Shown: positions 1-64,000 of the stretch, piece after piece
Numbering within the stretch: position 1 is the stretch's first letter
How the letters are laid out: the number at the start of each line of letters is the position of its first letter
Assembly (NCBI GenBank): GCA_964016885.1
Contig: OZ024744.1
Location: 136,338,001-136,402,000, forward strand
DNA: 64,000 bases
DNA from: Eledone cirrhosa
Taxonomy: Eukaryota
Direction: 5' to 3'
Translations under genes and position numbers: made by a program
Notes under the pieces: model-generated
Told to the model about the DNA's origin: nothing
Database searches by the model: none
What the model saw: only the letters and a program-made list of their open reading frames with translations

Positions 1-3000
1 TGTGATGTGTTGAGAGAGAAACTGTGTCTGAGAGGGATAGAATGTAGTGTGCGAGAGGGGAGACTGAGGTGGTATGGACATGTGATGTGTTGAGAGAGAA
101 ACTGTGTCTGAGAGGGATAGAATGAAGTGTGCGAGAGAGGAGACAGGTGGTATGGACATGTGATGAGTTGAGAGAGAAACTGTGTCTGAGAGGGATAGAA
201 TGTAGTGTGAGAGAGAGGAGACTGAGGTGGTATGGACATGTGATGTGTTGAGAGAGAAACTGTGTCTGAGAGGGATAGAATGAAGTGTGCGAGAGAGGAG
301 ACAGGTGGTATGGACATGTGATGAGTTGAGAGAGAAACTGTGTCTGAGAGGGATAGAATGTAGTGTGAGAGAGAGGAGACTGAGGTGGTATGGACATGTG
401 ATGTGTTGAGAGAGAAACTGTGTCTGAGAGTGATAGAATGTAGTGTGTGAGAGAGGAGACTTAGGTAGTATGGACATGTGATGAGTTGAGAGAGAAACTG
501 TGTCTGAGAGGGATAAAATGTAGTGTGAGAGAGAGGAGACTGAGGTGGTATGGACATGTGATGAGTTGAGAGAGAAACTGCTTCTGAGAGGGATAGAATG
601 TAGTGTGCGAGAGAGGAGACTGAGGTGGTATGGACATGTGATGTGTTGAGAGAGAAACTGTGTCTGAGAGGGATAGAATGAAGTGTGCGAGAGAGGAGAC
701 AGGTGGTATGGACATGTGATGAGTTGAGAGAGAAACTGTGTCTGAGAGGGATAGAATGTAGTCTGTGAGAGAGGGGACTGAGGTGGTATGGACATGTGAT
801 GTGTTGAGAGAGAAACTGTGTCTGAGAGGGATATAATGTAGTGTGCGAGAGAGGAGACTGAGGTGGTATGGACATGTGATGTGTTGAGAGAGAAACTGTG
901 TCTGAGAGGGATAGAATGTAGTGTGCGAGAGAGGAGACTGAGGTGGTATGGACATGTGATGTGTTGAGAGAGAAACTGTGTCTGAGAGGGATAGAATGTA
1001 GTGTGCGAGAGAGGAGACTGAGGTGGTATGGACATGTGATGAGTTGAGAGAGAAACTGTGTCTGAGAGGGATAGAATGTAGTGTAAGAGAGAGGAGACTG
1101 AGGTAGTATGGACATGTGATGGGTTGAGAGAGAAACTGTGTCTGAGAGGGATAGAATGTAGTGTGCGAGAGAGGAGACTGAGGTGGTATGGACATGTGAT
1201 GTGTTGAGAGAGAAACTGTGTCTGAGAGGGATAGAATGTAGTGTGCGAGAGAGGAGACTGAGGTGGTATGGACATGTGATGAGTTGAGAGAGAAACTGTG
1301 TCTGAGAGGGATAGAATGTAGTGTAAGAGAGAGGAGACTGAGGTAGTATGGACATGTGATGAGTTGAGAGAGAAACTGTGTCTGAGAGGGATAGAATGTA
1401 GTGTGCGAGAGAGGAGACTGAGATGGTATGGACATGTGATGTGTTGAGAGAGAAACTGTGTCTGAGAGGGATAGAATGTAGTGTGCGAGAGAGGAGACTG
1501 AGGTGGTATGGACATGTGATGACTTGAGAGAGAAACTGTCTGACAGGGATAGAATGTAGTGTGCGAGAGGGGAGACTGAGGTAGTATAGACATGTGATGA
1601 ATTGAGAGAGAAACTGTGTCTGAGAGGGATAGAATGTAGTGTGCGAAAGAGGAGACTGAGGTGGTATGGACATGTGATGAGTTGAGAGAGAAACTGTGTC
1701 TGAGAGAGATAGAATGTAGTGTGTGAGAGAGGAGACTGAGGTGGTATGGACATGTGATGTGTTGAGAGAGAAACTGTGTCTGAGAGTGATAGAATGTAGT
1801 GTAAGAGAGAGGAGACTGAGGTGGTATGGACATGTGATGAGTTGAGAGAGAAACTGTGTCTGAGAGGGATAGAATATAGTGTGCGAGAGGAGGAGACTGA
1901 GGTGGTATGGACATGTGATGTGTTGAGAGAGAAACTGTGTCCGAGAGTGATAGAATGTAGTGTAAGAGAGAGGAGACTGAGGTGGTATGGACATGTGATG
2001 AGTTGAGAGAGAAACTGTGTCTGATAGGGATAGAATATAGTGTGCGAGAGGAGGAGACTGAGGTGGTATGGACATGTGATGTGTTGAGAGAGAAACTGTC
2101 TGAGAGGGATAGAATGTAGTGTGTGAGAGAAGAGACTGAGGTGGTATGGACATGTGATGTGTTGAGAGAGAAACTGTGTCTGAGAGGGATAGAATGTAGT
2201 GTGCGAGAGAGGAGACTGAGGTGGTATGTACATGTGATGACTTGAGAGAGAAACTGTGTCTGAGAGAGATAGAATGTAGTGTACGAGAGAGGAGACTGAG
2301 GTGGTATGTACATGTGATGAATTGAGAGAGAAACTGTGTCTGAGAGAGATAGAATGTAGTGTGCGAGAGAGGAGACTGAGGTGGTATGGACATGTGATGT
2401 GTTGAGAGAGAAACTGTGTCTGAGAGGGATAGAATGTAGTGTACGGGAGAGGAGACAGGTGGTATAGACATGTGATGAGTTGAAAGAGAAACTGTGTCTG
2501 AGAGGGATAGAATGTAGTGTGCGAGAGAGGAGACTGAGGTGGTATGAACATGTGATGAGTTGAAAGAGAAACTGTGTCTGAGAGGGATAGAATGTAGTGT
2601 GTGAGAGAGGAGACAGGTGGTATGGACATGTGATGAGTTGAGAGAGAAACTCTGTCTGAGAGGGATAGAATGTAGTGTGCGAGAGAGGAGACTGAGGTGG
2701 TATGAACATGTGATGAGTTGAAAGAGAAACTGTGTCTGAGAGGGATAGAATGTAGTGTGTGAGAGAGGAGACAGGTGGTATGGACATGTGATGAGTTGAG
2801 AGAGAAACTGTGTCTGAGCGGGATAGAATGTAGTGTGCGAGAGAGGAGACTGAGGTGGTATGGACATGTGATGAGTTGAGAGAGAAACTGTGTCTGAGAG
2901 GGATAGAATGTAGTGTGCGAGAGAGGAGACGGAGGTGGTATGGACATGTGATGAGTTGAGAGAGAAACTGTGTCTGAGAGGGATAGAATGTAGTGTACGG

Positions 3001-6000
3001 GAGAGGAGACAGGTGGTATGAACATGTGATGAGTTGAGAAACTGTGTCTGAGAGGGATAGAATGTAGTGTGCGAGAGAGGAGACTGAGGTGGTATGGACA
3101 TGTGATGACTTGAGAGAGAAACTGTGTCTGAGAGAGATAGAATGTAGTGTGTGAGAGAGGAGACTGAGGTGGTATGGACATGTGATGTGTTGTGAGAGAA
3201 ACTGTGTCTGAGAGAGATAGAATGTAGTGTGTGAGAGGGGAGACTGAGGTGGTATAGACATGTGATGAGTTGAGAGAGAAACTGTGACTGAGAGGGATAG
3301 AATGTGGTGTGCGAGAGAGGAGACTGAGGTGGTATGGACATCTGATGTGTTGAGAGAGAAACCGTGTCTGAGAGGGATAGAATGTAGTGTGCGAGAGAGG
3401 AGACTGAGGTGCTATGGACATGTGATGTGTCGAGAGAGAAACTGTGTCTGAGAGGGATATAATGTAGTGTGCGAGAGAGGAGACTGAGGTGGTATGGACA
3501 TGTGATGTGTTGAGAGAGAAACTGTGTCTGAGAGGGATATAATGTAGTGTGCGAGAGAGGAGACTGAGGTGGTATGGACATGTGATGTGTTGAGAGAGAA
3601 ACTGTGTCTGAGAGGGATAGAATGTAGTGTGCGAGAGAGGAGACTGAGGTGGTATGGACATGTGATGAGTTGAGAGAGAAACTGTCTGAGAGGGATAGAA
3701 TGTAGTGTGCGAGAGAGGAGACTGAGGTGGTATGGACATGTGATGTGTTGAGAGAGAAACTGTGTCTGAGAAGGATAGAATGTAGTGTGCGAGAGAGGAG
3801 ACTGAGGTGGTATGGACATGTGATGACTTGAGAGAGAAACTGTCTGAGAGGGATAGAATGTAGTGTGCGAGAGGGGAGACTGAGGTAGTATAGACATGTG
3901 ATGAATTGAGAGAGAAACTGTGTCTGAGAGGGATAGAATGTAGTGTACGGGAGAGGAGACTGAGGTGGTATGAACATGTGATGAGTTGAGAGAGAAACTG
4001 TGTCTGAGAGGGATAGAATGTAGTGTGCGAGAGAGGAGACTGAGGTGGTATGGACATGTGATGAGTTGAGAGAGAAACTGTGTCTGAGAGAGATAGAATG
4101 TAGTGTGTGAGAGGAGAGACTGAGGTGGTATGGACATGTGATGAGTTGAGAGAGAAACTGTGTCTGAGAGGGATAGAATGTAGTGTACGGGAGAGGAGAC
4201 AGGTGGTATGAACATGTGATGAGTTGAGAAACTGTGTCTGAGAGGGATAGAATGTAGTGTGCGAGAGAGGAGACTGAGGTGGTATGGACATGTGATGACT
4301 TGAGAGAGAAACTGTGTCTGAGAGAGATAGAATGTAGTGTGTGAGAGAGGAGACTGAGGTGGTATGGACATGTGATGTGTTGTGAGAGAAACTGTGTCTG
4401 AGAGAGATAGAATGTAGTGTGTGAGAGGGGAGACTGAGGTGGTATAGACATGTGATGAGTTGAGAGAGAAACTGTGACTGAGAGGGATAGAATGTGGTGT
4501 GCGAGAGAGGAGACTGAGGTGGTATGGACATGTGATGTGTTGAGAGAGAAACCGTGTCTGAGAGGGATAGAATGTAGTGTGCGAGAGAGGAGACTGAGGT
4601 GCTATGGACATGTGATGTGTCGAGAGAGAAACTGTGTCTGAGAGGGATATAATGTAGTGTGCGAGAGAGGAGACTGAGGTGGTATGGACATGTGATGTGT
4701 TGAGAGAGAAACTGTGTCTGAGAGGGATATAATGTAGTGTGCGAGAGAGGAGACTGAGGTGGTATGGACATGTGATGTGTTGAGAGAGAAACTGTGTCTG
4801 AGAGGGATAGAATGTAGTGTGCGAGAGAGGAGACTGAGGTGGTATGGACATGTGATGAGTTGAGAGAGAAACTGTCTGAGAGGGATAGAATGTAGTGTGC
4901 GAGAGAGGAGACTGAGGTGGTATGGACATGTGATGTGTTGAGAGAGAAACTGTGTCTGAGAAGGATAGAATGTAGTGTGCGAGAGAGGAGACTGAGGTGG
5001 TATGGACATGTGATGAGTTGAGAGAGAAACTGTCTGAGAGGGATAGAATGTAGTGTGCGAGAGAGGAGACTGAGCTGGTATGGACATGTGAAGTGTTGAG
5101 AGAGAAACTGTGTCTGAGAGAGATAGAATGAAGTGTGCGAGAGAGGAGACAGGTGGTATGGACATGTGATGACTTGAGAGAGAAACTGTCTGAGAGGGAT
5201 AGAATGTAGTGTGCGAGAGGGGAGACTGAGGTAGTATAGACATGTGATGAATTGAGAGAGAAACTGTGTCTGAGAGGGATAGAATGTAGTGTACGGGAGA
5301 GGAGACAGGTGGTATGAACATGTGATGAGTTGAGAGAGAAACTGTGTCTGAGAGGGATAGAATGTAGTGTGCGAGAGAGGAGACTGAGGTGGTATGGACA
5401 TGTGATGAGTTGAGAGAGAAACTGTGTCTGAGAGAGATAGAATGTAGTGTGTGAGAGAGGAGACTGAGGTGGTGTGGACATGTGATGTGTTGAGAGAGAA
5501 ACTGTGTCTGAGAGAGATAGAATGTAGTGTGTGAGAGGGGAGACTGAGATGGTATGGACATGTGATGAGTTGAGAGAGAAACTGTCTGAGAGGGATAGAA
5601 TGTAGTGTGCGAGAGAGGAGACTGAGGTGGTATGGACATGTGAAGTGTTGAGAGAGACACTGTGTCTGAGAGAGATAGAATGTAGTGTGTGAGAGAGGAG
5701 ACTGAGGTGGTATGGACATGTGATGTGTTGTGAGAGAAACTGTGTCTGAGAGAGATAGAATGTAGTGTGTGAGAGGGGAGACTGAGGTGGTATAGACATG
5801 TGATGAGTTGAGAGAGAAACTGTGACTGAGAGGGATAGAATGTGGTGTGCGAGAGAGGAGACTGAGGTGGTATGGACATGTGATGTGTTGAGAGAGAAAC
5901 CGTGTCTGAGAGGGATAGAATGTAGTGTGCGAGAGAGGAGACTGAGGTGCTATGGACATGTGATGTGTCGAGAGAGAAACTGTGTCTGAGAGGGATATAA

Positions 6001-9000
6001 TGTAGTGTGCGAGAGAGGAGACTGAGGTGGTATGGACATGTGATGTGTTGAGAGAGAAACTGTGTCTGAGAGGGATATAATGTAGTGTGCGAGAGAGGAG
6101 ACTGAGGTGGTATGGACATGTGATGTGTTGAGAGAGAAACTGTGTCTGAGAGGGATAGAATGTAGTGTGCGAGAGAGGAGACTGAGGTGGTATGGACATG
6201 TGATGAGTTGAGAGAGAAACTGTCTGAGAGGGATAGAATGTAGTGTGCGAGAGAGGAGACTGAGGTGGTATGTACATGTGATGACTTGAGAGAGAAACTG
6301 TGTCTGAGAGAGATAGAATGTAGTGTACGAGAGAGGAGACTGAGGTGGTATGTACATGTGATGAATTGAGAGAGAAACTGTGTCTGAGAGAGATAGAATG
6401 TAGTGTGCGAGAGAGGAGACTGAGGTGGTATGGACATGTGATGTGTTGAGAGAGAAACTGTGTCTGAGAGGGATAGAATGTAGTGTACGGGAGAGGAGAC
6501 AGGTGGTATGGACATGTGATGAGTTGAAAGAGAAACTGTGTCTGAGAGGGATAGAATGTAGTGTGCGAGAGAGGAGACTGAGGTGGTATGAACATGTGAT
6601 GAGTTGAGAGAGAAACTGTGTCTGAGAGGGATAGAATGTAGTGTGCGAGAGAGGAGACGGAGGTGGTATGGACATGTGATGAGTTGAGAGAGAAACTGTG
6701 TCTGAGAGGGATAGAATGTAGTGTACGGGAGAGGAGACAGGTGGTATGAACATGTGATGAGTTGAGAAACTGTGTCTGAGAGGGATAGAATGTAGTGTGC
6801 GAGAGAGGAGACTGAGGTGGTATGGACATGTGATGACTTGAGAGAGAAACTGTGTCTGAGAGAGATAGAATGTAGTGTGTGAGAGAGGAGACTGAGGTGG
6901 TATGGACATGTGATGTGTTGTGAGAGAAACTGTGTCTGAGAGAGATAGAATGTAGTGTGTGAGAGGGGAGACTGAGGTGGTATAGACATGTGATGAGTTG
7001 AGAGAGAAACTGTGACTGAGAGGGATAGAATGTGGTGTGCGAGAGAGGAGACTGAGGTGGTATGGACATGTGATGTGTTGAGAGAGAAACCGTGTCTGAG
7101 AGGGATAGAATGTAGTGTGCGAGAGAGGAGACTGAGGTGCTATGGACATGTGATGTGTCGAGAGAGAAACTGTGTCTGAGAGGGATATAATGTAGTGTGC
7201 AAGAGAGGAGACTGAGGTGGTATGGACATGTGATGTGTTGAGAGAGAAACTGTGTCTGAGAGGGATATAATGTAGTGTGCGAGAGAGGAGACTGAGGTGG
7301 TATGGACATGTGATGTGTTGAGAGAGAAACTGTGTCTGAGAGGGATAGAATGTAGTGTAAGAGAGAGGAGACTGAGGTAGTATGGACATGTGATGAGTTG
7401 AGAGAGAAACTGTGTCTGAGAGGGATAGAATGTAGTGTGCGAGAGAGGAGACTGAGATGGTATGGACATGTGATGTGTTGAGAGAGAAACTGTGTCTGAG
7501 AGGGATAGAATGTAGTGTGCGAGAGAGGAGACTGAGGTGGTATGGACATGTGATGACTTGAGAGAGAAAATGTCTGACAGGGATAGAATGTAGTGTGCGA
7601 GAGGGGAGACTGAGGTAGTATAGACATGTGATGAATTGAGAGAGAAACTGTGTCTGAGAGGGATAGAATGTAGTGTGCGAAAGAGGAGACTGAGGTGGTA
7701 TGGACATGTGATGAGTTGAGAGAGAAACTGTGTCTGAGAGAGATAGAATGTAGTGTGTGAGAGGGGAGACTGAGGTGGTATGGACATGTGATGAGTTGAG
7801 AGAGAAACTGTCTGAGAGGGATAGAATGTAGTGTGCGAGAGAGGAGACTGAGGTGGTATGGACATGTGAAGTGTTGAGAGAGAAACTGTGTCTGAGAGTG
7901 ATAGAATGTAGTGTGCGAGAGAGGAGACTGAGGTGGTATGGACATGTGATGAGTTGAGAGAGAAACTGTGTCTGAGAGGGATAGAATATAGTGTGCGAGA
8001 GGAGGAGACTGAGGTGGTATGGACATGTGATGTGTTGAGAGAGAAACTGTGTCCGAGAGTGATAGAATGTAGTGTAAGAGAGAGGAGACTGAGGTGGTAT
8101 GGACATGTGATGAGTTGAGAGAGAAACTGTGTCTGATAGGGATAGAATATAGTGTGCGAGAGGAGGAGACTGAGGTGGTATGGACATGTGATGTGTTGAG
8201 AGAGAAACTGTCTGAGAGGGATAGAATGTAGTGTGTGAGAGAAGAGACTGAGGTGGTATGGACATGTGATGTGTTGAGAGAGAAACTGTGTCTGAGAGGG
8301 ATAGAATGTAGTGTGCGAGAGAGGAGACTGAGGTGGTATGTACATGTGATGACTTGAGAGAGAAACTGTGTCTGAGAGAGATAGAATGTAGTGTACGAGA
8401 GAGGAGACTGAGGTGGTATGTACATGTGATGAATTGAGAGAGAAACTGTGTCTGAGAGAGATAGAATGTAGTGTGCGAGAGAGGAGACTGAGGTGGTACG
8501 GACATGTGATGTGTTGAGAGAGAAACTGTGTCTGAGAGGGATAGAATGTAGTGTACGGGAGAGGAGACAGGTGGTATGGACATGTGATGAGTTGAAAGAG
8601 AAACTGTGTCTGAGAGGGATAGAATGTAGTGTGCGAGAGAGGAGACTGAGGTGGTATGAACATGTGATGAGTTGAAAGAGAAACTGTGTCTGAGAGGGAT
8701 AGAATGTAGTGTGTGAGAGAGGAGACAGGTGGTATGGACATGTGATGAGTTGAGAGAGAAACTGTGTCTGAGCGGGATAGAATGTAGTGTACGGGAGAGG
8801 AGACAGGTGGTATGAACATGTGATGAGTTGAGAAACTGTGTCTGAGAGGGATAGAATGTAGTGTGCGAGAGAGGAGACTGAGGTGGTATGGACATGTGAT
8901 GACTTGAGAGAGAAACTGTGTCTGAGAGAGATAGAATGTAGTGTGTGAGAGAGGAGACTGAGGTGGTATGGACATGTGATGTGTTGTGAGAGAAACTGTG

Positions 9001-12000
9001 TCTGAGAGAGATAGAATGTAGTGTGTGAGAGGGGAGACTGAGGTGGTATAGACATGTGATGAGTTGAGAGAGAAACTGTGACTGAGAGGGATAGAATGTG
9101 GTGTGCGAGAGAGGAGACTGAGGTGGTATGGACATGTGATGTGTTGAGAGAGAAACCGTGTCTGAGAGGGATAGAATGTAGTGTGCGAGAGAGGAGACTG
9201 AGGTGCTATGGACATGTGATGTGTCGAGAGAGAAACTGTGTCTGAGAGGGATATAATGTAGTGTGCGAGAGAGGAGACTGAGGTGGTATGGACATGTGAT
9301 GTGTTGAGAGAGAAACTGTGTCTGAGAGGGATATAATGTAGTGTGCGAGAGAGGAGACTGAGGTGGTATGGACATGTGATGTGTTGAGAGAGAAACTGTG
9401 TCTGAGAGGGATAGAATGTAGTGTGCGAGAGAGGAGACTGAGGTGGTATGGACATGTGATGAGTTGAGAGAGAAACTGTCTGAGAGGGATAGAATGTAGT
9501 GTGCGAGAGAGGAGACTGAGGTGGTATGGACATGTGATGTGTTGAGAGAGAAACTGTGTCTGAGAAGGATAGAATGTAGTGTGCGAGAGAGGAGACTGAG
9601 GTGGTATGGACATGTGATGACTTGAGAGAGAAACTGTCTGAGAGGGATAGAATGTAGTGTGCGAGAGGGGAGACTGAGGTAGTATAGACATGTGATGAAT
9701 TGAGAGAGAAACTGTGTCTGAGAGGGATAGAATGTAGTGTACGGGAGAGGAGACTGAGGTGGTATGAACATGTGATGAGTTGAGAGAGAAACTGTGTCTG
9801 AGAGGGATAGAATGTAGTGTGCGAGAGAGGAGACTGAGGTGGTATGGACATGTGATGAGTTGAGAGAGAAACTGTGTCTGAGAGAGATAGAATGTAGTGT
9901 GTGAGAGGAGAGACTGAGGTGGTATGGACATGTGATGAGTTGAGAGAGAAACTGTCTGAGAGGGATAGAATGTAGTGTGCGAGAGAGGAGACTGAGGTGG
10001 TATGGACATGTGAAGTGTTGAGAGAGAAACTGTGTCTGAGAGAGATAGAATGAAGTGTGCGAGAGAGGAGACAGGTGGTATGGACATGTGATGAGTTGAG
10101 AGAGAAACTGTGTCTGAGAGGGATAGAATGTAGTCTGTGAGAGAGGGGACTGAGGTGGTATGGACATGTGATGTGTTGAGAGAGAAACTGTGTCTGAGAG
10201 GGATATAATGTAGTGTGCGAGAGAGGAGACTGAGGTGGTATGGACATGTGATGTGTTGAGAGAGAAACTGTGTCTGAGAGGGATAGAATGTAGTGTGCGA
10301 GAGAGGAGACTGAGGTGGTATGGACATGTGATGAGTTGAGAGAGAAACTGTGTCTGAGAGGGATAGAATGTAGTGTAAGAGAGAGGAGACTGAGGTAGTA
10401 TGGACATGTGATGAGTTGAGAGAGAAACTGTGTCTGAGAGGGATAGAATGTAGTGTACGAGAGAGGAGACTGAGGTGGTATGTACATGTGATGAATTGAG
10501 AGAGAAACTGTGTCTGAGAGAGATAGAATGTAGTGTGCGAGAGAGGAGACTGAGGTGGTATGTACATGTGATGACTTGAGAGAGAAACTGTGTCTGAGAG
10601 AGATAGAATGTAGTGTACGAGAGAGGAGACTGAGGTGGTATGTACATGTGATGAATTGAGAGAGAAACTGTGTCTGAGAGAGATAGAATGTAGTGTGCGA
10701 GAGAGGAGACTGAGGTGGTATGGACATGTGATGTGTTGAGAGAGAAACTGTGTCTGAGAGGGATAGAATGTAGTGTACGGGAGAGGAGACAGGTGGTATG
10801 GACATGTGATGAGTTGAAAGAGAAACTGTGTCTGAGAGGGATAGAATGTAGTGTGCGAGAGAGGAGACTGAGGTGGTATGAACATGTGATGAGTTGAGAG
10901 AGAAACTGTGTCTGAGAGGGATAGAATGTAGTGTGCGAGAGAGGAGACGGAGGTGGTATGGACATGTGATGAGTTGAGAGAGAAACTGTGTCTGAGAGGG
11001 ATATAATGTAGTGTGCGAGAGAGGAGACTGAGGTGGTATGGACATGTGATGTGTTGAGAGAGAAACTGTGTCTGAGAGGGATAGAATGTAGTGTGCGAGA
11101 GAGGAGACTGAGGTGGTATGGACATGTGATGAGTTGAGAGAGAAACTGTCTGAGAGGGATAGAATGTAGTGTGCGAGAGAGGAGACTGAGGTGGTATGTA
11201 CATGTGATGACTTGAGAGAGAAACTGTGTCTGAGAGAGATAGAATGTAGTGTACGAGAGAGGAGACTGAGGTGGTATGTACATGTGATGAATTGAGAGAG
11301 AAACTGTGTCTGAGAGAGATAGAATGTAGTGTGCGAGAGAGGAGACTGAGGTGGTATGGACATGTGATGTGTTGAGAGAGAAACTGTGTCTGAGAGGGAT
11401 AGAATGTAGTGTACGGGAGAGGAGACAGGTGGTATGGACATGTGATGAGTTGAAAGAGAAACTGTGTCTGAGAGGGATAGAATGTAGTGTGCGAGAGAGG
11501 AGACTGAGGTGGTATGAACATGTGATGAGTTGAGAGAGAAACTGTGTCTGAGAGGGATAGAATGTAGTGTGCGAGAGAGGAGACGGAGGTGGTATGGACA
11601 TGTGATGAGTTGAGAGAGAAACTGTGTCTGAGAGGGATAGAATGTAGTGTACGGGAGAGGAGACAGGTGGTATGAACATGTGATGAGTTGAGAAACTGTG
11701 TCTGAGAGGGATAGAATGTAGTGTGCGAGAGAGGAGACTGAGGTGGTATGGACATGTGATGACTTGAGAGAGAAACTGTGTCTGAGAGAGATAGAATGTA
11801 GTGTGTGAGAGAGGAGACTGAGGTGGTATGGACATGTGATGTGTTGTGAGAGAAACTGTGTCTGAGAGAGATAGAATGTAGTGTGTGAGAGGGGAGACTG
11901 AGGTGGTATAGACATGTGATGAGTTGAGAGAGAAACTGTGACTGAGAGGGATAGAATGTGGTGTGCGAGAGAGGAGACTGAGGTGGTATGGACATGTGAT

Positions 12001-13205
12001 GTGTTGAGAGAGAAACCGTGTCTGAGAGGGATAGAATGTAGTGTGCGAGAGAGGAGACTGAGGTGCTATGGACATGTGATGTGTCGAGAGAGAAACTGTG
12101 TCTGAGAGGGATATAATGTAGTGTGCAAGAGAGGAGACTGAGGTGGTATGGACATGTGATGTGTTGAGAGAGAAACTGTGTCTGAGAGGGATATAATGTA
12201 GTGTGCGAGAGAGGAGACTGAGGTGGTATGGACATGTGATGTGTTGAGAGAGAAACTGTGTCTGAGAGGGATAGAATGTAGTGTAAGAGAGAGGAGACTG
12301 AGGTAGTATGGACATGTGATGAGTTGAGAGAGAAACTGTGTCTGAGAGGGATAGAATGTAGTGTGCGAGAGAGGAGACTGAGATGGTATGGACATGTGAT
12401 GTGTTGAGAGAGAAACTGTGTCTGAGAGGGATAGAATGTAGTGTGCGAGAGAGGAGACTGAGGTGGTATGGACATGTGATGACTTGAGAGAGAAAATGTC
12501 TGAGAGGGATAGAATGTAGTGTAAGAGAGAGGAGACTGAGGTAGTATGGACATGTGATGAGTTGAGAGAGAAACTGTGTCTGAGAGGGATAGAATATAGT
12601 GTGCGAGAGGAGGAGACTGAGGTGGTATGGACATGTGATGTGTTGAGAGAGAAACTGTGTCCGAGAGTGATAGAATGTAGTGTAAGAGAGAGGAGACTGA
12701 GGTGGTATGGACATGTGATGAGTTGAGAGAGAAACTGTGTCTGATAGGGATAGAATATAGTGTGCGAGAGGAGGAGACTGAGGTGGTATGGACATGTGAT
12801 GTGTTGAGAGAGAAACTGTCTGAGAGGGATAGAATGTAGTGTGTGAGAGAAGAGACTGAGGTGGTATGGACATGTGATGTGTTGAGAGAGAAACTGTGTC
12901 TGAGAGGGATAGAATGTAGTGTGCGAGAGAGGAGACTGAGGTGGTATGTACATGTGATGACTTGAGAGAGAAACTGTGTCTGAGAGAGATAGAATGTAGT
13001 GTACGAGAGAGGAGACTGAGGTGGTATGTACATGTGATGAATTGAGAGAGAAACTGTGTCTGAGAGAGATAGAATGTAGTGTGCGAGAGAGGAGACTGAG
13101 GTGGTACGGACATGTGATGTGTTGAGAGAGAAACTGTGTCTGAGAGGGATAGAATGTAGTGTACGGGAGAGGAGACAGGTGGTATGGACATGTGATGAGT
13201 TGAAA

Positions 13206-16200
13206 GAGAAACTGTGTCTGAGAGGGATAGAATGTAGTGTGCGAGAGAGGAGACTGAGGTGGTATGAACATGTGATGAGTTGAAAGAGAAACTGTGTCTG
13301 AGAGGGATAGAATGTAGTGTGTGAGAGAGGAGACAGGTGGTATGGACATGTGATGAGTTGAGAGAGAAACTCTGTCTGAGAGGGATAGAATGTAGTGTGC
13401 GAGCGAGGAGACTGAGGTGGTATGAACATGTGATGAGTTGAAAGAGAAACTGTGTCTGAGAGGGATAGAATGTAGTGTGTGAGAGAGGAGACAGGTGGTA
13501 TGGACATGTGATGAGTTGAGAGAGAAACTGTGTCTGAGCGGGATAGAATGTAGTGTACGGGAGAGGAGACAGGTGGTATGAACATGTGATGAGTTGAGAA
13601 ACTGTGTCTGAGAGGGATAGAATGTAGTGTGCGAGAGAGGAGACTGAGGTGGTATGGACATGTGATGACTTGAGAGAGAAACTGTGTCTGAGAGAGATAG
13701 AATGTAGTGTGTGAGAGAGGAGACTGAGGTGGTATGGACATGTGATGTGTTGTGAGAGAAACTGTGTCTGAGAGAGATAGAATGTAGTGTGTGAGAGGGG
13801 AGACTGAGGTGGTATAGACATGTGATGAGTTGAGAGAGAAACTGTGACTGAGAGGGATAGAATGTGGTGTGCGAGAGAGGAGACTGAGGTGGTATGGACA
13901 TGTGATGTGTTGAGAGAGAAACCGTGTCTGAGAGGGATAGAATGTAGTGTGCGAGAGAGGAGACTGAGGTGCTATGGACATGTGATGTGTCGAGAGAGAA
14001 ACTGTGTCTGAGAGGGATATAATGTAGTGTGCGAGAGAGGAGACTGAGGTGGTATGGACATGTGATGTGTTGAGAGAGAAACTGTGTCTGAGAGGGATAT
14101 AATGTAGTGTGCGAGAGAGGAGACTGAGGTGGTATGGACATGTGATGTGTTGAGAGAGAAACTGTGTCTGAGAGGGATAGAATGTAGTGTGCGAGAGAGG
14201 AGACTGAGGTGGTATGGACATGTGATGAGTTGAGAGAGAAACTGTCTGAGAGGGATAGAATGTAGTGTGCGAGAGAGGAGACTGAGGTGGTATGGACATG
14301 TGATGTGTTGAGAGAGAAACTGTGTCTGAGAAGGATAGAATGTAGTGTGCGAGAGAGGAGACTGAGGTGGTATGGACATGTGATGACTTGAGAGAGAAAC
14401 TGTCTGAGAGGGATAGAATGTAGTGTGCGAGAGGGGAGACTGAGGTAGTATAGACATGTGATGAATTGAGAGAGAAACTGTGTCTGAGAGGGATAGAATG
14501 TAGTGTACGGGAGAGGAGACTGAGGTGGTATGAACATGTGATGAGTTGAGAGAGAAACTGTGTCTGAGAGGGATAGAATGTAGTGTGCGAGAGAGGAGAC
14601 TGAGGTGGTATGGACATGTGATGAGTTGAGAGAGAAACTGTGTCTGAGAGAGATAGAATGTAGTGTGTGAGAGGAGAGACTGAGGTGGTATGGACATGTG
14701 ATGAGTTGAGAGAGAAACTGTCTGAGAGGGATAGAATGTAGTGTGCGAGAGAGGAGACTGAGGTGGTATGGACATGTGAAGTGTTGAGAGAGAAACTGTG
14801 TCTGAGAGAGATAGAATGAAGTGTGCGAGAGAGGAGACAGGTGGTATGGACATGTGATGAGTTGAGAGAGAAACTGTGTCTGAGAGGGATAGAATGTAGT
14901 CTGTGAGAGAGGGGACTGAGGTGGTATGGACATGTGATGTGTTGAGAGAGAAACTGTGTCTGAGAGGGATATAATGTAGTGTGCGAGAGAGGAGACTGAG
15001 GTGGTATGGACATGTGATGTGTTGAGAGAGAAACTGTGTCTGAGAGGGATAGAATGTAGTGTGCGAGAGAGGAGACTGAGGTGGTATGGACATGTGATGA
15101 GTTGAGAGAGAAACTGTGTCTGAGAGGGATAGAATGTAGTGTAAGAGAGAGGAGACTGAGGTAGTATGGACATGTGATGAGTTGAGAGAGAAACTGTGTC
15201 TGAGAGGGATAGAATGTAGTGTACGAGAGAGGAGACTGAGGTGGTATGTACATGTGATGAATTGAGAGAGAAACTGTGTCTGAGAGAGATAGAATGTAGT
15301 GTGCGAGAGAGGAGACTGAGGTGGTATGTACATGTGATGACTTGAGAGAGAAACTGTGTCTGAGAGAGATAGAATGTAGTGTACGAGAGAGGAGACTGAG
15401 GTGGTATGTACATGTGATGAATTGAGAGAGAAACTGTGTCTGAGAGAGATAGAATGTAGTGTGCGAGAGAGGAGACTGAGGTGGTATGGACATGTGATGT
15501 GTTGAGAGAGAAACTGTGTCTGAGAGGGATAGAATGTAGTGTACGGGAGAGGAGACAGGTGGTATGGACATGTGATGAGTTGAAAGAGAAACTGTGTCTG
15601 AGAGGGATAGAATGTAGTGTGCGAGAGAGGAGACTGAGGTGGTATGAACATGTGATGAGTTGAGAGAGAAACTGTGTCTGAGAGGGATAGAATGTAGTGT
15701 GCGAGAGAGGAGACGGAGGTGGTATGGACATGTGATGAGTTGAGAGAGAAACTGTGTCTGAGAGGGATATAATGTAGTGTGCGAGAGAGGAGACTGAGGT
15801 GGTATGGACATGTGATGTGTTGAGAGAGAAACTGTGTCTGAGAGGGATAGAATGTAGTGTGCGAGAGAGGAGACTGAGGTGGTATGGACATGTGATGAGT
15901 TGAGAGAGAAACTGTCTGAGAGGGATAGAATGTAGTGTGCGAGAGAGGAGACTGAGGTGGTATGTACATGTGATGACTTGAGAGAGAAACTGTGTCTGAG
16001 AGAGATAGAATGTAGTGTACGAGAGAGGAGACTGAGGTGGTATGTACATGTGATGAATTGAGAGAGAAACTGTGTCTGAGAGAGATAGAATGTAGTGTGC
16101 GAGAGAGGAGACTGAGGTGGTATGGACATGTGATGTGTTGAGAGAGAAACTGTGTCTGAGAGGGATAGAATGTAGTGTACGGGAGAGGAGACAGGTGGTA

Positions 16201-19200
16201 TGGACATGTGATGAGTTGAAAGAGAAACTGTGTCTGAGAGGGATAGAATGTAGTGTGCGAGAGAGGAGACTGAGGTGGTATGAACATGTGATGAGTTGAG
16301 AGAGAAACTGTGTCTGAGAGGGATAGAATGTAGTGTGCGAGAGAGGAGACGGAGGTGGTATGGACATGTGATGAGTTGAGAGAGAAACTGTGTCTGAGAG
16401 GGATAGAATGTAGTGTACGGGAGAGGAGACAGGTGGTATGAACATGTGATGAGTTGAGAAACTGTGTCTGAGAGGGATAGAATGTAGTGTGCGAGAGAGG
16501 AGACTGAGGTGGTATGGACATGTGATGACTTGAGAGAGAAACTGTGTCTGAGAGAGATAGAATGTAGTGTGTGAGAGAGGAGACTGAGGTGGTATGGACA
16601 TGTGATGTGTTGTGAGAGAAACTGTGTCTGAGAGAGATAGAATGTAGTGTGTGAGAGGGGAGACTGAGGTGGTATAGACATGTGATGAGTTGAGAGAGAA
16701 ACTGTGACTGAGAGGGATAGAATGTGGTGTGCGAGAGAGGAGACTGAGGTGGTATGGACATGTGATGTGTTGAGAGAGAAACCGTGTCTGAGAGGGATAG
16801 AATGTAGTGTGCGAGAGAGGAGACTGAGGTGGTATGGACATGTGATGTGTTGAGAGAGAAACTGTGTCTGAGAGGGATAGAATGTAGTGTGCGAGAGAGG
16901 AGACTGAGGTGGTATGGACATGTGATGTGTTGAGAGAGAAACTGTGTCTGAGAGGGATATAATGTAGTGTGCGAGAGAGGAGACTGAGGTGGTATGGACA
17001 TGTGATGTGTTGAGAGAGAAACTGTGTCTGAGAGGGATAGAATGTAGTGTAAGAGAGAGGAGACTGAGGTAGTATGGACATGTGATGAGTTGAGAGAGAA
17101 ACTGTGTCTGAGAGGGATAGAATGTAGTGTGCGAGAGAGGAGACTGAGATGGTATGGACATGTGATGTGTTGAGAGAGAAACTGTGTCTGAGAGGGATAG
17201 AATGTAGTGTGCGAGAGAGGAGACTGAGGTGGTATGGACATGTGATGACTTGAGAGAGAAAATGTCTGACAGGGATAGAATGTAGTGTGCGAGAGGGGAG
17301 ACTGAGGTAGTATAGACATGTGATGAATTGAGAGAGAAACTGTGTCTGAGAGGGATAGAATGTAGTGTGCGAAAGAGGAGACTGAGGTGGTATGGACATG
17401 TGATGAGTTGAGAGAGAAACTGTGTCTGAGAGAGATAGAATGTAGTGTGTGAGAGGGGAGACTGAGGTGGTATGGACATGTGATGAGTTGAGAGAGAAAC
17501 TGTCTGAGAGGGATAGAATGTAGTGTGCGAGAGAGGAGACTGAGGTGGTATGGACATGTGAAGTGTTGAGAGAGAAACTGTGTCTGAGAGTGATAGAATG
17601 TAGTGTGCGAGAGAGGAGACTGAGGTGGTATGGACATGTGATGAGTTGAGAGAGAAACTGTGTCTGAGAGGGATAGAATATAGTGTGCGAGAGGAGGAGA
17701 CTGAGGTGGTATGGACATGTGATGTGTTGAGAGAGAAACTGTGTCCGAGAGTGATAGAATGTAGTGTAAGAGAGAGGAGACTGAGGTGGTATGGACATGT
17801 GATGAGTTGAGAGAGAAACTGTGTCTGATAGGGATAGAATATAGTGTGCGAGAGGAGGAGACTGAGGTGGTATGGACATGTGATGTGTTGAGAGAGAAAC
17901 TGTCTGAGAGGGATAGAATGTAGTGTGTGAGAGAAGAGACTGAGGTGGTATGGACATGTGATGTGTTGAGAGAGAAACTGTGTCTGAGAGGGATAGAATG
18001 TAGTGTGCGAGAGAGGAGACTGAGGTGGTATGTACATGTGATGACTTGAGAGAGAAACTGTGTCTGAGAGAGATAGAATGTAGTGTACGAGAGAGGAGAC
18101 TGAGGTGGTATGTACATGTGATGAATTGAGAGAGAAACTGTGTCTGAGAGAGATAGAATGTAGTGTGCGAGAGAGGAGACTGAGGTGGTACGGACATGTG
18201 ATGTGTTGAGAGAGAAACTGTGTCTGAGAGGGATAGAATGTAGTGTACGGGAGAGGAGACAGGTGGTATGGACATGTGATGAGTTGAAAGAGAAACTGTG
18301 TCTGAGAGGGATAGAATGTAGTGTGCGAGAGAGGAGACTGAGGTGGTATGAACATGTGATGAGTTGAAAGAGAAACTGTGTCTGAGAGGGATAGAATGTA
18401 GTGTGTGAGAGAGGAGACAGGTGGTATGGACATGTGATGAGTTGAGAGAGAAACTCTGTCTGAGAGGGATAGAATGTAGTGTGCGAGCGAGGAGACTGAG
18501 GTGGTATGAACATGTGATGAGTTGAAAGAGAAACTGTGTCTGAGAGGGATAGAATGTAGTGTGTGAGAGAGGAGACAGGTGGTATGGACATGTGATGAGT
18601 TGAGAGAGAAACTGTGTCTGAGCGGGATAGAATGTAGTGTACGGGAGAGGAGACAGGTGGTATGAACATGTGATGAGTTGAGAAACTGTGTCTGAGAGGG
18701 ATAGAATGTAGTGTGCGAGAGAGGAGACTGAGGTGGTATGGACATGTGATGACTTGAGAGAGAAACTGTGTCTGAGAGAGATAGAATGTAGTGTGCGAGA
18801 GAGGAGACTGAGGTGGTATGGACATGTGATGTGTTGAGAGAGAAACTGTGTCTGAGAGGGATAGAATGTAGTGTACGGGAGAGGAGACAGGTGGTATGGA
18901 CATGTGATGAGTTGAAAGAGAAACTGTGTCTGAGAGGGATAGAATGTAGTGTGCGAGAGAGGAGACTGAGGTGGTATGAACATGTGATGAGTTGAGAGAG
19001 AAACTGTGTCTGAGAGGGATAGAATGTAGTGTGCGAGAGAGGAGACGGAGGTGGTATGGACATGTGATGAGTTGAGAGAGAAACTGTGTCTGAGAGGGAT
19101 ATAATGTAGTGTGCGAGAGAGGAGACTGAGGTGGTATGGACATGTGATGTGTTGAGAGAGAAACTGTGTCTGAGAGGGATAGAATGTAGTGTGCGAGAGA

Positions 19201-22200
19201 GGAGACTGAGGTGGTATGGACATGTGATGAGTTGAGAGAGAAACTGTCTGAGAGGGATAGAATGTAGTGTGCGAGAGAGGAGACTGAGGTGGTATGTACA
19301 TGTGATGACTTGAGAGAGAAACTGTGTCTGAGAGAGATAGAATGTAGTGTACGAGAGAGGAGACTGAGGTGGTATGTACATGTGATGAATTGAGAGAGAA
19401 ACTGTGTCTGAGAGAGATAGAATGTAGTGTGCGAGAGAGGAGACTGAGGTGGTATGGACATGTGATGTGTTGAGAGAGAAACTGTGTCTGAGAGGGATAG
19501 AATGTAGTGTACGGGAGAGGAGACAGGTGGTATGGACATGTGATGAGTTGAAAGAGAAACTGTGTCTGAGAGGGATAGAATGTAGTGTGCGAGAGAGGAG
19601 ACTGAGGTGGTATGAACATGTGATGAGTTGAGAGAGAAACTGTGTCTGAGAGGGATAGAATGTAGTGTGCGAGAGAGGAGACGGAGGTGGTATGGACATG
19701 TGATGAGTTGAGAGAGAAACTGTGTCTGAGAGGGATAGAATGTAGTGTACGGGAGAGGAGACAGGTGGTATGAACATGTGATGAGTTGAGAAACTGTGTC
19801 TGAGAGGGATAGAATGTAGTGTGCGAGAGAGGAGACTGAGGTGGTATGGACATGTGATGACTTGAGAGAGAAACTGTGTCTGAGAGAGATAGAATGTAGT
19901 GTGTGAGAGAGGAGACTGAGGTGGTATGGACATGTGATGTGTTGTGAGAGAAACTGTGTCTGAGAGAGATAGAATGTAGTGTGTGAGAGGGGAGACTGAG
20001 GTGGTATAGACATGTGATGAGTTGAGAGAGAAACTGTGACTGAGAGGGATAGAATGTGGTGTGCGAGAGAGGAGACTGAGGTGGTATGGACATGTGATGT
20101 GTTGAGAGAGAAACCGTGTCTGAGAGGGATAGAATGTAGTGTGCGAGAGAGGAGACTGAGGTGCTATGGACATGTGATGTGTCGAGAGAGAAACTGTGTC
20201 TGAGAGGGATATAATGTAGTGTGCAAGAGAGGAGACTGAGGTGGTATGGACATGTGATGTGTTGAGAGAGAAACTGTGTCTGAGAGGGATATAATGTAGT
20301 GTGCGAGAGAGGAGACTGAGGTGGTATGGACATGTGATGTGTTGAGAGAGAAACTGTGTCTGAGAGGGATAGAATGTAGTGTAAGAGAGAGGAGACTGAG
20401 GTAGTATGGACATGTGATGAGTTGAGAGAGAAACTGTGTCTGAGAGGGATAGAATGTAGTGTGCGAGAGAGGAGACTGAGATGGTATGGACATGTGATGT
20501 GTTGAGAGAGAAACTGTGTCTGAGAGGGATAGAATGTAGTGTGCGAGAGAGGAGACTGAGGTGGTATGGACATGTGATGACTTGAGAGAGAAAATGTCTG
20601 ACAGGGATAGAATGTAGTGTGCGAGAGGGGAGACTGAGGTAGTATAGACATGTGATGAATTGAGAGAGAAACTGTGTCTGAGAGGGATAGAATGTAGTGT
20701 GCGAAAGAGGAGACTGAGGTGGTATGGACATGTGATGAGTTGAGAGAGAAACTGTGTCTGAGAGAGATAGAATGTAGTGTGTGAGAGGGGAGACTGAGGT
20801 GGTATGGACATGTGATGAGTTGAGAGAGAAACTGTCTGAGAGGGATAGAATGTAGTGTGCGAGAGAGGAGACTGAGGTGGTATGGACATGTGAAGTGTTG
20901 AGAGAGAAACTGTGTCTGAGAGTGATAGAATGTAGTGTGCGAGAGAGGAGACTGAGGTGGTATGGACATGTGATGAGTTGAGAGAGAAACTGTGTCTGAG
21001 AGGGATAGAATATAGTGTGCGAGAGGAGGAGACTGAGGTGGTATGGACATGTGATGTGTTGAGAGAGAAACTGTGTCCGAGAGTGATAGAATGTAGTGTA
21101 AGAGAGAGGAGACTGAGGTGGTATGGACATGTGATGAGTTGAGAGAGAAACTGTGTCTGATAGGGATAGAATATAGTGTGCGAGAGGAGGAGACTGAGGT
21201 GGTATGGACATGTGATGTGTTGAGAGAGAAACTGTCTGAGAGGGATAGAATGTAGTGTGTGAGAGAAGAGACTGAGGTGGTATGGACATGTGATGTGTTG
21301 AGAGAGAAACTGTGTCTGAGAGGGATAGAATGTAGTGTGCGAGAGAGGAGACTGAGGTGGTATGTACATGTGATGACTTGAGAGAGAAACTGTGTCTGAG
21401 AGAGATAGAATGTAGTGTACGAGAGAGGAGACTGAGGTGGTATGTACATGTGATGAATTGAGAGAGAAACTGTGTCTGAGAGAGATAGAATGTAGTGTGC
21501 GAGAGAGGAGACTGAGGTGGTACGGACATGTGATGTGTTGAGAGAGAAACTGTGTCTGAGAGGGATAGAATGTAGTGTACGGGAGAGGAGACAGGTGGTA
21601 TGGACATGTGATGAGTTGAAAGAGAAACTGTGTCTGAGAGGGATAGAATGTAGTGTGCGAGAGAGGAGACTGAGGTGGTATGAACATGTGATGAGTTGAA
21701 AGAGAAACTGTGTCTGAGAGGGATAGAATGTAGTGTGTGAGAGAGGAGACAGGTGGTATGGACATGTGATGAGTTGAGAGAGAAACTCTGTCTGAGAGGG
21801 ATAGAATGTAGTGTGCGAGCGAGGAGACTGAGGTGGTATGAACATGTGATGAGTTGAAAGAGAAACTGTGTCTGAGAGGGATAGAATGTAGTGTGTGAGA
21901 GAGGAGACAGGTGGTATGGACATGTGATGAGTTGAGAGAGAAACTGTGTCTGAGCGGGATAGAATGTAGTGTACGGGAGAGGAGACAGGTGGTATGAACA
22001 TGTGATGAGTTGAGAAACTGTGTCTGAGAGGGATAGAATGTAGTGTGCGAGAGAGGAGACTGAGGTGGTATGGACATGTGATGACTTGAGAGAGAAACTG
22101 TGTCTGAGAGAGATAGAATGTAGTGTGTGAGAGAGGAGACTGAGGTGGTATGGACATGTGATGTGTTGTGAGAGAAACTGTGTCTGAGAGAGATAGAATG

Positions 22201-25200
22201 TAGTGTGTGAGAGGGGAGACTGAGGTGGTATAGACATGTGATGAGTTGAGAGAGAAACTGTGACTGAGAGGGATAGAATGTGGTGTGCGAGAGAGGAGAC
22301 TGAGGTGGTATGGACATGTGATGTGTTGAGAGAGAAACCGTGTCTGAGAGGGATAGAATGTAGTGTGCGAGAGAGGAGACTGAGGTGCTATGGACATGTG
22401 ATGTGTCGAGAGAGAAACTGTGTCTGAGAGGGATATAATGTAGTGTGCGAGAGAGGAGACTGAGGTGGTATGGACATGTGATGTGTTGAGAGAGAAACTG
22501 TGTCTGAGAGGGATATAATGTAGTGTGCGAGAGAGGAGACTGAGGTGGTATGGACATGTGATGTGTTGAGAGAGAAACTGTGTCTGAGAGGGATAGAATG
22601 TAGTGTGCGAGAGAGGAGACTGAGGTGGTATGGACATGTGATGAGTTGAGAGAGAAACTGTCTGAGAGGGATAGAATGTAGTGTGCGAGAGAGGAGACTG
22701 AGGTGGTATGGACATGTGATGTGTTGAGAGAGAAACTGTGTCTGAGAAGGATAGAATGTAGTGTGCGAGAGAGGAGACTGAGGTGGTATGGACATGTGAT
22801 GACTTGAGAGAGAAACTGTCTGAGAGGGATAGAATGTAGTGTGCGAGAGGGGAGACTGAGGTAGTATAGACATGTGATGAATTGAGAGAGAAACTGTGTC
22901 TGAGAGGGATAGAATGTAGTGTACGGGAGAGGAGACTGAGGTGGTATGAACATGTGATGAGTTGAGAGAGAAACTGTGTCTGAGAGGGATAGAATGTAGT
23001 GTGCGAGAGAGGAGACTGAGGTGGTATGGACATGTGATGAGTTGAGAGAGAAACTGTGTCTGAGAGAGATAGAATGTAGTGTGTGAGAGGAGAGACTGAG
23101 GTGGTATGGACATGTGATGAGTTGAGAGAGAAACTGTCTGAGAGGGATAGAATGTAGTGTGCGAGAGAGGAGACTGAGGTGGTATGGACATGTGAAGTGT
23201 TGAGAGAGAAACTGTGTCTGAGAGAGATAGAATGAAGTGTGCGAGAGAGGAGACAGGTGGTATGGACATGTGATGAGTTGAGAGAGAAACTGTGTCTGAG
23301 AGGGATAGAATGTAGTCTGTGAGAGAGGGGACTGAGGTGGTATGGACATGTGATGTGTTGAGAGAGAAACTGTGTCTGAGAGGGATATAATGTAGTGTGC
23401 GAGAGAGGAGACTGAGGTGGTATGGACATGTGATGTGTTGAGAGAGAAACTGTGTCTGAGAGGGATAGAATGTAGTGTGCGAGAGAGGAGACTGAGGTGG
23501 TATGGACATGTGATGAGTTGAGAGAGAAACTGTGTCTGAGAGGGATAGAATGTAGTGTAAGAGAGAGGAGACTGAGGTAGTATGGACATGTGATGAGTTG
23601 AGAGAGAAACTGTGTCTGAGAGGGATAGAATGTAGTGTGCGAGAGAGGAGACTGAGATGGTATGGACATGTGATGTGTTGAGAGAGAAACTGTGTCTGAG
23701 AGGGATAGAATGTAGTGTGCGAGAGAGGAGACTGAGGTGGTATGAACATGTGATGAGTTGAAAGAGAAACTGTGTCTGAGAGGGATAGAATGTAGTGTGT
23801 GAGAGAGGAGACAGGTGGTATGGACATGTGATGAGTTGAGAGAGAAACTCTGTCTGAGAGGGATAGAATGTAGTGTGCGAGCGAGGAGACTGAGGTGGTA
23901 TGAACATGTGATGAGTTGAAAGAGAAACTGTGTCTGAGAGGGATAGAATGTAGTGTGTGAGAGAGGAGACAGGTGGTATGGACATGTGATGAGTTGAGAG
24001 AGAAACTGTGTCTGAGCGGGATAGAATGTAGTGTACGGGAGAGGAGACAGGTGGTATGAACATGTGATGAGTTGAGAAACTGTGTCTGAGAGGGATAGAA
24101 TGTAGTGTGCGAGAGAGGAGACTGAGGTGGTATGGACATGTGATGACTTGAGAGAGAAACTGTGTCTGAGAGAGATAGAATGTAGTGTGTGAGAGAGGAG
24201 ACTGAGGTGGTATGGACATGTGATGTGTTGTGAGAGAAACTGTGTCTGAGAGAGATAGAATGTAGTGTGTGAGAGGGGAGACTGAGGTGGTATAGACATG
24301 TGATGAGTTGAGAGAGAAACTGTGACTGAGAGGGATAGAATGTGGTGTGCGAGAGAGGAGACTGAGGTGGTATGGACATGTGATGTGTTGAGAGAGAAAC
24401 CGTGTCTGAGAGGGATAGAATGTAGTGTGCGAGAGAGGAGACTGAGGTGCTATGGACATGTGATGTGTCGAGAGAGAAACTGTGTCTGAGAGGGATATAA
24501 TGTAGTGTGCGAGAGAGGAGACTGAGGTGGTATGGACATGTGATGTGTTGAGAGAGAAACTGTGTCTGAGAGGGATATAATGTAGTGTGCGAGAGAGGAG
24601 ACTGAGGTGGTATGGACATGTGATGTGTTGAGAGAGAAACTGTGTCTGAGAGGGATAGAATGTAGTGTGCGAGAGAGGAGACTGAGGTGGTATGGACATG
24701 TGATGAGTTGAGAGAGAAACTGTCTGAGAGGGATAGAATGTAGTGTGCGAGAGAGGAGACTGAGGTGGTATGGACATGTGATGTGTTGAGAGAGAAACTG
24801 TGTCTGAGAAGGATAGAATGTAGTGTGCGAGAGAGGAGACTGAGGTGGTATGGACATGTGATGACTTGAGAGAGAAACTGTCTGAGAGGGATAGAATGTA
24901 GTGTGCGAGAGGGGAGACTGAGGTAGTATAGACATGTGATGAATTGAGAGAGAAACTGTGTCTGAGAGGGATAGAATGTAGTGTACGGGAGAGGAGACTG
25001 AGGTGGTATGAACATGTGATGAGTTGAGAGAGAAACTGTGTCTGAGAGGGATAGAATGTAGTGTGCGAGAGAGGAGACTGAGGTGGTATGGACATGTGAT
25101 GAGTTGAGAGAGAAACTGTGTCTGAGAGAGATAGAATGTAGTGTGTGAGAGGAGAGACTGAGGTGGTATGGACATGTGATGAGTTGAGAGAGAAACTGTC

Positions 25201-28200
25201 TGAGAGGGATAGAATGTAGTGTGCGAGAGAGGAGACTGAGGTGGTATGGACATGTGAAGTGTTGAGAGAGAAACTGTGTCTGAGAGAGATAGAATGAAGT
25301 GTGCGAGAGAGGAGACAGGTGGTATGGACATGTGATGAGTTGAGAGAGAAACTGTGTCTGAGAGGGATAGAATGTAGTCTGTGAGAGAGGGGACTGAGGT
25401 GGTATGGACATGTGATGTGTTGAGAGAGAAACTGTGTCTGAGAGGGATATAATGTAGTGTGCGAGAGAGGAGACTGAGGTGGTATGGACATGTGATGTGT
25501 TGAGAGAGAAACTGTGTCTGAGAGGGATAGAATGTAGTGTGCGAGAGAGGAGACTGAGGTGGTATGGACATGTGATGAGTTGAGAGAGAAACTGTGTCTG
25601 AGAGGGATAGAATGTAGTGTAAGAGAGAGGAGACTGAGGTAGTATGGACATGTGATGAGTTGAGAGAGAAACTGTGTCTGAGAGGGATAGAATGTAGTGT
25701 ACGAGAGAGGAGACTGAGGTGGTATGTACATGTGATGAATTGAGAGAGAAACTGTGTCTGAGAGAGATAGAATGTAGTGTGCGAGAGAGGAGACTGAGGT
25801 GGTATGTACATGTGATGACTTGAGAGAGAAACTGTGTCTGAGAGAGATAGAATGTAGTGTACGAGAGAGGAGACTGAGGTGGTATGTACATGTGATGAAT
25901 TGAGAGAGAAACTGTGTCTGAGAGAGATAGAATGTAGTGTGCGAGAGAGGAGACTGAGGTGGTATGGACATGTGATGTGTTGAGAGAGAAACTGTGTCTG
26001 AGAGGGATAGAATGTAGTGTACGGGAGAGGAGACAGGTGGTATGGACATGTGATGAGTTGAAAGAGAAACTGTGTCTGAGAGGGATAGAATGTAGTGTGC
26101 GAGAGAGGAGACTGAGGTGGTATGAACATGTGATGAGTTGAGAGAGAAACTGTGTCTGAGAGGGATAGAATGTAGTGTGCGAGAGAGGAGACGGAGGTGG
26201 TATGGACATGTGATGAGTTGAGAGAGAAACTGTGTCTGAGAGGGATATAATGTAGTGTGCGAGAGAGGAGACTGAGGTGGTATGGACATGTGATGTGTTG
26301 AGAGAGAAACTGTGTCTGAGAGGGATAGAATGTAGTGTGCGAGAGAGGAGACTGAGGTGGTATGGACATGTGATGAGTTGAGAGAGAAACTGTCTGAGAG
26401 GGATAGAATGTAGTGTGCGAGAGAGGAGACTGAGGTGGTATGTACATGTGATGACTTGAGAGAGAAACTGTGTCTGAGAGAGATAGAATGTAGTGTACGA
26501 GAGAGGAGACTGAGGTGGTATGTACATGTGATGAATTGAGAGAGAAACTGTGTCTGAGAGAGATAGAATGTAGTGTGCGAGAGAGGAGACTGAGGTGGTA
26601 TGGACATGTGATGTGTTGAGAGAGAAACTGTGTCTGAGAGGGATAGAATGTAGTGTACGGGAGAGGAGACAGGTGGTATGGACATGTGATGAGTTGAAAG
26701 AGAAACTGTGTCTGAGAGGGATAGAATGTAGTGTGCGAGAGAGGAGACTGAGGTGGTATGAACATGTGATGAGTTGAGAGAGAAACTGTGTCTGAGAGGG
26801 ATAGAATGTAGTGTGCGAGAGAGGAGACGGAGGTGGTATGGACATGTGATGAGTTGAGAGAGAAACTGTGTCTGAGAGGGATAGAATGTAGTGTACGGGA
26901 GAGGAGACAGGTGGTATGAACATGTGATGAGTTGAGAAACTGTGTCTGAGAGGGATAGAATGTAGTGTGCGAGAGAGGAGACTGAGGTGGTATGGACATG
27001 TGATGACTTGAGAGAGAAACTGTGTCTGAGAGAGATAGAATGTAGTGTGTGAGAGAGGAGACTGAGGTGGTATGGACATGTGATGTGTTGTGAGAGAAAC
27101 TGTGTCTGAGAGAGATAGAATGTAGTGTGTGAGAGGGGAGACTGAGGTGGTATAGACATGTGATGAGTTGAGAGAGAAACTGTGACTGAGAGGGATAGAA
27201 TGTGGTGTGCGAGAGAGGAGACTGAGGTGGTATGGACATGTGATGTGTTGAGAGAGAAACCGTGTCTGAGAGGGATAGAATGTAGTGTGCGAGAGAGGAG
27301 ACTGAGGTGGTATGGACATGTGATGTGTTGAGAGAGAAACTGTGTCTGAGAGGGATAGAATGTAGTGTGCGAGAGAGGAGACTGAGGTGGTATGGACATG
27401 TGATGTGTTGAGAGAGAAACTGTGTCTGAGAGGGATATAATGTAGTGTGCGAGAGAGGAGACTGAGGTGGTATGGACATGTGATGTGTTGAGAGAGAAAC
27501 TGTGTCTGAGAGGGATAGAATGTAGTGTAAGAGAGAGGAGACTGAGGTAGTATGGACATGTGATGAGTTGAGAGAGAAACTGTGTCTGAGAGGGATAGAA
27601 TGTAGTGTGCGAGAGAGGAGACTGAGATGGTATGGACATGTGATGTGTTGAGAGAGAAACTGTGTCTGAGAGGGATAGAATGTAGTGTGCGAGAGAGGAG
27701 ACTGAGGTGGTATGGACATGTGATGACTTGAGAGAGAAAATGTCTGACAGGGATAGAATGTAGTGTGCGAGAGGGGAGACTGAGGTAGTATAGACATGTG
27801 ATGAATTGAGAGAGAAACTGTGTCTGAGAGGGATAGAATGTAGTGTGCGAAAGAGGAGACTGAGGTGGTATGGACATGTGATGAGTTGAGAGAGAAACTG
27901 TGTCTGAGAGAGATAGAATGTAGTGTGTGAGAGGGGAGACTGAGGTGGTATGGACATGTGATGAGTTGAGAGAGAAACTGTCTGAGAGGGATAGAATGTA
28001 GTGTGCGAGAGAGGAGACTGAGGTGGTATGGACATGTGAAGTGTTGAGAGAGAAACTGTGTCTGAGAGTGATAGAATGTAGTGTGCGAGAGAGGAGACTG
28101 AGGTGGTATGGACATGTGATGAGTTGAGAGAGAAACTGTGTCTGAGAGGGATAGAATATAGTGTGCGAGAGGAGGAGACTGAGGTGGTATGGACATGTGA

Positions 28201-31200
28201 TGTGTTGAGAGAGAAACTGTGTCCGAGAGTGATAGAATGTAGTGTAAGAGAGAGGAGACTGAGGTGGTATGGACATGTGATGAGTTGAGAGAGAAACTGT
28301 GTCTGATAGGGATAGAATATAGTGTGCGAGAGGAGGAGACTGAGGTGGTATGGACATGTGATGTGTTGAGAGAGAAACTGTCTGAGAGGGATAGAATGTA
28401 GTGTGTGAGAGAAGAGACTGAGGTGGTATGGACATGTGATGTGTTGAGAGAGAAACTGTGTCTGAGAGGGATAGAATGTAGTGTGCGAGAGAGGAGACTG
28501 AGGTGGTATGTACATGTGATGACTTGAGAGAGAAACTGTGTCTGAGAGAGATAGAATGTAGTGTACGAGAGAGGAGACTGAGGTGGTATGTACATGTGAT
28601 GAATTGAGAGAGAAACTGTGTCTGAGAGAGATAGAATGTAGTGTGCGAGAGAGGAGACTGAGGTGGTACGGACATGTGATGTGTTGAGAGAGAAACTGTG
28701 TCTGAGAGGGATAGAATGTAGTGTACGGGAGAGGAGACAGGTGGTATGGACATGTGATGAGTTGAAAGAGAAACTGTGTCTGAGAGGGATAGAATGTAGT
28801 GTGCGAGAGAGGAGACTGAGGTGGTATGAACATGTGATGAGTTGAAAGAGAAACTGTGTCTGAGAGGGATAGAATGTAGTGTGTGAGAGAGGAGACAGGT
28901 GGTATGGACATGTGATGAGTTGAGAGAGAAACTCTGTCTGAGAGGGATAGAATGTAGTGTGCGAGCGAGGAGACTGAGGTGGTATGAACATGTGATGAGT
29001 TGAAAGAGAAACTGTGTCTGAGAGGGATAGAATGTAGTGTGTGAGAGAGGAGACAGGTGGTATGGACATGTGATGAGTTGAGAGAGAAACTGTGTCTGAG
29101 CGGGATAGAATGTAGTGTACGGGAGAGGAGACAGGTGGTATGAACATGTGATGAGTTGAGAAACTGTGTCTGAGAGGGATAGAATGTAGTGTGCGAGAGA
29201 GGAGACTGAGGTGGTATGGACATGTGATGACTTGAGAGAGAAACTGTGTCTGAGAGAGATAGAATGTAGTGTGCGAGAGAGGAGACTGAGGTGGTATGGA
29301 CATGTGATGTGTTGAGAGAGAAACTGTGTCTGAGAGGGATAGAATGTAGTGTACGGGAGAGGAGACAGGTGGTATGGACATGTGATGAGTTGAAAGAGAA
29401 ACTGTGTCTGAGAGGGATAGAATGTAGTGTGCGAGAGAGGAGACTGAGGTGGTATGAACATGTGATGAGTTGAGAGAGAAACTGTGTCTGAGAGGGATAG
29501 AATGTAGTGTGCGAGAGAGGAGACGGAGGTGGTATGGACATGTGATGAGTTGAGAGAGAAACTGTGTCTGAGAGGGATATAATGTAGTGTGCGAGAGAGG
29601 AGACTGAGGTGGTATGGACATGTGATGTGTTGAGAGAGAAACTGTGTCTGAGAGGGATAGAATGTAGTGTGCGAGAGAGGAGACTGAGGTGGTATGGACA
29701 TGTGATGAGTTGAGAGAGAAACTGTCTGAGAGGGATAGAATGTAGTGTGCGAGAGAGGAGACTGAGGTGGTATGTACATGTGATGACTTGAGAGAGAAAC
29801 TGTGTCTGAGAGAGATAGAATGTAGTGTACGAGAGAGGAGACTGAGGTGGTATGTACATGTGATGAATTGAGAGAGAAACTGTGTCTGAGAGAGATAGAA
29901 TGTAGTGTGCGAGAGAGGAGACTGAGGTGGTATGGACATGTGATGTGTTGAGAGAGAAACTGTGTCTGAGAGGGATAGAATGTAGTGTACGGGAGAGGAG
30001 ACAGGTGGTATGGACATGTGATGAGTTGAAAGAGAAACTGTGTCTGAGAGGGATAGAATGTAGTGTGCGAGAGAGGAGACTGAGGTGGTATGAACATGTG
30101 ATGAGTTGAGAGAGAAACTGTGTCTGAGAGGGATAGAATGTAGTGTGCGAGAGAGGAGACGGAGGTGGTATGGACATGTGATGAGTTGAGAGAGAAACTG
30201 TGTCTGAGAGGGATAGAATGTAGTGTACGGGAGAGGAGACAGGTGGTATGAACATGTGATGAGTTGAGAAACTGTGTCTGAGAGGGATAGAATGTAGTGT
30301 GCGAGAGAGGAGACTGAGGTGGTATGGACATGTGATGACTTGAGAGAGAAACTGTGTCTGAGAGAGATAGAATGTAGTGTGTGAGAGAGGAGACTGAGGT
30401 GGTATGGACATGTGATGTGTTGTGAGAGAAACTGTGTCTGAGAGAGATAGAATGTAGTGTGTGAGAGGGGAGACTGAGGTGGTATAGACATGTGATGAGT
30501 TGAGAGAGAAACTGTGACTGAGAGGGATAGAATGTGGTGTGCGAGAGAGGAGACTGAGGTGGTATGGACATGTGATGTGTTGAGAGAGAAACCGTGTCTG
30601 AGAGGGATAGAATGTAGTGTGCGAGAGAGGAGACTGAGGTGCTATGGACATGTGATGTGTCGAGAGAGAAACTGTGTCTGAGAGGGATATAATGTAGTGT
30701 GCAAGAGAGGAGACTGAGGTGGTATGGACATGTGATGTGTTGAGAGAGAAACTGTGTCTGAGAGGGATATAATGTAGTGTGCGAGAGAGGAGACTGAGGT
30801 GGTATGGACATGTGATGTGTTGAGAGAGAAACTGTGTCTGAGAGGGATAGAATGTAGTGTAAGAGAGAGGAGACTGAGGTAGTATGGACATGTGATGAGT
30901 TGAGAGAGAAACTGTGTCTGAGAGGGATAGAATGTAGTGTGCGAGAGAGGAGACTGAGATGGTATGGACATGTGATGTGTTGAGAGAGAAACTGTGTCTG
31001 AGAGGGATAGAATGTAGTGTGCGAGAGAGGAGACTGAGGTGGTATGGACATGTGATGACTTGAGAGAGAAAATGTCTGACAGGGATAGAATGTAGTGTGC
31101 GAGAGGGGAGACTGAGGTAGTATAGACATGTGATGAATTGAGAGAGAAACTGTGTCTGAGAGGGATAGAATGTAGTGTGCGAAAGAGGAGACTGAGGTGG

Positions 31201-34200
31201 TATGGACATGTGATGAGTTGAGAGAGAAACTGTGTCTGAGAGAGATAGAATGTAGTGTGTGAGAGGGGAGACTGAGGTGGTATGGACATGTGATGAGTTG
31301 AGAGAGAAACTGTCTGAGAGGGATAGAATGTAGTGTGCGAGAGAGGAGACTGAGGTGGTATGGACATGTGAAGTGTTGAGAGAGAAACTGTGTCTGAGAG
31401 TGATAGAATGTAGTGTGCGAGAGAGGAGACTGAGGTGGTATGGACATGTGATGAGTTGAGAGAGAAACTGTGTCTGAGAGGGATAGAATATAGTGTGCGA
31501 GAGGAGGAGACTGAGGTGGTATGGACATGTGATGTGTTGAGAGAGAAACTGTGTCCGAGAGTGATAGAATGTAGTGTAAGAGAGAGGAGACTGAGGTGGT
31601 ATGGACATGTGATGAGTTGAGAGAGAAACTGTGTCTGATAGGGATAGAATATAGTGTGCGAGAGGAGGAGACTGAGGTGGTATGGACATGTGATGTGTTG
31701 AGAGAGAAACTGTCTGAGAGGGATAGAATGTAGTGTGTGAGAGAAGAGACTGAGGTGGTATGGACATGTGATGTGTTGAGAGAGAAACTGTGTCTGAGAG
31801 GGATAGAATGTAGTGTGCGAGAGAGGAGACTGAGGTGGTATGTACATGTGATGACTTGAGAGAGAAACTGTGTCTGAGAGAGATAGAATGTAGTGTACGA
31901 GAGAGGAGACTGAGGTGGTATGTACATGTGATGAATTGAGAGAGAAACTGTGTCTGAGAGAGATAGAATGTAGTGTGCGAGAGAGGAGACTGAGGTGGTA
32001 CGGACATGTGATGTGTTGAGAGAGAAACTGTGTCTGAGAGGGATAGAATGTAGTGTACGGGAGAGGAGACAGGTGGTATGGACATGTGATGAGTTGAAAG
32101 AGAAACTGTGTCTGAGAGGGATAGAATGTAGTGTGCGAGAGAGGAGACTGAGGTGGTATGAACATGTGATGAGTTGAAAGAGAAACTGTGTCTGAGAGGG
32201 ATAGAATGTAGTGTGTGAGAGAGGAGACAGGTGGTATGGACATGTGATGAGTTGAGAGAGAAACTCTGTCTGAGAGGGATAGAATGTAGTGTGCGAGCGA
32301 GGAGACTGAGGTGGTATGAACATGTGATGAGTTGAAAGAGAAACTGTGTCTGAGAGGGATAGAATGTAGTGTGTGAGAGAGGAGACAGGTGGTATGGACA
32401 TGTGATGAGTTGAGAGAGAAACTGTGTCTGAGCGGGATAGAATGTAGTGTACGGGAGAGGAGACAGGTGGTATGAACATGTGATGAGTTGAGAAACTGTG
32501 TCTGAGAGGGATAGAATGTAGTGTGCGAGAGAGGAGACTGAGGTGGTATGGACATGTGATGACTTGAGAGAGAAACTGTGTCTGAGAGAGATAGAATGTA
32601 GTGTGTGAGAGAGGAGACTGAGGTGGTATGGACATGTGATGTGTTGTGAGAGAAACTGTGTCTGAGAGAGATAGAATGTAGTGTGTGAGAGGGGAGACTG
32701 AGGTGGTATAGACATGTGATGAGTTGAGAGAGAAACTGTGACTGAGAGGGATAGAATGTGGTGTGCGAGAGAGGAGACTGAGGTGGTATGGACATGTGAT
32801 GTGTTGAGAGAGAAACCGTGTCTGAGAGGGATAGAATGTAGTGTGCGAGAGAGGAGACTGAGGTGCTATGGACATGTGATGTGTCGAGAGAGAAACTGTG
32901 TCTGAGAGGGATATAATGTAGTGTGCGAGAGAGGAGACTGAGGTGGTATGGACATGTGATGTGTTGAGAGAGAAACTGTGTCTGAGAGGGATATAATGTA
33001 GTGTGCGAGAGAGGAGACTGAGGTGGTATGGACATGTGATGTGTTGAGAGAGAAACTGTGTCTGAGAGGGATAGAATGTAGTGTGCGAGAGAGGAGACTG
33101 AGGTGGTATGGACATGTGATGAGTTGAGAGAGAAACTGTCTGAGAGGGATAGAATGTAGTGTGCGAGAGAGGAGACTGAGGTGGTATGGACATGTGATGT
33201 GTTGAGAGAGAAACTGTGTCTGAGAAGGATAGAATGTAGTGTGCGAGAGAGGAGACTGAGGTGGTATGGACATGTGATGACTTGAGAGAGAAACTGTCTG
33301 AGAGGGATAGAATGTAGTGTGCGAGAGGGGAGACTGAGGTAGTATAGACATGTGATGAATTGAGAGAGAAACTGTGTCTGAGAGGGATAGAATGTAGTGT
33401 ACGGGAGAGGAGACTGAGGTGGTATGAACATGTGATGAGTTGAGAGAGAAACTGTGTCTGAGAGGGATAGAATGTAGTGTGCGAGAGAGGAGACTGAGGT
33501 GGTATGGACATGTGATGAGTTGAGAGAGAAACTGTGTCTGAGAGAGATAGAATGTAGTGTGTGAGAGGAGAGACTGAGGTGGTATGGACATGTGATGAGT
33601 TGAGAGAGAAACTGTCTGAGAGGGATAGAATGTAGTGTGCGAGAGAGGAGACTGAGGTGGTATGGACATGTGAAGTGTTGAGAGAGAAACTGTGTCTGAG
33701 AGAGATAGAATGAAGTGTGCGAGAGAGGAGACAGGTGGTATGGACATGTGATGAGTTGAGAGAGAAACTGTGTCTGAGAGGGATAGAATGTAGTCTGTGA
33801 GAGAGGGGACTGAGGTGGTATGGACATGTGATGTGTTGAGAGAGAAACTGTGTCTGAGAGGGATATAATGTAGTGTGCGAGAGAGGAGACTGAGGTGGTA
33901 TGGACATGTGATGTGTTGAGAGAGAAACTGTGTCTGAGAGGGATAGAATGTAGTGTGCGAGAGAGGAGACTGAGGTGGTATGGACATGTGATGAGTTGAG
34001 AGAGAAACTGTGTCTGAGAGGGATAGAATGTAGTGTAAGAGAGAGGAGACTGAGGTAGTATGGACATGTGATGAGTTGAGAGAGAAACTGTGTCTGAGAG
34101 GGATAGAATGTAGTGTGCGAGAGAGGAGACTGAGATGGTATGGACATGTGATGTGTTGAGAGAGAAACTGTGTCTGAGAGGGATAGAATGTAGTGTGCGA

Positions 34201-34221
34201 GAGAGGAGACTGAGGTGGTAT
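13206..34221. repeat. 10,478-bp higher-order tandem duplication of satellite (2 copies)
   Basis: Diagnostic variants recur at an exact 10,478 offset (13972/24450, 20164/30642, 22388/32866, 15481/25959, 17625/28103). The two 2013-aa artefact ORFs look identical. Boundaries are approximate. Confidence 0.9.
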
Positions 34222-34929
34222 GGACATGTGATGACTTGAGAGAGAAACTGTCTGACAGGGATAGAATGTAGTGTGCGAGAGGGGAGACTGAGGTAGTATA
34301 GACATGTGATGAATTGAGAGAGAAACTGTGTCTGAGAGGGATAGAATGTAGTGTGCGAAAGAGGAGACTGAGGTGGTATGGACATGTGATGAGTTGAGAG
34401 AGAAACTGTGTCTGAGAGAGATAGAATGTAGTGTGTGAGAGAGGAGACTGAGGTGGTATGGACATGTGATGTGTTGAGAGAGAAACTGTGTCTGAGAGAG
34501 ATAGAATGTAGTGTGTGAGAGGGGAGACTGAGGTGGTATGGACATGTGATGAGTTGAGAGAGAAACTGTCTGAGAGGGATAGAATGTAGTGTGCGAGAGA
34601 GGAGACTGAGGTGGTATGGACATGTGAAGTGTTGAGAGAGAAACTGTGTCTGAGAGTGATAGAATGTAGTGTAAGAGAGAGGAGACTGAGGTGGTATGGA
34701 CATGTGATGAGTTGAGAGAGAAACTGTGTCTGAGAGGGATAGAATATAGTGTGCGAGAGGAGGAGACTGAGGTGGTATGGACATGTGATGTGTTGAGAGA
34801 GAAACTGTGTCCGAGAGTGATAGAATGTAGTGTAAGAGAGAGGAGACTGAGGTGGTATGGACATGTGATGAGTTGAGAGAGAAACTGTGTCTGATAGGGA
34901 TAGAATATAGTGTGCGAGAGGAGGAGACT

Positions 34930-37900
34930 GAGGTGGTATGGACATGTGAAGTGTTGAGAGAGAAACTGTGTCTGAGAGAGATAGAATGAAGTGTGCGAGA
35001 GAGGAGACAGGTGGTATGGACATGTGATGAGTTGAGAGAGAAACTGTGTCTGAGAGGGATAGAATGTAGTCTGTGAGAGAGGGGACTGAGGTGGTATGGA
35101 CATGTGATGTGTTGAGAGAGAAACTGTCTGAGAGGGATAGAATGTAGTGTGTGAGAGAAGAGACTGAGGTGGTATGGACATGTGATGTGTTGAGAGAGAA
35201 ACTGTGTCTGAGAGGGATAGAATGTAGTGTGCGAGAGAGGAGACTGAGGTGGTATGTACATGTGATGACTTGAGAGAGAAACTGTGTCTGAGAGAGATAG
35301 AATGTAGTGTACGAGAGAGGAGACTGAGGTGGTATGTACATGTGATGAATTGAGAGAGAAACTGTGTCTGAGAGAGATAGAATGTAGTGTGCGAGAGAGG
35401 AGACTGAGGTGGTATGGACATGTGATGTGTTGAGAGAGAAACTGTGTCTGAGAGGGATAGAATGTAGTGTACGGGAGAGGAGACAGGTGGTATGGACATG
35501 TGATGAGTTGAAAGAGAAACTGTGTCTGAGAGGGATAGAATGTAGTGTGCGAGAGAGGAGACTGAGGTGGTATGAACATGTGATGAGTTGAAAGAGAAAC
35601 TGTGTCTGAGAGGGATAGAATGTAGTGTGTGAGAGAGGAGACAGGTGGTATGGACATGTGATGAGTTGAGAGAGAAACTCTGTCTGAGAGGGATAGAATG
35701 TAGTGTGCGAGAGAGGAGACTGAGGTGGTATGAACATGTGATGAGTTGAAAGAGAAACTGTGTCTGAGAGGGATAGAATGTAGTGTGTGAGAGAGGAGAC
35801 AGGTGGTGTGGACATGTGATGAGTTGAGAGAGAAACTGTGTCTGAGAGGTATAGAATGTAGTGTGCGAGAGAGGAGACTGAGGTGGTATGGACATGTGAT
35901 GAGTTGAGAGAGAAACTGTGTCTGAGAGGGATAGAATGTAGTGTGCGAGAGAGGAGACGGAGGTGGTATGGACATGTGATGAGTTGAGAGAGAAACTGTG
36001 TCAGAGAGGGATAGAATGTAGTGTACGGGAGAGGAGACAGGTGGTATGAACATGTGATGAGTTGAGAAACTGTGTCTGAGAGGGATAGAATGTAGTGTGC
36101 GAGAGAGGAGACTGAGGTGGTATGGACATGTGATGACTTGAGAGAGAAACTGTGTCTGAGAGAGATAGAATGTAGTGTGTGAGAGAGGAGACTGAGGTGG
36201 TATGGACATGTGATGTGTTGTGAGAGAAACTGTGTCTGAGAGAGATAGAATGTAGTGTGTGAGAGGGGAGACTGAGGTGGTATAGACATGTGATGAGTTG
36301 AGAGAGAAACTGTGACTGAGAGGGATAGAATGTGGTGTGCGAGAGAGGAGACTGAGGTGGTATGGACATGTGATGTGTTGAGAGAGAAACCGTGTCTGAG
36401 AGGGATAGAATGTAGTGTGCGAGAGAGGAGACTGAGGTGCTATGGACATGTGATGTGTCGAGAGAGAAACTGTGTCTGAGAGGGATATAATGTAGTGTGC
36501 GAGAGAGGAGACTGAGGTGGTATGGACATGTGATGTGTTGAGAGAGAAACTGTGTCTGAGAGGGATATAATGTAGTGTGCGAGAGAGGAGACTGAGGTGG
36601 TATGGACATGTGATGTGTTGAGAGAGAAACTGTGTCTGAGAGGGATAGAATGTAGTGTGCGAGAGAGGAGACTGAGGTGGTATGGACATGTGATGAGTTG
36701 AGAGAGAAACTGTCTGAGAGGGATAGAATGTAGTGTGTGAGAGAGGAGACTGAGGTGGTATGGACATGTGATGTGTTGAGAGAGAAACTGTGTCTGAGAG
36801 GGATAGAATGTAGTGTGCGAGAGAGGAGACTGAGGTGGTATGGACATGTGATGACTTGAGAGAGAAACTGTCTGACAGGGATAGAATGTAGTGTGCGAGA
36901 GGGGAGACTGAGGTAGTATAGACATGTGATGAATTGAGAGAGAAACTGTGTCTGAGAGGGATAGAATGTAGTGTGCGAAAGAGGAGACTGAGGTGGTATG
37001 GACATGTGATGAGTTGAGAGAGAAACTGTGTCTGAGAGAGATAGAATGTAGTGTGTGAGAGAGGAGACTGAGGTGGTATGGACATGTGATGTGTTGAGAG
37101 AGAAACTGTGTCTGAGAGAGATAGAATGTAGTGTGTGAGAGGGGAGACTGAGGTGGTATGGACATGTGATGAGTTGAGAGAGAAACTGTCTGAGAGGGAT
37201 AGAATGTAGTGTGCGAGAGAGGAGACTGAGGTGGTATGGACATGTGAAGTGTTGAGAGAGAAACTGTGTCTGAGAGTGATAGAATGTAGTGTAAGAGAGA
37301 GGAGACTGAGGTGGTATGGACATGTGATGAGTTGAGAGAGAAACTGTGTCTGATAGGGATAGAATATAGTGTGCGAGAGGAGGAAACTGAGGTGGTATGG
37401 ACATGTGAAGTGTTGAGAGAGAAACTGTGTCTGAGAGAGATAGAATGAAGTGTGCGAGAGAGGAGACAGGTGGTATGGACATGTGATGAGTTGAGAGAGA
37501 AACTGTGTCTGAGAGGGATAGAATGTAGTCTGTGAGAGAGGGGACTGAGGTGGTATGGACATGTGATGTGTTGAGAGAGAAACTGTCTGAGAGGGATAGA
37601 ATGTAGTGTGTGAGAGAAGAGACTGAGGTGGTATGGACATGTGATGTGTTGAGAGAGAAACTGTGTCTGAGAGGGATAGAATGTAGTGTGCGAGAGAGGA
37701 GACTGAGGTGGTATGTACATGTGATGACTTGAGAGAGAAACTGTGTCTGAGAGAGATAGAATGTAGTGTACGAGAGAGGAGACTGAGGTGGTATGTACAT
37801 GTGATGAATTGAGAGAGAAACTGTGTCTGAGAGAGATAGAATGTAGTGTGCGAGAGAGGAGACTGAGGTGGTATGGACATGTGATGTGTTGAGAGAGAAA

Positions 37901-39200
37901 CTGTGTCTGAGAGGGATAGAATGTAGTGTACGGGAGAGGAGACAGGTGGTATGGACATGTGATGAGTTGAAAGAGAAACTGTGTCTGAGAGGGATAGAAT
38001 GTAGTGTGCGAGAGAGGAGACTGAGGTGGTATGAACATGTGATGAGTTGAAAGAGAAACTGTGTCTGAGAGGGATAGAATGTAGTGTGTGAGAGAGGAGA
38101 CAGGTGGTATGGACATGTGATGAGTTGAGAGAGAAACTCTGTCTGAGAGGGATAGAATGTAGTGTGCGAGAGAGGAGACTGAGGTGGTATGAACATGTGA
38201 TGAGTTGAAAGAGAAACTGTGTCTGAGAGGGATAGAATGTAGTGTGTGAGAGAGGAGACAGGTGGTGTGGACATGTGATGAGTTGAGAGAGAAACTGTGT
38301 CTGAGAGGTATAGAATGTAGTGTGCGAGAGAGGAGACTGAGGTGGTATGGACATGTGATGAGTTGAGAGAGAAACTGTGTCTGAGAGGGATAGAATGTAG
38401 TGTGCGAGAGAGGAGACGGAGGTGGTATGGACATGTGATGAGTTGAGAGAGAAACTGTGTCAGAGAGGGATAGAATGTAGTGTACGGGAGAGGAGACAGG
38501 TGGTATGAACATGTGATGAGTTGAGAAACTGTGTCTGAGAGGGATAGAATGTAGTGTGCGAGAGAGGAGACTGAGGTGGTATGGACATGTGATGACTTGA
38601 GAGAGAAACTGTGTCTGAGAGAGATAGAATGTAGTGTGTGAGAGAGGAGACTGAGGTGGTATGGACATGTGATGTGTTGTGAGAGAAACTGTGTCTGAGA
38701 GAGATAGAATGTAGTGTGTGAGAGGGGAGACTGAGGTGGTATAGACATGTGATGAGTTGAGAGAGAAACTGTGACTGAGAGGGATAGAATGTGGTGTGCG
38801 AGAGAGGAGACTGAGGTGGTATGGACATGTGATGTGTTGAGAGAGAAACCGTGTCTGAGAGGGATAGAATGTAGTGTGCGAGAGAGGAGACTGAGGTGCT
38901 ATGGACATGTGATGTGTCGAGAGAGAAACTGTGTCTGAGAGGGATATAATGTAGTGTGCGAGAGAGGAGACTGAGGTGGTATGGACATGTGATGTGTTGA
39001 GAGAGAAACTGTGTCTGAGAGGGATATAATGTAGTGTGCGAGAGAGGAGACTGAGGTGGTATGGACATGTGATGTGTTGAGAGAGAAACTGTGTCTGAGA
39101 GGGATAGAATGTAGTGTGCGAGAGAGGAGACTGAGGTGGTATGGACATGTGATGAGTTGAGAGAGAAACTGTCTGAGAGGGATAGAATGTAGTGTGTGAG
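34930..39200. repeat. 2,459-bp higher-order duplication
   Basis: Rare variants GTCAGA (36001/38460), GAGGTATA and GGTGTGG recur at offset 2459, as does the 36440/38899 marker. Boundaries are approximate. Confidence 0.8.
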
Positions 39201-42200
39201 AGAGGAGACTGAGGTGGTATGGACATGTGATGTGTTGAGAGAGAAACTGTGTCTGAGAAGGATAGAATGTAGTGTGCGAGAGAGGAGACTGAGGTGGTAT
39301 GGACATGTGATGACTTGAGAGAGAAACTGTCTGAGAGGGATAGAATGTAGTGTGCGAGAGGGGAGACTGAGGTAGTATAGACATGTGATGAATTGAGAGA
39401 GAAACTGTGTCTGAGAGGGATAGAATGTAGTGTACGGGAGAGGAGACTGAGGTGGTATGAACATGTGATGAGTTGAGAGAGAATCTGTGTCTGAGAGGGA
39501 TAGAATGTAGTGTGCGAGAGAGGAGACTGAGGTGGTATGGACATGTGATGAGTTGAGAGAGAAACTGTGTCTGAGAGAGATAGAATGTAGTGTGTGAGAG
39601 AGGAGACTGAGGTGGTATGGACATGTGATGTGTTGAGAGAGAAACTGTGTCTGAGAGAGATAGAATGTAGTGTGTGAGAGGAGAGACTGAGGTGGTATGG
39701 ACATGTGATGAGTTGAGAGAGAAACTGTCTGAGAGGGATAGAATGTAGTGTGCGAGAGAGGAGACTGAGGTGGTATGGACATGTGATGTGTTGAGAGAGA
39801 AACTGTGTCTGAGAGGGATAGAATGTAGTGTGCGAGAGAGGAGACTGAGGTGGTATGGACATGTGATGAGTTGAGAGAGAAACTGTGTCTGAGAGGGATA
39901 GAATGTAGTGTGCGAGAGAGGAGACTGAGGTGGTATGGACATGTGAAGTGTTGAGAGAGAAACTGTGTCTGAGAGAGATAGAATGTAGTGTGCGAGAGAG
40001 GAGACTGAGGTGGTATGGACATGTGATGAGTTGAGAGAGAAACTGTGTCTGAGAGGGATAGAATGTAGTGTGCGAGAGAGGAGACTGAGGTGGTATGGAC
40101 ATGTGAAGTGTTGAGAGAGAAACTGTGTCTGAGAGAGATAGAATGAAGTGTGCGAGAGAGGAGACAGGTGGTATGGACATGTGATGAGTTGAGAGAGAAA
40201 CTGTGTCTGAGAGGGATAGAATGTAGTCTGTGAGAGAGGGGACTGAGGTGGTATGGACATGTGATGTGTTGAGAGAGAAACTGTGTCTGAGAGGGATATA
40301 ATGTAGTGTGCGAGAGAGGAGACTGAGGTGGTATGGACATGTGATGTGTTGAGAGAGAAACTGTGTCTGAGAGGGATAGAATGTAGTGTGCGAGAGAGGA
40401 GACTGAGGTGGTATGGACATGTGATGTGTTGAGAGAGAAACTGTGTCTGAGAGGGATAGAATGTAGTGTGCGAGAGAGGAGACTGAGGTGGTATGGACAT
40501 GTGATGAGTTGAGAGGGATAGAATGTAGTGTAAGAGAGAGGAGACTGAGGTAGTATGGACATGTGATGAGTTGAGAGAGAAACTGTGTCTGAGAGGGATA
40601 GAATGTAGTGTGCGAGAGAGGAGACTGAGGTGGTATGGACATGTGATGTGTTGAGAGAGAAACTGTGTCTGAGAGGGATAGAATGTACTGTGCGAGAGAG
40701 GAGACTGAGGTGGTATGGACATGTGATGAGTTGAGAGAGAAACTGTGTCTGAGAGGGATAGAATGTAGTGTGCGAGAGAGGAGACTGAGATGGTATGGAC
40801 ATGTGATGTGTTGAGAGAGAAACTGTGTCTGAGAGGGATAGAATGTAGTGTGCGAGAGAGGAGACTGAGGTGGTATGGACATGTGATGACTTGAGAGAGA
40901 AACTGTCTGACAGGGATAGAATGTAGTGTGCGAGAGGGGAGACTGAGGTAGTATAGACATGTGATGAATTGAGAGAGAAACTGTGTCTGAGAGGGATAGA
41001 ATGTAGTGTGCGAAAGAGGAGACTGAGGTGGTATGGACATGTGATGAGTTGAGAGAGAAACTGTGTCTGAGAGAGATAGAATGTAGTGTGTGAGAGAGGA
41101 GACTGAGGTGGTATGGACATGTGATGACTTGAGAGAGAAACTGTCTGAGAGGGATAGAATGTAGTGTGTGAGAGAGGAGACTGAGGTGGTATGGACATGT
41201 GATGTGTTGTGAGAGAAACTGTGTCTGAGAGAGATAGAATGTAGTGTGTGAGAGGGGAGACTGAGGTGGTATAGACATGTGATGAGTTGAGAGAGAAACT
41301 GTGTCTGAGAGGGATAGAATGTAGTGTACGGGAGAGGAGACTGAGGTGGTATGAACATGTGATGAGTTGAGAGAGAAACTGTGTCTGAGAGGGATAGAAT
41401 GTAGTGTGTGAGAGGAGAGACTGAGGTGGTATGGACATGTGATGAGTTGAGATAGAAACTGTCTGAGAGGGATAGAATGTAGTGTGCGAGAGAGGAGACT
41501 GAGGTGGTATGGACATGTGAAGTGTTGAGAGAGAAACTGTGTCTGAGAGAGATAGAATGAAGTGTGCGAGAGAGGAGACAGGTGGTATGGACATGTGATG
41601 AGTTGAGAGAGAAACTGTGTCTGAGAGGGATAGAATGTAGTCTGTGAGAGAGGGGACTGAGGTGGTATGGACATGTGATGTGTTGAGAGAGAAACTGTGT
41701 CTGAGAGGGATATAATGTAGTGTGCGAGAGAGGAGACTGAGGTGGTATGGACATGTGATGTGTTGAGAGAGAAACTGTGTCTGAGAGGGATAGAATGTAG
41801 TGTGCGAGAGAGGAGACTGAGGTGGTATGGACATGTGATGTGTTGAGAGAGAAACTGTGTCTGAGAGGGATAGAATGTAGTGTGCGAGAGAGGAGACTGA
41901 GGTGGTATGGACATGTGATGAGTTGAGAGAGAAACTGTGTCTGAGAGGGATAGAATGTAGTGTAAGAGAGAGGAGACTGAGGTAGTATGGACATGTGATG
42001 AGTTGAGAGAGAAACTGTGTCTGAGAGGGATAGAATGTAGTGTGCGAGAGAGGAGACTGAGGTGGTATGGACATGTGATGTGTTGAGAGAGAAACTGTGT
42101 CTGAGAGGGATAGAATGTAGTGTGCGAGAGAGGAGACTGAGGTGGTATGGACATGTGATGAGTTGAGAGAGAAACTGTGTCTGAGAGGGATAGAATGTAG

Positions 42201-45200
42201 TGTAAGAGAGAGGAGACTGAGGTAGTATGGACATGTGATGAGTTGAGAGAGAAACTGTGTCTGAGAGGGATAGAATGTAGTGTGCGAGAGAGGAGACTGA
42301 GATGGTATGGACATGTGATGTGTTGAGAGAGAAACTGTGTCTGAGAGGGATAGAATGTAGTGTGCAAGAGAGGAGACTGAGGTGGTATGGACATGTGATG
42401 ACTTGAGAGAGAAACTGTCTGACAGGGATAGAATGTAGTGTGCGAGAGGGGAGACTGAGGTAGTATAGACATGTGATGAATTGAGAGAGAAACTGTGTCT
42501 GAGAGGGATAGAATGTAGTGTGCGAAAGAGGAGACTGAGGTGGTATGGACATGTGATGAGTTGAGAGAGAAACTGTGTCTGAGAGAGATAGAATGTAGTG
42601 TGTGAGAGAGGAGACTGAGGTGGTATGGACATGTGATGTGTTGAGAGAGAAACTGTGTCTGAGAGAGATAGAATGTAGTGTGTGAGAGGGGAGACTGAGG
42701 TGGTATGGACATGTGATGAGTTGAGAGAGAAACTGTCTGAGAGGGATAGAATGTAGTGTGCGAGAGAGGAGACTGAGGTGGTATGGACATGTGAAGTGTT
42801 GAGAGAGAAACTGTGTCTGAGAGTGATAGAATGTAGTGTAAGAGAGAGGAGACTGAGGTGGTATGGACATGTGATGAGTTGAGAGAGAAACTGTGTCAGA
42901 GAGGGATAGAATGTAGTGTACGGGAGAGGAGACAGGTGGTATGAACATGTGATGAGTTGAGAAACTGTGTCTGAGAGGGATAGAATGTAGTGTGCGAGAG
43001 AGGAGACTGAGGTGGTATGAACATGTGATGACTTGAGAGAGAAACTGTGTCTGAGAGAGATAGAATGTAGTGTGTGAGAGAGGAGACTGAGGTGGTATGG
43101 ACATGTGATGTGTTGTGAGAGAAACTGTGTCTGAGAGAGATAGAATGTAGTGTGTGAGAGGGGAGACTGAGGTGCTATGGACATGTGATGTGTCGAGAGA
43201 GAAACTGTGTCTGAGAGGGATATAATGTAGTGTGCGAGAGAGGAGACTGAGGTGGTATGGACATGTGATGTGTTGAGAGAGAAACTGTGTCTGAGAGGGA
43301 TATAATGTAGTGTGCGAGAGAGGAGACTGAGGTGGTATGGACATGTGATGTGTTGAGAGAGAAACTGTGTCTGAGAGGGATAGAATGTAGTGTGCGAGAG
43401 AGGAGACTGAGGTGGTATGGACATGTGATGAGTTGAGAGAGAAACTGTCTGAGAGGGATAGAATGTAGTGTGTGAGAGAGGAGACTGAGGTGGTATGGAC
43501 ATGTGATGTGTTGAGAGAGAAACTGTGTCTGAGAAGGATAGAATGTAGTGTGCGAGAGAGGAGACTGAGGTGGTATGGACATGTGATGACTTGAGAGAGA
43601 AACTGTCTGAGAGGGATAGAATGTAGTGTGCGAGAGGGGAGACTGAGGTAGTATAGACATGTGATGAATTGAGAGAGAAACTGTGTCTGAGAGGGATAGA
43701 ATGTAGTGTACGGGAGAGGAGACTGAGGTGGTATGAACATGTGATGAGTTGAGAGAGAAACTGTGTCTGAGAGGGATAGAATGTAGTGTGTGAGAGAGGA
43801 GACTGAGGTGGTATGGACATGTGATGAGTTGAGAGAGAAACTGTGTCTGAGAGAGATAGAATGTAGTGTGTGAGAGAGGAGACTGAGGTGGTATGGACAT
43901 GTGATGTGTTGAGAGAGAAACTGTGTCTGAGAGAGATAGAATGTAGTGTGTGAGAGGAGAGACTGAGGTGGTATGGACATGTGATGAGTTGAGAGAGAAA
44001 CTGTCTGAGAGGGATAGAATGTAGTGTGCGAGAGAGGAGACTGAGGTGGTATGGACATGTGAAGTGTTGAGAGAGAAACTGTGTCTGAGAGAGATAGAAT
44101 GAAGTGTGCGAGAGAGGAGACAGGTGGTATGGACATGTGATGAGTTGAGAGAGAAACTGTGTCTGAGAGGGATAGAATGTAGTCTGTGAGAGAGGAGACT
44201 GAGGTGGTATGGACATGTGAAGTGTTGAGAGAGAAACTGTGTCTGAGAGAGATAGAATGTAGTGTGCGAGAGAGGAGACTGAGGTGGTATGGACATGTGA
44301 TGTGTTGAGAGAGAAACTGTGTCTGAGAGGGATAGAATGTAGTGTGCGAGAGAGGAGACTGAGGTGGTATGGACATGTGATGAGTTGAGAGAGAAACTGT
44401 GTCTGAGAGGGATAGAATGTAGTGTAAGAGAGAGGAGACTGAGGTAGTATGGACATGTGATGAGTTGAGAGAGAAACTGTGTCTGAGAGGGATAGAATGT
44501 AGTGTGCGAGAGAGGAGACTGAGATGGTATGGACATGTGATGTGTTGAGAGAGAAACTGTGTCTGAGAGGGATAGAATGTAGTGTGCGAGAGAGGAGACT
44601 GAGGTGGTATGGACATGTGATGACTTGAGAGAGAAACTGTCTGACAGGGATAGAATGTAGTGTGCGAGAGGGGAGACTGAGGTAGTATAGACATGTGATG
44701 AATTGAGAGAGAAACTGTGTCTGAGAGGGATAGAATGTAGTGTGCGAAAGAGGAGACTGAGGTGGTATGGACATGTGATGAGTTGAGAGAGAAACTGTGT
44801 CTGAGAGAGATAGAATGTAGTGTGTGAGAGAGGAGACTGAGGTGGTATGGACATGTGATGTGTTGAGAGAGAAACTGTGTCTGAGAGAGATAGAATGTAG
44901 TGTGTGAGAGGGGAGACTGAGGTGGTATGGACATGTGATGAGTTGAGAGAGAAACTGTCTGAGAGGGATAGAATGTAGTGTGCGAGAGAGGAGACTGAGG
45001 TGGTATGGACATGTGAAGTGTTGAGAGAGAAACTGTGTCTGAGAGTGATAGAATGTAGTGTAAGAGAGAGGAGACTGAGGTGGTATGGACATGTGATGAG
45101 TTGAGAGAGAAACTGTGTCTGAGAGGGATAGAATATAGTGTGCGAGAGGAGGAGACTGAGGTGGTATGGACATGTGATGTGTTGAGAGAGAAACTGTGTC

Positions 45201-46327
45201 CGAGAGTGATAGAATGTAGTGTAAGAGAGAGGAGACTGAGGTGGTATGGACATGTGATGAGTTGAGAGAGAAACTGTGTCTGATAGGGATAGAATACAGT
45301 GTGCGAGAGGAGGAGACTGAGGTGGTATGGACATGTGATGTGTTGAGAGAGAAACTGTCTGAGAGGGATAGAATGTAGTGTGTGAGAGAAGAGACTGAGG
45401 TGGTATGGACATGTGATGTGTTGAGAGAGAAACTGTGTCTGAGAGGGATAGAATGTAGTGTGCGAGAGAGGAGACTGAGGTGGTATGTACATGTGATGAC
45501 TTGAGAGAGAAACTGTGTCTGAGAGAGATAGAATGTAGTGTACGAGAGAGGAGACTGAGGTGGTATGTACATGTGATGAATTGAGAGAGAAACTGTGTCT
45601 GAGAGAGATAGAATGTAGTGTGCGAGAGAGGAGACTGAGGTGGTATGGACATGTGATGTGTTGAGAGAGAAACTGTGTCTGAGAGGGATAGAATGTAGTG
45701 TACGGGAGAGGAGACAGGTGGTATGGACATGTGATGAGTTGAAAGAGAAACTGTGTCTGAGAGGGATAGAATGTAGTGTGCGAGAGAGGAGACTGAGGTG
45801 GTATGAACATGTGATGAGTTGAAAGAGAAACTGTGTCTGAGAGGGATAGAATGTAGTGTGTGAGAGAGGAGACAGGTGGTATGGACATGTGATGAGTTGA
45901 GAGAGAAACTCTGTCTGAGAGGGATAGAATGTAGTGTGCGAGAGAGGAGACTGAGGTGGTATGGACATGTGATGTGTTGAGAGAGAAACTGTGTCTGAGA
46001 GAGATAGAATGTAGTGTGTGAGAGGAGAGACTGAGGTGGTATGGACATGTGATGAGTTGAGAGAGAAACTGTCTGAGAGGGATAGAATGTAGTGTGCGAG
46101 AGGGGAGACTGAGGTAGTATAGACATGTGATGAATTGAGAGAGAAACTGTGTCTGAGAGGGATAGAATGTAGTGTACGGGAGAGGAGACTGAGGTGGTAT
46201 GAACATGTGATGAGTTGAGAGAGAAACTGTGTCTGAGAGGGATAGAATGTAGTGTGCGAGAGAGGAGACTGAGGTGGTATGGACATGTGATGAGTTGAGA
46301 GAGAAACTGTGTCTGAGAGAGATAGAA

Positions 46328-46831
46328 CTAGCTAGAAAAATGCGTACAGCAAAAAAAAGTAATATTGTTGGAACAAACCTTTAAAAATACAGGACAAGGA
46401 AGTAAGATAAACCTTTAAAAATACAGGACAAAGAACTAAGATAAAACTTTAAAAGAATAGGACAAGGAATATAAATTTTTACAATATATATATATATACG
46501 ATATAAAACAAATGGAAACTACATTTATAAAACCATATTTATTTCATTACATATATTTCAAGGATATCATATTAAAAATATGGTATGCCCTCTTCAGATA
46601 AAATATATGTAATGAAATAAATATGGTTTTATAAATGTAGTTTCCATTTGTTTTATATCGTATATATATATATATTGTAAAAATTTATATTCCTTGTCCT
46701 ATTCTTTTAAAGTTTTATCTTAGTTCTTTGTCCTGTATTTTTAAAGGTTTATCTTACTTCCTTGTCCTGTATTTTTAAAGGTTTGTTCCAACAATATTAC
46801 TTTTTTTTGCTGTACGCATTTTTCTAGCTAG
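46328..46831. repeat. Long inverted repeat (fold-back): 231-bp arms, 42-bp spacer
   Basis: 46328-46558 is the reverse complement of 46601-46831 (CTAGCTAGAAAAATGCGTACAGC...GCTGTACGCATTTTTCTAGCTAG). No mismatch or indel was seen by eye. The spacer is 46559-46600. Confidence 0.97.
46375..46470. repeat. ~34-bp tandem repeat x~2.7 within the fold-back arm
   Basis: AAACCTTTAAAAATACAGGACAAGGAAGTAAGAT repeated with decay and mirrored in the right arm at ~46689-46784. Confidence 0.85.
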
Positions 46832-47298
46832 TTTCCTATTTTTCAAGGCAATGCAAACAACAACTACTTAATTAAATAGTTATTACTTTAGTTACTTCTA
46901 TCAAAAAATCCCAAAAATGATGTTAATGAAAACTATAGGTGAAAGTGAAGCTATTCTTTTGTGACCTCTTAGTTACTTGTACCAATTTTGAATTTAATTC
47001 AAGCTACAGTGTCAGCCTGTGCATTGGAGTCACAGAAATAAGTTGAGATATTTTATCTAATTGGTACAAGCATCCACTCCACATGGCGGGGACATAGGTC
47101 AGATCGTGGAGCACTCACCTATCTTAAAAATATTAACTTATGATAAATAAGAGTCATTTAAGAAAATACAATTTTTTTAAATTAGTAGGTGAGCATTAAC
47201 AACTGAATCTAAATGGAGCAAATTTGCACCATTTGCATTTAGTTGAAAATAACATTTTAATTAAACATGACAAATTCTAATGCAATAGAAGGCAAATA

Positions 47299-47563
47299 TC
47301 AATTTTCACATGCAAATTTTTTTGGGATTTTTTTCACGCGCGCCATTTTTGGTCGATTTTTTGTCAATTTTTCACATGCAAATTTTTTTGGGTTTTTTTG
47401 ATTTTTTTTCACGCGCGCCATTTTTGTCGATTTTTTGTCAATTTTTCACATGATAATTTTTTTTTGGATTTTTGGATTTTCTTCACGCACGCCATTTTTG
47501 TCGATTTTTTGTCAATTTTTCACATGATAATTTTTTTTGGATTTTTGTATTTTCTTCACGCGC
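47299..47563. repeat. 65-74-bp T-rich minisatellite, ~3.7 copies
   Basis: Unit TCAATTTTTCACATG...TTCACGCGCGCCATTTTTGTCGATTTTTTG starts at 47299, 47364, 47438 and 47512. Length varies mostly in poly-T runs. Confidence 0.92.
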
Positions 47564-47971
47564 TTTTTGGTATGCATTATTCATATGTTTTGCTTGTTCT
47601 GATTGTCTTTTTTCTTTTATTTCAGCAGCTTTCCGTTTTTTATACTCCCTATTCCTAATGGCATTTTTTCTCCGTTTTTCATTCTCTTTATGAATTTTTT
47701 GATCTTTGGGACATTCGGAAGCACTATCAGTCTCATTGAATTCAAATTCAGGTCCAGGATTTAATTCAACACAACCGATAATAAGCAATGATAAGATCAG
47801 TGCACGTGTTCTATATTTCTGATTGGAAATCGGGTAAATTCGTTTATTGGATTTGTAAAAAGCCGCCTGAATGTGAATTTCATCATTCGAATTGCCCGAT
47901 TGTGGAATTGTTTCATTCGAAATGGAAATATTGCATTTTCGCGCCAGGCAAAAAAGTAATAAGCCGATCAA
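47483..47971 (-). pseudogene. Transposon-type ORF remnant with 2A-like motif followed by a K/R/E-rich segment
   Basis: The 162-codon frame contains RTRALILSLLIIGCVELNPGP (47812-47750), then KENEKRRKNAIRNREYKKRKAAEIKEKRQ. The start is TTG with no in-frame ATG before the motif (upstream stop at 48086-48088), and the frame ends inside the minisatellite. Confidence 0.55.
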
Positions 47972-48127
47972 AAAGCCGCGAAACGTATATGGTGACTTTT
48001 TTCGAAAGCCGCGAAACGTATGAAGTGACCTTTTGCGATTTTTTTGCGACCATTTTGGCGAGACTTTTGCAGGGAAACAAATTTTTCATTTGTAATAGTC
48101 AAAATAAATAAGCCGATAAAAAAGCCG
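47958..48127. repeat. Short direct repeats upstream of the ORF remnant
   Basis: AAAGCCGCGAAACGTAT occurs twice, 33 bp apart (47972, 48005). AATAAGCCGAT(C)AAAAAGCCG occurs at ~47958 and ~48107. Confidence 0.7.
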
Positions 48128-48469
48128 AGAGACGTCATTTTCATATGTCAAATGAGCACACTATTCGCACCTATCGCAAATGAGTTCACTACTCGCACCT
48201 ATCGGTACAAAAAATAGCACAACTATTCACAACTATTAGTACAAATCCAAATGATTTTCTGAATTTCTAGTATATCAATCAGCGACTGCTTTGAAAGAGA
48301 ACAATGCAGTGAGTGATTACTCATTTGAATATAAATAGAAGACAACCTCAACTAGTTTGCAACGTGTGACCACTTATCGCGAGATAGGAGAACATAATAG
48401 CTCCTAATTAGCTCAATGATTAATGTTTACTGCCACATTGTATCAACATTTAAAATTCAAATTCAAAAA

Positions 48470-49031
48470 AATAACCGCAGTCACTGGGGGGGGGGGTTCA
48501 AATAACCACCGCACCCCGAATAACCGCAGTCACTAGGGGGGGTTCGAATAAGACCCTCACCCCAAATAACAGCAGTCACTGGGGGAGGGTTCGAATAAGC
48601 GCCTCACCCCGAATAATCGCAGTCACTGTGGGGGGGGGGGTTCGAATAAGCGCCGCACCCCGAATAACCGCAGTCACTGTGGGGGGGGGGGGGGTTCGAA
48701 TAAGCGCCTCACCCCGAATAATCGCAGTCACTGGGGGAGGGTTCGAATAAGCGCCGCACCCCGAATAACCGCAGTCACTGGGGGGAGGGTTCGAATAAGC
48801 GCCGCACCCCGAATAATCGCAGTCACTGGGGGGAGGGTTCGAATAAGCGCCGCACCCCGAATAACCGCAGTCACTGGGGGGAGGGTTCGAATAAGCGCCG
48901 CACCCCGAATAATCGCAGTCACTGGGGGGAGGGTTCGAATAAGCGGGGGGGGGGGTTCGAATAAGCGTCTCACCCCGAATAATCGCAGTCACTGGGGGAG
49001 GGTTCGAATAAGCGCCGCACCCCGAATAACC
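48470..49031. repeat. GC-rich ~48-bp minisatellite, ~11 copies with variable poly-G tract
   Basis: Unit CAGTCACTGGGGGGAGGGTTCGAATAAGCGCCGCACCCCGAATAA(C/T)CG. CAGTCACT occurs at 48478, 48527, 48573, 48620, 48671, 48725, 48772, 48820, 48868, 48916 and 48986. Confidence 0.96.
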
Positions 49032-49067
49032 CCTTATCCTCCTCTGACCGGTCCCAAGAGATGCATC

Positions 49068-49342
49068 AAATGCACAGAGCGTCACCCTTACTCACTCACT
49101 TACTCACTTGAACACAGTTTTTTTCAGCAAACTTTGATCATAACTTTTTTTGTGCTGAACGAAATTTCGAGATTTTTAGCTTATATATAAGAGATGTGCA
49201 ATGATTTACTCTCCATGCTCATATAACTTTCATGTGATTTTGATAATCGGAAGACATTCTAATAATGCTGTAAAGAGACGATTGCCAACGAAATCACTAA
49301 GACAACAATATTATTACTAAACCGACTACCGTCGGTTTAGGA
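49068..49342. repeat. Terminal module, internal copy (275 bp)
   Basis: Near-identical to 49835-50100. It includes an (ACTC)-like microsatellite and ends with hairpin CTAAACCGAC-TACC-GTCGGTTTAG (49317-49340) + GA, followed by (TA)n. Confidence 0.95.
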
Positions 49343-49519
49343 TATATATATATATATATACAAATGAAAAAATTAATATGTTGCGTACATATCTAAAATC
49401 TAATTTGCAAACAAAATGTTCACTTGCATACTATATTGGATATATACCAGATGTAATCTCCGATTTATACAATTTAAGTATTTAAATCATATTTGCGTAC
49501 ATGCGTAATGAGTACGAAA

Positions 49520-49523
<4 letters not shown>

Positions 49524-49570
<47 letters not shown>
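49524..49570. repeat. (AT)n microsatellite, ~23 units
   Basis: Perfect AT run. A shorter run lies at 49342-49360. Confidence 0.97.
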
Positions 49571-49576
<6 letters not shown>

Positions 49577-49727
49577 CGTTCATACAAACATACAAGTATA
49601 ATCATATTTATGAAGGTTATATGCATTTATACATAGACATTATACATACTTATTTAATAATACCAACACCAGAACCAAACATTTCTTAATAAAACAACAA
49701 TAATCATTTATTTCTTGATATTTACAC

Positions 49728-49810
49728 GAAGAAGAAGAAGAAGAAGAAGAAAATGATGATGAGGGAGGGGGGGGGGAGAAAGAGGAACAAAACAAGTGGA
49801 GGAGGAGGGG
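49728..49810. repeat. (GAA)8 microsatellite and purine-rich low-complexity tract
   Basis: (GAA)8 at 49728-49751, then GAT/GGA/poly-G runs. Confidence 0.9.
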
Positions 49811-49834
49811 GATTATTGGAGTCGGAAGAAGAGA

Positions 49835-50100
49835 AAATGCACAGAGCGTCACCCTTACTCACTCACTTACTCACTTGAACACAGTTTTTTTCAGCAAACT
49901 TTGATCATAACTTTTTTTGTGCTGAACGAAATTTCGAGATTTTTAGCTTAAGAGATGTGCAATGATTTACTCTCCATGCTCATATAACTTTCATGTGATT
50001 TTGATAATCGGAAGACATTCTAATAATGCTGTAAAGAGACGATTGCCAACGAAATCACTAAGACAACAATATTACTAAACCGACTGCCGTCGGTTTAGGA
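49835..50100. repeat. Terminal module, outer copy (266 bp)
   Basis: It differs from the internal copy by a 6-bp indel (GCTT[ATATAT]AAG), a 3-bp indel in CAACAATATT[ATT]ACT and one loop base. It forms the element boundary. Confidence 0.95.
50075..50098. other. Terminal stem-loop (10-bp stem, 4-nt loop)
   Basis: CTAAACCGAC-TGCC-GTCGGTTTAG lies 2 bp from the element end. The stem is identical in both module copies while the loop differs. Confidence 0.9.
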
Positions 50101-53100
50101 TGTAGTGTGTGAGAGAGGAGACTGAGGTGGTATGGACATGTGATGTGTTGAGAGAGAAACTGTGTCTGAGAGAGATAGAATGTAGTGTGTGAGAGGAGAG
50201 ACTGAGGTGGTATGGACATGTGATGAGTTGAGAGAGAAACTGTCTGAGAGGGATAGAATGTAGTGTGCGAGAGAGGAGACTGAGGTGGTATGGACATGTG
50301 AAGTGTTGAGAGAGAAACTGTGTCTGAGAGAGATAGAATGAAGTGTGCGAGAGAGGAGACAGGTGGTATGGACATGTGATGAGTTGAGAGAGAAACTGTG
50401 TCTGAGAGGGATAGAATGTAGTCTGTGAGAGAGGGGACTGAGGTGGTATGGACATGTGATGTGTTGAGAGAGAAACTGTGTCTGAGAGGGATATAATGTA
50501 GTGTGCGAGAGAGGAGACTGAGGTGGTATGGACATGTGATGTGTTGAGAGAGAAACTGTGTCTGAGAGGGATAGAATGTAGTGTGCGAGAGAGGAGACTG
50601 AGGTGGTATGGACATGTGATGTGTTGAGAGAGAAACTGTGTCTGAGAGGGATGGAATGTAGTGTGCGAGAGAGGAGACTGAGGTGGTATGGACATGTGAT
50701 GAGTTGAGAGAGAAACTGTGTCTGAGAGGGATAGAATGTAGTGTAAGAGAGAGGAGACTGAGGTAGTATGGACATGTGATGAGTTGAGAGAGAAACTGTG
50801 TCTGAGAGGGATAGAATGTAGTGTGCGAGAGAGGAGACTGAGGTGGTATGGACATGTGATGTGTTGAGAGAGAAACTGTGTCTGAGAGGGATAGAATGTA
50901 GTGTGCGAGAGAGGAGACTGAGGTGGTATGGACATGTGATGAGTTGAGAGAGAAACTGTGTCTGAGAGGGATAGAATGTAGTGTAAGAGAGAGGAGACTG
51001 AGGTAGTATGGACATGTGATGAGTTGAGAGAGAAACTGTGTCTGAGAGGGATAGAATGTAGTGTGCGAGAGAGGAGACTGAGATGGTATGGACATGTGAT
51101 GTGTTGAGAGAGAAACTGTGTCTGAGAGGGATAGAATGTAGTGTGCGAGAGAGGAGACTGAGGTGGTATGGACATGTGATGACTTGAGAGAGAAACTGTC
51201 TGACAGGGATAGAATGTAGTGTGCGAGAGGGGAGACTGAGGTAGTATAGACATGTGATGAATTGAGAGAGAAACTGTGTCTGAGAGGGATAGAATGTAGT
51301 GTGCGAAAGAGGAGACTGAGGTGGTATGGACATGTGATGAGTTGAGAGAGAAACTGTGTCTGAGAGAGATAGAATGTAGTGTGTGAGAGAGGAGACTGAG
51401 GTGGTATGGACATGTGATGTGTTGAGAGAGAAACTGTGTCTGAGAGAGATAGAATGTAGTGTGTGAGAGGGGAGACTGAGGTGGTATGGACATGTGATGA
51501 GTTGAGAGAGAAACTGTCTGAGAGGGATAGAATGTAGTGTGCGAGAGAGGAGACTGAGGTGGTATGGACATGTGAAGTGTTGAGAGAGAAACTGTGTCTG
51601 AGAGTGATAGAATGTAGTGTAAGAGAGAGGAGACTGAGGTGGTATGGACATGTGATGAGTTGAGAGAGAAACTGTGTCTGAGAGGGATAGAATATAGTGT
51701 GCGAGAGGAGGAGACTGAGGTGGTATGGACATGTGATGTGTTGAGAGAGAAACTGTGTCCGAGAGTGATAGAATGTAGTGTAAGAGAGAGGAGACTGAGG
51801 TGGTATGGACATGTGATGAGTTGAGAGAGAAACTGTGTCTGATAGGGATAGAATATAGTGTGCGAGAGGAGGAGACTGAGGTGGTATGGACATGTGATGT
51901 GTTGAGAGAGAAACTGTCTGAGAGGGATAGAATGTAGTGTGTGAGAGAAGAGACTGAGGTGGTATGGACATGTGATGTGTTGAGAGAGAAACTGTGTCTG
52001 AGAGGGATAGAATGTAGTGTGCGAGAGAGGAGACTGAGGTGGTATGTACATGTGATGACTTGAGAGAGAAACTGTGTCTGAGAGAGATAGAATGTAGTGT
52101 ACGAGAGAGGAGACTGAGGTGGTATGTACATGTGATGAATTGAGAGAGAAACTGTGTCTGAGAGAGATAGAATGTAGTGTGCGAGAGAGGAGACTGAGGT
52201 GGTATGGACATGTGATGTGTTGAGAGAGAAACTGTGTCTGAGAGGGATAGAATGTAGTGTACGGGAGAGGAGACAGGTGGTATGGACATGTGATGAGTTG
52301 AAAGAGAAACTGTGTCTGAGAGGGATAGAATGTAGTGTGCGAGAGAGGAGACTGAGGTGGTATGAACATGTGATGAGTTGAAAGAGAAACTGTGTCTGAG
52401 AGGGATAGAATGTAGTGTGTGAGAGAGGAGACAGGTGGTATGGACATGTGATGAGTTGAGAGAGAAACTCTGTCTGAGAGGGATAGAATGTAGTGTGCGA
52501 GAGAGGAGACTGAGGTGGTATGAACATGTGATGAGTTGAAAGAGAAACTGTGTCTGAGAGGGATAGAATGTAGTGTGTGAGAGAGGAGACAGGTGGTATG
52601 GACATGTGATGAGTTGAGAGAGAAACTGTGTCTGAGAGGGATAGAATGTAGTGTGCGAGAGAGGAGACGGAGGTGGTATGGACATGTGATGAGTTGAGAG
52701 AGAAACTGTGTCTGAGAGGGATAGAATGTAGTGTACGGGAGAGGAGACAGGTGGTATGAACATGTGATGAGTTGAGAAACTGTGTCTGAGAGGGATAGAA
52801 TGTAGTGTAAGAGAGAGGAGACTGAGGTAGTATGGACATGTGATGAGTTGAGAGAGAAACTCTGTCTGAGAGGGATCGAATGTAGTGTGCGAGAGAGGAG
52901 ACTGAGGTGGTATGAACATGTGATGAGTTGAGAGAGAAACTGTGTCTGAGAGGGATAGAATGTAGTGTACGGGAGAGGAGACAGGTGGTATGAACATGTG
53001 ATGAGTTGAGAAACTGTGTCTGAGAGGGATAGAATGTAGTGTGCGAGAAAGGAGACTGAGGTGGTATGGACATGTGATGACTTGAGAGAGAAACTGTGTC

Positions 53101-56100
53101 TGAGAGAGATAGAATGTAGTGTGTGAGAGAGGAGACTGAGGTGGTATGGACATGTGATGTGTTGTGAGAGAAACTGTGTCTGAGAGAGATAGAATGTAGT
53201 GTGTGAGAGGGGAGACTGAGGTGGTATAGACATGTGATGAGTTGAGAGAGAAACTGTGACTGAGAGGGATAGAATGTGGTGTGCGAGAGAGGAGACTGAG
53301 GTGGTATGGACATGTGATGTGTTGAGAGAGAAACCGTGTCTGAGAGGGATAGAATGTAGTGTGCGAGAGAGGAGACTGAGGTGCTATGGACATGTGATGT
53401 GTCGAGAGAGAAACTGTGTCTGAGAGGGATATAATGTAGTGTGCGAGAGAGGAGACTGAGGTGGTATGGACATGTGATGTGTTGAGAGAGAAACTGTGTC
53501 TGAGAGGGATATAATGTAGTGTGCGAGAGAGGAGACTGAGGTGGTATGGACATGTGATGTGTTGAGAGAGAAACTGTGTCTGAGAGGGATAGAATGTAGT
53601 GTACGGGAGAGGAGACAGGTGGTATGAACATGTGATGAGTTGAGAGAGAAACTGTGTCTGAGAGGGATAGAATGTAGTGTGCGAGAGAGGAGACTGAGGT
53701 GGTATGGACATGTGATGAGTTGAGAGAGAAACTGTGTCTGAGAGAGATAGAATGTAGTGTGTGAGAGAGGAGACTGAGGTGGTATGGACATGTGATGTGT
53801 TGAGAGAGAAACTGTGTCTGAGAGAGATAGAATGTAGTGTGTGAGAGGAGAGACTGAGGTGGTATGGACATGTGATGAGTTGAGAGAGAAACTGTCTGAG
53901 AGGGATAGAATGTAGTGTGCGAGAGAGGAGACTGAGGTGGTATGGACATGTGAAGTGTTGAGAGAGAAACTGTGTCTGAGAGAGATAGAATGTAGTGTGT
54001 GAGAGAGGAGACTGAGGTGGTATGGACATGTGATGTGTTGAGAGAGAAACTGTGTCTGAGAGGGATAGAATGTAGTGTGCGAGAGAGGAGACTGAGGTGG
54101 TATGGACATGTGATGAGTTGAGAGAGAAACTGTGTCTGAGAGGGATAGAATGTAGTGTAAGAGAGAGGAGACTGAGGTAGTATGGACATGTGATGAGTTG
54201 AGAGAGAAACTGTGTCTGAGAGGGATAGAATGTAGTGTGCGAGAGAGGAGACTGAGGTGGTATGGACATGTGATGTGTTGAGAGAGAAACTGTGTCTGAG
54301 AGGGATAGAATGTAGTGTGCGAGAGAGGAGACTGAGGTGGTATGGACATGTGATGAGTTGAGAGAGAAACTGTGTCTGAGAGGGATAGAATGTAGTGTAA
54401 GAGAGAGGAGACTGAGGTAGTATGGACATGTGATGAGTTGAGAGAGAAACTGTGTCTGAGAGGGATAGAATGTAGTGTGCGGGAGAGGAGACTGAGGTGG
54501 TATGGACATGTGATGTGTTGAGAGAGAAACTGTGTCTGAGAGGGATAGAATGTAGTGTGCGAGAGAGGAGACTGAGGTGGTATGGACATGTGATGACTTG
54601 AGAGAGAAACTGTCTGACAGGGATAGAATGTAGTGTGCGAGAGGGGAGACTGAGGTAGTATAGACATGTGATGAATTGAGAGAGAAACTGTGTCTGAGAG
54701 GGATAGAATGTAGTGTGCGAAAGAGGAGACTGAGGTGGTATGGACATGTGATGAGTTGAGAGAGAAACTGTGTCTGAGAGAGATAGAATGTAGTGTGTGA
54801 GAGAGGAGACTGAGGTGGTATGGACATGTGATGTGTTGAGAGAGAAACTGTGTCTGAGAGAGATAGAATGTAGTGTACTTTGTGAGTGGGGAGACTGAGG
54901 TGGTATGGACATGTGATGAGTTGAGAGAGAAACTGTCTGAGAGGGATAGAATGTAGTGTGCGAGAGAGGAGACTGAGGTGGTATGGACATGTGAAGTGTT
55001 GAGAGAGAAACTGTGTCTGAGAGTGATAGAATGTAGTGTAAGAGAGAGGAGACTGAGGTGGTATGGACATGTGATGAGTTGAGAGAGAAACTGTGTCTGA
55101 GAGGGATAGAATATAGTGTGCGAGAGGAGGAGACTGAGGTGGTATGGACATGTGATGTGTTGAGAGAGAAACTGTGTCCGAGAGTGATAGAATGTAGTGT
55201 AAGAGAGAGGAGACTGAGGTGGTATGGACATGTGATGAGTTGAGAGAGAAACTGTGTCTGATAGGGATAGAATATAGTGTGCGAGAGGAGGAGACTGAGG
55301 TGGTATGGACATGTGATGTGTTGAGAGAGAAACTGTCTGAGAGGGATAGAATGTAGTGTGTGAGAGAAGAGACTGAGGTGGTATGGACATGTGATGTGTT
55401 GAGAGAGAAACTGTGTCTGAGAGGGATAGAATGTAGTGTGCGAGAGAGGAGACTGGTGGTATGGACATGTGATGAGTTGAGAGAGAAACTGTGTCTAAGA
55501 GGGATAGAATGTAGTGTGCGAGAGAGGAGACTGAGGTGGTATGTACATGTGATGACTTGAGAGAGAAACTGTCTGAGACGGATAGAATGTAGTGTGCGAG
55601 AGGGGAGACTGAGGTGGTATGGACATGTGATGAGTTGAGAGAGAAACTGTGTCTGAGATGGATAGAATGTAGTGTACGAGAGAGGAGACTGAGGTGGTAT
55701 GTACATGTGATGAATTGAGAGAGAAACTGTGTCTGAGAGAGATAGAATGTAGTGTGCGAGAGAGGAGACTGAGGTGGTATGGACATGTGATGTGTTGAGA
55801 GAGAAACTGTGTCTGAGAGGGATAGAATGTAGTGTACGGGAGAGGAGACAGGTGGTATGGACATGTGATGAGTTGAGAGAGAAACTGTGTCTGAGAGGGA
55901 TAGAATGTAGTGTGCGAGAGAGGAGACTGAGGTGGTATGGACATGTGATGAGTTGAGAGAGAAACTGTGTCTGAGAGAGATAGAATGTAGTGTGTGAGAG
56001 AGGAGACTGAGGTGGTATGGACATGTGATGTGTTGAGAGAGAAACTGTGTCTGAGAGAGATAGAATGTAGTGTGTGAGAGGAGAGACTGAGGTGGTATGG

Positions 56101-59100
56101 ACATGTGATGAGTTGAGAGAGAAACTGTCTGAGAGGGATAGAATGTAGTGTGCGAGAGAGGAGACTGAGGTGGTATGGACATGTGAAGTGTTGAGAGAGA
56201 AACTGTGTCTGAGAGAGATAGAATGTAGTGTGTGAGAGAGGAGACTGAGGTGGTATGGACATGTGATGTGTTGAGAGAGAAACTGTGTCTGAGAGGGATA
56301 GAATGTAGTGTGCGAGAGAGGAGACTGAGGTGGTATGGACATGTGATGAGTTGAGAGAGAAACTGTGTCTGAGAGGGATAGAATGTAGTGTAAGAGAGAG
56401 GAGACTGAGGTAGTATGGACATGTGATGAGTTGAGAGAGAAACTGTGTCTGAGAGGGATAGAATGTAGTGTGCGAGAGAGGAGACTGAGGTGGTATGGAC
56501 ATGTGATGTGTTGAGAGAGAAACTGTGTCTGAGAGGGATAGAATGTAGTGTGCGAGAGAGGAGACTGAGGTGGTATGGACATGTGATGAGTTGAGAGAGA
56601 AACTGTGTCTGAGAGGGATAGAATGTAGTGTAAGAGAGAGGAGACTGAGGTAGTATGGACATGTGATGAGTTGAGAGAGAAACTGTGTCTGAGAGGGATA
56701 GAATGTAGTGTGCGGGAGAGGAGACTGAGGTGGTATGGACATGTGATGTGTTGAGAGAGAAACTGTGTCTGAGAGGGATAGAATGTAGTGTGCGAGAGAG
56801 GAGACTGAGGTGGTATGGACATGTGATGACTTGAGAGAGAAACTGTCTGACAGGGATAGAATGTAGTGTGCGAGAGGGGAGACTGAGGTAGTATAGACAT
56901 GTGATGAATTGAGAGAGAAACTGTGTCTGAGAGGGATAGAATGTAGTGTGCGAAAGAGGAGACTGAGGTGGTATGGACATGTGATGAGTTGAGAGAGAAA
57001 CTGTGTCTGAGAGAGATAGAATGTAGTGTGTGAGAGAGGAGACTGAGGTGGTATGGACATGTGATGTGTTGAGAGAGAAACTGTGTCTGAGAGAGATAGA
57101 ATGTAGTGTACTTTGTGAGTGGGGAGACTGAGGTGGTATGGACATGTGATGAGTTGAGAGAGAAACTGTCTGAGAGGGATAGAATGTAGTGTGCGAGAGA
57201 GGAGACTGAGGTGGTATGGACATGTGAAGTGTTGAGAGAGAAACTGTGTCTGAGAGTGATAGAATGTAGTGTAAGAGAGAGGAGACTGAGGTGGTATGGA
57301 CATGTGATGAGTTGAGAGAGAAACTGTGTCTGAGAGGGATAGAATATAGTGTGCGAGAGGAGGAGACTGAGGTGGTATGGACATGTGATGTGTTGAGAGA
57401 GAAACTGTGTCCGAGAGTGATAGAATGTAGTGTAAGAGAGAGGAGACTGAGGTGGTATGGACATGTGATGAGTTGAGAGAGAAACTGTGTCTGATAGGGA
57501 TAGAATATAGTGTGCGAGAGGAGGAGACTGAGGTGGTATGGACATGTGATGTGTTGAGAGAGAAACTGTCTGAGAGGGATAGAATGTAGTGTGTGAGAGA
57601 AGAGACTGAGGTGGTATGGACATGTGATGTGTTGAGAGAGAAACTGTGTCTGAGAGGGATAGAATGTAGTGTGCGAGAGAGGAGACTGGTGGTATGGACA
57701 TGTGATGAGTTGAGAGAGAAACTGTGTCTAAGAGGGATAGAATGTAGTGTGCGAGAGAGGAGACTGAGGTGGTATGTACATGTGATGACTTGAGAGAGAA
57801 ACTGTCTGAGACGGATAGAATGTAGTGTGCGAGAGGGGAGACTGAGGTGGTATGGACATGTGATGAGTTGAGAGAGAAACTGTGTCTGAGATGGATAGAA
57901 TGTAGTGTACGAGAGAGGAGACTGAGGTGGTATGTACATGTGATGAATTGAGAGAGAAACTGTGTCTGAGAGAGATAGAATGTAGTGTGCGAGAGAGGAG
58001 ACTGAGGTGGTATGGACATGTGATGTGTTGAGAGAGAAACTGTGTCTGAGAGGGATAGAATGTAGTGTACGGGAGAGGAGACAGGTGGTATGGACATGTG
58101 ATGAGTTGAAAGAGAAACTGTGTCTGAGAGGGATAGAATGTAGTGTGCGAGAGAGGAGACTGAGGTGGTATGAACATGTGATGAGTTGAAAGAGAAACTG
58201 TGTCTGAGAGGGATAGAATGTAGTGTGTGAGAGAGGAGACAGGTGGTATGGACATGTGATGAGTTGAGAGAGAAACTGTGTCTGAGAGGGATAGAATGTA
58301 GTGTGCGAGAGAGGAGACTGAGGTGGTATGGACATGTGATGAGTTGAGAGAGAAACTGTGTCTGAGAGGGATAGAATGTAGTGTGCGAGAGAGGAGACGG
58401 AGGTGGTATGGACATGTGATGAGTTGAGAGAGAAACTGTGTCTGAGAGGGATAGAATGTAGTGTACGGGAGAGGAGACAGGTGGTATGAACATGTGATGA
58501 GTTGAGAAACTGTGTCTGAGAGGGATAGAATGTAGTGTGCGAGAGAGGAGACTGAGGTGGTATGGACATGTGATGACTTGAGAGAGAAACTGTGTCTGAG
58601 AGAGATAGAATGTAGTGTGTGAGAGAGGAGACTGAGGTGGTATGGACATGTGATGTGTTGTGAGAGAAACTGTGTCTGAGAGAGATAGAATGTAGTGTGT
58701 GAGAGGGGAGACTGAGGTGGTATAGACATGTGATGAGTTGAGAGAGAAACTGTGACTGAGAGGGATAGAATGTGGTGTGCGAGAGAGGAGACTGAGGTGG
58801 TATGGACATGTGATGTGTTGAGAGAGAAACCGTGTCTGAGAGGGATAGAATGTAGTGTGCGAGAGAGGAGACTGAGGTGCTATGGACATGTGATGTGTCG
58901 AGAGAGAAACTGTGTCTGAGAGGGATATAATGTAGTGTGCGAGAGAGGAGACTGAGGTGGTATGGACATGTGATGTGTTGAGAGAGAAACTGTGTCTGAG
59001 AGGGATAGAATGTAGTGTGCGAGAGAGGAAACTGAGGTGGTATGGACATGTGATGAGTTGAGAGAGAAACTGTCTGAGAGGGATAGAATGTAGTGTGCGA

Positions 59101-62100
59101 GAGAGGAGACTGAGGTGGTATGGACATGTGATGTGTTGAGAGAGAAACTGTGTCTGAGAGGGATAGAATGTAGTGTGCGAGAGAGGAGACTGAGGTGGTA
59201 TGGACATGTGATGACTTGAGAGAGAAACTGTGTCTGAGAGGGATAGAATGTAGTGTGCGAGAGAGGAAACTGAGGTGGTATGGACATGTGATGAGTTGAG
59301 AGAGAAACTGTCTGAGAGGGATAGAATGTAGTGTGCGAGAGAGGAGACTGAGGTGGTATGGACATGTGATGTGTTGAGAGAGAAACTGTGTCTGAGAGGG
59401 ATAGAATGTAGTGTGCGAGAGAGGAGACTGAGGTGGTATGGACATGTGATGACTTGAGAGAGAAACTGTCTGAGAGGGATAGAATGTAGTGTGCGAGAGG
59501 GGAGACTGAGGTAGTATAGACATGTGATGAATTGAGAGAGAAACTGTGTCTGAGAGGGATAGAATGTAGTGTACGGGAGAGGAGACAGGTGGTATGAACA
59601 TGTGATGAGTTGAGAGAGAAACTGTGTCTGAGAGGGATAGAATGTAGTGTGCGAGAGAGGAGACTGAGGTGGTATGGACATGTGATGAGTTGAGAGAGAA
59701 ACTGTGTCTGAGAGAGATAGAATGTAGTGTGTGAGAGAAGAGACTGAGGTGGTATGGACATGTGATGTGTTGAGAGAGAAACTGTGTCTGAGAGAGATAG
59801 AATGTAGTGTGTGAGAGGGGAGACTGAGGTGGTATGGACATGTGATGAGTTGAGAGAGAAACTGTCTGAGAGGGATAGAATGTAGTGTGCGAGAGAGGAG
59901 ACTGAGGTGGTATGGACATGTGAAGTGTTGAGAGAGAAACTGTGTCTGAGAGAGATAGAATGTAGTGTGTGAGAGAGGAGACTGAGGTGGTATGGACATG
60001 TGATGTGTTGTGAGAGAAACTGTGTCTGAGAGAGATAGAATGTAGTGTGTGAGAGGGGAGACTGAGGTGGTATAGACATGTGATGAGTTGAGAGAGAAAC
60101 TGTGACTGAGAGGGATAGAATGTGGTGTGCGAGAGAGGAGACTGAGGTGGTATGGACATGTGATGTGTTGAGAGAGAAACCGTGTCTGTGAGGGATAGAA
60201 TGTAGTGTGCGAGAGAGGAGACTGAGGTGCTATGGACATGTGATGTGTCGAGAGAGAGACTGTGTTTGAGAGGGATATAATGTAGTGTGCGAGAGAGGAG
60301 ACTGAGGTGGTATGGACATGTGATGTGTTGAGAGAGAAACTGTGTCTGAGAGGGATATAATGTAGTGTGCGAGAGAGGAGACTGAGGTGGTATGGACATG
60401 TGATGTGTTGAGAGAGAAACTGTGTCTGAGAGGGATAGAATGTAGTGTGCGAGAGAGGAGACTGAGGTGGTATGGACATGTGATGAGTTGAGAGAGAAAC
60501 TGTCTGAGAGGGATAGAATGTAGTGTGCGAGAGAGGAGACTGAGGTGGTATGGACATGTGATGTGTTGAGAGAGAAACTGTGTCTGAGAGGGATAGAATG
60601 TAGTGTGCGAGAGAGGAGACTGAGGTGGTATGGACATGTGATGACTTGAGAGAGAAACTGTCTGAGACGGATAGAATGTAGTGTGCGAGAGGGGAGACTG
60701 AGGTGGTATGGACATGTGATGAGTTGAGAGAGAAACTGTGTCTGAGATGGATAGAATGTAGTGTACGAGAGAGGAGACTGAGGTGGTATGTACATGTGAT
60801 GAATTGAGAGAGAAACTGTGTCTGAGAGAGATAGAATGTAGTGTGCGAGAGAGGAGACTGAGGTGGTATGGACATGTGATGTGTTGAGAGAGAAACTGTG
60901 TCTGAGAGGGATAGAATGTAGTGTACGGGAGAGGAGACAGGTGGTATGGACATGTGATGAGTTGAAAGAGAAACTGTGTCTGAGAGGGATAGAATGTAGT
61001 GTGCGAGAGAGGAGACTGAGGTGGTATGAACATGTGATGAGTTGAAAGAGAAACTGTGTCTGAGAGGGATAGAATGTAGTGTGTGAGAGAGGAGACAGGT
61101 GGTATGGACATGTGATGAGTTGAGAGAGAAACTGTGTCTGAGAGGGATAGAATGTAGTGTGCGAGAGAGGAGACTGAGGTGGTATGGACATGTGATGAGT
61201 TGAGAGAGAAACTGTGTCTGAGAGGGATAGAATGTAGTGTGCGAGAGAGGAGACGGAGGTGGTATGGACATGTGATGAGTTGAGAGAGAAACTGTGTCTG
61301 AGAGGGATAGAATGTAGTGTACGGGAGAGGAGACAGGTGGTATGAACATGTGATGAGTTGAGAAACTGTGTCTGAGAGGGATAGAATGTAGTGTGCGAGA
61401 GAGGAGACTGAGGTGGTATGGACATGTGATGACTTGAGAGAGAAACTGTGTCTGAGAGGGATATAATGTAGTGTGCGAGAGAGGAGACTGAGGTGGTATG
61501 GACATGTGATGTGTTGAGAGAGAAACTGTGTCTGAGAGGGATAGAATGTAGTGTGCGAGAGAGGAAACTGAGGTGGTATGGACATGTGATGAGTTGAGAG
61601 AGAAACTGTCTGAGAGGGATAGAATGTAGTGTGCGAGAGAGGAGACTGAGGTGGTATGGACATGTGATGTGTTGAGAGAGAAACTGTGTCTGAGAGGGAT
61701 AGAATGTAGTGTGCGAGAGAGGAGACTGAGGTGGTATGGACATGTGATGACTTGAGAGAGAAACTGTGTCTGAGAGGGATAGAATGTAGTGTGCGAGAGA
61801 GGAAACTGAGGTGGTATGGACATGTGATGAGTTGAGAGAGAAACTGTCTGAGAGGGATAGAATGTAGTGTGCGAGAGAGGAGACTGAGGTGGTATGGACA
61901 TGTGATGTGTTGAGAGAGAAACTGTGTCTGAGAGGGATAGAATGTAGTGTGCGAGAGAGGAGACTGAGGTGGTATGGACATGTGATGACTTGAGAGAGAA
62001 ACTGTCTGAGAGGGATAGAATGTAGTGTGCGAGAGGGGAGACTGAGGTAGTATAGACATGTGATGAATTGAGAGAGAAACTGTGTCTGAGAGGGATAGAA

Positions 62101-64000
62101 TGTAGTGTACGGGAGAGGAGACAGGTGGTATGAACATGTGATGAGTTGAGAGAGAAACTGTGTCTGAGAGGGATAGAATGTAGTGTGCGAGAGAGGAGAC
62201 TGAGGTGGTATGGACATGTGATGAGTTGAGAGAGAAACTGTGTCTGAGAGAGATAGAATGTAGTGTGTGAGAGAAGAGACTGAGGTGGTATGGACATGTG
62301 ATGTGTTGAGAGAGAAACTGTGTCTGAGAGAGATAGAATGTAGTGTGTGAGAGGGGTGACTGAGGTGGTATGGACATGTGATGAGTTGAGAGAGAAACTG
62401 TCTGAGAGGGATAGAATGTAGTGTGCGAGAGAGGAGACTGAGGTGGTATGGACATGTGAAGTGTTGAGAGAGAAACTGTGTCTGAGAGAGATAGAATGTA
62501 GTGTGTGAGAGAGGAGACTGAGGTGGTATGGACATGTGATGTGTTGTGAGAGAAACTGTGTCTGAGAGAGATAGAATGTAGTGTGTGAGAGGGGAGACTG
62601 AGGTGGTATAGACATGTGATGAGTTGAGAGAGAAACTGTGACTGAGAGGGATAGAATGTGGTGTGCGAGAGAGGAGACTGAGGTGGTATGGACATGTGAT
62701 GTGTTGAGAGAGAAACCGTGTCTGTGAGGGATAGAATGTAGTGTGCGAGAGAGGAGACTGAGGTGCTATGGACATGTGATGTGTCGAGAGAGAGACTGTG
62801 TTTGAGAGGGATATAATGTAGTGTGCGAGAGAGGAGACTGAGGTGGTATGGACATGTGATGTGTTGAGAGAGAAACTGTGTCTGAGAGGGATATAATGTA
62901 GTGTGCGAGAGAGGAGACTGAGGTGGTATGGACATGTGATGTGTTGAGAGAGAAACTGTGTCTGAGAGGGATAGAATGTAGTGTGCGAGAGAGGAGACTG
63001 AGGTGGTATGGACATGTGATGAGTTGAGAGAGAAACTGTCTGAGAGGGATAGAATGTAGTGTGCGAGAGAGGAGACTGAGGTGGTATGGACATGTGATGT
63101 GTTGAGAGAGAAACTGTGTCTGAGAGGGATAGAATGTAGTGTGCGAGAGAGGAGACTGAGGTGGTATGGACATGTGATGACTTGAGAGAGAAACTGTCTG
63201 AGAGGGATAGAATGTAGTGTGCGAGAGGGGAGACTGAGGTAGTATAGACATGTGATGAATTGAGAGAGAAACTGTGTCTGAGAGGGATAGAATGTAGTGT
63301 ACGGGAGAGGAGACAGGTGGTATGAACATGTGATGAGTTGAGAGAGAAACTGTGTCTGAGAGGGATAGAATGTAGTGTGCGAGAGAGGAGACTGAGGTGG
63401 TATGGACATGTGATGAGTTGAGAGAGAAACTGTGTCTGAGAGAGATAGAATGTAGTGTGTGAGAGAGGAGACTGAGGTGGTATGGACATGTGATGTGTTG
63501 AGAGAGAAACTGTGTCTGAGAGGGATAGAATGTAGTGTGTGAGAGAAGAGACTGAGGTGGTATGGACATGTGATGTGTTGAGAGAGAAACTGTGTCTGAG
63601 AGAGATAGAATGTAGTGTGTGAGAGGGGAGACTGAGGTGGTATGGACATGTGATGAGTTGAGAGAGAAACTGTCTGAGAGGGATAGAATGTAGTGTGCGA
63701 GAGAGGAGACTGAGGTGGTATGGACATGTGAAGTGTTGAGAGAGAAACTGTGTCTGAGAGAGATAGAATGTAGTGTGTGAGAGAGGAGACTGAGGTGGTA
63801 TAGACATGTGATGAGTTGAGAGAGAAACTGTGACTGAGAGGGATAGAATGTGGTGTGCGAGAGAGGAGACTGAGGTGGTATGGACATGTGATGTGTTGAG
63901 AGAGAAACCGTGTCTGTGAGGGATAGAATGTAGTGTGCGAGAGAGGAGACTGAGGTGCTATGGACATGTGATGTGTCGAGAGAGAGACTGTGTCTGAGAG
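50101..64000. repeat. 80-bp satellite DNA array (right block, ~175 monomers)
   Basis: Same monomer and orientation. It resumes at TGTAGT, exactly completing the GATAGAA|TGTAGT monomer broken at 46327, and runs off the window end. Confidence 0.99.
53650..58100. repeat. 2,233-bp higher-order duplication
   Basis: Private variants GTACTTTGTGAGTGGGG (~54875/57108), TCTAAGA (55495/57728) and GACTGGTGG recur at offset 2233. Boundaries are approximate. Confidence 0.85.

Follow-up and report, generated by a model that had tools for sequence, protein, structure and literature searches.

An 80-bp satellite that probably arose from the C-terminal coding end of an RTE-type LINE

Introduction

A stretch of 64,000 nt (the window) that consists largely of one 80-bp tandem repeat raises the question of what the repeat was before it became a satellite and how it was first duplicated. 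Satellites derived from LINE ORFs are already known. As described in the accessible part of a review, those related to ORF2 include the chicken HinfI repeat (CR1), the Phodopus PROsat (L1) and the seal Pvc 20 repeat (L1), and the cetacean common satellite comes from the 3′ end of L1 (PMC9659126). The same portion derives the PisTR-A satellite from the 3′ UTR of Ogre, and further retrotransposon-derived plant satellites are found in the available part of PMC7004042. The events that first create a satellite can seldom be observed, and the 80-bp satellite is an unusually well-resolved case.

Results and discussion

The window is a homogeneous satellite array with a single interruption

TRF detected an 80-bp tandem array across the whole window. 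When the array was cut at a fixed anchor we obtained 756 whole units and one interrupted unit, all head to tail on one strand (518 units of 80 bp, 188 of 78, 25 of 81, 22 of 76, two of 85 and one of 62). Units are 96–97% identical; for those of exactly 80 bp, identity to their own consensus is 97.0%. The earlier note had the satellite running from end to end. The array is there, however its coverage is not complete, as positions 46328–50100 are a non-satellite insert missed at that time, the sole break in the array (Table 1). Subtracting its 3,773 bp leaves ~60.2 kb of satellite. Joined together, the flanks of the insert form an 80-bp unit variant that recurs exactly at 14 other places in the window, and 78% of the right-arm units are variants that also occur in the left arm. 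Rfam gave no match within 46000–50400.

Table 1. Positions of the satellite, its duplication and the parts of the insert
Feature	Position	Strand	Remarks
Satellite, left arm	1..46327	+	582 whole units; continues past window edge
Satellite, right arm	50101..64000	+	174 whole units; continues past window edge
Reference unit in LINE codon phase	46209..46292	+	28 codons, 84 bp, GATG at both ends; period 80 bp
Example junction GATG	46289..46292	+	end of one unit = start of next; matches direct microhomology in dispersed parent copies
Exact adjacent duplication	13205..34222	+	13205–23744 = 23683–34222; 10,540 bp, no mismatch
Helitron-like insert, non-coding	46328..50100	-	3,773 bp; 5′-TC ... CTAG-3′, between A and T, no target duplication
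Palindrome at CTAG end of insert	46328..46831	.	504 bp; arms 100% complementary, 42-bp spacer
Minisatellite inside insert	48470..49040	.	48 bp, ~11 copies
Second, internal copy of insert's TC end	49068..49341	-	adjoins (AT)n run
Hairpin two bases inside TC end	50075..50098	-	10-bp stem; first 45 nt predicted -10.2 kcal/mol, DNA parameters

Identical units recur at lags of 132, 42, 106 and 192 units (0.30–0.14, compared with at most 0.05 in 50 order shuffles), which shows that the array contains nested block duplications. The largest exact duplication is offset by 10,478 bp, or 132 units, and may reflect either very recent amplification or an expansion made during assembly; the local length of the array is therefore uncertain. 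This duplication, together with many exact duplications of 1.4–3.4 kb, could be taken to mean that a short repeat was inflated in assembly and that most of the array is artefact. We regard this as very improbable, since 110 different variants of the unit occur, 39 of them once only, in an irregular, nested order, and since the unique insert sits in register. The summed depth of satellite-type letters in public contigs of run X1 is also very high, though X1 may be the source sample.

The unit matches the C-terminal end of a LINE reading frame

The translation of the reference unit is the 28-residue peptide of the earlier note. The last four bases of its 84-bp span (GATG) are also the first four of the next unit, and because of this sharing the frame shifts with each 80-bp unit, as had been read from the letters. 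That each monomer encodes the peptide is true of the consensus and not of the units, as there are 101 exact copies of the peptide for 756 units; stop-free stretches with LRWYGHV number 455.

A phmmer search of 1.84 billion proteins with a 31-aa peptide from the window returned 11 hits at E ≤ 0.001, with best identities of 75–79% over 28 residues. The R-L-x-W motif region is present in all 11, one of which carries RVT_1 and one of which is from Octopus bimaculoides. One hit, P0004, has 155 long relatives at E ≤ 1e-20; RVT_1 was found in 120 of the 120 listed, and the best of these is from O. bimaculoides (69%). In 116 of the 120 the motif is present, downstream of YADD by a median of 244 residues and with a median of 80 left to the C-terminus. 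A family profile built from the last 330 residues of the listed P0004 relatives scored the + strand of the unit at 24.6 bits, compared with 5.2 for the best of 2,000 shuffled translations, and although this profile is not fully independent, being seeded via a protein first found with the unit, chance resemblance to a LINE can be set aside. Nothing on the minus strand scored with the profile. Pfam gave no family for the 31-aa peptide, a word-based protein search with a 41-aa stretch gave no candidate, and a degenerate 35-nt motif had no matches in metagenome contigs. Atlas placed the peptide near unnamed clusters of 30–40 aa at 0.95–0.96, but with a recognition value under the threshold of the tool, and these clusters were left out of account. 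Judged by these comparisons, the view that the unit comes from the C-terminal end of a LINE family's APE+RT reading frame is supported. An origin in a LINE ORF, on the + strand and in the same frame, had been proposed before, and agrees with the phmmer hits, the shuffle-controlled profile and the in-frame LINE flanks of dispersed copies described below. Among the matches listed, the closest named relatives appear to be O. bimaculoides proteins, which is in keeping with the earlier lead to cephalopods.

The parent is likely of RTE type

We assigned the parent LINE by the architecture of its relatives and not by a tree, and on that basis it is likely of RTE type. The ORF is 958–1,130 aa long in 70 of 119 listed relatives; Malik and Eickbush are said to have described RTE, in 1998, as a single ORF of ~1,000–1,100 residues with an AP endonuclease and an RT. 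RTE-clade LINEs are not known to have a C-terminal zinc knuckle, and neither a knuckle nor a C2H2 pattern followed the motif in any of the 116 listed relatives that carry it; a PHD-like finger lies just after the RT. The label "craniofacial development protein 2-like", which, going by one reference title, may mark the RTE-1 endonuclease, is borne by 7 of the 16 named hits among the 120 listed relatives. Of 30 metagenome loci that extend 400 nt or more beyond the motif, 25 have a (GTT)3 tail and none an A10 run; the 30 were drawn from 80 loci and are only 32–47% identical to P0004. The accessible parts of two papers give the same RTE ORF length of ~1,000–1,100 residues (PMC10294476) and, for plant RTEs, 3′ ends made of short tandem repeats, (TTG)n for example, as opposed to poly(A) (PMC3747384). 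Solved structures include only L1 and R2 relatives. What speaks for the RTE type claimed in the earlier note is thus the architecture of the relatives and not a tree.

RTE LINEs are expanded in cephalopods, according to the available part of PMC10294476, and RTE-2_OV of Octopus vulgaris is described, in the portion of PMC9115989 at hand, as an RTE-BovB-type LINE with a C2H2 finger. The relatives of the unit appear to resemble such cephalopod elements in their single ORF of ~1,050–1,100 residues with an endonuclease and an RT, as well as in the octopus origin of the nearest named proteins. They have a PHD-like finger, however, and compared by these partial descriptions the parent is probably another family than RTE-2_OV.

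The units no longer evolve as coding sequence

Synonymous changes make up 15 of 68 distinct substitutions (22%, compared with 21% expected), nine of the 68 create stops, and 237 of the 756 units have frame-breaking indels. The units drift neutrally, free of coding constraint, and the repeat shows no sign of still being coding. The sequencing runs listed for the array included none from RNA. Long stop-free frames, of 1,050 to 4,235 codons, lie over the array on the minus strand, and none of the three minus frames of the consensus contains a stop, so that the array could be read as the coding repeat of a giant His/Ser/Thr/Leu-rich protein. We give this reading almost no credence, as 33% of 3,000 dinucleotide-shuffled versions of the unit lack stops just as it does, the minus strand has no profile score, and indels of 1, 2, 4 and 5 bp are scattered freely among the units.

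Dispersed copies place both breakpoints at a short microhomology

In public contigs of organism A (run X1), dispersed copies align with the unit over exactly 84 bp, from GATG to GATG, and the LINE frame continues on both sides. By hand translation in the frame of the unit, the 40 contigs with loose ends upstream of 46209 give NVNVRERPSI and the 156 with loose ends downstream of 46292 give RMEDDSCIKK, the two sets being counted separately and both ends being spanned by only some listed pieces. These peptides match P0007 and P0002 at 6 of 10 and 7 of 10 residues, ungapped. The parent in organism A is known from such short flanks and not from a whole element, and the listed copies differ from the unit at 6–17 of 84–87 bases. 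They carry a 4-bp GATG microhomology 80 bp apart. The GATG(AG) microhomology suggested in the earlier note is therefore present as GATG at both ends of the span, without the AG extension: the parent continues with CG there, and a six-base GATGAG is out.

An un-repeated copy was found in organism E (run X8, only six contigs), where one contig of 3,977 bp matches 46210–46292 with three differences in 83 bp (96% alike). It has LINE-type flanks, only ATG is common to its two ends, and it carries the letters of the satellite at positions where most LINE copies differ. The metagenome loci (L001–L080) belong to a distant sister family in the same codon register, and 0 of 37 of them have a 4-bp match at the two offsets of the unit. 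The microhomology is thus confined to the parent lineage. By a hand estimate from the base composition of the window, a random pair of breakpoints has a 3–4-bp microhomology in ~3–9% of cases, and for this reason we consider the first-step duplication likely and not proven.

Other organisms seem to have little or none of the array. Pieces from X5 (46252–46309) and X8 (46236–46309 and 46280–46324) cross the junction with fewer than 31 letters on one side and are hints only. Run X6 has almost no cover at 46294–46317, which proves nothing. Organisms D and F, whose word shares were small, were left out of the comparison.

A model for the birth of the satellite

Taken as a whole, we put the probability at about 80% that the satellite arose from a C-terminal coding piece of a LINE, was first duplicated at a (G)ATG microhomology and was then amplified in blocks without selection. 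The first duplication would likely have occurred in one decayed LINE copy at 3–4 bp of (G)ATG, the cause being either mispairing of slipped strands or a microhomology-mediated repair event that involved the two GATG sites 80 bp apart. We infer that the founder was one diverged copy or a small sub-lineage, because the organism E copy shares the satellite's diagnostic letters. Growth may then have proceeded by unequal exchange or break-induced replication of blocks of ~26 to 190 units, with a non-autonomous Helitron-like element presumably inserting afterwards.

The first tandem copies could instead have been made during retrotransposition, when the RT slipped or jumped back on the RNA, with growth at the DNA level coming later. 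The segment lies ~200–300 nt from the 3′ end of the element and would be copied early in reverse transcription; four of the 11 phmmer hits (P0001, P0006, P0008 and P0010) hold in-frame tandem copies of the motif region, and one X1 contig has another go-back joint, from 46292 to 46249 with 24 letters between. However, phmmer sums repeated matches and so favours repeated hits, none of 39 motif-carrying metagenome loci has a tandem repeat over the motif, and the go-back joint is a single contig with a depth of 5.7. Moreover, the diagnostic letters in the un-repeated, diverged organism E copy fit duplication inside an old inserted copy. We consider an origin during retrotransposition unlikely, if worth keeping in view, and favour duplication in the DNA of an inserted copy.

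Possible functions of the array

The array most likely behaves as a non-coding heterochromatic satellite. We think it rather doubtful that it is a functional centromere satellite or a piRNA source silencing the parent LINE family, a proposal that concerns function only and is compatible with an origin from a LINE fragment. The array exceeds 60 kb, is homogeneous and contains higher-order blocks. Summed contig depth in X1 is ~10^6 over the unit, compared with 6–47 for listed single pieces, though summed depth is not copy number; by the same measure the satellite letter at 46265 accounts for ~726,000 of 1,001,000 in X1, ~510 of 14,555 in X5 and 56 of 1,249 in X6. A regular higher-order repeat or a nucleosome-sized dimer is common, though not universal, in centromeric satellites. 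The window has no fixed higher-order unit, with irregular lags of 26–192 units, and a 160-bp dimer is excluded, as lag-2 identity (1.9%) is below the shuffled mean (2.3%). The 6–17 mismatches in the dispersed copies of organism A would also weaken pairing with small RNAs. TE-derived centromeric satellites and links to piRNAs are reviewed in the part of PMC9659126 available.

We can also imagine, as a long shot, a sequence in which a 4-bp microhomology in a dead RTE copy gave rise to a dominant, species-restricted satellite and then to a centromere or an antisense small-RNA trap for the parent LINE, in a cephalopod-like animal whose related organisms retain the founder and low-copy intermediates. 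If true, every stage on the way from LINE codon to centromere would be represented and could be dated; should the array prove inert, it illustrates a known process neatly.

Relation to known satellites

Like HinfI, PROsat, Pvc 20 and the cetacean satellite, as partially described in PMC9659126, the 80-bp satellite is a LINE-derived tandem unit, ORF2 being among the sources. In HinfI, however, the LINE piece (3′ UTR and partial ORF2) is only part of the unit, and in PROsat it is only a small region (88%), according to the same portion of the review, whereas the 80-bp unit consists of coding sequence throughout, has two resolved breakpoints and comes from an RTE-like donor. The plant satellites are similar in that a short retroelement piece was amplified into long arrays. 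As far as the consulted parts of those sources go, they begin from tandem repeats already present in non-coding parts of LTR elements, whereas in the parent of the 80-bp satellite we saw no pre-existing repeat, only the 3–4-bp direct match. The word RTE does not occur in the main text of the satellite review, and in the open-access literature we found neither a satellite described as coming from RTE coding sequence nor a centromeric satellite of any cephalopod; the accessible parts of PMC7716205 and PMC13282606 mention nothing of the kind. Repeat libraries in the supplements of octopus papers may already list the 80-bp unit.

Since the family of the donor is known, as are the two breakpoints, the microhomology and an un-repeated copy that is 96% alike, and since there is apparently little or no array elsewhere, the steps from single copy to short array to large array can be tested by comparison. 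There is also a practical side: in repeat annotation such arrays will be masked as LINE fragments by the thousand, which inflates "recent RTE activity", and gene finders may predict giant proteins on their minus strand.

The insert resembles a non-autonomous Helitron

The three insert ORFs scanned have no coding domain at the Pfam cut-off. In its 5′ TC, its 3′ CTRR and its position between A and T, the insert is like the non-autonomous Helitron HLE1, as characterized in the available part of PMC11417382. We class it as Helitron-like only, because no short hairpin was found just before its CTRR end, where the final 60 nt have a folding energy of only -2.3 kcal/mol. In the comparison with that partial description of HLE1, the insert differs in having its 504-bp palindrome in place of the short hairpin before CTAG, and a strong hairpin at the TC end.

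Origin of the satellite unit

The window is a tandem array with an 80-bp period, holding 756 complete units plus one that is interrupted, on a single strand throughout, in 110 distinct variants. Composition is flat, at GC 46% and GC skew +0.73, apart from 46–50 kb. Identity to their own consensus is 97.0% for the 518 units of 80 bp; measured against the reference unit at 46209, identity across all 756 is 96.1%. The span 46209–46292 encodes a 28-residue peptide, and its final GATG doubles as the first four bases of the next unit, bearing out the monomer peptide proposed in an earlier note. The exact peptide occurs 101 times in the window, and the longest plus-strand stop-free stretch within the array is 68 codons.

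We searched 1.84 billion representative proteins with a 31-residue peptide from the window (phmmer, E ≤ 0.001) and obtained 11 matches. Five form a close group in alignment, at 68–79% identity (P0002, P0004, P0005, P0007 and P0009), and P0009 comes from Octopus bimaculoides (sources looked up for 10 of the 11). With P0004 as query, 155 long proteins were recovered; all 120 listed carry RVT_1, many also have an endonuclease and a PHD-like finger, and the best relative among those listed is again from O. bimaculoides. The domain order endonuclease, RT and, where present, PHD-like finger was confirmed in five scanned relatives. In 116 of the 120 listed relatives the motif lies a median of 244 residues past YADD and 80 ahead of the C-terminus. 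Against a family profile built from the C-terminal 330 residues of these 120 relatives, the plus strand of the unit reached 24.6 bits and the minus strand gave no score, while the maximum among 2,000 translations of 1,000 dinucleotide shuffles was 5.2 bits, in agreement with the earlier claim of a plus-strand LINE coding origin. As the profile was seeded via a protein that the unit itself had retrieved, the shuffle test speaks to non-chance similarity, not independence.

P0004 and P0012–P0131 make up a large single-ORF LINE family with the PHD-like finger directly after the RT core, found in octopus, Hydractinia, amphioxus and many marine records. Other LINE-derived proteins (P0001, P0006, P0008 and P0010) hold 2–5 in-frame tandem copies of the R-L-x-W-[FY]-G-H-V region, which may mark a duplication-prone segment, though the search favours repeated matches. 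The O. bimaculoides gene models P0009 and P0012, which combine LINE sequence with a host domain (ZFYVE21 C-terminus; LETM1), are probably annotation chimeras. LINE endonuclease pieces under Salmonella records (P0230 and P0237, short contigs) are probably contamination.

Judged by the architecture of its relatives, rather than by a tree, the parent LINE is likely RTE-type. Relatives measure 958–1,130 residues in 70 of 119 cases, and no zinc knuckle follows the motif in any of 116. A CFDP2-like label, which we take to be a sign of RTE-1 endonuclease and for which one reference title gives support, is carried by 7 of 16 named endonuclease matches among those listed. Among 30 metagenome loci that extend far enough downstream, 25 end in (GTT)n and none in poly(A); (TTG)n tails are described for plant RTEs in PMC3747384. 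PMC10294476 reports a great expansion of RTE-BovB in cephalopods.

Dispersed copies and the GATG junction

Nine sequencing runs share part of 44000–52000, with organism A, which may be the source of the window, sharing 0.43–0.67 of words. Contigs of runs X1, X5, X6 and X8 (4 of 12 runs) were aligned to 46190–46408 at 80% likeness; loose ends and differences were counted in the best-supported rows and are minimum values. In X1 (organism A), loose ends lie before 46209 in at least 40 contigs and behind 46292 in at least 156, exactly the ends of the 84-bp span, and the downstream end recurs in X5 (at least 26 contigs) and X6 (at least 21). Translated by hand in the unit's frame, the X1 consensus ends read NVNVRERPSI upstream, matching 6 of 10 residues of P0007 without gaps, and RMEDDSCIKK downstream, matching 7 of 10 of P0002. 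X1 alignments that start at 46209 and stop at 46292 show that GATG is present at both ends. The neighbouring bases differ in the X1 copies (A versus T before, A versus C after), which limits the microhomology to 4 bp. Thus, of the GATG(AG) microhomology 80 bp apart suggested previously, GATG stands, while the six-base GATGAG is rejected by the base that follows. By a hand estimate with a match probability of 0.30 per base, about 3% of random breakpoint pairs would have microhomology of at least 4 bp and about 9% of at least 3 bp. In a distant sister family from metagenome loci, a 4-bp match at the same offsets was found in 0 of 37.

Six contigs aligned from X8, the run of organism E, and one of them (record 25, 3,977 bp) is a near-identical, un-repeated copy that aligns over 46210–46292 with 3 differences. 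Among those listed, the X8 loose ends at either place are of LINE type; position 46209 carries A, which shortens the shared bases to ATG. At eight listed differences that mark most LINE copies, the depth of this contig (54.2) is missing from the rows; the copy thus has the satellite's letters at those sites. Two of its differences, 46256 G>A and 46259 A>G, are synonymous, form the majority in X1 summed depth and co-occur in 62 of 756 window units; this variant is likely ancestral. The copy may be a founder orthologue, a transcript, a mixed sample or a horizontal transfer.

Across the unit, X1 contig depths add up to about 10^6, against 6–47 for eight listed X1 pieces. The satellite letter at 46265 accounts for about 726,000 of 1,001,000 in X1, 510 of 14,555 in X5 and 56 of 1,249 in X6. 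These summed depths, which are no copy numbers, hint that, of the organisms compared, only A underwent the large amplification. X5 has pieces with 0–2 differences over 60–64 bp plus one short junction-crossing piece, and X8 has two; each of these crossing pieces falls short of 31 letters on at least one side of the junction.

The satellite is real; its LINE-derived kind is already known, and this member is new. PMC9659126 records satellites related to LINE ORF2 for CR1 and L1. Our searches of open-access literature listings turned up nothing published on an RTE-coding-derived satellite or on a centromeric satellite in cephalopods. The array is notable in that its origin can be read unusually completely.

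Growth and possible function of the array

Read in the LINE frame, 68 distinct substitutions comprise 15 synonymous (21% expected), 44 residue-changing and 9 stop-making changes. Indels of 1, 2, 4 or 5 bp, mostly within GT and GA runs, occur in 237 of 756 units. Unit order in the left arm shows identical units returning after 132, 42, 106, 192, 174, 60 and 26 units, with recurrence up to 0.30 against a maximum of 0.05 in 50 order shuffles; the unit-order lag test gave no dimer period. This pattern fits an array that would have grown through the duplication of whole blocks, for instance by unequal exchange or break-induced replication. PMC9659126 names microhomology-mediated duplication and slippage among the routes. 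The longest exact duplication (10,540 bp, 132 units, two adjacent copies, zero mismatches) is either a very young event or an assembly expansion.

No analysis of the window showed a function for the array. Mild evidence against a possible centromeric or small-RNA role comes from the absence of any regular higher-order unit and from the 6–17 differences between the unit and listed dispersed copies. Frames as long as 4,235 codons overlap the array on the minus strand and could be miscalled as mucin-like genes. A coding minus strand was rejected, as 33% of 3,000 dinucleotide shuffles of the unit are equally stop-free.

Coordinates of features in the window
Feature	Position	Strand or location	Remark
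Longest exact duplication	13205-34222	left arm
Stop-free frames, 1,050-4,235 codons	38460-46380 and 50058-62765	minus	explained by base composition
Helitron-like insert	46328-50100		3,773 bp
48-bp G-run minisatellite	48470-49040	inside insert	6 or 7 consecutive G per copy on plus strand

A Helitron-like insert

The insert, which is non-coding, sits between A and T and has the minus-strand form TC ... CTAG. Once joined, its flanks give a unit variant of which the window has 14 other exact copies, and the order of variants continues across it; the insert therefore postdates the array. It contains a 504-bp terminal palindrome, minisatellites of 34, 74 and 48 bp, and a second copy of its own TC end. 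We call it only Helitron-like because, unlike the HLE1 elements described in PMC11417382, it is without a short 3′ hairpin. The palindrome is perfect and lies at the CTAG end, with a strong hairpin at the TC end, reversing the usual arrangement. Summed depth at the CTAG end is high in three runs (X1, X5 and X6). The context of the palindrome's inner arm is similar to loose ends seen in X5 and X8, and for this reason the inner junction may be old.

Follow-up and report, generated by a model that had tools for sequence, protein, structure and literature searches.

What kind of rolling-circle element interrupts an 80-bp satellite of Eledone cirrhosa, which of its ends is the 5' end, and how is the other end defined? 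The window, a 64,000-nt (64-kb) stretch of contig OZ024744.1, carries the satellite on the forward strand from 1 to 46327 and again from 50101 to 64000, with a 3773-bp element on the minus strand between them (46328 to 50100), placed between an A and a T of the satellite. The left junction is GATAGAA|CTAG at 46328 and the right junction is GGA|TGTAGT at 50100. Read on the minus strand the insertion is A|TC...CTAG|T with no target-site duplication, and satellite phase is unbroken across it. The junctions and the in-phase satellite confirm the ends and the lack of a duplication proposed in an earlier note on this DNA. The empty target site that the note expected in hundreds of satellite copies, GATAGAATGTAGT, is intact at 636 places in the window.

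The two short terminal signals that had been noted are also present. A 13-mer at 46358-46370 has a perfect inverted partner at 50064-50076 on the minus strand, starting 24 nt inside the TC end; no inverted match of that length came up in 5000 shuffles of both 60-nt ends, where the longest was 11. Beside the right copy, the TC end (50075 to 50100, minus strand) holds a hairpin at 50075-50098 with a 10-bp stem and a predicted energy of -10.2 kcal/mol. Genome searches placed the window copy in the first of five families (F1 to F5) found in this genome. The 13-mer is identical in F1 and F2, and the F1 and F2 hairpins differ by a compensated change from a C-G to a G-C pair. Both ends co-occur in 28 of 30 F1 copies, the other two having been retrieved over too short a span.

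An autonomous partner sharing these ends, which the earlier note had called for, was reached by searching the genome with the window's own reading-frame remnant; a genome search with Pfam PF14214 gave canonical Helitrons as its best matches and missed it. The partner is an 11.2-kb element present in two copies, with the same ends and the same 3' module (described below), and the window copy matches one of them (G000:C13:18885149-18896352) at 98-99.6% identity in four blocks. The insertion in the window is a non-autonomous deletion copy of this 11.2-kb HLE2-clade Helitron. It retains the 5' remnant of the RepHel reading frame (47560 to 48085, minus strand), the rest having been lost by a deletion of about 7.5 kb, and in this remnant lies a VELNPGP motif (about 47750-47770), which we take to be 2A-like. 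Tandem repeats of 48 bp occupy the 5' region (48470 to 49014) and others of 74 bp lie downstream of the deleted frame (47319 to 47563). Because the partner's RepHel frame is sense-oriented and begins near the TC end, TC is read directly as the 5' end. The earlier note had seen two models of opposite orientation; the mixture of HLE1 and HLE2 signals on which it based them is real, while the conflict disappears with the partner's frame. In both full-length F1 copies the helicase is interrupted by the same in-frame stop; they therefore do not reveal which enzyme mobilised this family, a point against the model proposed below. F3 copies have open frames of 2230 aa.

The partner protein has Pfam matches to Helitron_like_N (E 1.5e-26), PIF1 (3.2e-20), DUF6570 (9.2e-18) and UCH (2.2e-10), the last being C-terminal and fused to the helicase. 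At that C-terminal position no apurinic endonuclease was matched in Pfam at E 0.05, and SET or TIR domains had no Pfam match within the RepHel frames. DUF6570 is described as an HLE2 marker domain in the available text of PMC11417382. UCH is also found on two Helraiser-like proteins (P0029 and P0030). Helraiser matches the element protein with E 2.7e-15 over 1025 aa; the corresponding value for a canonical element from Eledone itself is 2.1e-113 over 382 aa. In a quick IQ-TREE analysis of the Rep region, which left out six rows below 300 aa (F5 among them) and did not include the named Repbase HLE2s, an SH-aLRT of 99 separated a side of 59 rows from seven Helraiser-like rows, with long branches meeting at the HLE1/HLE2 split. 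The partner protein nests among HLE2-type proteins, and the transposase is of the HLE2 (Helentron/Helitron2 clade) class and not of the HLE1 type.

The target was read from distinct flanks in four families. The base before TC is A in 46/46 F1, 38/39 F2, 15/15 F3 and 5/5 F4 flanks (nine F1 flanks that are hairpin duplications being excluded), and the base after CTRG is T in 32/32, 36/36, 11/11 and 2/2 flanks, respectively, with inner-arm mirrors excluded (3 F1, 8 F2, 2 F3 and 3 F4). Ends and A|T target are thus direct observations, and the target is not the Helentron-type T|T. Most other copies likewise lack duplications, whose presence the earlier note would have taken as a refutation: the flanks of 74 of 82 full elements match over at most 7 nt, mostly TA runs. 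Of the eight longer matches six are tandem arrays, one is ambiguous and one is the 27-bp match at locus L085, which may be a real duplication.

These flanks also bear on whether the insertion is an ordinary Helentron or HINE read on the plus strand, its stem-loop lying at the 3' end and its target being TT. On that strand a stem-loop does follow a 13-bp subterminal repeat at the right end, as in DINE-1 (PMC4067079, available in part), and reversed reading frames are reported for a few HLE2s in the literature seen in part. However, the junction registers allow only A|T or AT|N with variable N, and a TT target was therefore rejected. Four families conserve TC and CTRG in the minus-strand reading, the protein has no endonuclease domain, and the doubled end is the TC end, as with the 5' termini of FoHeli. 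We consider a plus-strand Helentron highly improbable.

The earlier note suggested an intermediate or undescribed family. The signal mixture is not undescribed, and the protein's placement among HLE2-type proteins gives no evidence of an evolutionary intermediate. An HLE2 protein with an A|T target, a CTAG end and a 5' stem-loop is already described under the names proto-Helentron and 'HLE2-reverse', reported only from Phytophthora and Fusarium in the literature found, part of which was available as excerpts. According to the accessible portions of PMC4067079 and PMC11417382, the proto-Helentron of Phytophthora infestans has an HLE2-type RepHel without endonuclease, CTAG-3', an A|T target without duplication, a 5' stem-loop and inverted repeats of about 12 nt. 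Compared by description, it differs in starting with TT and carrying SET and TIR domains, whereas the Eledone element has a TC start, a UCH-fused helicase, its motif beside or inside the 5' hairpin, and the 3' module. The available text of Li et al. 2024 (PMC11417382) reports nothing resembling the proto-Helentron in 404 genomes. The 'HLE2-reverse' FoHelis of Fusarium oxysporum, as given in the accessible text of PMC5148889, share the HLE2 protein, the 5' hairpin and asymmetric inverted repeats of 12-16 bp whose 3' copy lies 20-50 nt inside the end; FoHeli3-5 also lack the 3' hairpin and some FoHeli copies have several 5' termini. However, they end in ATTTT or CTCCTGT and not CTRG, and long 3' arms are not described in that text. 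DUF6570 together with UCH is shared with the UCH-enriched HLE2 subgroups c and d (PMC11417382, in part). Helentrons, HINEs and DINE-1 share the HLE2 protein, internal tandem repeats and 13-bp subterminal inverted repeats (PMC4067079, in part); the short asymmetric terminal inverted repeats here are the 13-mer in F1 and F2 and a different 10-mer in F3 and F4. The 5'-TC, CTRR-3' and A|T target without duplication are those of HLE1 and Helraiser (PMC4778049 and PMC5876387, as far as available), but the Eledone element has a distant protein, a subterminal repeat and a 5' hairpin, and the last 45-61 nt upstream of CTRR in the five families hold no strong short hairpin (-1.2 to -4.5 kcal/mol).

What is new is the 3' end. 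It is a module of 0.45-1.1 kb in which two inverted arms of 140-220 bp flank a loop, and this layout is found in all five families and kept in hundreds of genomic copies. The sequence-only reading of the window had not seen it. In the window copy the outer arm (46328 to 46491, minus strand) contains the 13-mer copy at 46358-46370 and terminates in CTAG|T, while the inner arm (46668 to 46831, minus strand) keeps 164 of 188 bp, begins A|CTAG and has its 13-mer at 46789-46801. The loop (46492 to 46667) consists of (TA)n and a fold-back palindrome (46498-46661) of a repeat family 'Y', and stands where other F1 copies have a 739-bp loop. This copy is mirrored through the nested repeat. A perfect palindrome spans 46326-46833, its arms measuring 233 nt each and its spacer 42 nt, and contains the third 13-mer and a second CTAGCTAG (46824-46831).

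The 5' end of the window copy is also repeated. The TC end occurs at 49835-50100, an outer extra copy of the element's first 266 bp on the minus strand, and again in the original inner 5' end (49317 to 49342, minus strand), which has the hairpin and a 13-mer with a 3-nt insertion. The spacer of about 490 bp between them (49343 to 49834) is absent from the autonomous partner, and its start is common to 11 further copies. Such extra 5' ends would arise if a short 5' piece lying upstream were taken as a new start. Neither the palindrome nor the doubled TC end figured in the earlier sequence-only reading.

Both arms are present at 30/30 F1 loci, at 9/10 F3 loci, in F2 and F4, and at one F5 locus. 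The two arms of a single copy are separated by 0-5 substitutions over 130 nt. Between families they differ by 12-13 positions in 130 nt (F1 and F2) or by about 37 substitutions plus 10 gaps (F1 and F3), and these differences are mirrored in both arms. The short motif common to the 5' end and the arms co-varies, being the 13-mer in F1/F2 and the 10-mer in F3/F4. The loops of F1, F2, F3/F4 and F5 share no similarity by blastn or tblastx. The F1 loop carries a small Cys-rich reading frame whose protein had 47 matches among 68 candidates; in all 33 loop-bearing copies examined the loop lies at the element's 3' end. Its 139-aa form had no Pfam match at E 5, and a best Atlas score of 0.82 to PHD-finger clusters is a lead only.

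The long terminal inverted repeats and, in F1, this reading frame could also mark the 1.1-kb module as an independent element, a TIR transposon of the cut-and-paste type or a MITE, inserted into the terminal CTAG and carried along with the Helitron; CTAGCTAG can be read as a 4-bp duplication. We give this almost no credence. The outer tetramers of F2, CCAG and CTGG, are inverted and not direct, on which ground a nested element with a CTAG duplication was rejected as largely refuted. A short motif, in either of its two versions, recurs in the arms and at the 5' end of the Helitron itself, the loop keeps to the element's 3' end in the copies examined, and one layout recurs in five families with four unrelated loops.

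Instead, we regard it as probable, with moderate confidence, that the stop signal of this HLE2-clade Helitron consists of its two long 3' arms, base-paired with each other in the displaced strand. Helraiser requires its 5' end and uses its 3' hairpin as the terminator (PMC4778049, available in part), and it is by analogy with Helraiser that we infer the folding of the arms and its role. Directed by the short family-specific motif about 25 nt inside, RepHel would nick at A|TC next to the 5' hairpin, and the helicase would displace the strand 5' to 3'. Once freed, the outer arm could anneal to the inner arm in a duplex of 140-220 bp. A double-stranded copy of the guide motif would then lie some 30 nt inside the end, with CTRG|T at the foot of the stem; after cleavage there the strand would join either the 5' end or a new A|T site. 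Such a stem would stand in for the short 3' hairpin of canonical Helitrons, and the loop, being unconstrained, could be swapped, shortened and sometimes inverted.

Retention of both arms in multi-copy deletion derivatives is observed directly: a multi-copy F4 derivative has its module cut to about 445 bp with both arms kept, each of at least about 137 bp. There are two multi-copy deletion lineages in F1, about four in F2 and one in F4, some of which may descend from one another; the small number of lineages weighs against the terminator reading. All 19 retrieved F3/F4 motif matches that had appeared unpaired have a second, mismatched arm. Among 20 such F1/F2 matches, four have the outer arm only, two the inner only and one a cut inner arm, and these one-armed cases also count against a terminator.

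The same observations bear on whether the module is a fossil, left when an ancestor inserted into itself in reverse, with functionless arms whose likeness is due to sporadic conversion or template switching in master copies, the outer arm alone sufficing. The inner junction is A|CYAG in all five families, the exact trace expected from a reverse insertion into A|T and a point against the terminator; reverse self-insertion has been proposed for FoHeli (PMC5148889, in part). Arm-to-arm copying, which has no known tie to transposition and so also speaks against a terminator, is evident in the window copy and in the F1 copy L088, whose private change in both arms is the only one among 33 copies (one-arm changes, 8/33). 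Correct 3' ends without the inner arm exist in one F3 copy and four F2 copies. However, both one-armed F2 junctions checked for copy number are single-copy, while the multi-copy derivative shrank its loop and retained both arms, and another strong 3' hairpin is absent. The arms are matched within families that lie about 37 substitutions and 10 gaps per 130 nt apart, whereas resident old copies drift independently: in 19 of them arm-to-arm divergence is 0.055, against 0.057-0.060 to the arms of other copies, and host repair therefore rarely equalises arms after insertion. We consider the fossil explanation unlikely.

A third role for the stem would be as a primer: after the cut at CTRG, the 3'-OH paired on the inner arm would start second-strand synthesis and yield a double-stranded donor. 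The terminal hairpin of parvoviruses primes second-strand synthesis in this way. Here the inner arm's first base is the pairing partner of the 3' terminal base, the element body would be the template, and loops exist in both orientations. Helraiser requires double-stranded donors and makes double-stranded circles (PMC5876387, in the part available). However, loop inversions are rare (1/33 in F1, 0/34 in F2 copies with a loop, 0/9 in F3 and 2/22 in the short F4 family) where a rolling-hairpin cycle would give about half, and inner and outer F2 arms often differ in repeat number, so that recopying of one arm from the other is not a step of every jump. Flip-flop at every cycle is unsupported by these counts, and priming without flipping is possible; as a whole we find the primer explanation quite improbable.

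The module is known from this genome alone. No description of it was found in the literature searched or in the text of the HELIANO supplement, a search to which Repbase, Dfam and subscription papers were external. It was not seen in 29 metagenome loci with more than 1.5 kb downstream of the helicase, which counts against the terminator but is weak evidence, as the 80 loci retrieved hold relatives only about 30-40% identical, many on truncated contigs. Ten inverted pairs in nine of the metagenome loci were read, none ending CTRG, and five further loci had pairs. A viral collection gave two weak matches.

Taking the terminator reading further, we tentatively suggest, at somewhat less than even confidence, a distinct lineage in which a fold-back stem of 140-220 bp has taken the place of the short terminator hairpin. 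The stem would restore a double-stranded site for the transposase, fix the position of the 3' cut and perhaps prime second-strand synthesis, and the loop would be a cargo slot refilled with unrelated DNA, including small Cys-rich frames. In the literature found, part of it available as excerpts, end recognition and stopping in HLE2s lack an experimental account, and the accessible Helraiser work leaves open the route from displaced strand to double-stranded form. These families are a natural test set: the matched motifs of their two lineages differ, the long arms lend themselves to deletion or compensation, and the frames of F3 copies are open. TC...CTRR ends with an A|T target are insufficient to identify HLE1, and repeat finders may report an element of this kind as two things, a false MITE and a fragment. 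For the genome of E. cirrhosa, hundreds of dispersed inverted repeats of 0.45-1.1 kb are likely sites of inversion and template switching.

The 80-bp satellite of the window carries a single 3773-bp insertion at 46328-50100 (minus strand, 5'-TC...CTAG-3'), with junctions as the earlier note had drawn them; the empty satellite site was found 636 times in the window. The 13-nt inverted motif pair near the ends (13-mer) and the hairpin that had been described were recovered as well, a 13-nt inverted match appearing in 0 of 5000 shuffles. Two features had been overlooked, namely a perfect inverted repeat with 233-nt arms spanning 46326-46833 and a second TC end inside the element. In genome-wide searches dozens of near-identical copies matched each end, and the proposed termini do co-occur: the left end was present in all 30 fetched loci of this family (F1), and the right end was reached in 28.

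Using a reading-frame remnant at 47560-48085 (minus strand) as query, we identified autonomous partners with the same ends and 3' module, two 11.2-kb elements on contigs C13 and C10 of the genome (G000). The window copy is 98-99.6% identical to the C13 element in four blocks and lacks ~7.5 kb, a deletion common to 21 of 31 F1 copies. The partner frame begins ~1.2 kb from TC and runs toward CTAG, therefore TC is the 5' end, which settles the conflict of orientation that the earlier note saw between the Helitron and Helentron models. The partner protein contains Helitron_like_N, PIF1, DUF6570 and C-terminal UCH domains, and no endonuclease match was obtained in the domain search. According to Li et al. 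2024 (PMC11417382), DUF6570 is a marker of HLE2, the Helentron/Helitron2 clade, and UCH is enriched in HLE2 subgroups c and d. UCH by itself is no HLE2 marker, since two Helraiser-like proteins on the canonical (HLE1) side, P0029 and P0030, carry it. The match of Helraiser to the partner protein is weak (E 2.7e-15), that to a canonical element found in the same genome strong (E 2.1e-113). A quickly computed tree of 66 Rep regions placed the six rows of F1 and the related families F2-F4 in a single branch (SH-aLRT 100), opposite seven Helraiser-like rows (SH-aLRT 99); long branches call for caution at this split. The element works like a Helitron and is HLE2 by its protein.

An identical in-frame stop after residue 1904 (L161:7562-7564 and in L163) splits the helicase in the two full-length F1 copies, even though copies throughout F1 are nearly identical; either the active enzyme lies elsewhere or the stop is read through. 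A sequencing run with the same species label likewise has no gap at this position, and contigs from a run filed under another organism's name, ~98% identical, have a 3-base gap there. Such contigs, in run X4, carry the F1 reading frame at ~98% identity to L161:4000-9200, and two other organisms of that run's study contain next to none of the frame's words; either a close relative or horizontal transfer could account for this. Early in the F1 RepHel frame lies VELNPGP (window 47750-47770), which we take to be a 2A-like motif; a motif search of the F3 frame found none.

Across F1-F4, A precedes TC in 104 of 105 distinct flanks and T follows CTRG in all 81, leaving out F1 5' hairpin duplications (9) and inner-arm mirrors at 3' flanks (3, 8, 2 and 3 in F1-F4). 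A TT target was rejected, because the junctions fit only the registers A|T or AT|N and N is variable. The reported absence of target-site duplication stands for most of the 82 full elements: seven or fewer flank letters match in 74, six lie in tandem arrays that themselves supply additional empty sites, and one is ambiguous. It may not stand for L085, where a 27-bp direct duplication with no additional units on either side is possibly a rare target duplication.

The left 1115 bp of the 30 F1 loci always consist of two inverted 188-bp arms, the outer at the CTRG end, flanking a 739-bp loop. F2, with a Rep 88-89% identical to that of F1, has the identical 13-mer, a 5' hairpin with a compensated pair, a CTGG|T 3' end and CCAG at the inner arm. 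In F3 (Rep 62% identical to F1; open frames of 2230-2245 aa) the hairpin at the A|TC start is longer, and its loop holds a 10-mer, distinct from the 13-mer, that recurs in the arms; these measure ~220 bp in 9 of 10 loci. The arms are ~140 bp in F4 and 148 bp in F5, a single locus for which no 5' end was located. A stable short hairpin is lacking at the 3' end in all five families. Within one copy the arms differ by 0-5 substitutions per 130 nt; between F1 and F3 there are ~37 substitutions and 10 gaps per 130 nt, mirrored equally in both arms. The loops of F1, F2, F3/F4 and F5 are mutually unrelated, and inverted loops were seen in 1/33 (F1), 0/34 (F2), 0/9 (F3) and 2/22 copies (short F4, three of which are one repeated segment). 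That the module is a nested TIR element seems scarcely credible.

The F1 loop (L162:3169-3585) holds a Cys-rich frame of 139-202 aa, open in 45 near-identical copies, for which an Atlas match to a PHD finger, scoring 0.82, is a lead only; the F2 loop differs, being GC-rich, frameshifted and Cys-containing. At L155 (G000:C15:42865450-42871378) two F1 bodies are joined tail to tail via one 275-bp loopless module, giving a palindromic element of 6 kb that is bounded by TC on both sides. At L333 an F2 copy reaches its 3' end and an F3 5' end begins 2 nt further on.

For Helraiser, PMC4778049 and PMC5876387 give the 5' end as essential, the 3' hairpin as stopping displacement and double-stranded donors as necessary. 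By analogy, the strand would be nicked at A|TC, displacement would terminate when both arms anneal in the displaced strand, and the annealed arms would present a double-stranded motif ~30 nt from CTRG|T, with the cut at the stem base. We consider this scheme somewhat probable, its folding and enzyme steps being those we infer. The same arms might instead form a self-priming hairpin, comparable to that of parvoviruses, which appears decidedly unlikely.

Slightly less improbable, yet still unlikely, is that reverse self-insertion left the module behind as a relic without function. As to the need for both arms, exact arm motifs number 863 (F1/F2) and 2145 (F3/F4) in the genome; among the first 100 matches listed for each, all on contig C1, hand counting gave 33 inverted pairs for F1/F2 and 40 for F3/F4, with spacings of 0.25-1.1 kb. 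Fetching 20 of 34 unpaired F1/F2 matches revealed both arms in 13 (the outer damaged in two), a cut inner arm in one, the outer arm only in four and the inner only in two; two one-armed junctions matched at full length only themselves among 40 scored candidates each. Of 20 unpaired F3/F4 matches 19 were fetched, and both arms were present in every one of them, most being an older F4 derivative of ~1.2 kb with the module reduced to ~445 bp. F2 derivatives down to 1.5 kb retain the complete module. In 19 old copies arm-to-arm divergence is 0.055, against 0.057-0.060 between arms of different copies, so the arms were alike at insertion and rarely equalised afterwards. Against a strict need for both arms are a private change in both arms of one F1 copy (1/33), the mirroring of the window copy through a nested repeat, and deletion lineages that are few and perhaps related to one another.

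Two or more TC ends are found in 19 of 31 F1 loci. An outer 266-bp piece followed by an identical spacer start is common to the window and 11 other loci, and because the outer flanks differ among these 12, the outermost TC served as the start from which the whole compound element moved together. Several 5' termini are also described for FoHelis (PMC5148889).

Separate repeats were encountered. The 'Y' family (window 46492-46667 and L182-L193; 1336 first-look candidates) lies within (TA)n and has an 88-bp head, then a fold-back palindrome whose turning point varies between copies (151-456 bp), a pattern suggestive of a strand folding back while it is copied. At G000:C20:3.5-5.2 Mb and C27:13.6-15.5 Mb, matches to canonical Helitron Rep return at intervals of 100-170 kb, all on one strand, perhaps as parts of a very large tandem unit.

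The window family differs from canonical Helitrons in its protein and in the absence of a 3' hairpin, and from Helentrons in target, hairpin position and lack of an endonuclease; that it is an ordinary Helentron is very improbable. For the mix of ends, the earlier suggestion of an undescribed rolling-circle type does not hold: similar combinations are known from proto-Helentron (PMC4067079) and HLE2-reverse. No description of the long-armed module was found in the literature searched, PMC13085455 included, although one might exist in Repbase or Dfam, in a subscription review or in a supplement figure. The module did not turn up next to distant relatives in metagenomes and is therefore shown for the Eledone cirrhosa genome only. 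Li et al. 2024 (PMC11417382) found no proto-Helentron-like element among 404 genomes; the TC...CTRG form in this 3-Gb genome therefore widens the proto-Helentron-like range.

Follow-up and report, generated by a model that had tools for sequence, protein, structure and literature searches.

Natural 2A (StopGo) peptides occur in RNA viruses, non-LTR retrotransposons, and a few cellular genes, and Helitrons take up gene fragments. In the passages of PMC12846837 on viral 2A cores, the core was widened to (D/G/C/N)(V/I)ExNPGP; cysteine was present in 85 of 2,465 viral octapeptides, and a natural p12=C variant had a skipping activity of over 95%. For non-LTR retrotransposons (L1Tc/Ingi, CR1, L2, and Crack ORF2; LINE ORF1p), the relevant parts of PMC3708506 and PMC13405545 describe an N-terminal leader ending in a 2A-like peptide, and in the latter at least three leucines at positions -19 to -10 accompany activity and lowered protein. 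Among the rolling-circle elements, Helitron1 (HLE1) has 5' TC and 3' CTRR termini, inserts between A and T without duplication, and carries a 16-20-nt hairpin about 11 nt from the 3' end. Elements of the Helitron2-reverse (FoHeli3-5) type have 12-16-bp inverted repeats near both ends, with autonomous partners that encode an HLE2-clade RepHel and DUF6570. By the criteria given in PMC4067079, canonical Helitron2/Helentron (HINE) elements use a TT target, and 2-4 nt lie between their end and the left repeat.

The window, namely, the whole stretch of 64,000 nucleotides analysed here, was found to consist of an 80-bp satellite array (356 of the 523 split units were exactly 80 bp) with a single large gap, into which 3,773 bp of other DNA was inserted. 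The features of this locus are as follows.

1 to 46327, no strand: 80-bp satellite array, left flank (repeat analysis)
46326 to 46833, no strand: perfect 233-bp inverted repeat, which doubles the 3' end region and includes 34-bp repeats (repeat analysis)
46328 to 50100, minus strand: Helitron-like insertion, non-autonomous, without Rep/helicase (junctions, loose ends of reads)
46358 to 46370, no strand: 3' copy of the 13-bp subterminal inverted repeat, 30 nt from the CTAG end (shuffle test)
47319 to 47563, no strand: 74-bp tandem repeats, in which the ORF enters and ends (repeat analysis)
47483 to 48144, minus strand: ORF of 220 codons from the ATG at 48144 in the majority of copies; in the window, one missing T in the run 48039-48045 interrupts it
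47564 to 47752, minus strand: highly charged segment behind the skip site (composition; third-position synonymous changes in a relative)
47750 to 47812, minus strand: 2A/StopGo-like peptide RTRALILSLLIIGCVELNPG/P (translation, motif scan)
48470 to 49014, no strand: 48-bp minisatellite upstream of the ORF (repeat analysis)
49068 to 49342, minus strand: inner second copy of the 5' end, A/TC plus hairpin, adjoining a TA run; 49835-50100 is almost the same sequence
50064 to 50076, no strand: 5' copy of the 13-bp subterminal inverted repeat (shuffle test)
50075 to 50098, minus strand: 5' hairpin with a 10-bp stem and a 4-nt loop, immediately behind the terminal TC (folding)
50101 to 64000, no strand: 80-bp satellite array, right flank (repeat analysis)

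The insertion split one satellite unit with neither duplication nor loss of the target site: it lay within the satellite word GATAGAA/TGTAG and read, on the minus strand, A/TC...CTAG/T, and the uninterrupted junction GATAGAATGTAG occurred 636 times elsewhere in the array. Four sequencing runs were aligned to the insert: contigs of organism A (X2), organism B (X5), and organism C (X6), and raw reads (X10). Loose ends of reads connected position 46327 with satellite, corresponding to the empty junction, and the match of an organism C contig to the insert stopped at 50101, so the TC boundary was visible under a second organism label too. The satellite itself translated to ...LREKLCLRGIECSVRERRLRWYGHVM, which we take to resemble the motif found at the C-terminus of RTE-type LINE proteins; because of this likeness, the array was probably derived from LINE coding DNA. 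The loose ends of satellite reads from organisms A-C ran on as open coding-like sequence. In a local search, the satellite translation had only one weak match (L074, E 0.058), and Pfam had none. Rfam yielded no match either.

The insert shared with Helitron1 the 5' TC, the 3' CTAG, and the A/T insertion site without target duplication, with the caveat that deep relatives alter CTAGCTAG. On the other hand, it differed in having subterminal inverted repeats, which are missing from HLE1, and in the absence of a significant hairpin at the 3' end, including the position about 11 nt from it (z 0.02; 88 of 200 shuffles folded equally well). The hairpin at the 5' end was significant: -10.2 kcal/mol and a z value of -5.48, reached by none of 200 shuffles. 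The length of the 13-bp inverted repeat, which was within the range for Helitron2-reverse elements, was reached in 0 of 5000 shuffles; its copies were 24 and 30 nt distant from the element ends and the target was A/T, in disagreement with canonical Helitron2/Helentron. The 13-bp inverted repeats and 5' hairpin, in the absence of a 3' hairpin, gave the element the appearance of a reversed Helitron2, and a Helitron2-reverse-like element accounted for its ends better than canonical Helitron1 did. Both ends and target agreed with FoHeli3-5/'HLE2-reverse' and proto-Helentron as far as these are characterized in sections of PMC5148889, PMC11417382, and PMC4067079. Those elements are fungal and oomycete, whereas the one in the window, apparently from an animal, begins with TCCT, has no RepHel by which it may be classified, and contains a 2A. 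None of the 142 loci fetched contained the terminal hairpin of this element.

Both ends of the element were doubled. The two copies of the 5' end (49068-49342 and 49835-50100) were separated by about 490 nt rich in TA and GAA, and this arrangement resembled FoHeli and HelenXT233, whose 5' termini are multiple. At the 3' side, the 13-bp repeat was present a third time, at 46789, inside the 233-bp inverted repeat (46326-46833). This inverted repeat had a 42-nt loop, and its centre (about 46500-46650) was TA-flanked with a depth of about 880,000 in the organism A run; this centre may be a palindromic MITE in its own right, from which a fold-back duplication was seeded. Deep relatives not only changed CTAGCTAG, but at the inner arm also continued beyond CTAG to about 46866. 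The outer CTAG may therefore be where a fold-back copy ended rather than the usual terminus of the family.

The earlier note, made from the sequence alone, had placed the motif RTRALILSLLIIGCVELNPGP at 47750-47812 in the orientation of the TC...CTAG reading; both the exact position (47812-47750, minus strand) and the orientation shared with the TC...CTAG ends were borne out. The octapeptide CVELNPGP conformed to the core (D/G/C/N)(V/I)ExNPG/P, and was preceded by a hydrophobic stretch, TRALILSLLII, with four leucines at -19 to -10, the region specified in PMC13405545, at least in its treatment of leucine content. A VExNPGP-coding match was unique in the window and did not appear in 100 shuffles. 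Although C in place of D had been regarded as a departure from the consensus, and the substitution is indeed present, it is not a defect because the core published in the pertinent part of PMC12846837 admits C and natural C variants skip. The core, the G at p11, and the leucine-rich hydrophobic stretch upstream were all shared with the RNA-virus 2A/StopGo peptides treated there; the peptide in the window differs in being a putative 2A within a DNA element of a eukaryotic genome. Compared with the non-LTR 2A-like peptides, it had Helitron-like flanking ends, no APE, RT, PHD, or esterase after it, and a longer leader, unlike the MGxSxEQWRA type of LINE leaders. The highly charged stretch that had been noticed after the motif was confirmed: the 62 residues from the final P contained 27% K/R, 19% D/E, and 10% LIVMF.

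Among the supplement rows of PMC13405545, the skipping classes include WLKVITALLIIRCIELNPGP and four of five GGVELNPGP peptides, and a tested skipper, LIRVIAILLIIGGVELNPGP, was identical to the window's peptide at 13 of 20 positions by an eye count. On the other hand, LIRVIAILLIIGDVELNPGP is listed there as non-skipping, RPCFVYLLLVRACIERNPGP as fall-off, and some near neighbours as non-skipping; these Sort-Seq classes are model-assigned, as described in the paper. Furthermore, changes of D12 in P2A and F2A lead to a loss of activity and context counts, according to a part of bioRxiv 2026.09.24.754024. The 2A of the window is likely functional, and in our judgement skipping or fall-off, if the frame is translated, is quite probable.

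The frame containing the motif had been given as 162 amino acids without an in-frame ATG. It was present, but longer: stop to stop, it extended from 48085 to 47483, corresponding to 200 codons. The lack of an ATG was correct for the window's own letters but not for most copies, in which an extra T behind position 48038 (the T7 run 48039-48045) restores one. This T was carried by contigs of organisms A, B, and C (290.5 of 290.5, 2.6 of 5.3, and 2.3 of 2.3 depth, respectively) and by 12 of 14 raw reads, the remaining two reads being without it. With the majority T, an ATG at 48144 or 48138 joins the 2A frame to give a translatable ORF of 220 codons, in which the final P is residue 132 and the skip site lies between residues 131 and 132; the shorter run of the window, which breaks this frame, is either an assembly error or a copy-specific deletion. 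The frame from the ATG at 48089 (MKNLFPCK), previously considered as a frameshifted 5' part, did not hold up, stopping after 40 codons when the extra T was added. The start of the restored ORF (48144-48088, minus strand) encoded a hydrophobic stretch, MKMTSLGFFIGLFIL..., which overlapped a 35-bp internal duplication and could be a signal-like sequence. At the other end, the 74-bp repeats (47319-47563) translated to similar charged 24-residue units with shifting frames, and may be degenerate coding repeats or merely A-rich non-coding repeats.

In a diverged relative from organism B, all six in-frame differences among the 40 of 195 difference rows listed were at synonymous third positions, for which the chance is about 0.001 at 1/3 each. 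The depth of the organism B relatives was about 139 over 47560-47690 and 473 over 47691-47821, with 0-9 in most bins elsewhere inside the insert and up to 123 at 49132-49262. At a loose end of organism B (47731), the frame, read by eye, stayed open past NPGP-EFEFNE. In addition, a 727-nt contig of organism A (depth 77.6) matched 47562-47683 with 16 differences, while its other 605 nt were unlike the window. The depths of these relatives, which are not copy numbers, point to a multi-copy coding family. The internal contigs of the element had depths of 216-301, and the end regions, common with relatives, about 5,000-10,000. Since most copies have an in-frame ATG and the relative differs synonymously, the frame looks like real coding sequence. 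Near-identical pieces of the element with depths of 2-4 were also found in organism B beside the diverged relatives (139-473), for which contamination, close kinship, and recent transfer are alternatives.

Homologs of the frame were searched for in several collections. A word-index protein search gave nothing (0 of 137 candidates; a weak negative), whereas phmmer gave three matches, among which one was credible: P0003 (E 5.5e-7), containing a close 2A twice, followed by an Ulp1 protease (the Atlas search with P0003 gave Ulp1 only). P0003 is a eukaryote-like protein, in which a 158-aa block bearing the 2A is tandemly duplicated ahead of Ulp1. The other two matches, P0002 (HYR repeats) and P0004 (bacterial), were put down to repeats or chance and set aside. 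The 2A region of P0003 found nothing among long proteins in the word-index search (a weak negative). There was no significant Pfam match for the 2A or MKNLF frame, no usable match in the Atlas search with the frame, and no relative of the frame among viral contigs. Among viral contigs, a stricter Rep pattern matched nothing, and a looser one matched 35 loci, including a full RepHel (L129) and a shorter RepHel-like ORF (L139).

A metagenome scan was performed with the pattern L-x-I-G-[G/C]-[V/I/M]-E-L-N-P-G-P, the core position of which was limited to G/C/W, and 105 loci were obtained from 22 of the 64 parts of the collection: 58 of the C type and 47 of the G type. The G-type loci were mostly one family, and in 18 Pfam detected the PHD and/or esterase domains of LINE ORF1. 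The C-type loci (among L003-L107) were one multi-copy repeat family with a leader, MGDSIEQWRATIGQW, followed by IGCVELNPGP and a short downstream frame. They were flanked by long minisatellites (97, 47, and 96 bp), and no Helitron ends could be fixed when this family was inspected. No Helitron domain was found in the 70 ORFs beside the 105 loci. Two loci (L004:3414-6011 and L093:148-633, both plus strand) encoded a leader, a 2A, and a zinc-finger-like region (866 aa, without a Pfam match), presumably a DNA transposase, which suggests 2A use in DNA transposons. At another (L043:199-2519, minus strand), leader, 2A, and C2H2 were followed by a 589-aa protein in another frame, which had no significant Pfam or PDB match and which we take to resemble the N-terminal part of Polinton/Maverick DNA polymerases.

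No 2A was found in 120 RepHel proteins, which were mostly Helitron1 by the Pfam lists and among which many gene calls may miss N-termini, or in the three Helitron2 loci with upstream DNA, seven of the ten fetched loci ending before the N-terminus; 2A is thus no general Helitron feature. The low-complexity charged segment had no significant similarity to the same 120 RepHel proteins or 10 Helitron2 loci. In the animal-type Helitron2 proteins L146, L148, L149, and L152, the Rep region was preceded by charged repeats, and DUF6570 was present in L145, L146, L149, and L152. These ten loci (L143-L152) are eukaryote-type Helitron2 transposases on contigs labelled as bacterial MAGs, probably through host contamination of the MAG bins.

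A 2A/StopGo-type peptide within a Helitron-like element, as read in the earlier note, was supported. For its proposed parentage, the N-terminus of a rolling-circle transposase, no relative running into Rep/PIF1 or APE/RT was found. As the best explanation, we consider that the frame (leader, 2A, and charged helix-like segment) may be the kept 5' part of the Rep/helicase polyprotein of the parent element, for which our confidence is evenly balanced. The parent rolling-circle element would have had one long ORF, on which the ribosome would stall at GCVELNPG; skipping at Gly-Pro would free the 131-residue leader and a downstream product beginning with Pro. This would separate the transposase and probably damp its amount, as expected from the four leucines at -19 to -10 and the leucine data in PMC13405545. 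An internal deletion may then have removed the remaining transposase to leave a 3.8-kb passenger, which would have been mobilised in trans and inserted at AT in the satellite; its ends are those observed above. In favor of this origin, the frame is oriented from the 5' to the 3' end and starts some 1.2 kb inward of the inner 5' end, and the charged segment may be likened to the charged repeats opening several Helitron2 proteins, without significant similarity. A possible parallel, drawn from one supplement row of PMC13405545, is the coral protein XP_044182051.1, which has a leader, a 2A, and later charged repeats, with a top structural match named PIF1 helicase. A tegument-like DUB lies between the 2A and the repeats, and such DUBs occur mostly in Helentron ORFs, as stated in a part of PMC9741609; that row bears no Helitron label from the authors, and classes this 2A as 'falloff only'. 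The coral class, the inactivating D12 substitutions in viral 2As, and the absence of a Rep/helicase homolog and of 2A from the RepHel and Helitron2 sets count against the native origin.

A real, if rather less than even, possibility is that the frame was captured: the UTR, leader, 2A, and following helix would be the 5' part of a gene from some other mobile element, such as a LINE ORF1 or another DNA transposon, taken up by the Helitron-like element, the 2A being genuine but unrelated to the rolling-circle transposase. Such uptake is an established habit of Helitrons, and leader-plus-2A N-termini were frequent in LINE ORF1 (the 47 G-type loci), with no counterpart in the 120 RepHel proteins or the three Helitron2 N-termini. 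The 2A also precedes other domains, namely, Ulp1 in P0003 and zinc-finger proteins in L004, L043, and L093, and a coiled coil in L1-like ORF1p, in the account of PMC13405545. However, PHD, C2H2, esterase, and APE were all absent behind the 2A by Pfam, as were coiled coil and RRM (only 88 residues follow, which is compatible with a truncated capture); the charged segment, with 46% charged residues and 10% LIVMF, does not appear to be a coiled coil of heptads, no match to the MGxSxEQWRA leader profile of LINEs was found in the window, and the frame occupies the place and 5'-end orientation expected of a native ORF. It is unlikely that the peptide is a decayed or inactive relic, or one causing no more than fall-off or lowered protein output, in a copy that is dead and untranscribed, so that its origin would have no bearing on any present function. 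The window's copy has no transposase, lies in satellite DNA, and is frameshifted in its own letters, and the close tested peptides include the non-skipping and fall-off sequences above; yet most copies keep the frame open, the assays reported in PMC12846837 show activity for C variants, and a further repeat family, unrelated to this one, has the same C-type core (58 of the 105 loci, one lineage, under a pattern allowing G/C/W only). A chance motif in non-coding repeat DNA is exceedingly improbable: a bare NPGP arose in 47 of 1000 Markov resamples of the insert, but [VI]ExNPGP in none, and the correct hydrophobic stretch upstream, the protein relative P0003, the in-frame ATG, and the synonymous differences refute it. 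Returning to the native origin, we propose tentatively, at a little under even confidence, an animal rolling-circle lineage with reversed-Helitron2 ends in which StopGo ahead of Rep/helicase trims the leader and throttles the transposase.

No literature linking 2A with Helitrons was found in the accessible sources; prior mention is possible in subscription papers, theses, Repbase notes, and bioRxiv supplements, which were outside reach. Nothing relevant, by title, was among the matches listed for DNA transposons and 2A-like peptides, and the word 'helitron' was absent from the supplements of PMC12338488 and PMC13405545 and the main texts of PMC3708506, PMC12338488, and the bioRxiv version of PMC13405545. 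Thus, 2A peptides, C cores, and reversed-Helitron2 ends are known singly, and their combination was not found in print.

If captured, the frame would be a tidy instance of gene capture by a Helitron, though not an unusual one, and under either origin the locus adds a likely animal example of reversed-Helitron2 ends together with a natural C-core peptide. If a rolling-circle transposon does use a 2A before its transposase, StopGo would be a common device by which unrelated selfish elements restrict or divide their proteins. Helitrons would then be natural users of 2A that have gone unrecognised, as would DNA transposons generally if the cases with Ulp1, zinc fingers, or a tegument DUB are counted, and Helitrons would provide a system for testing the purpose of cellular 2As.
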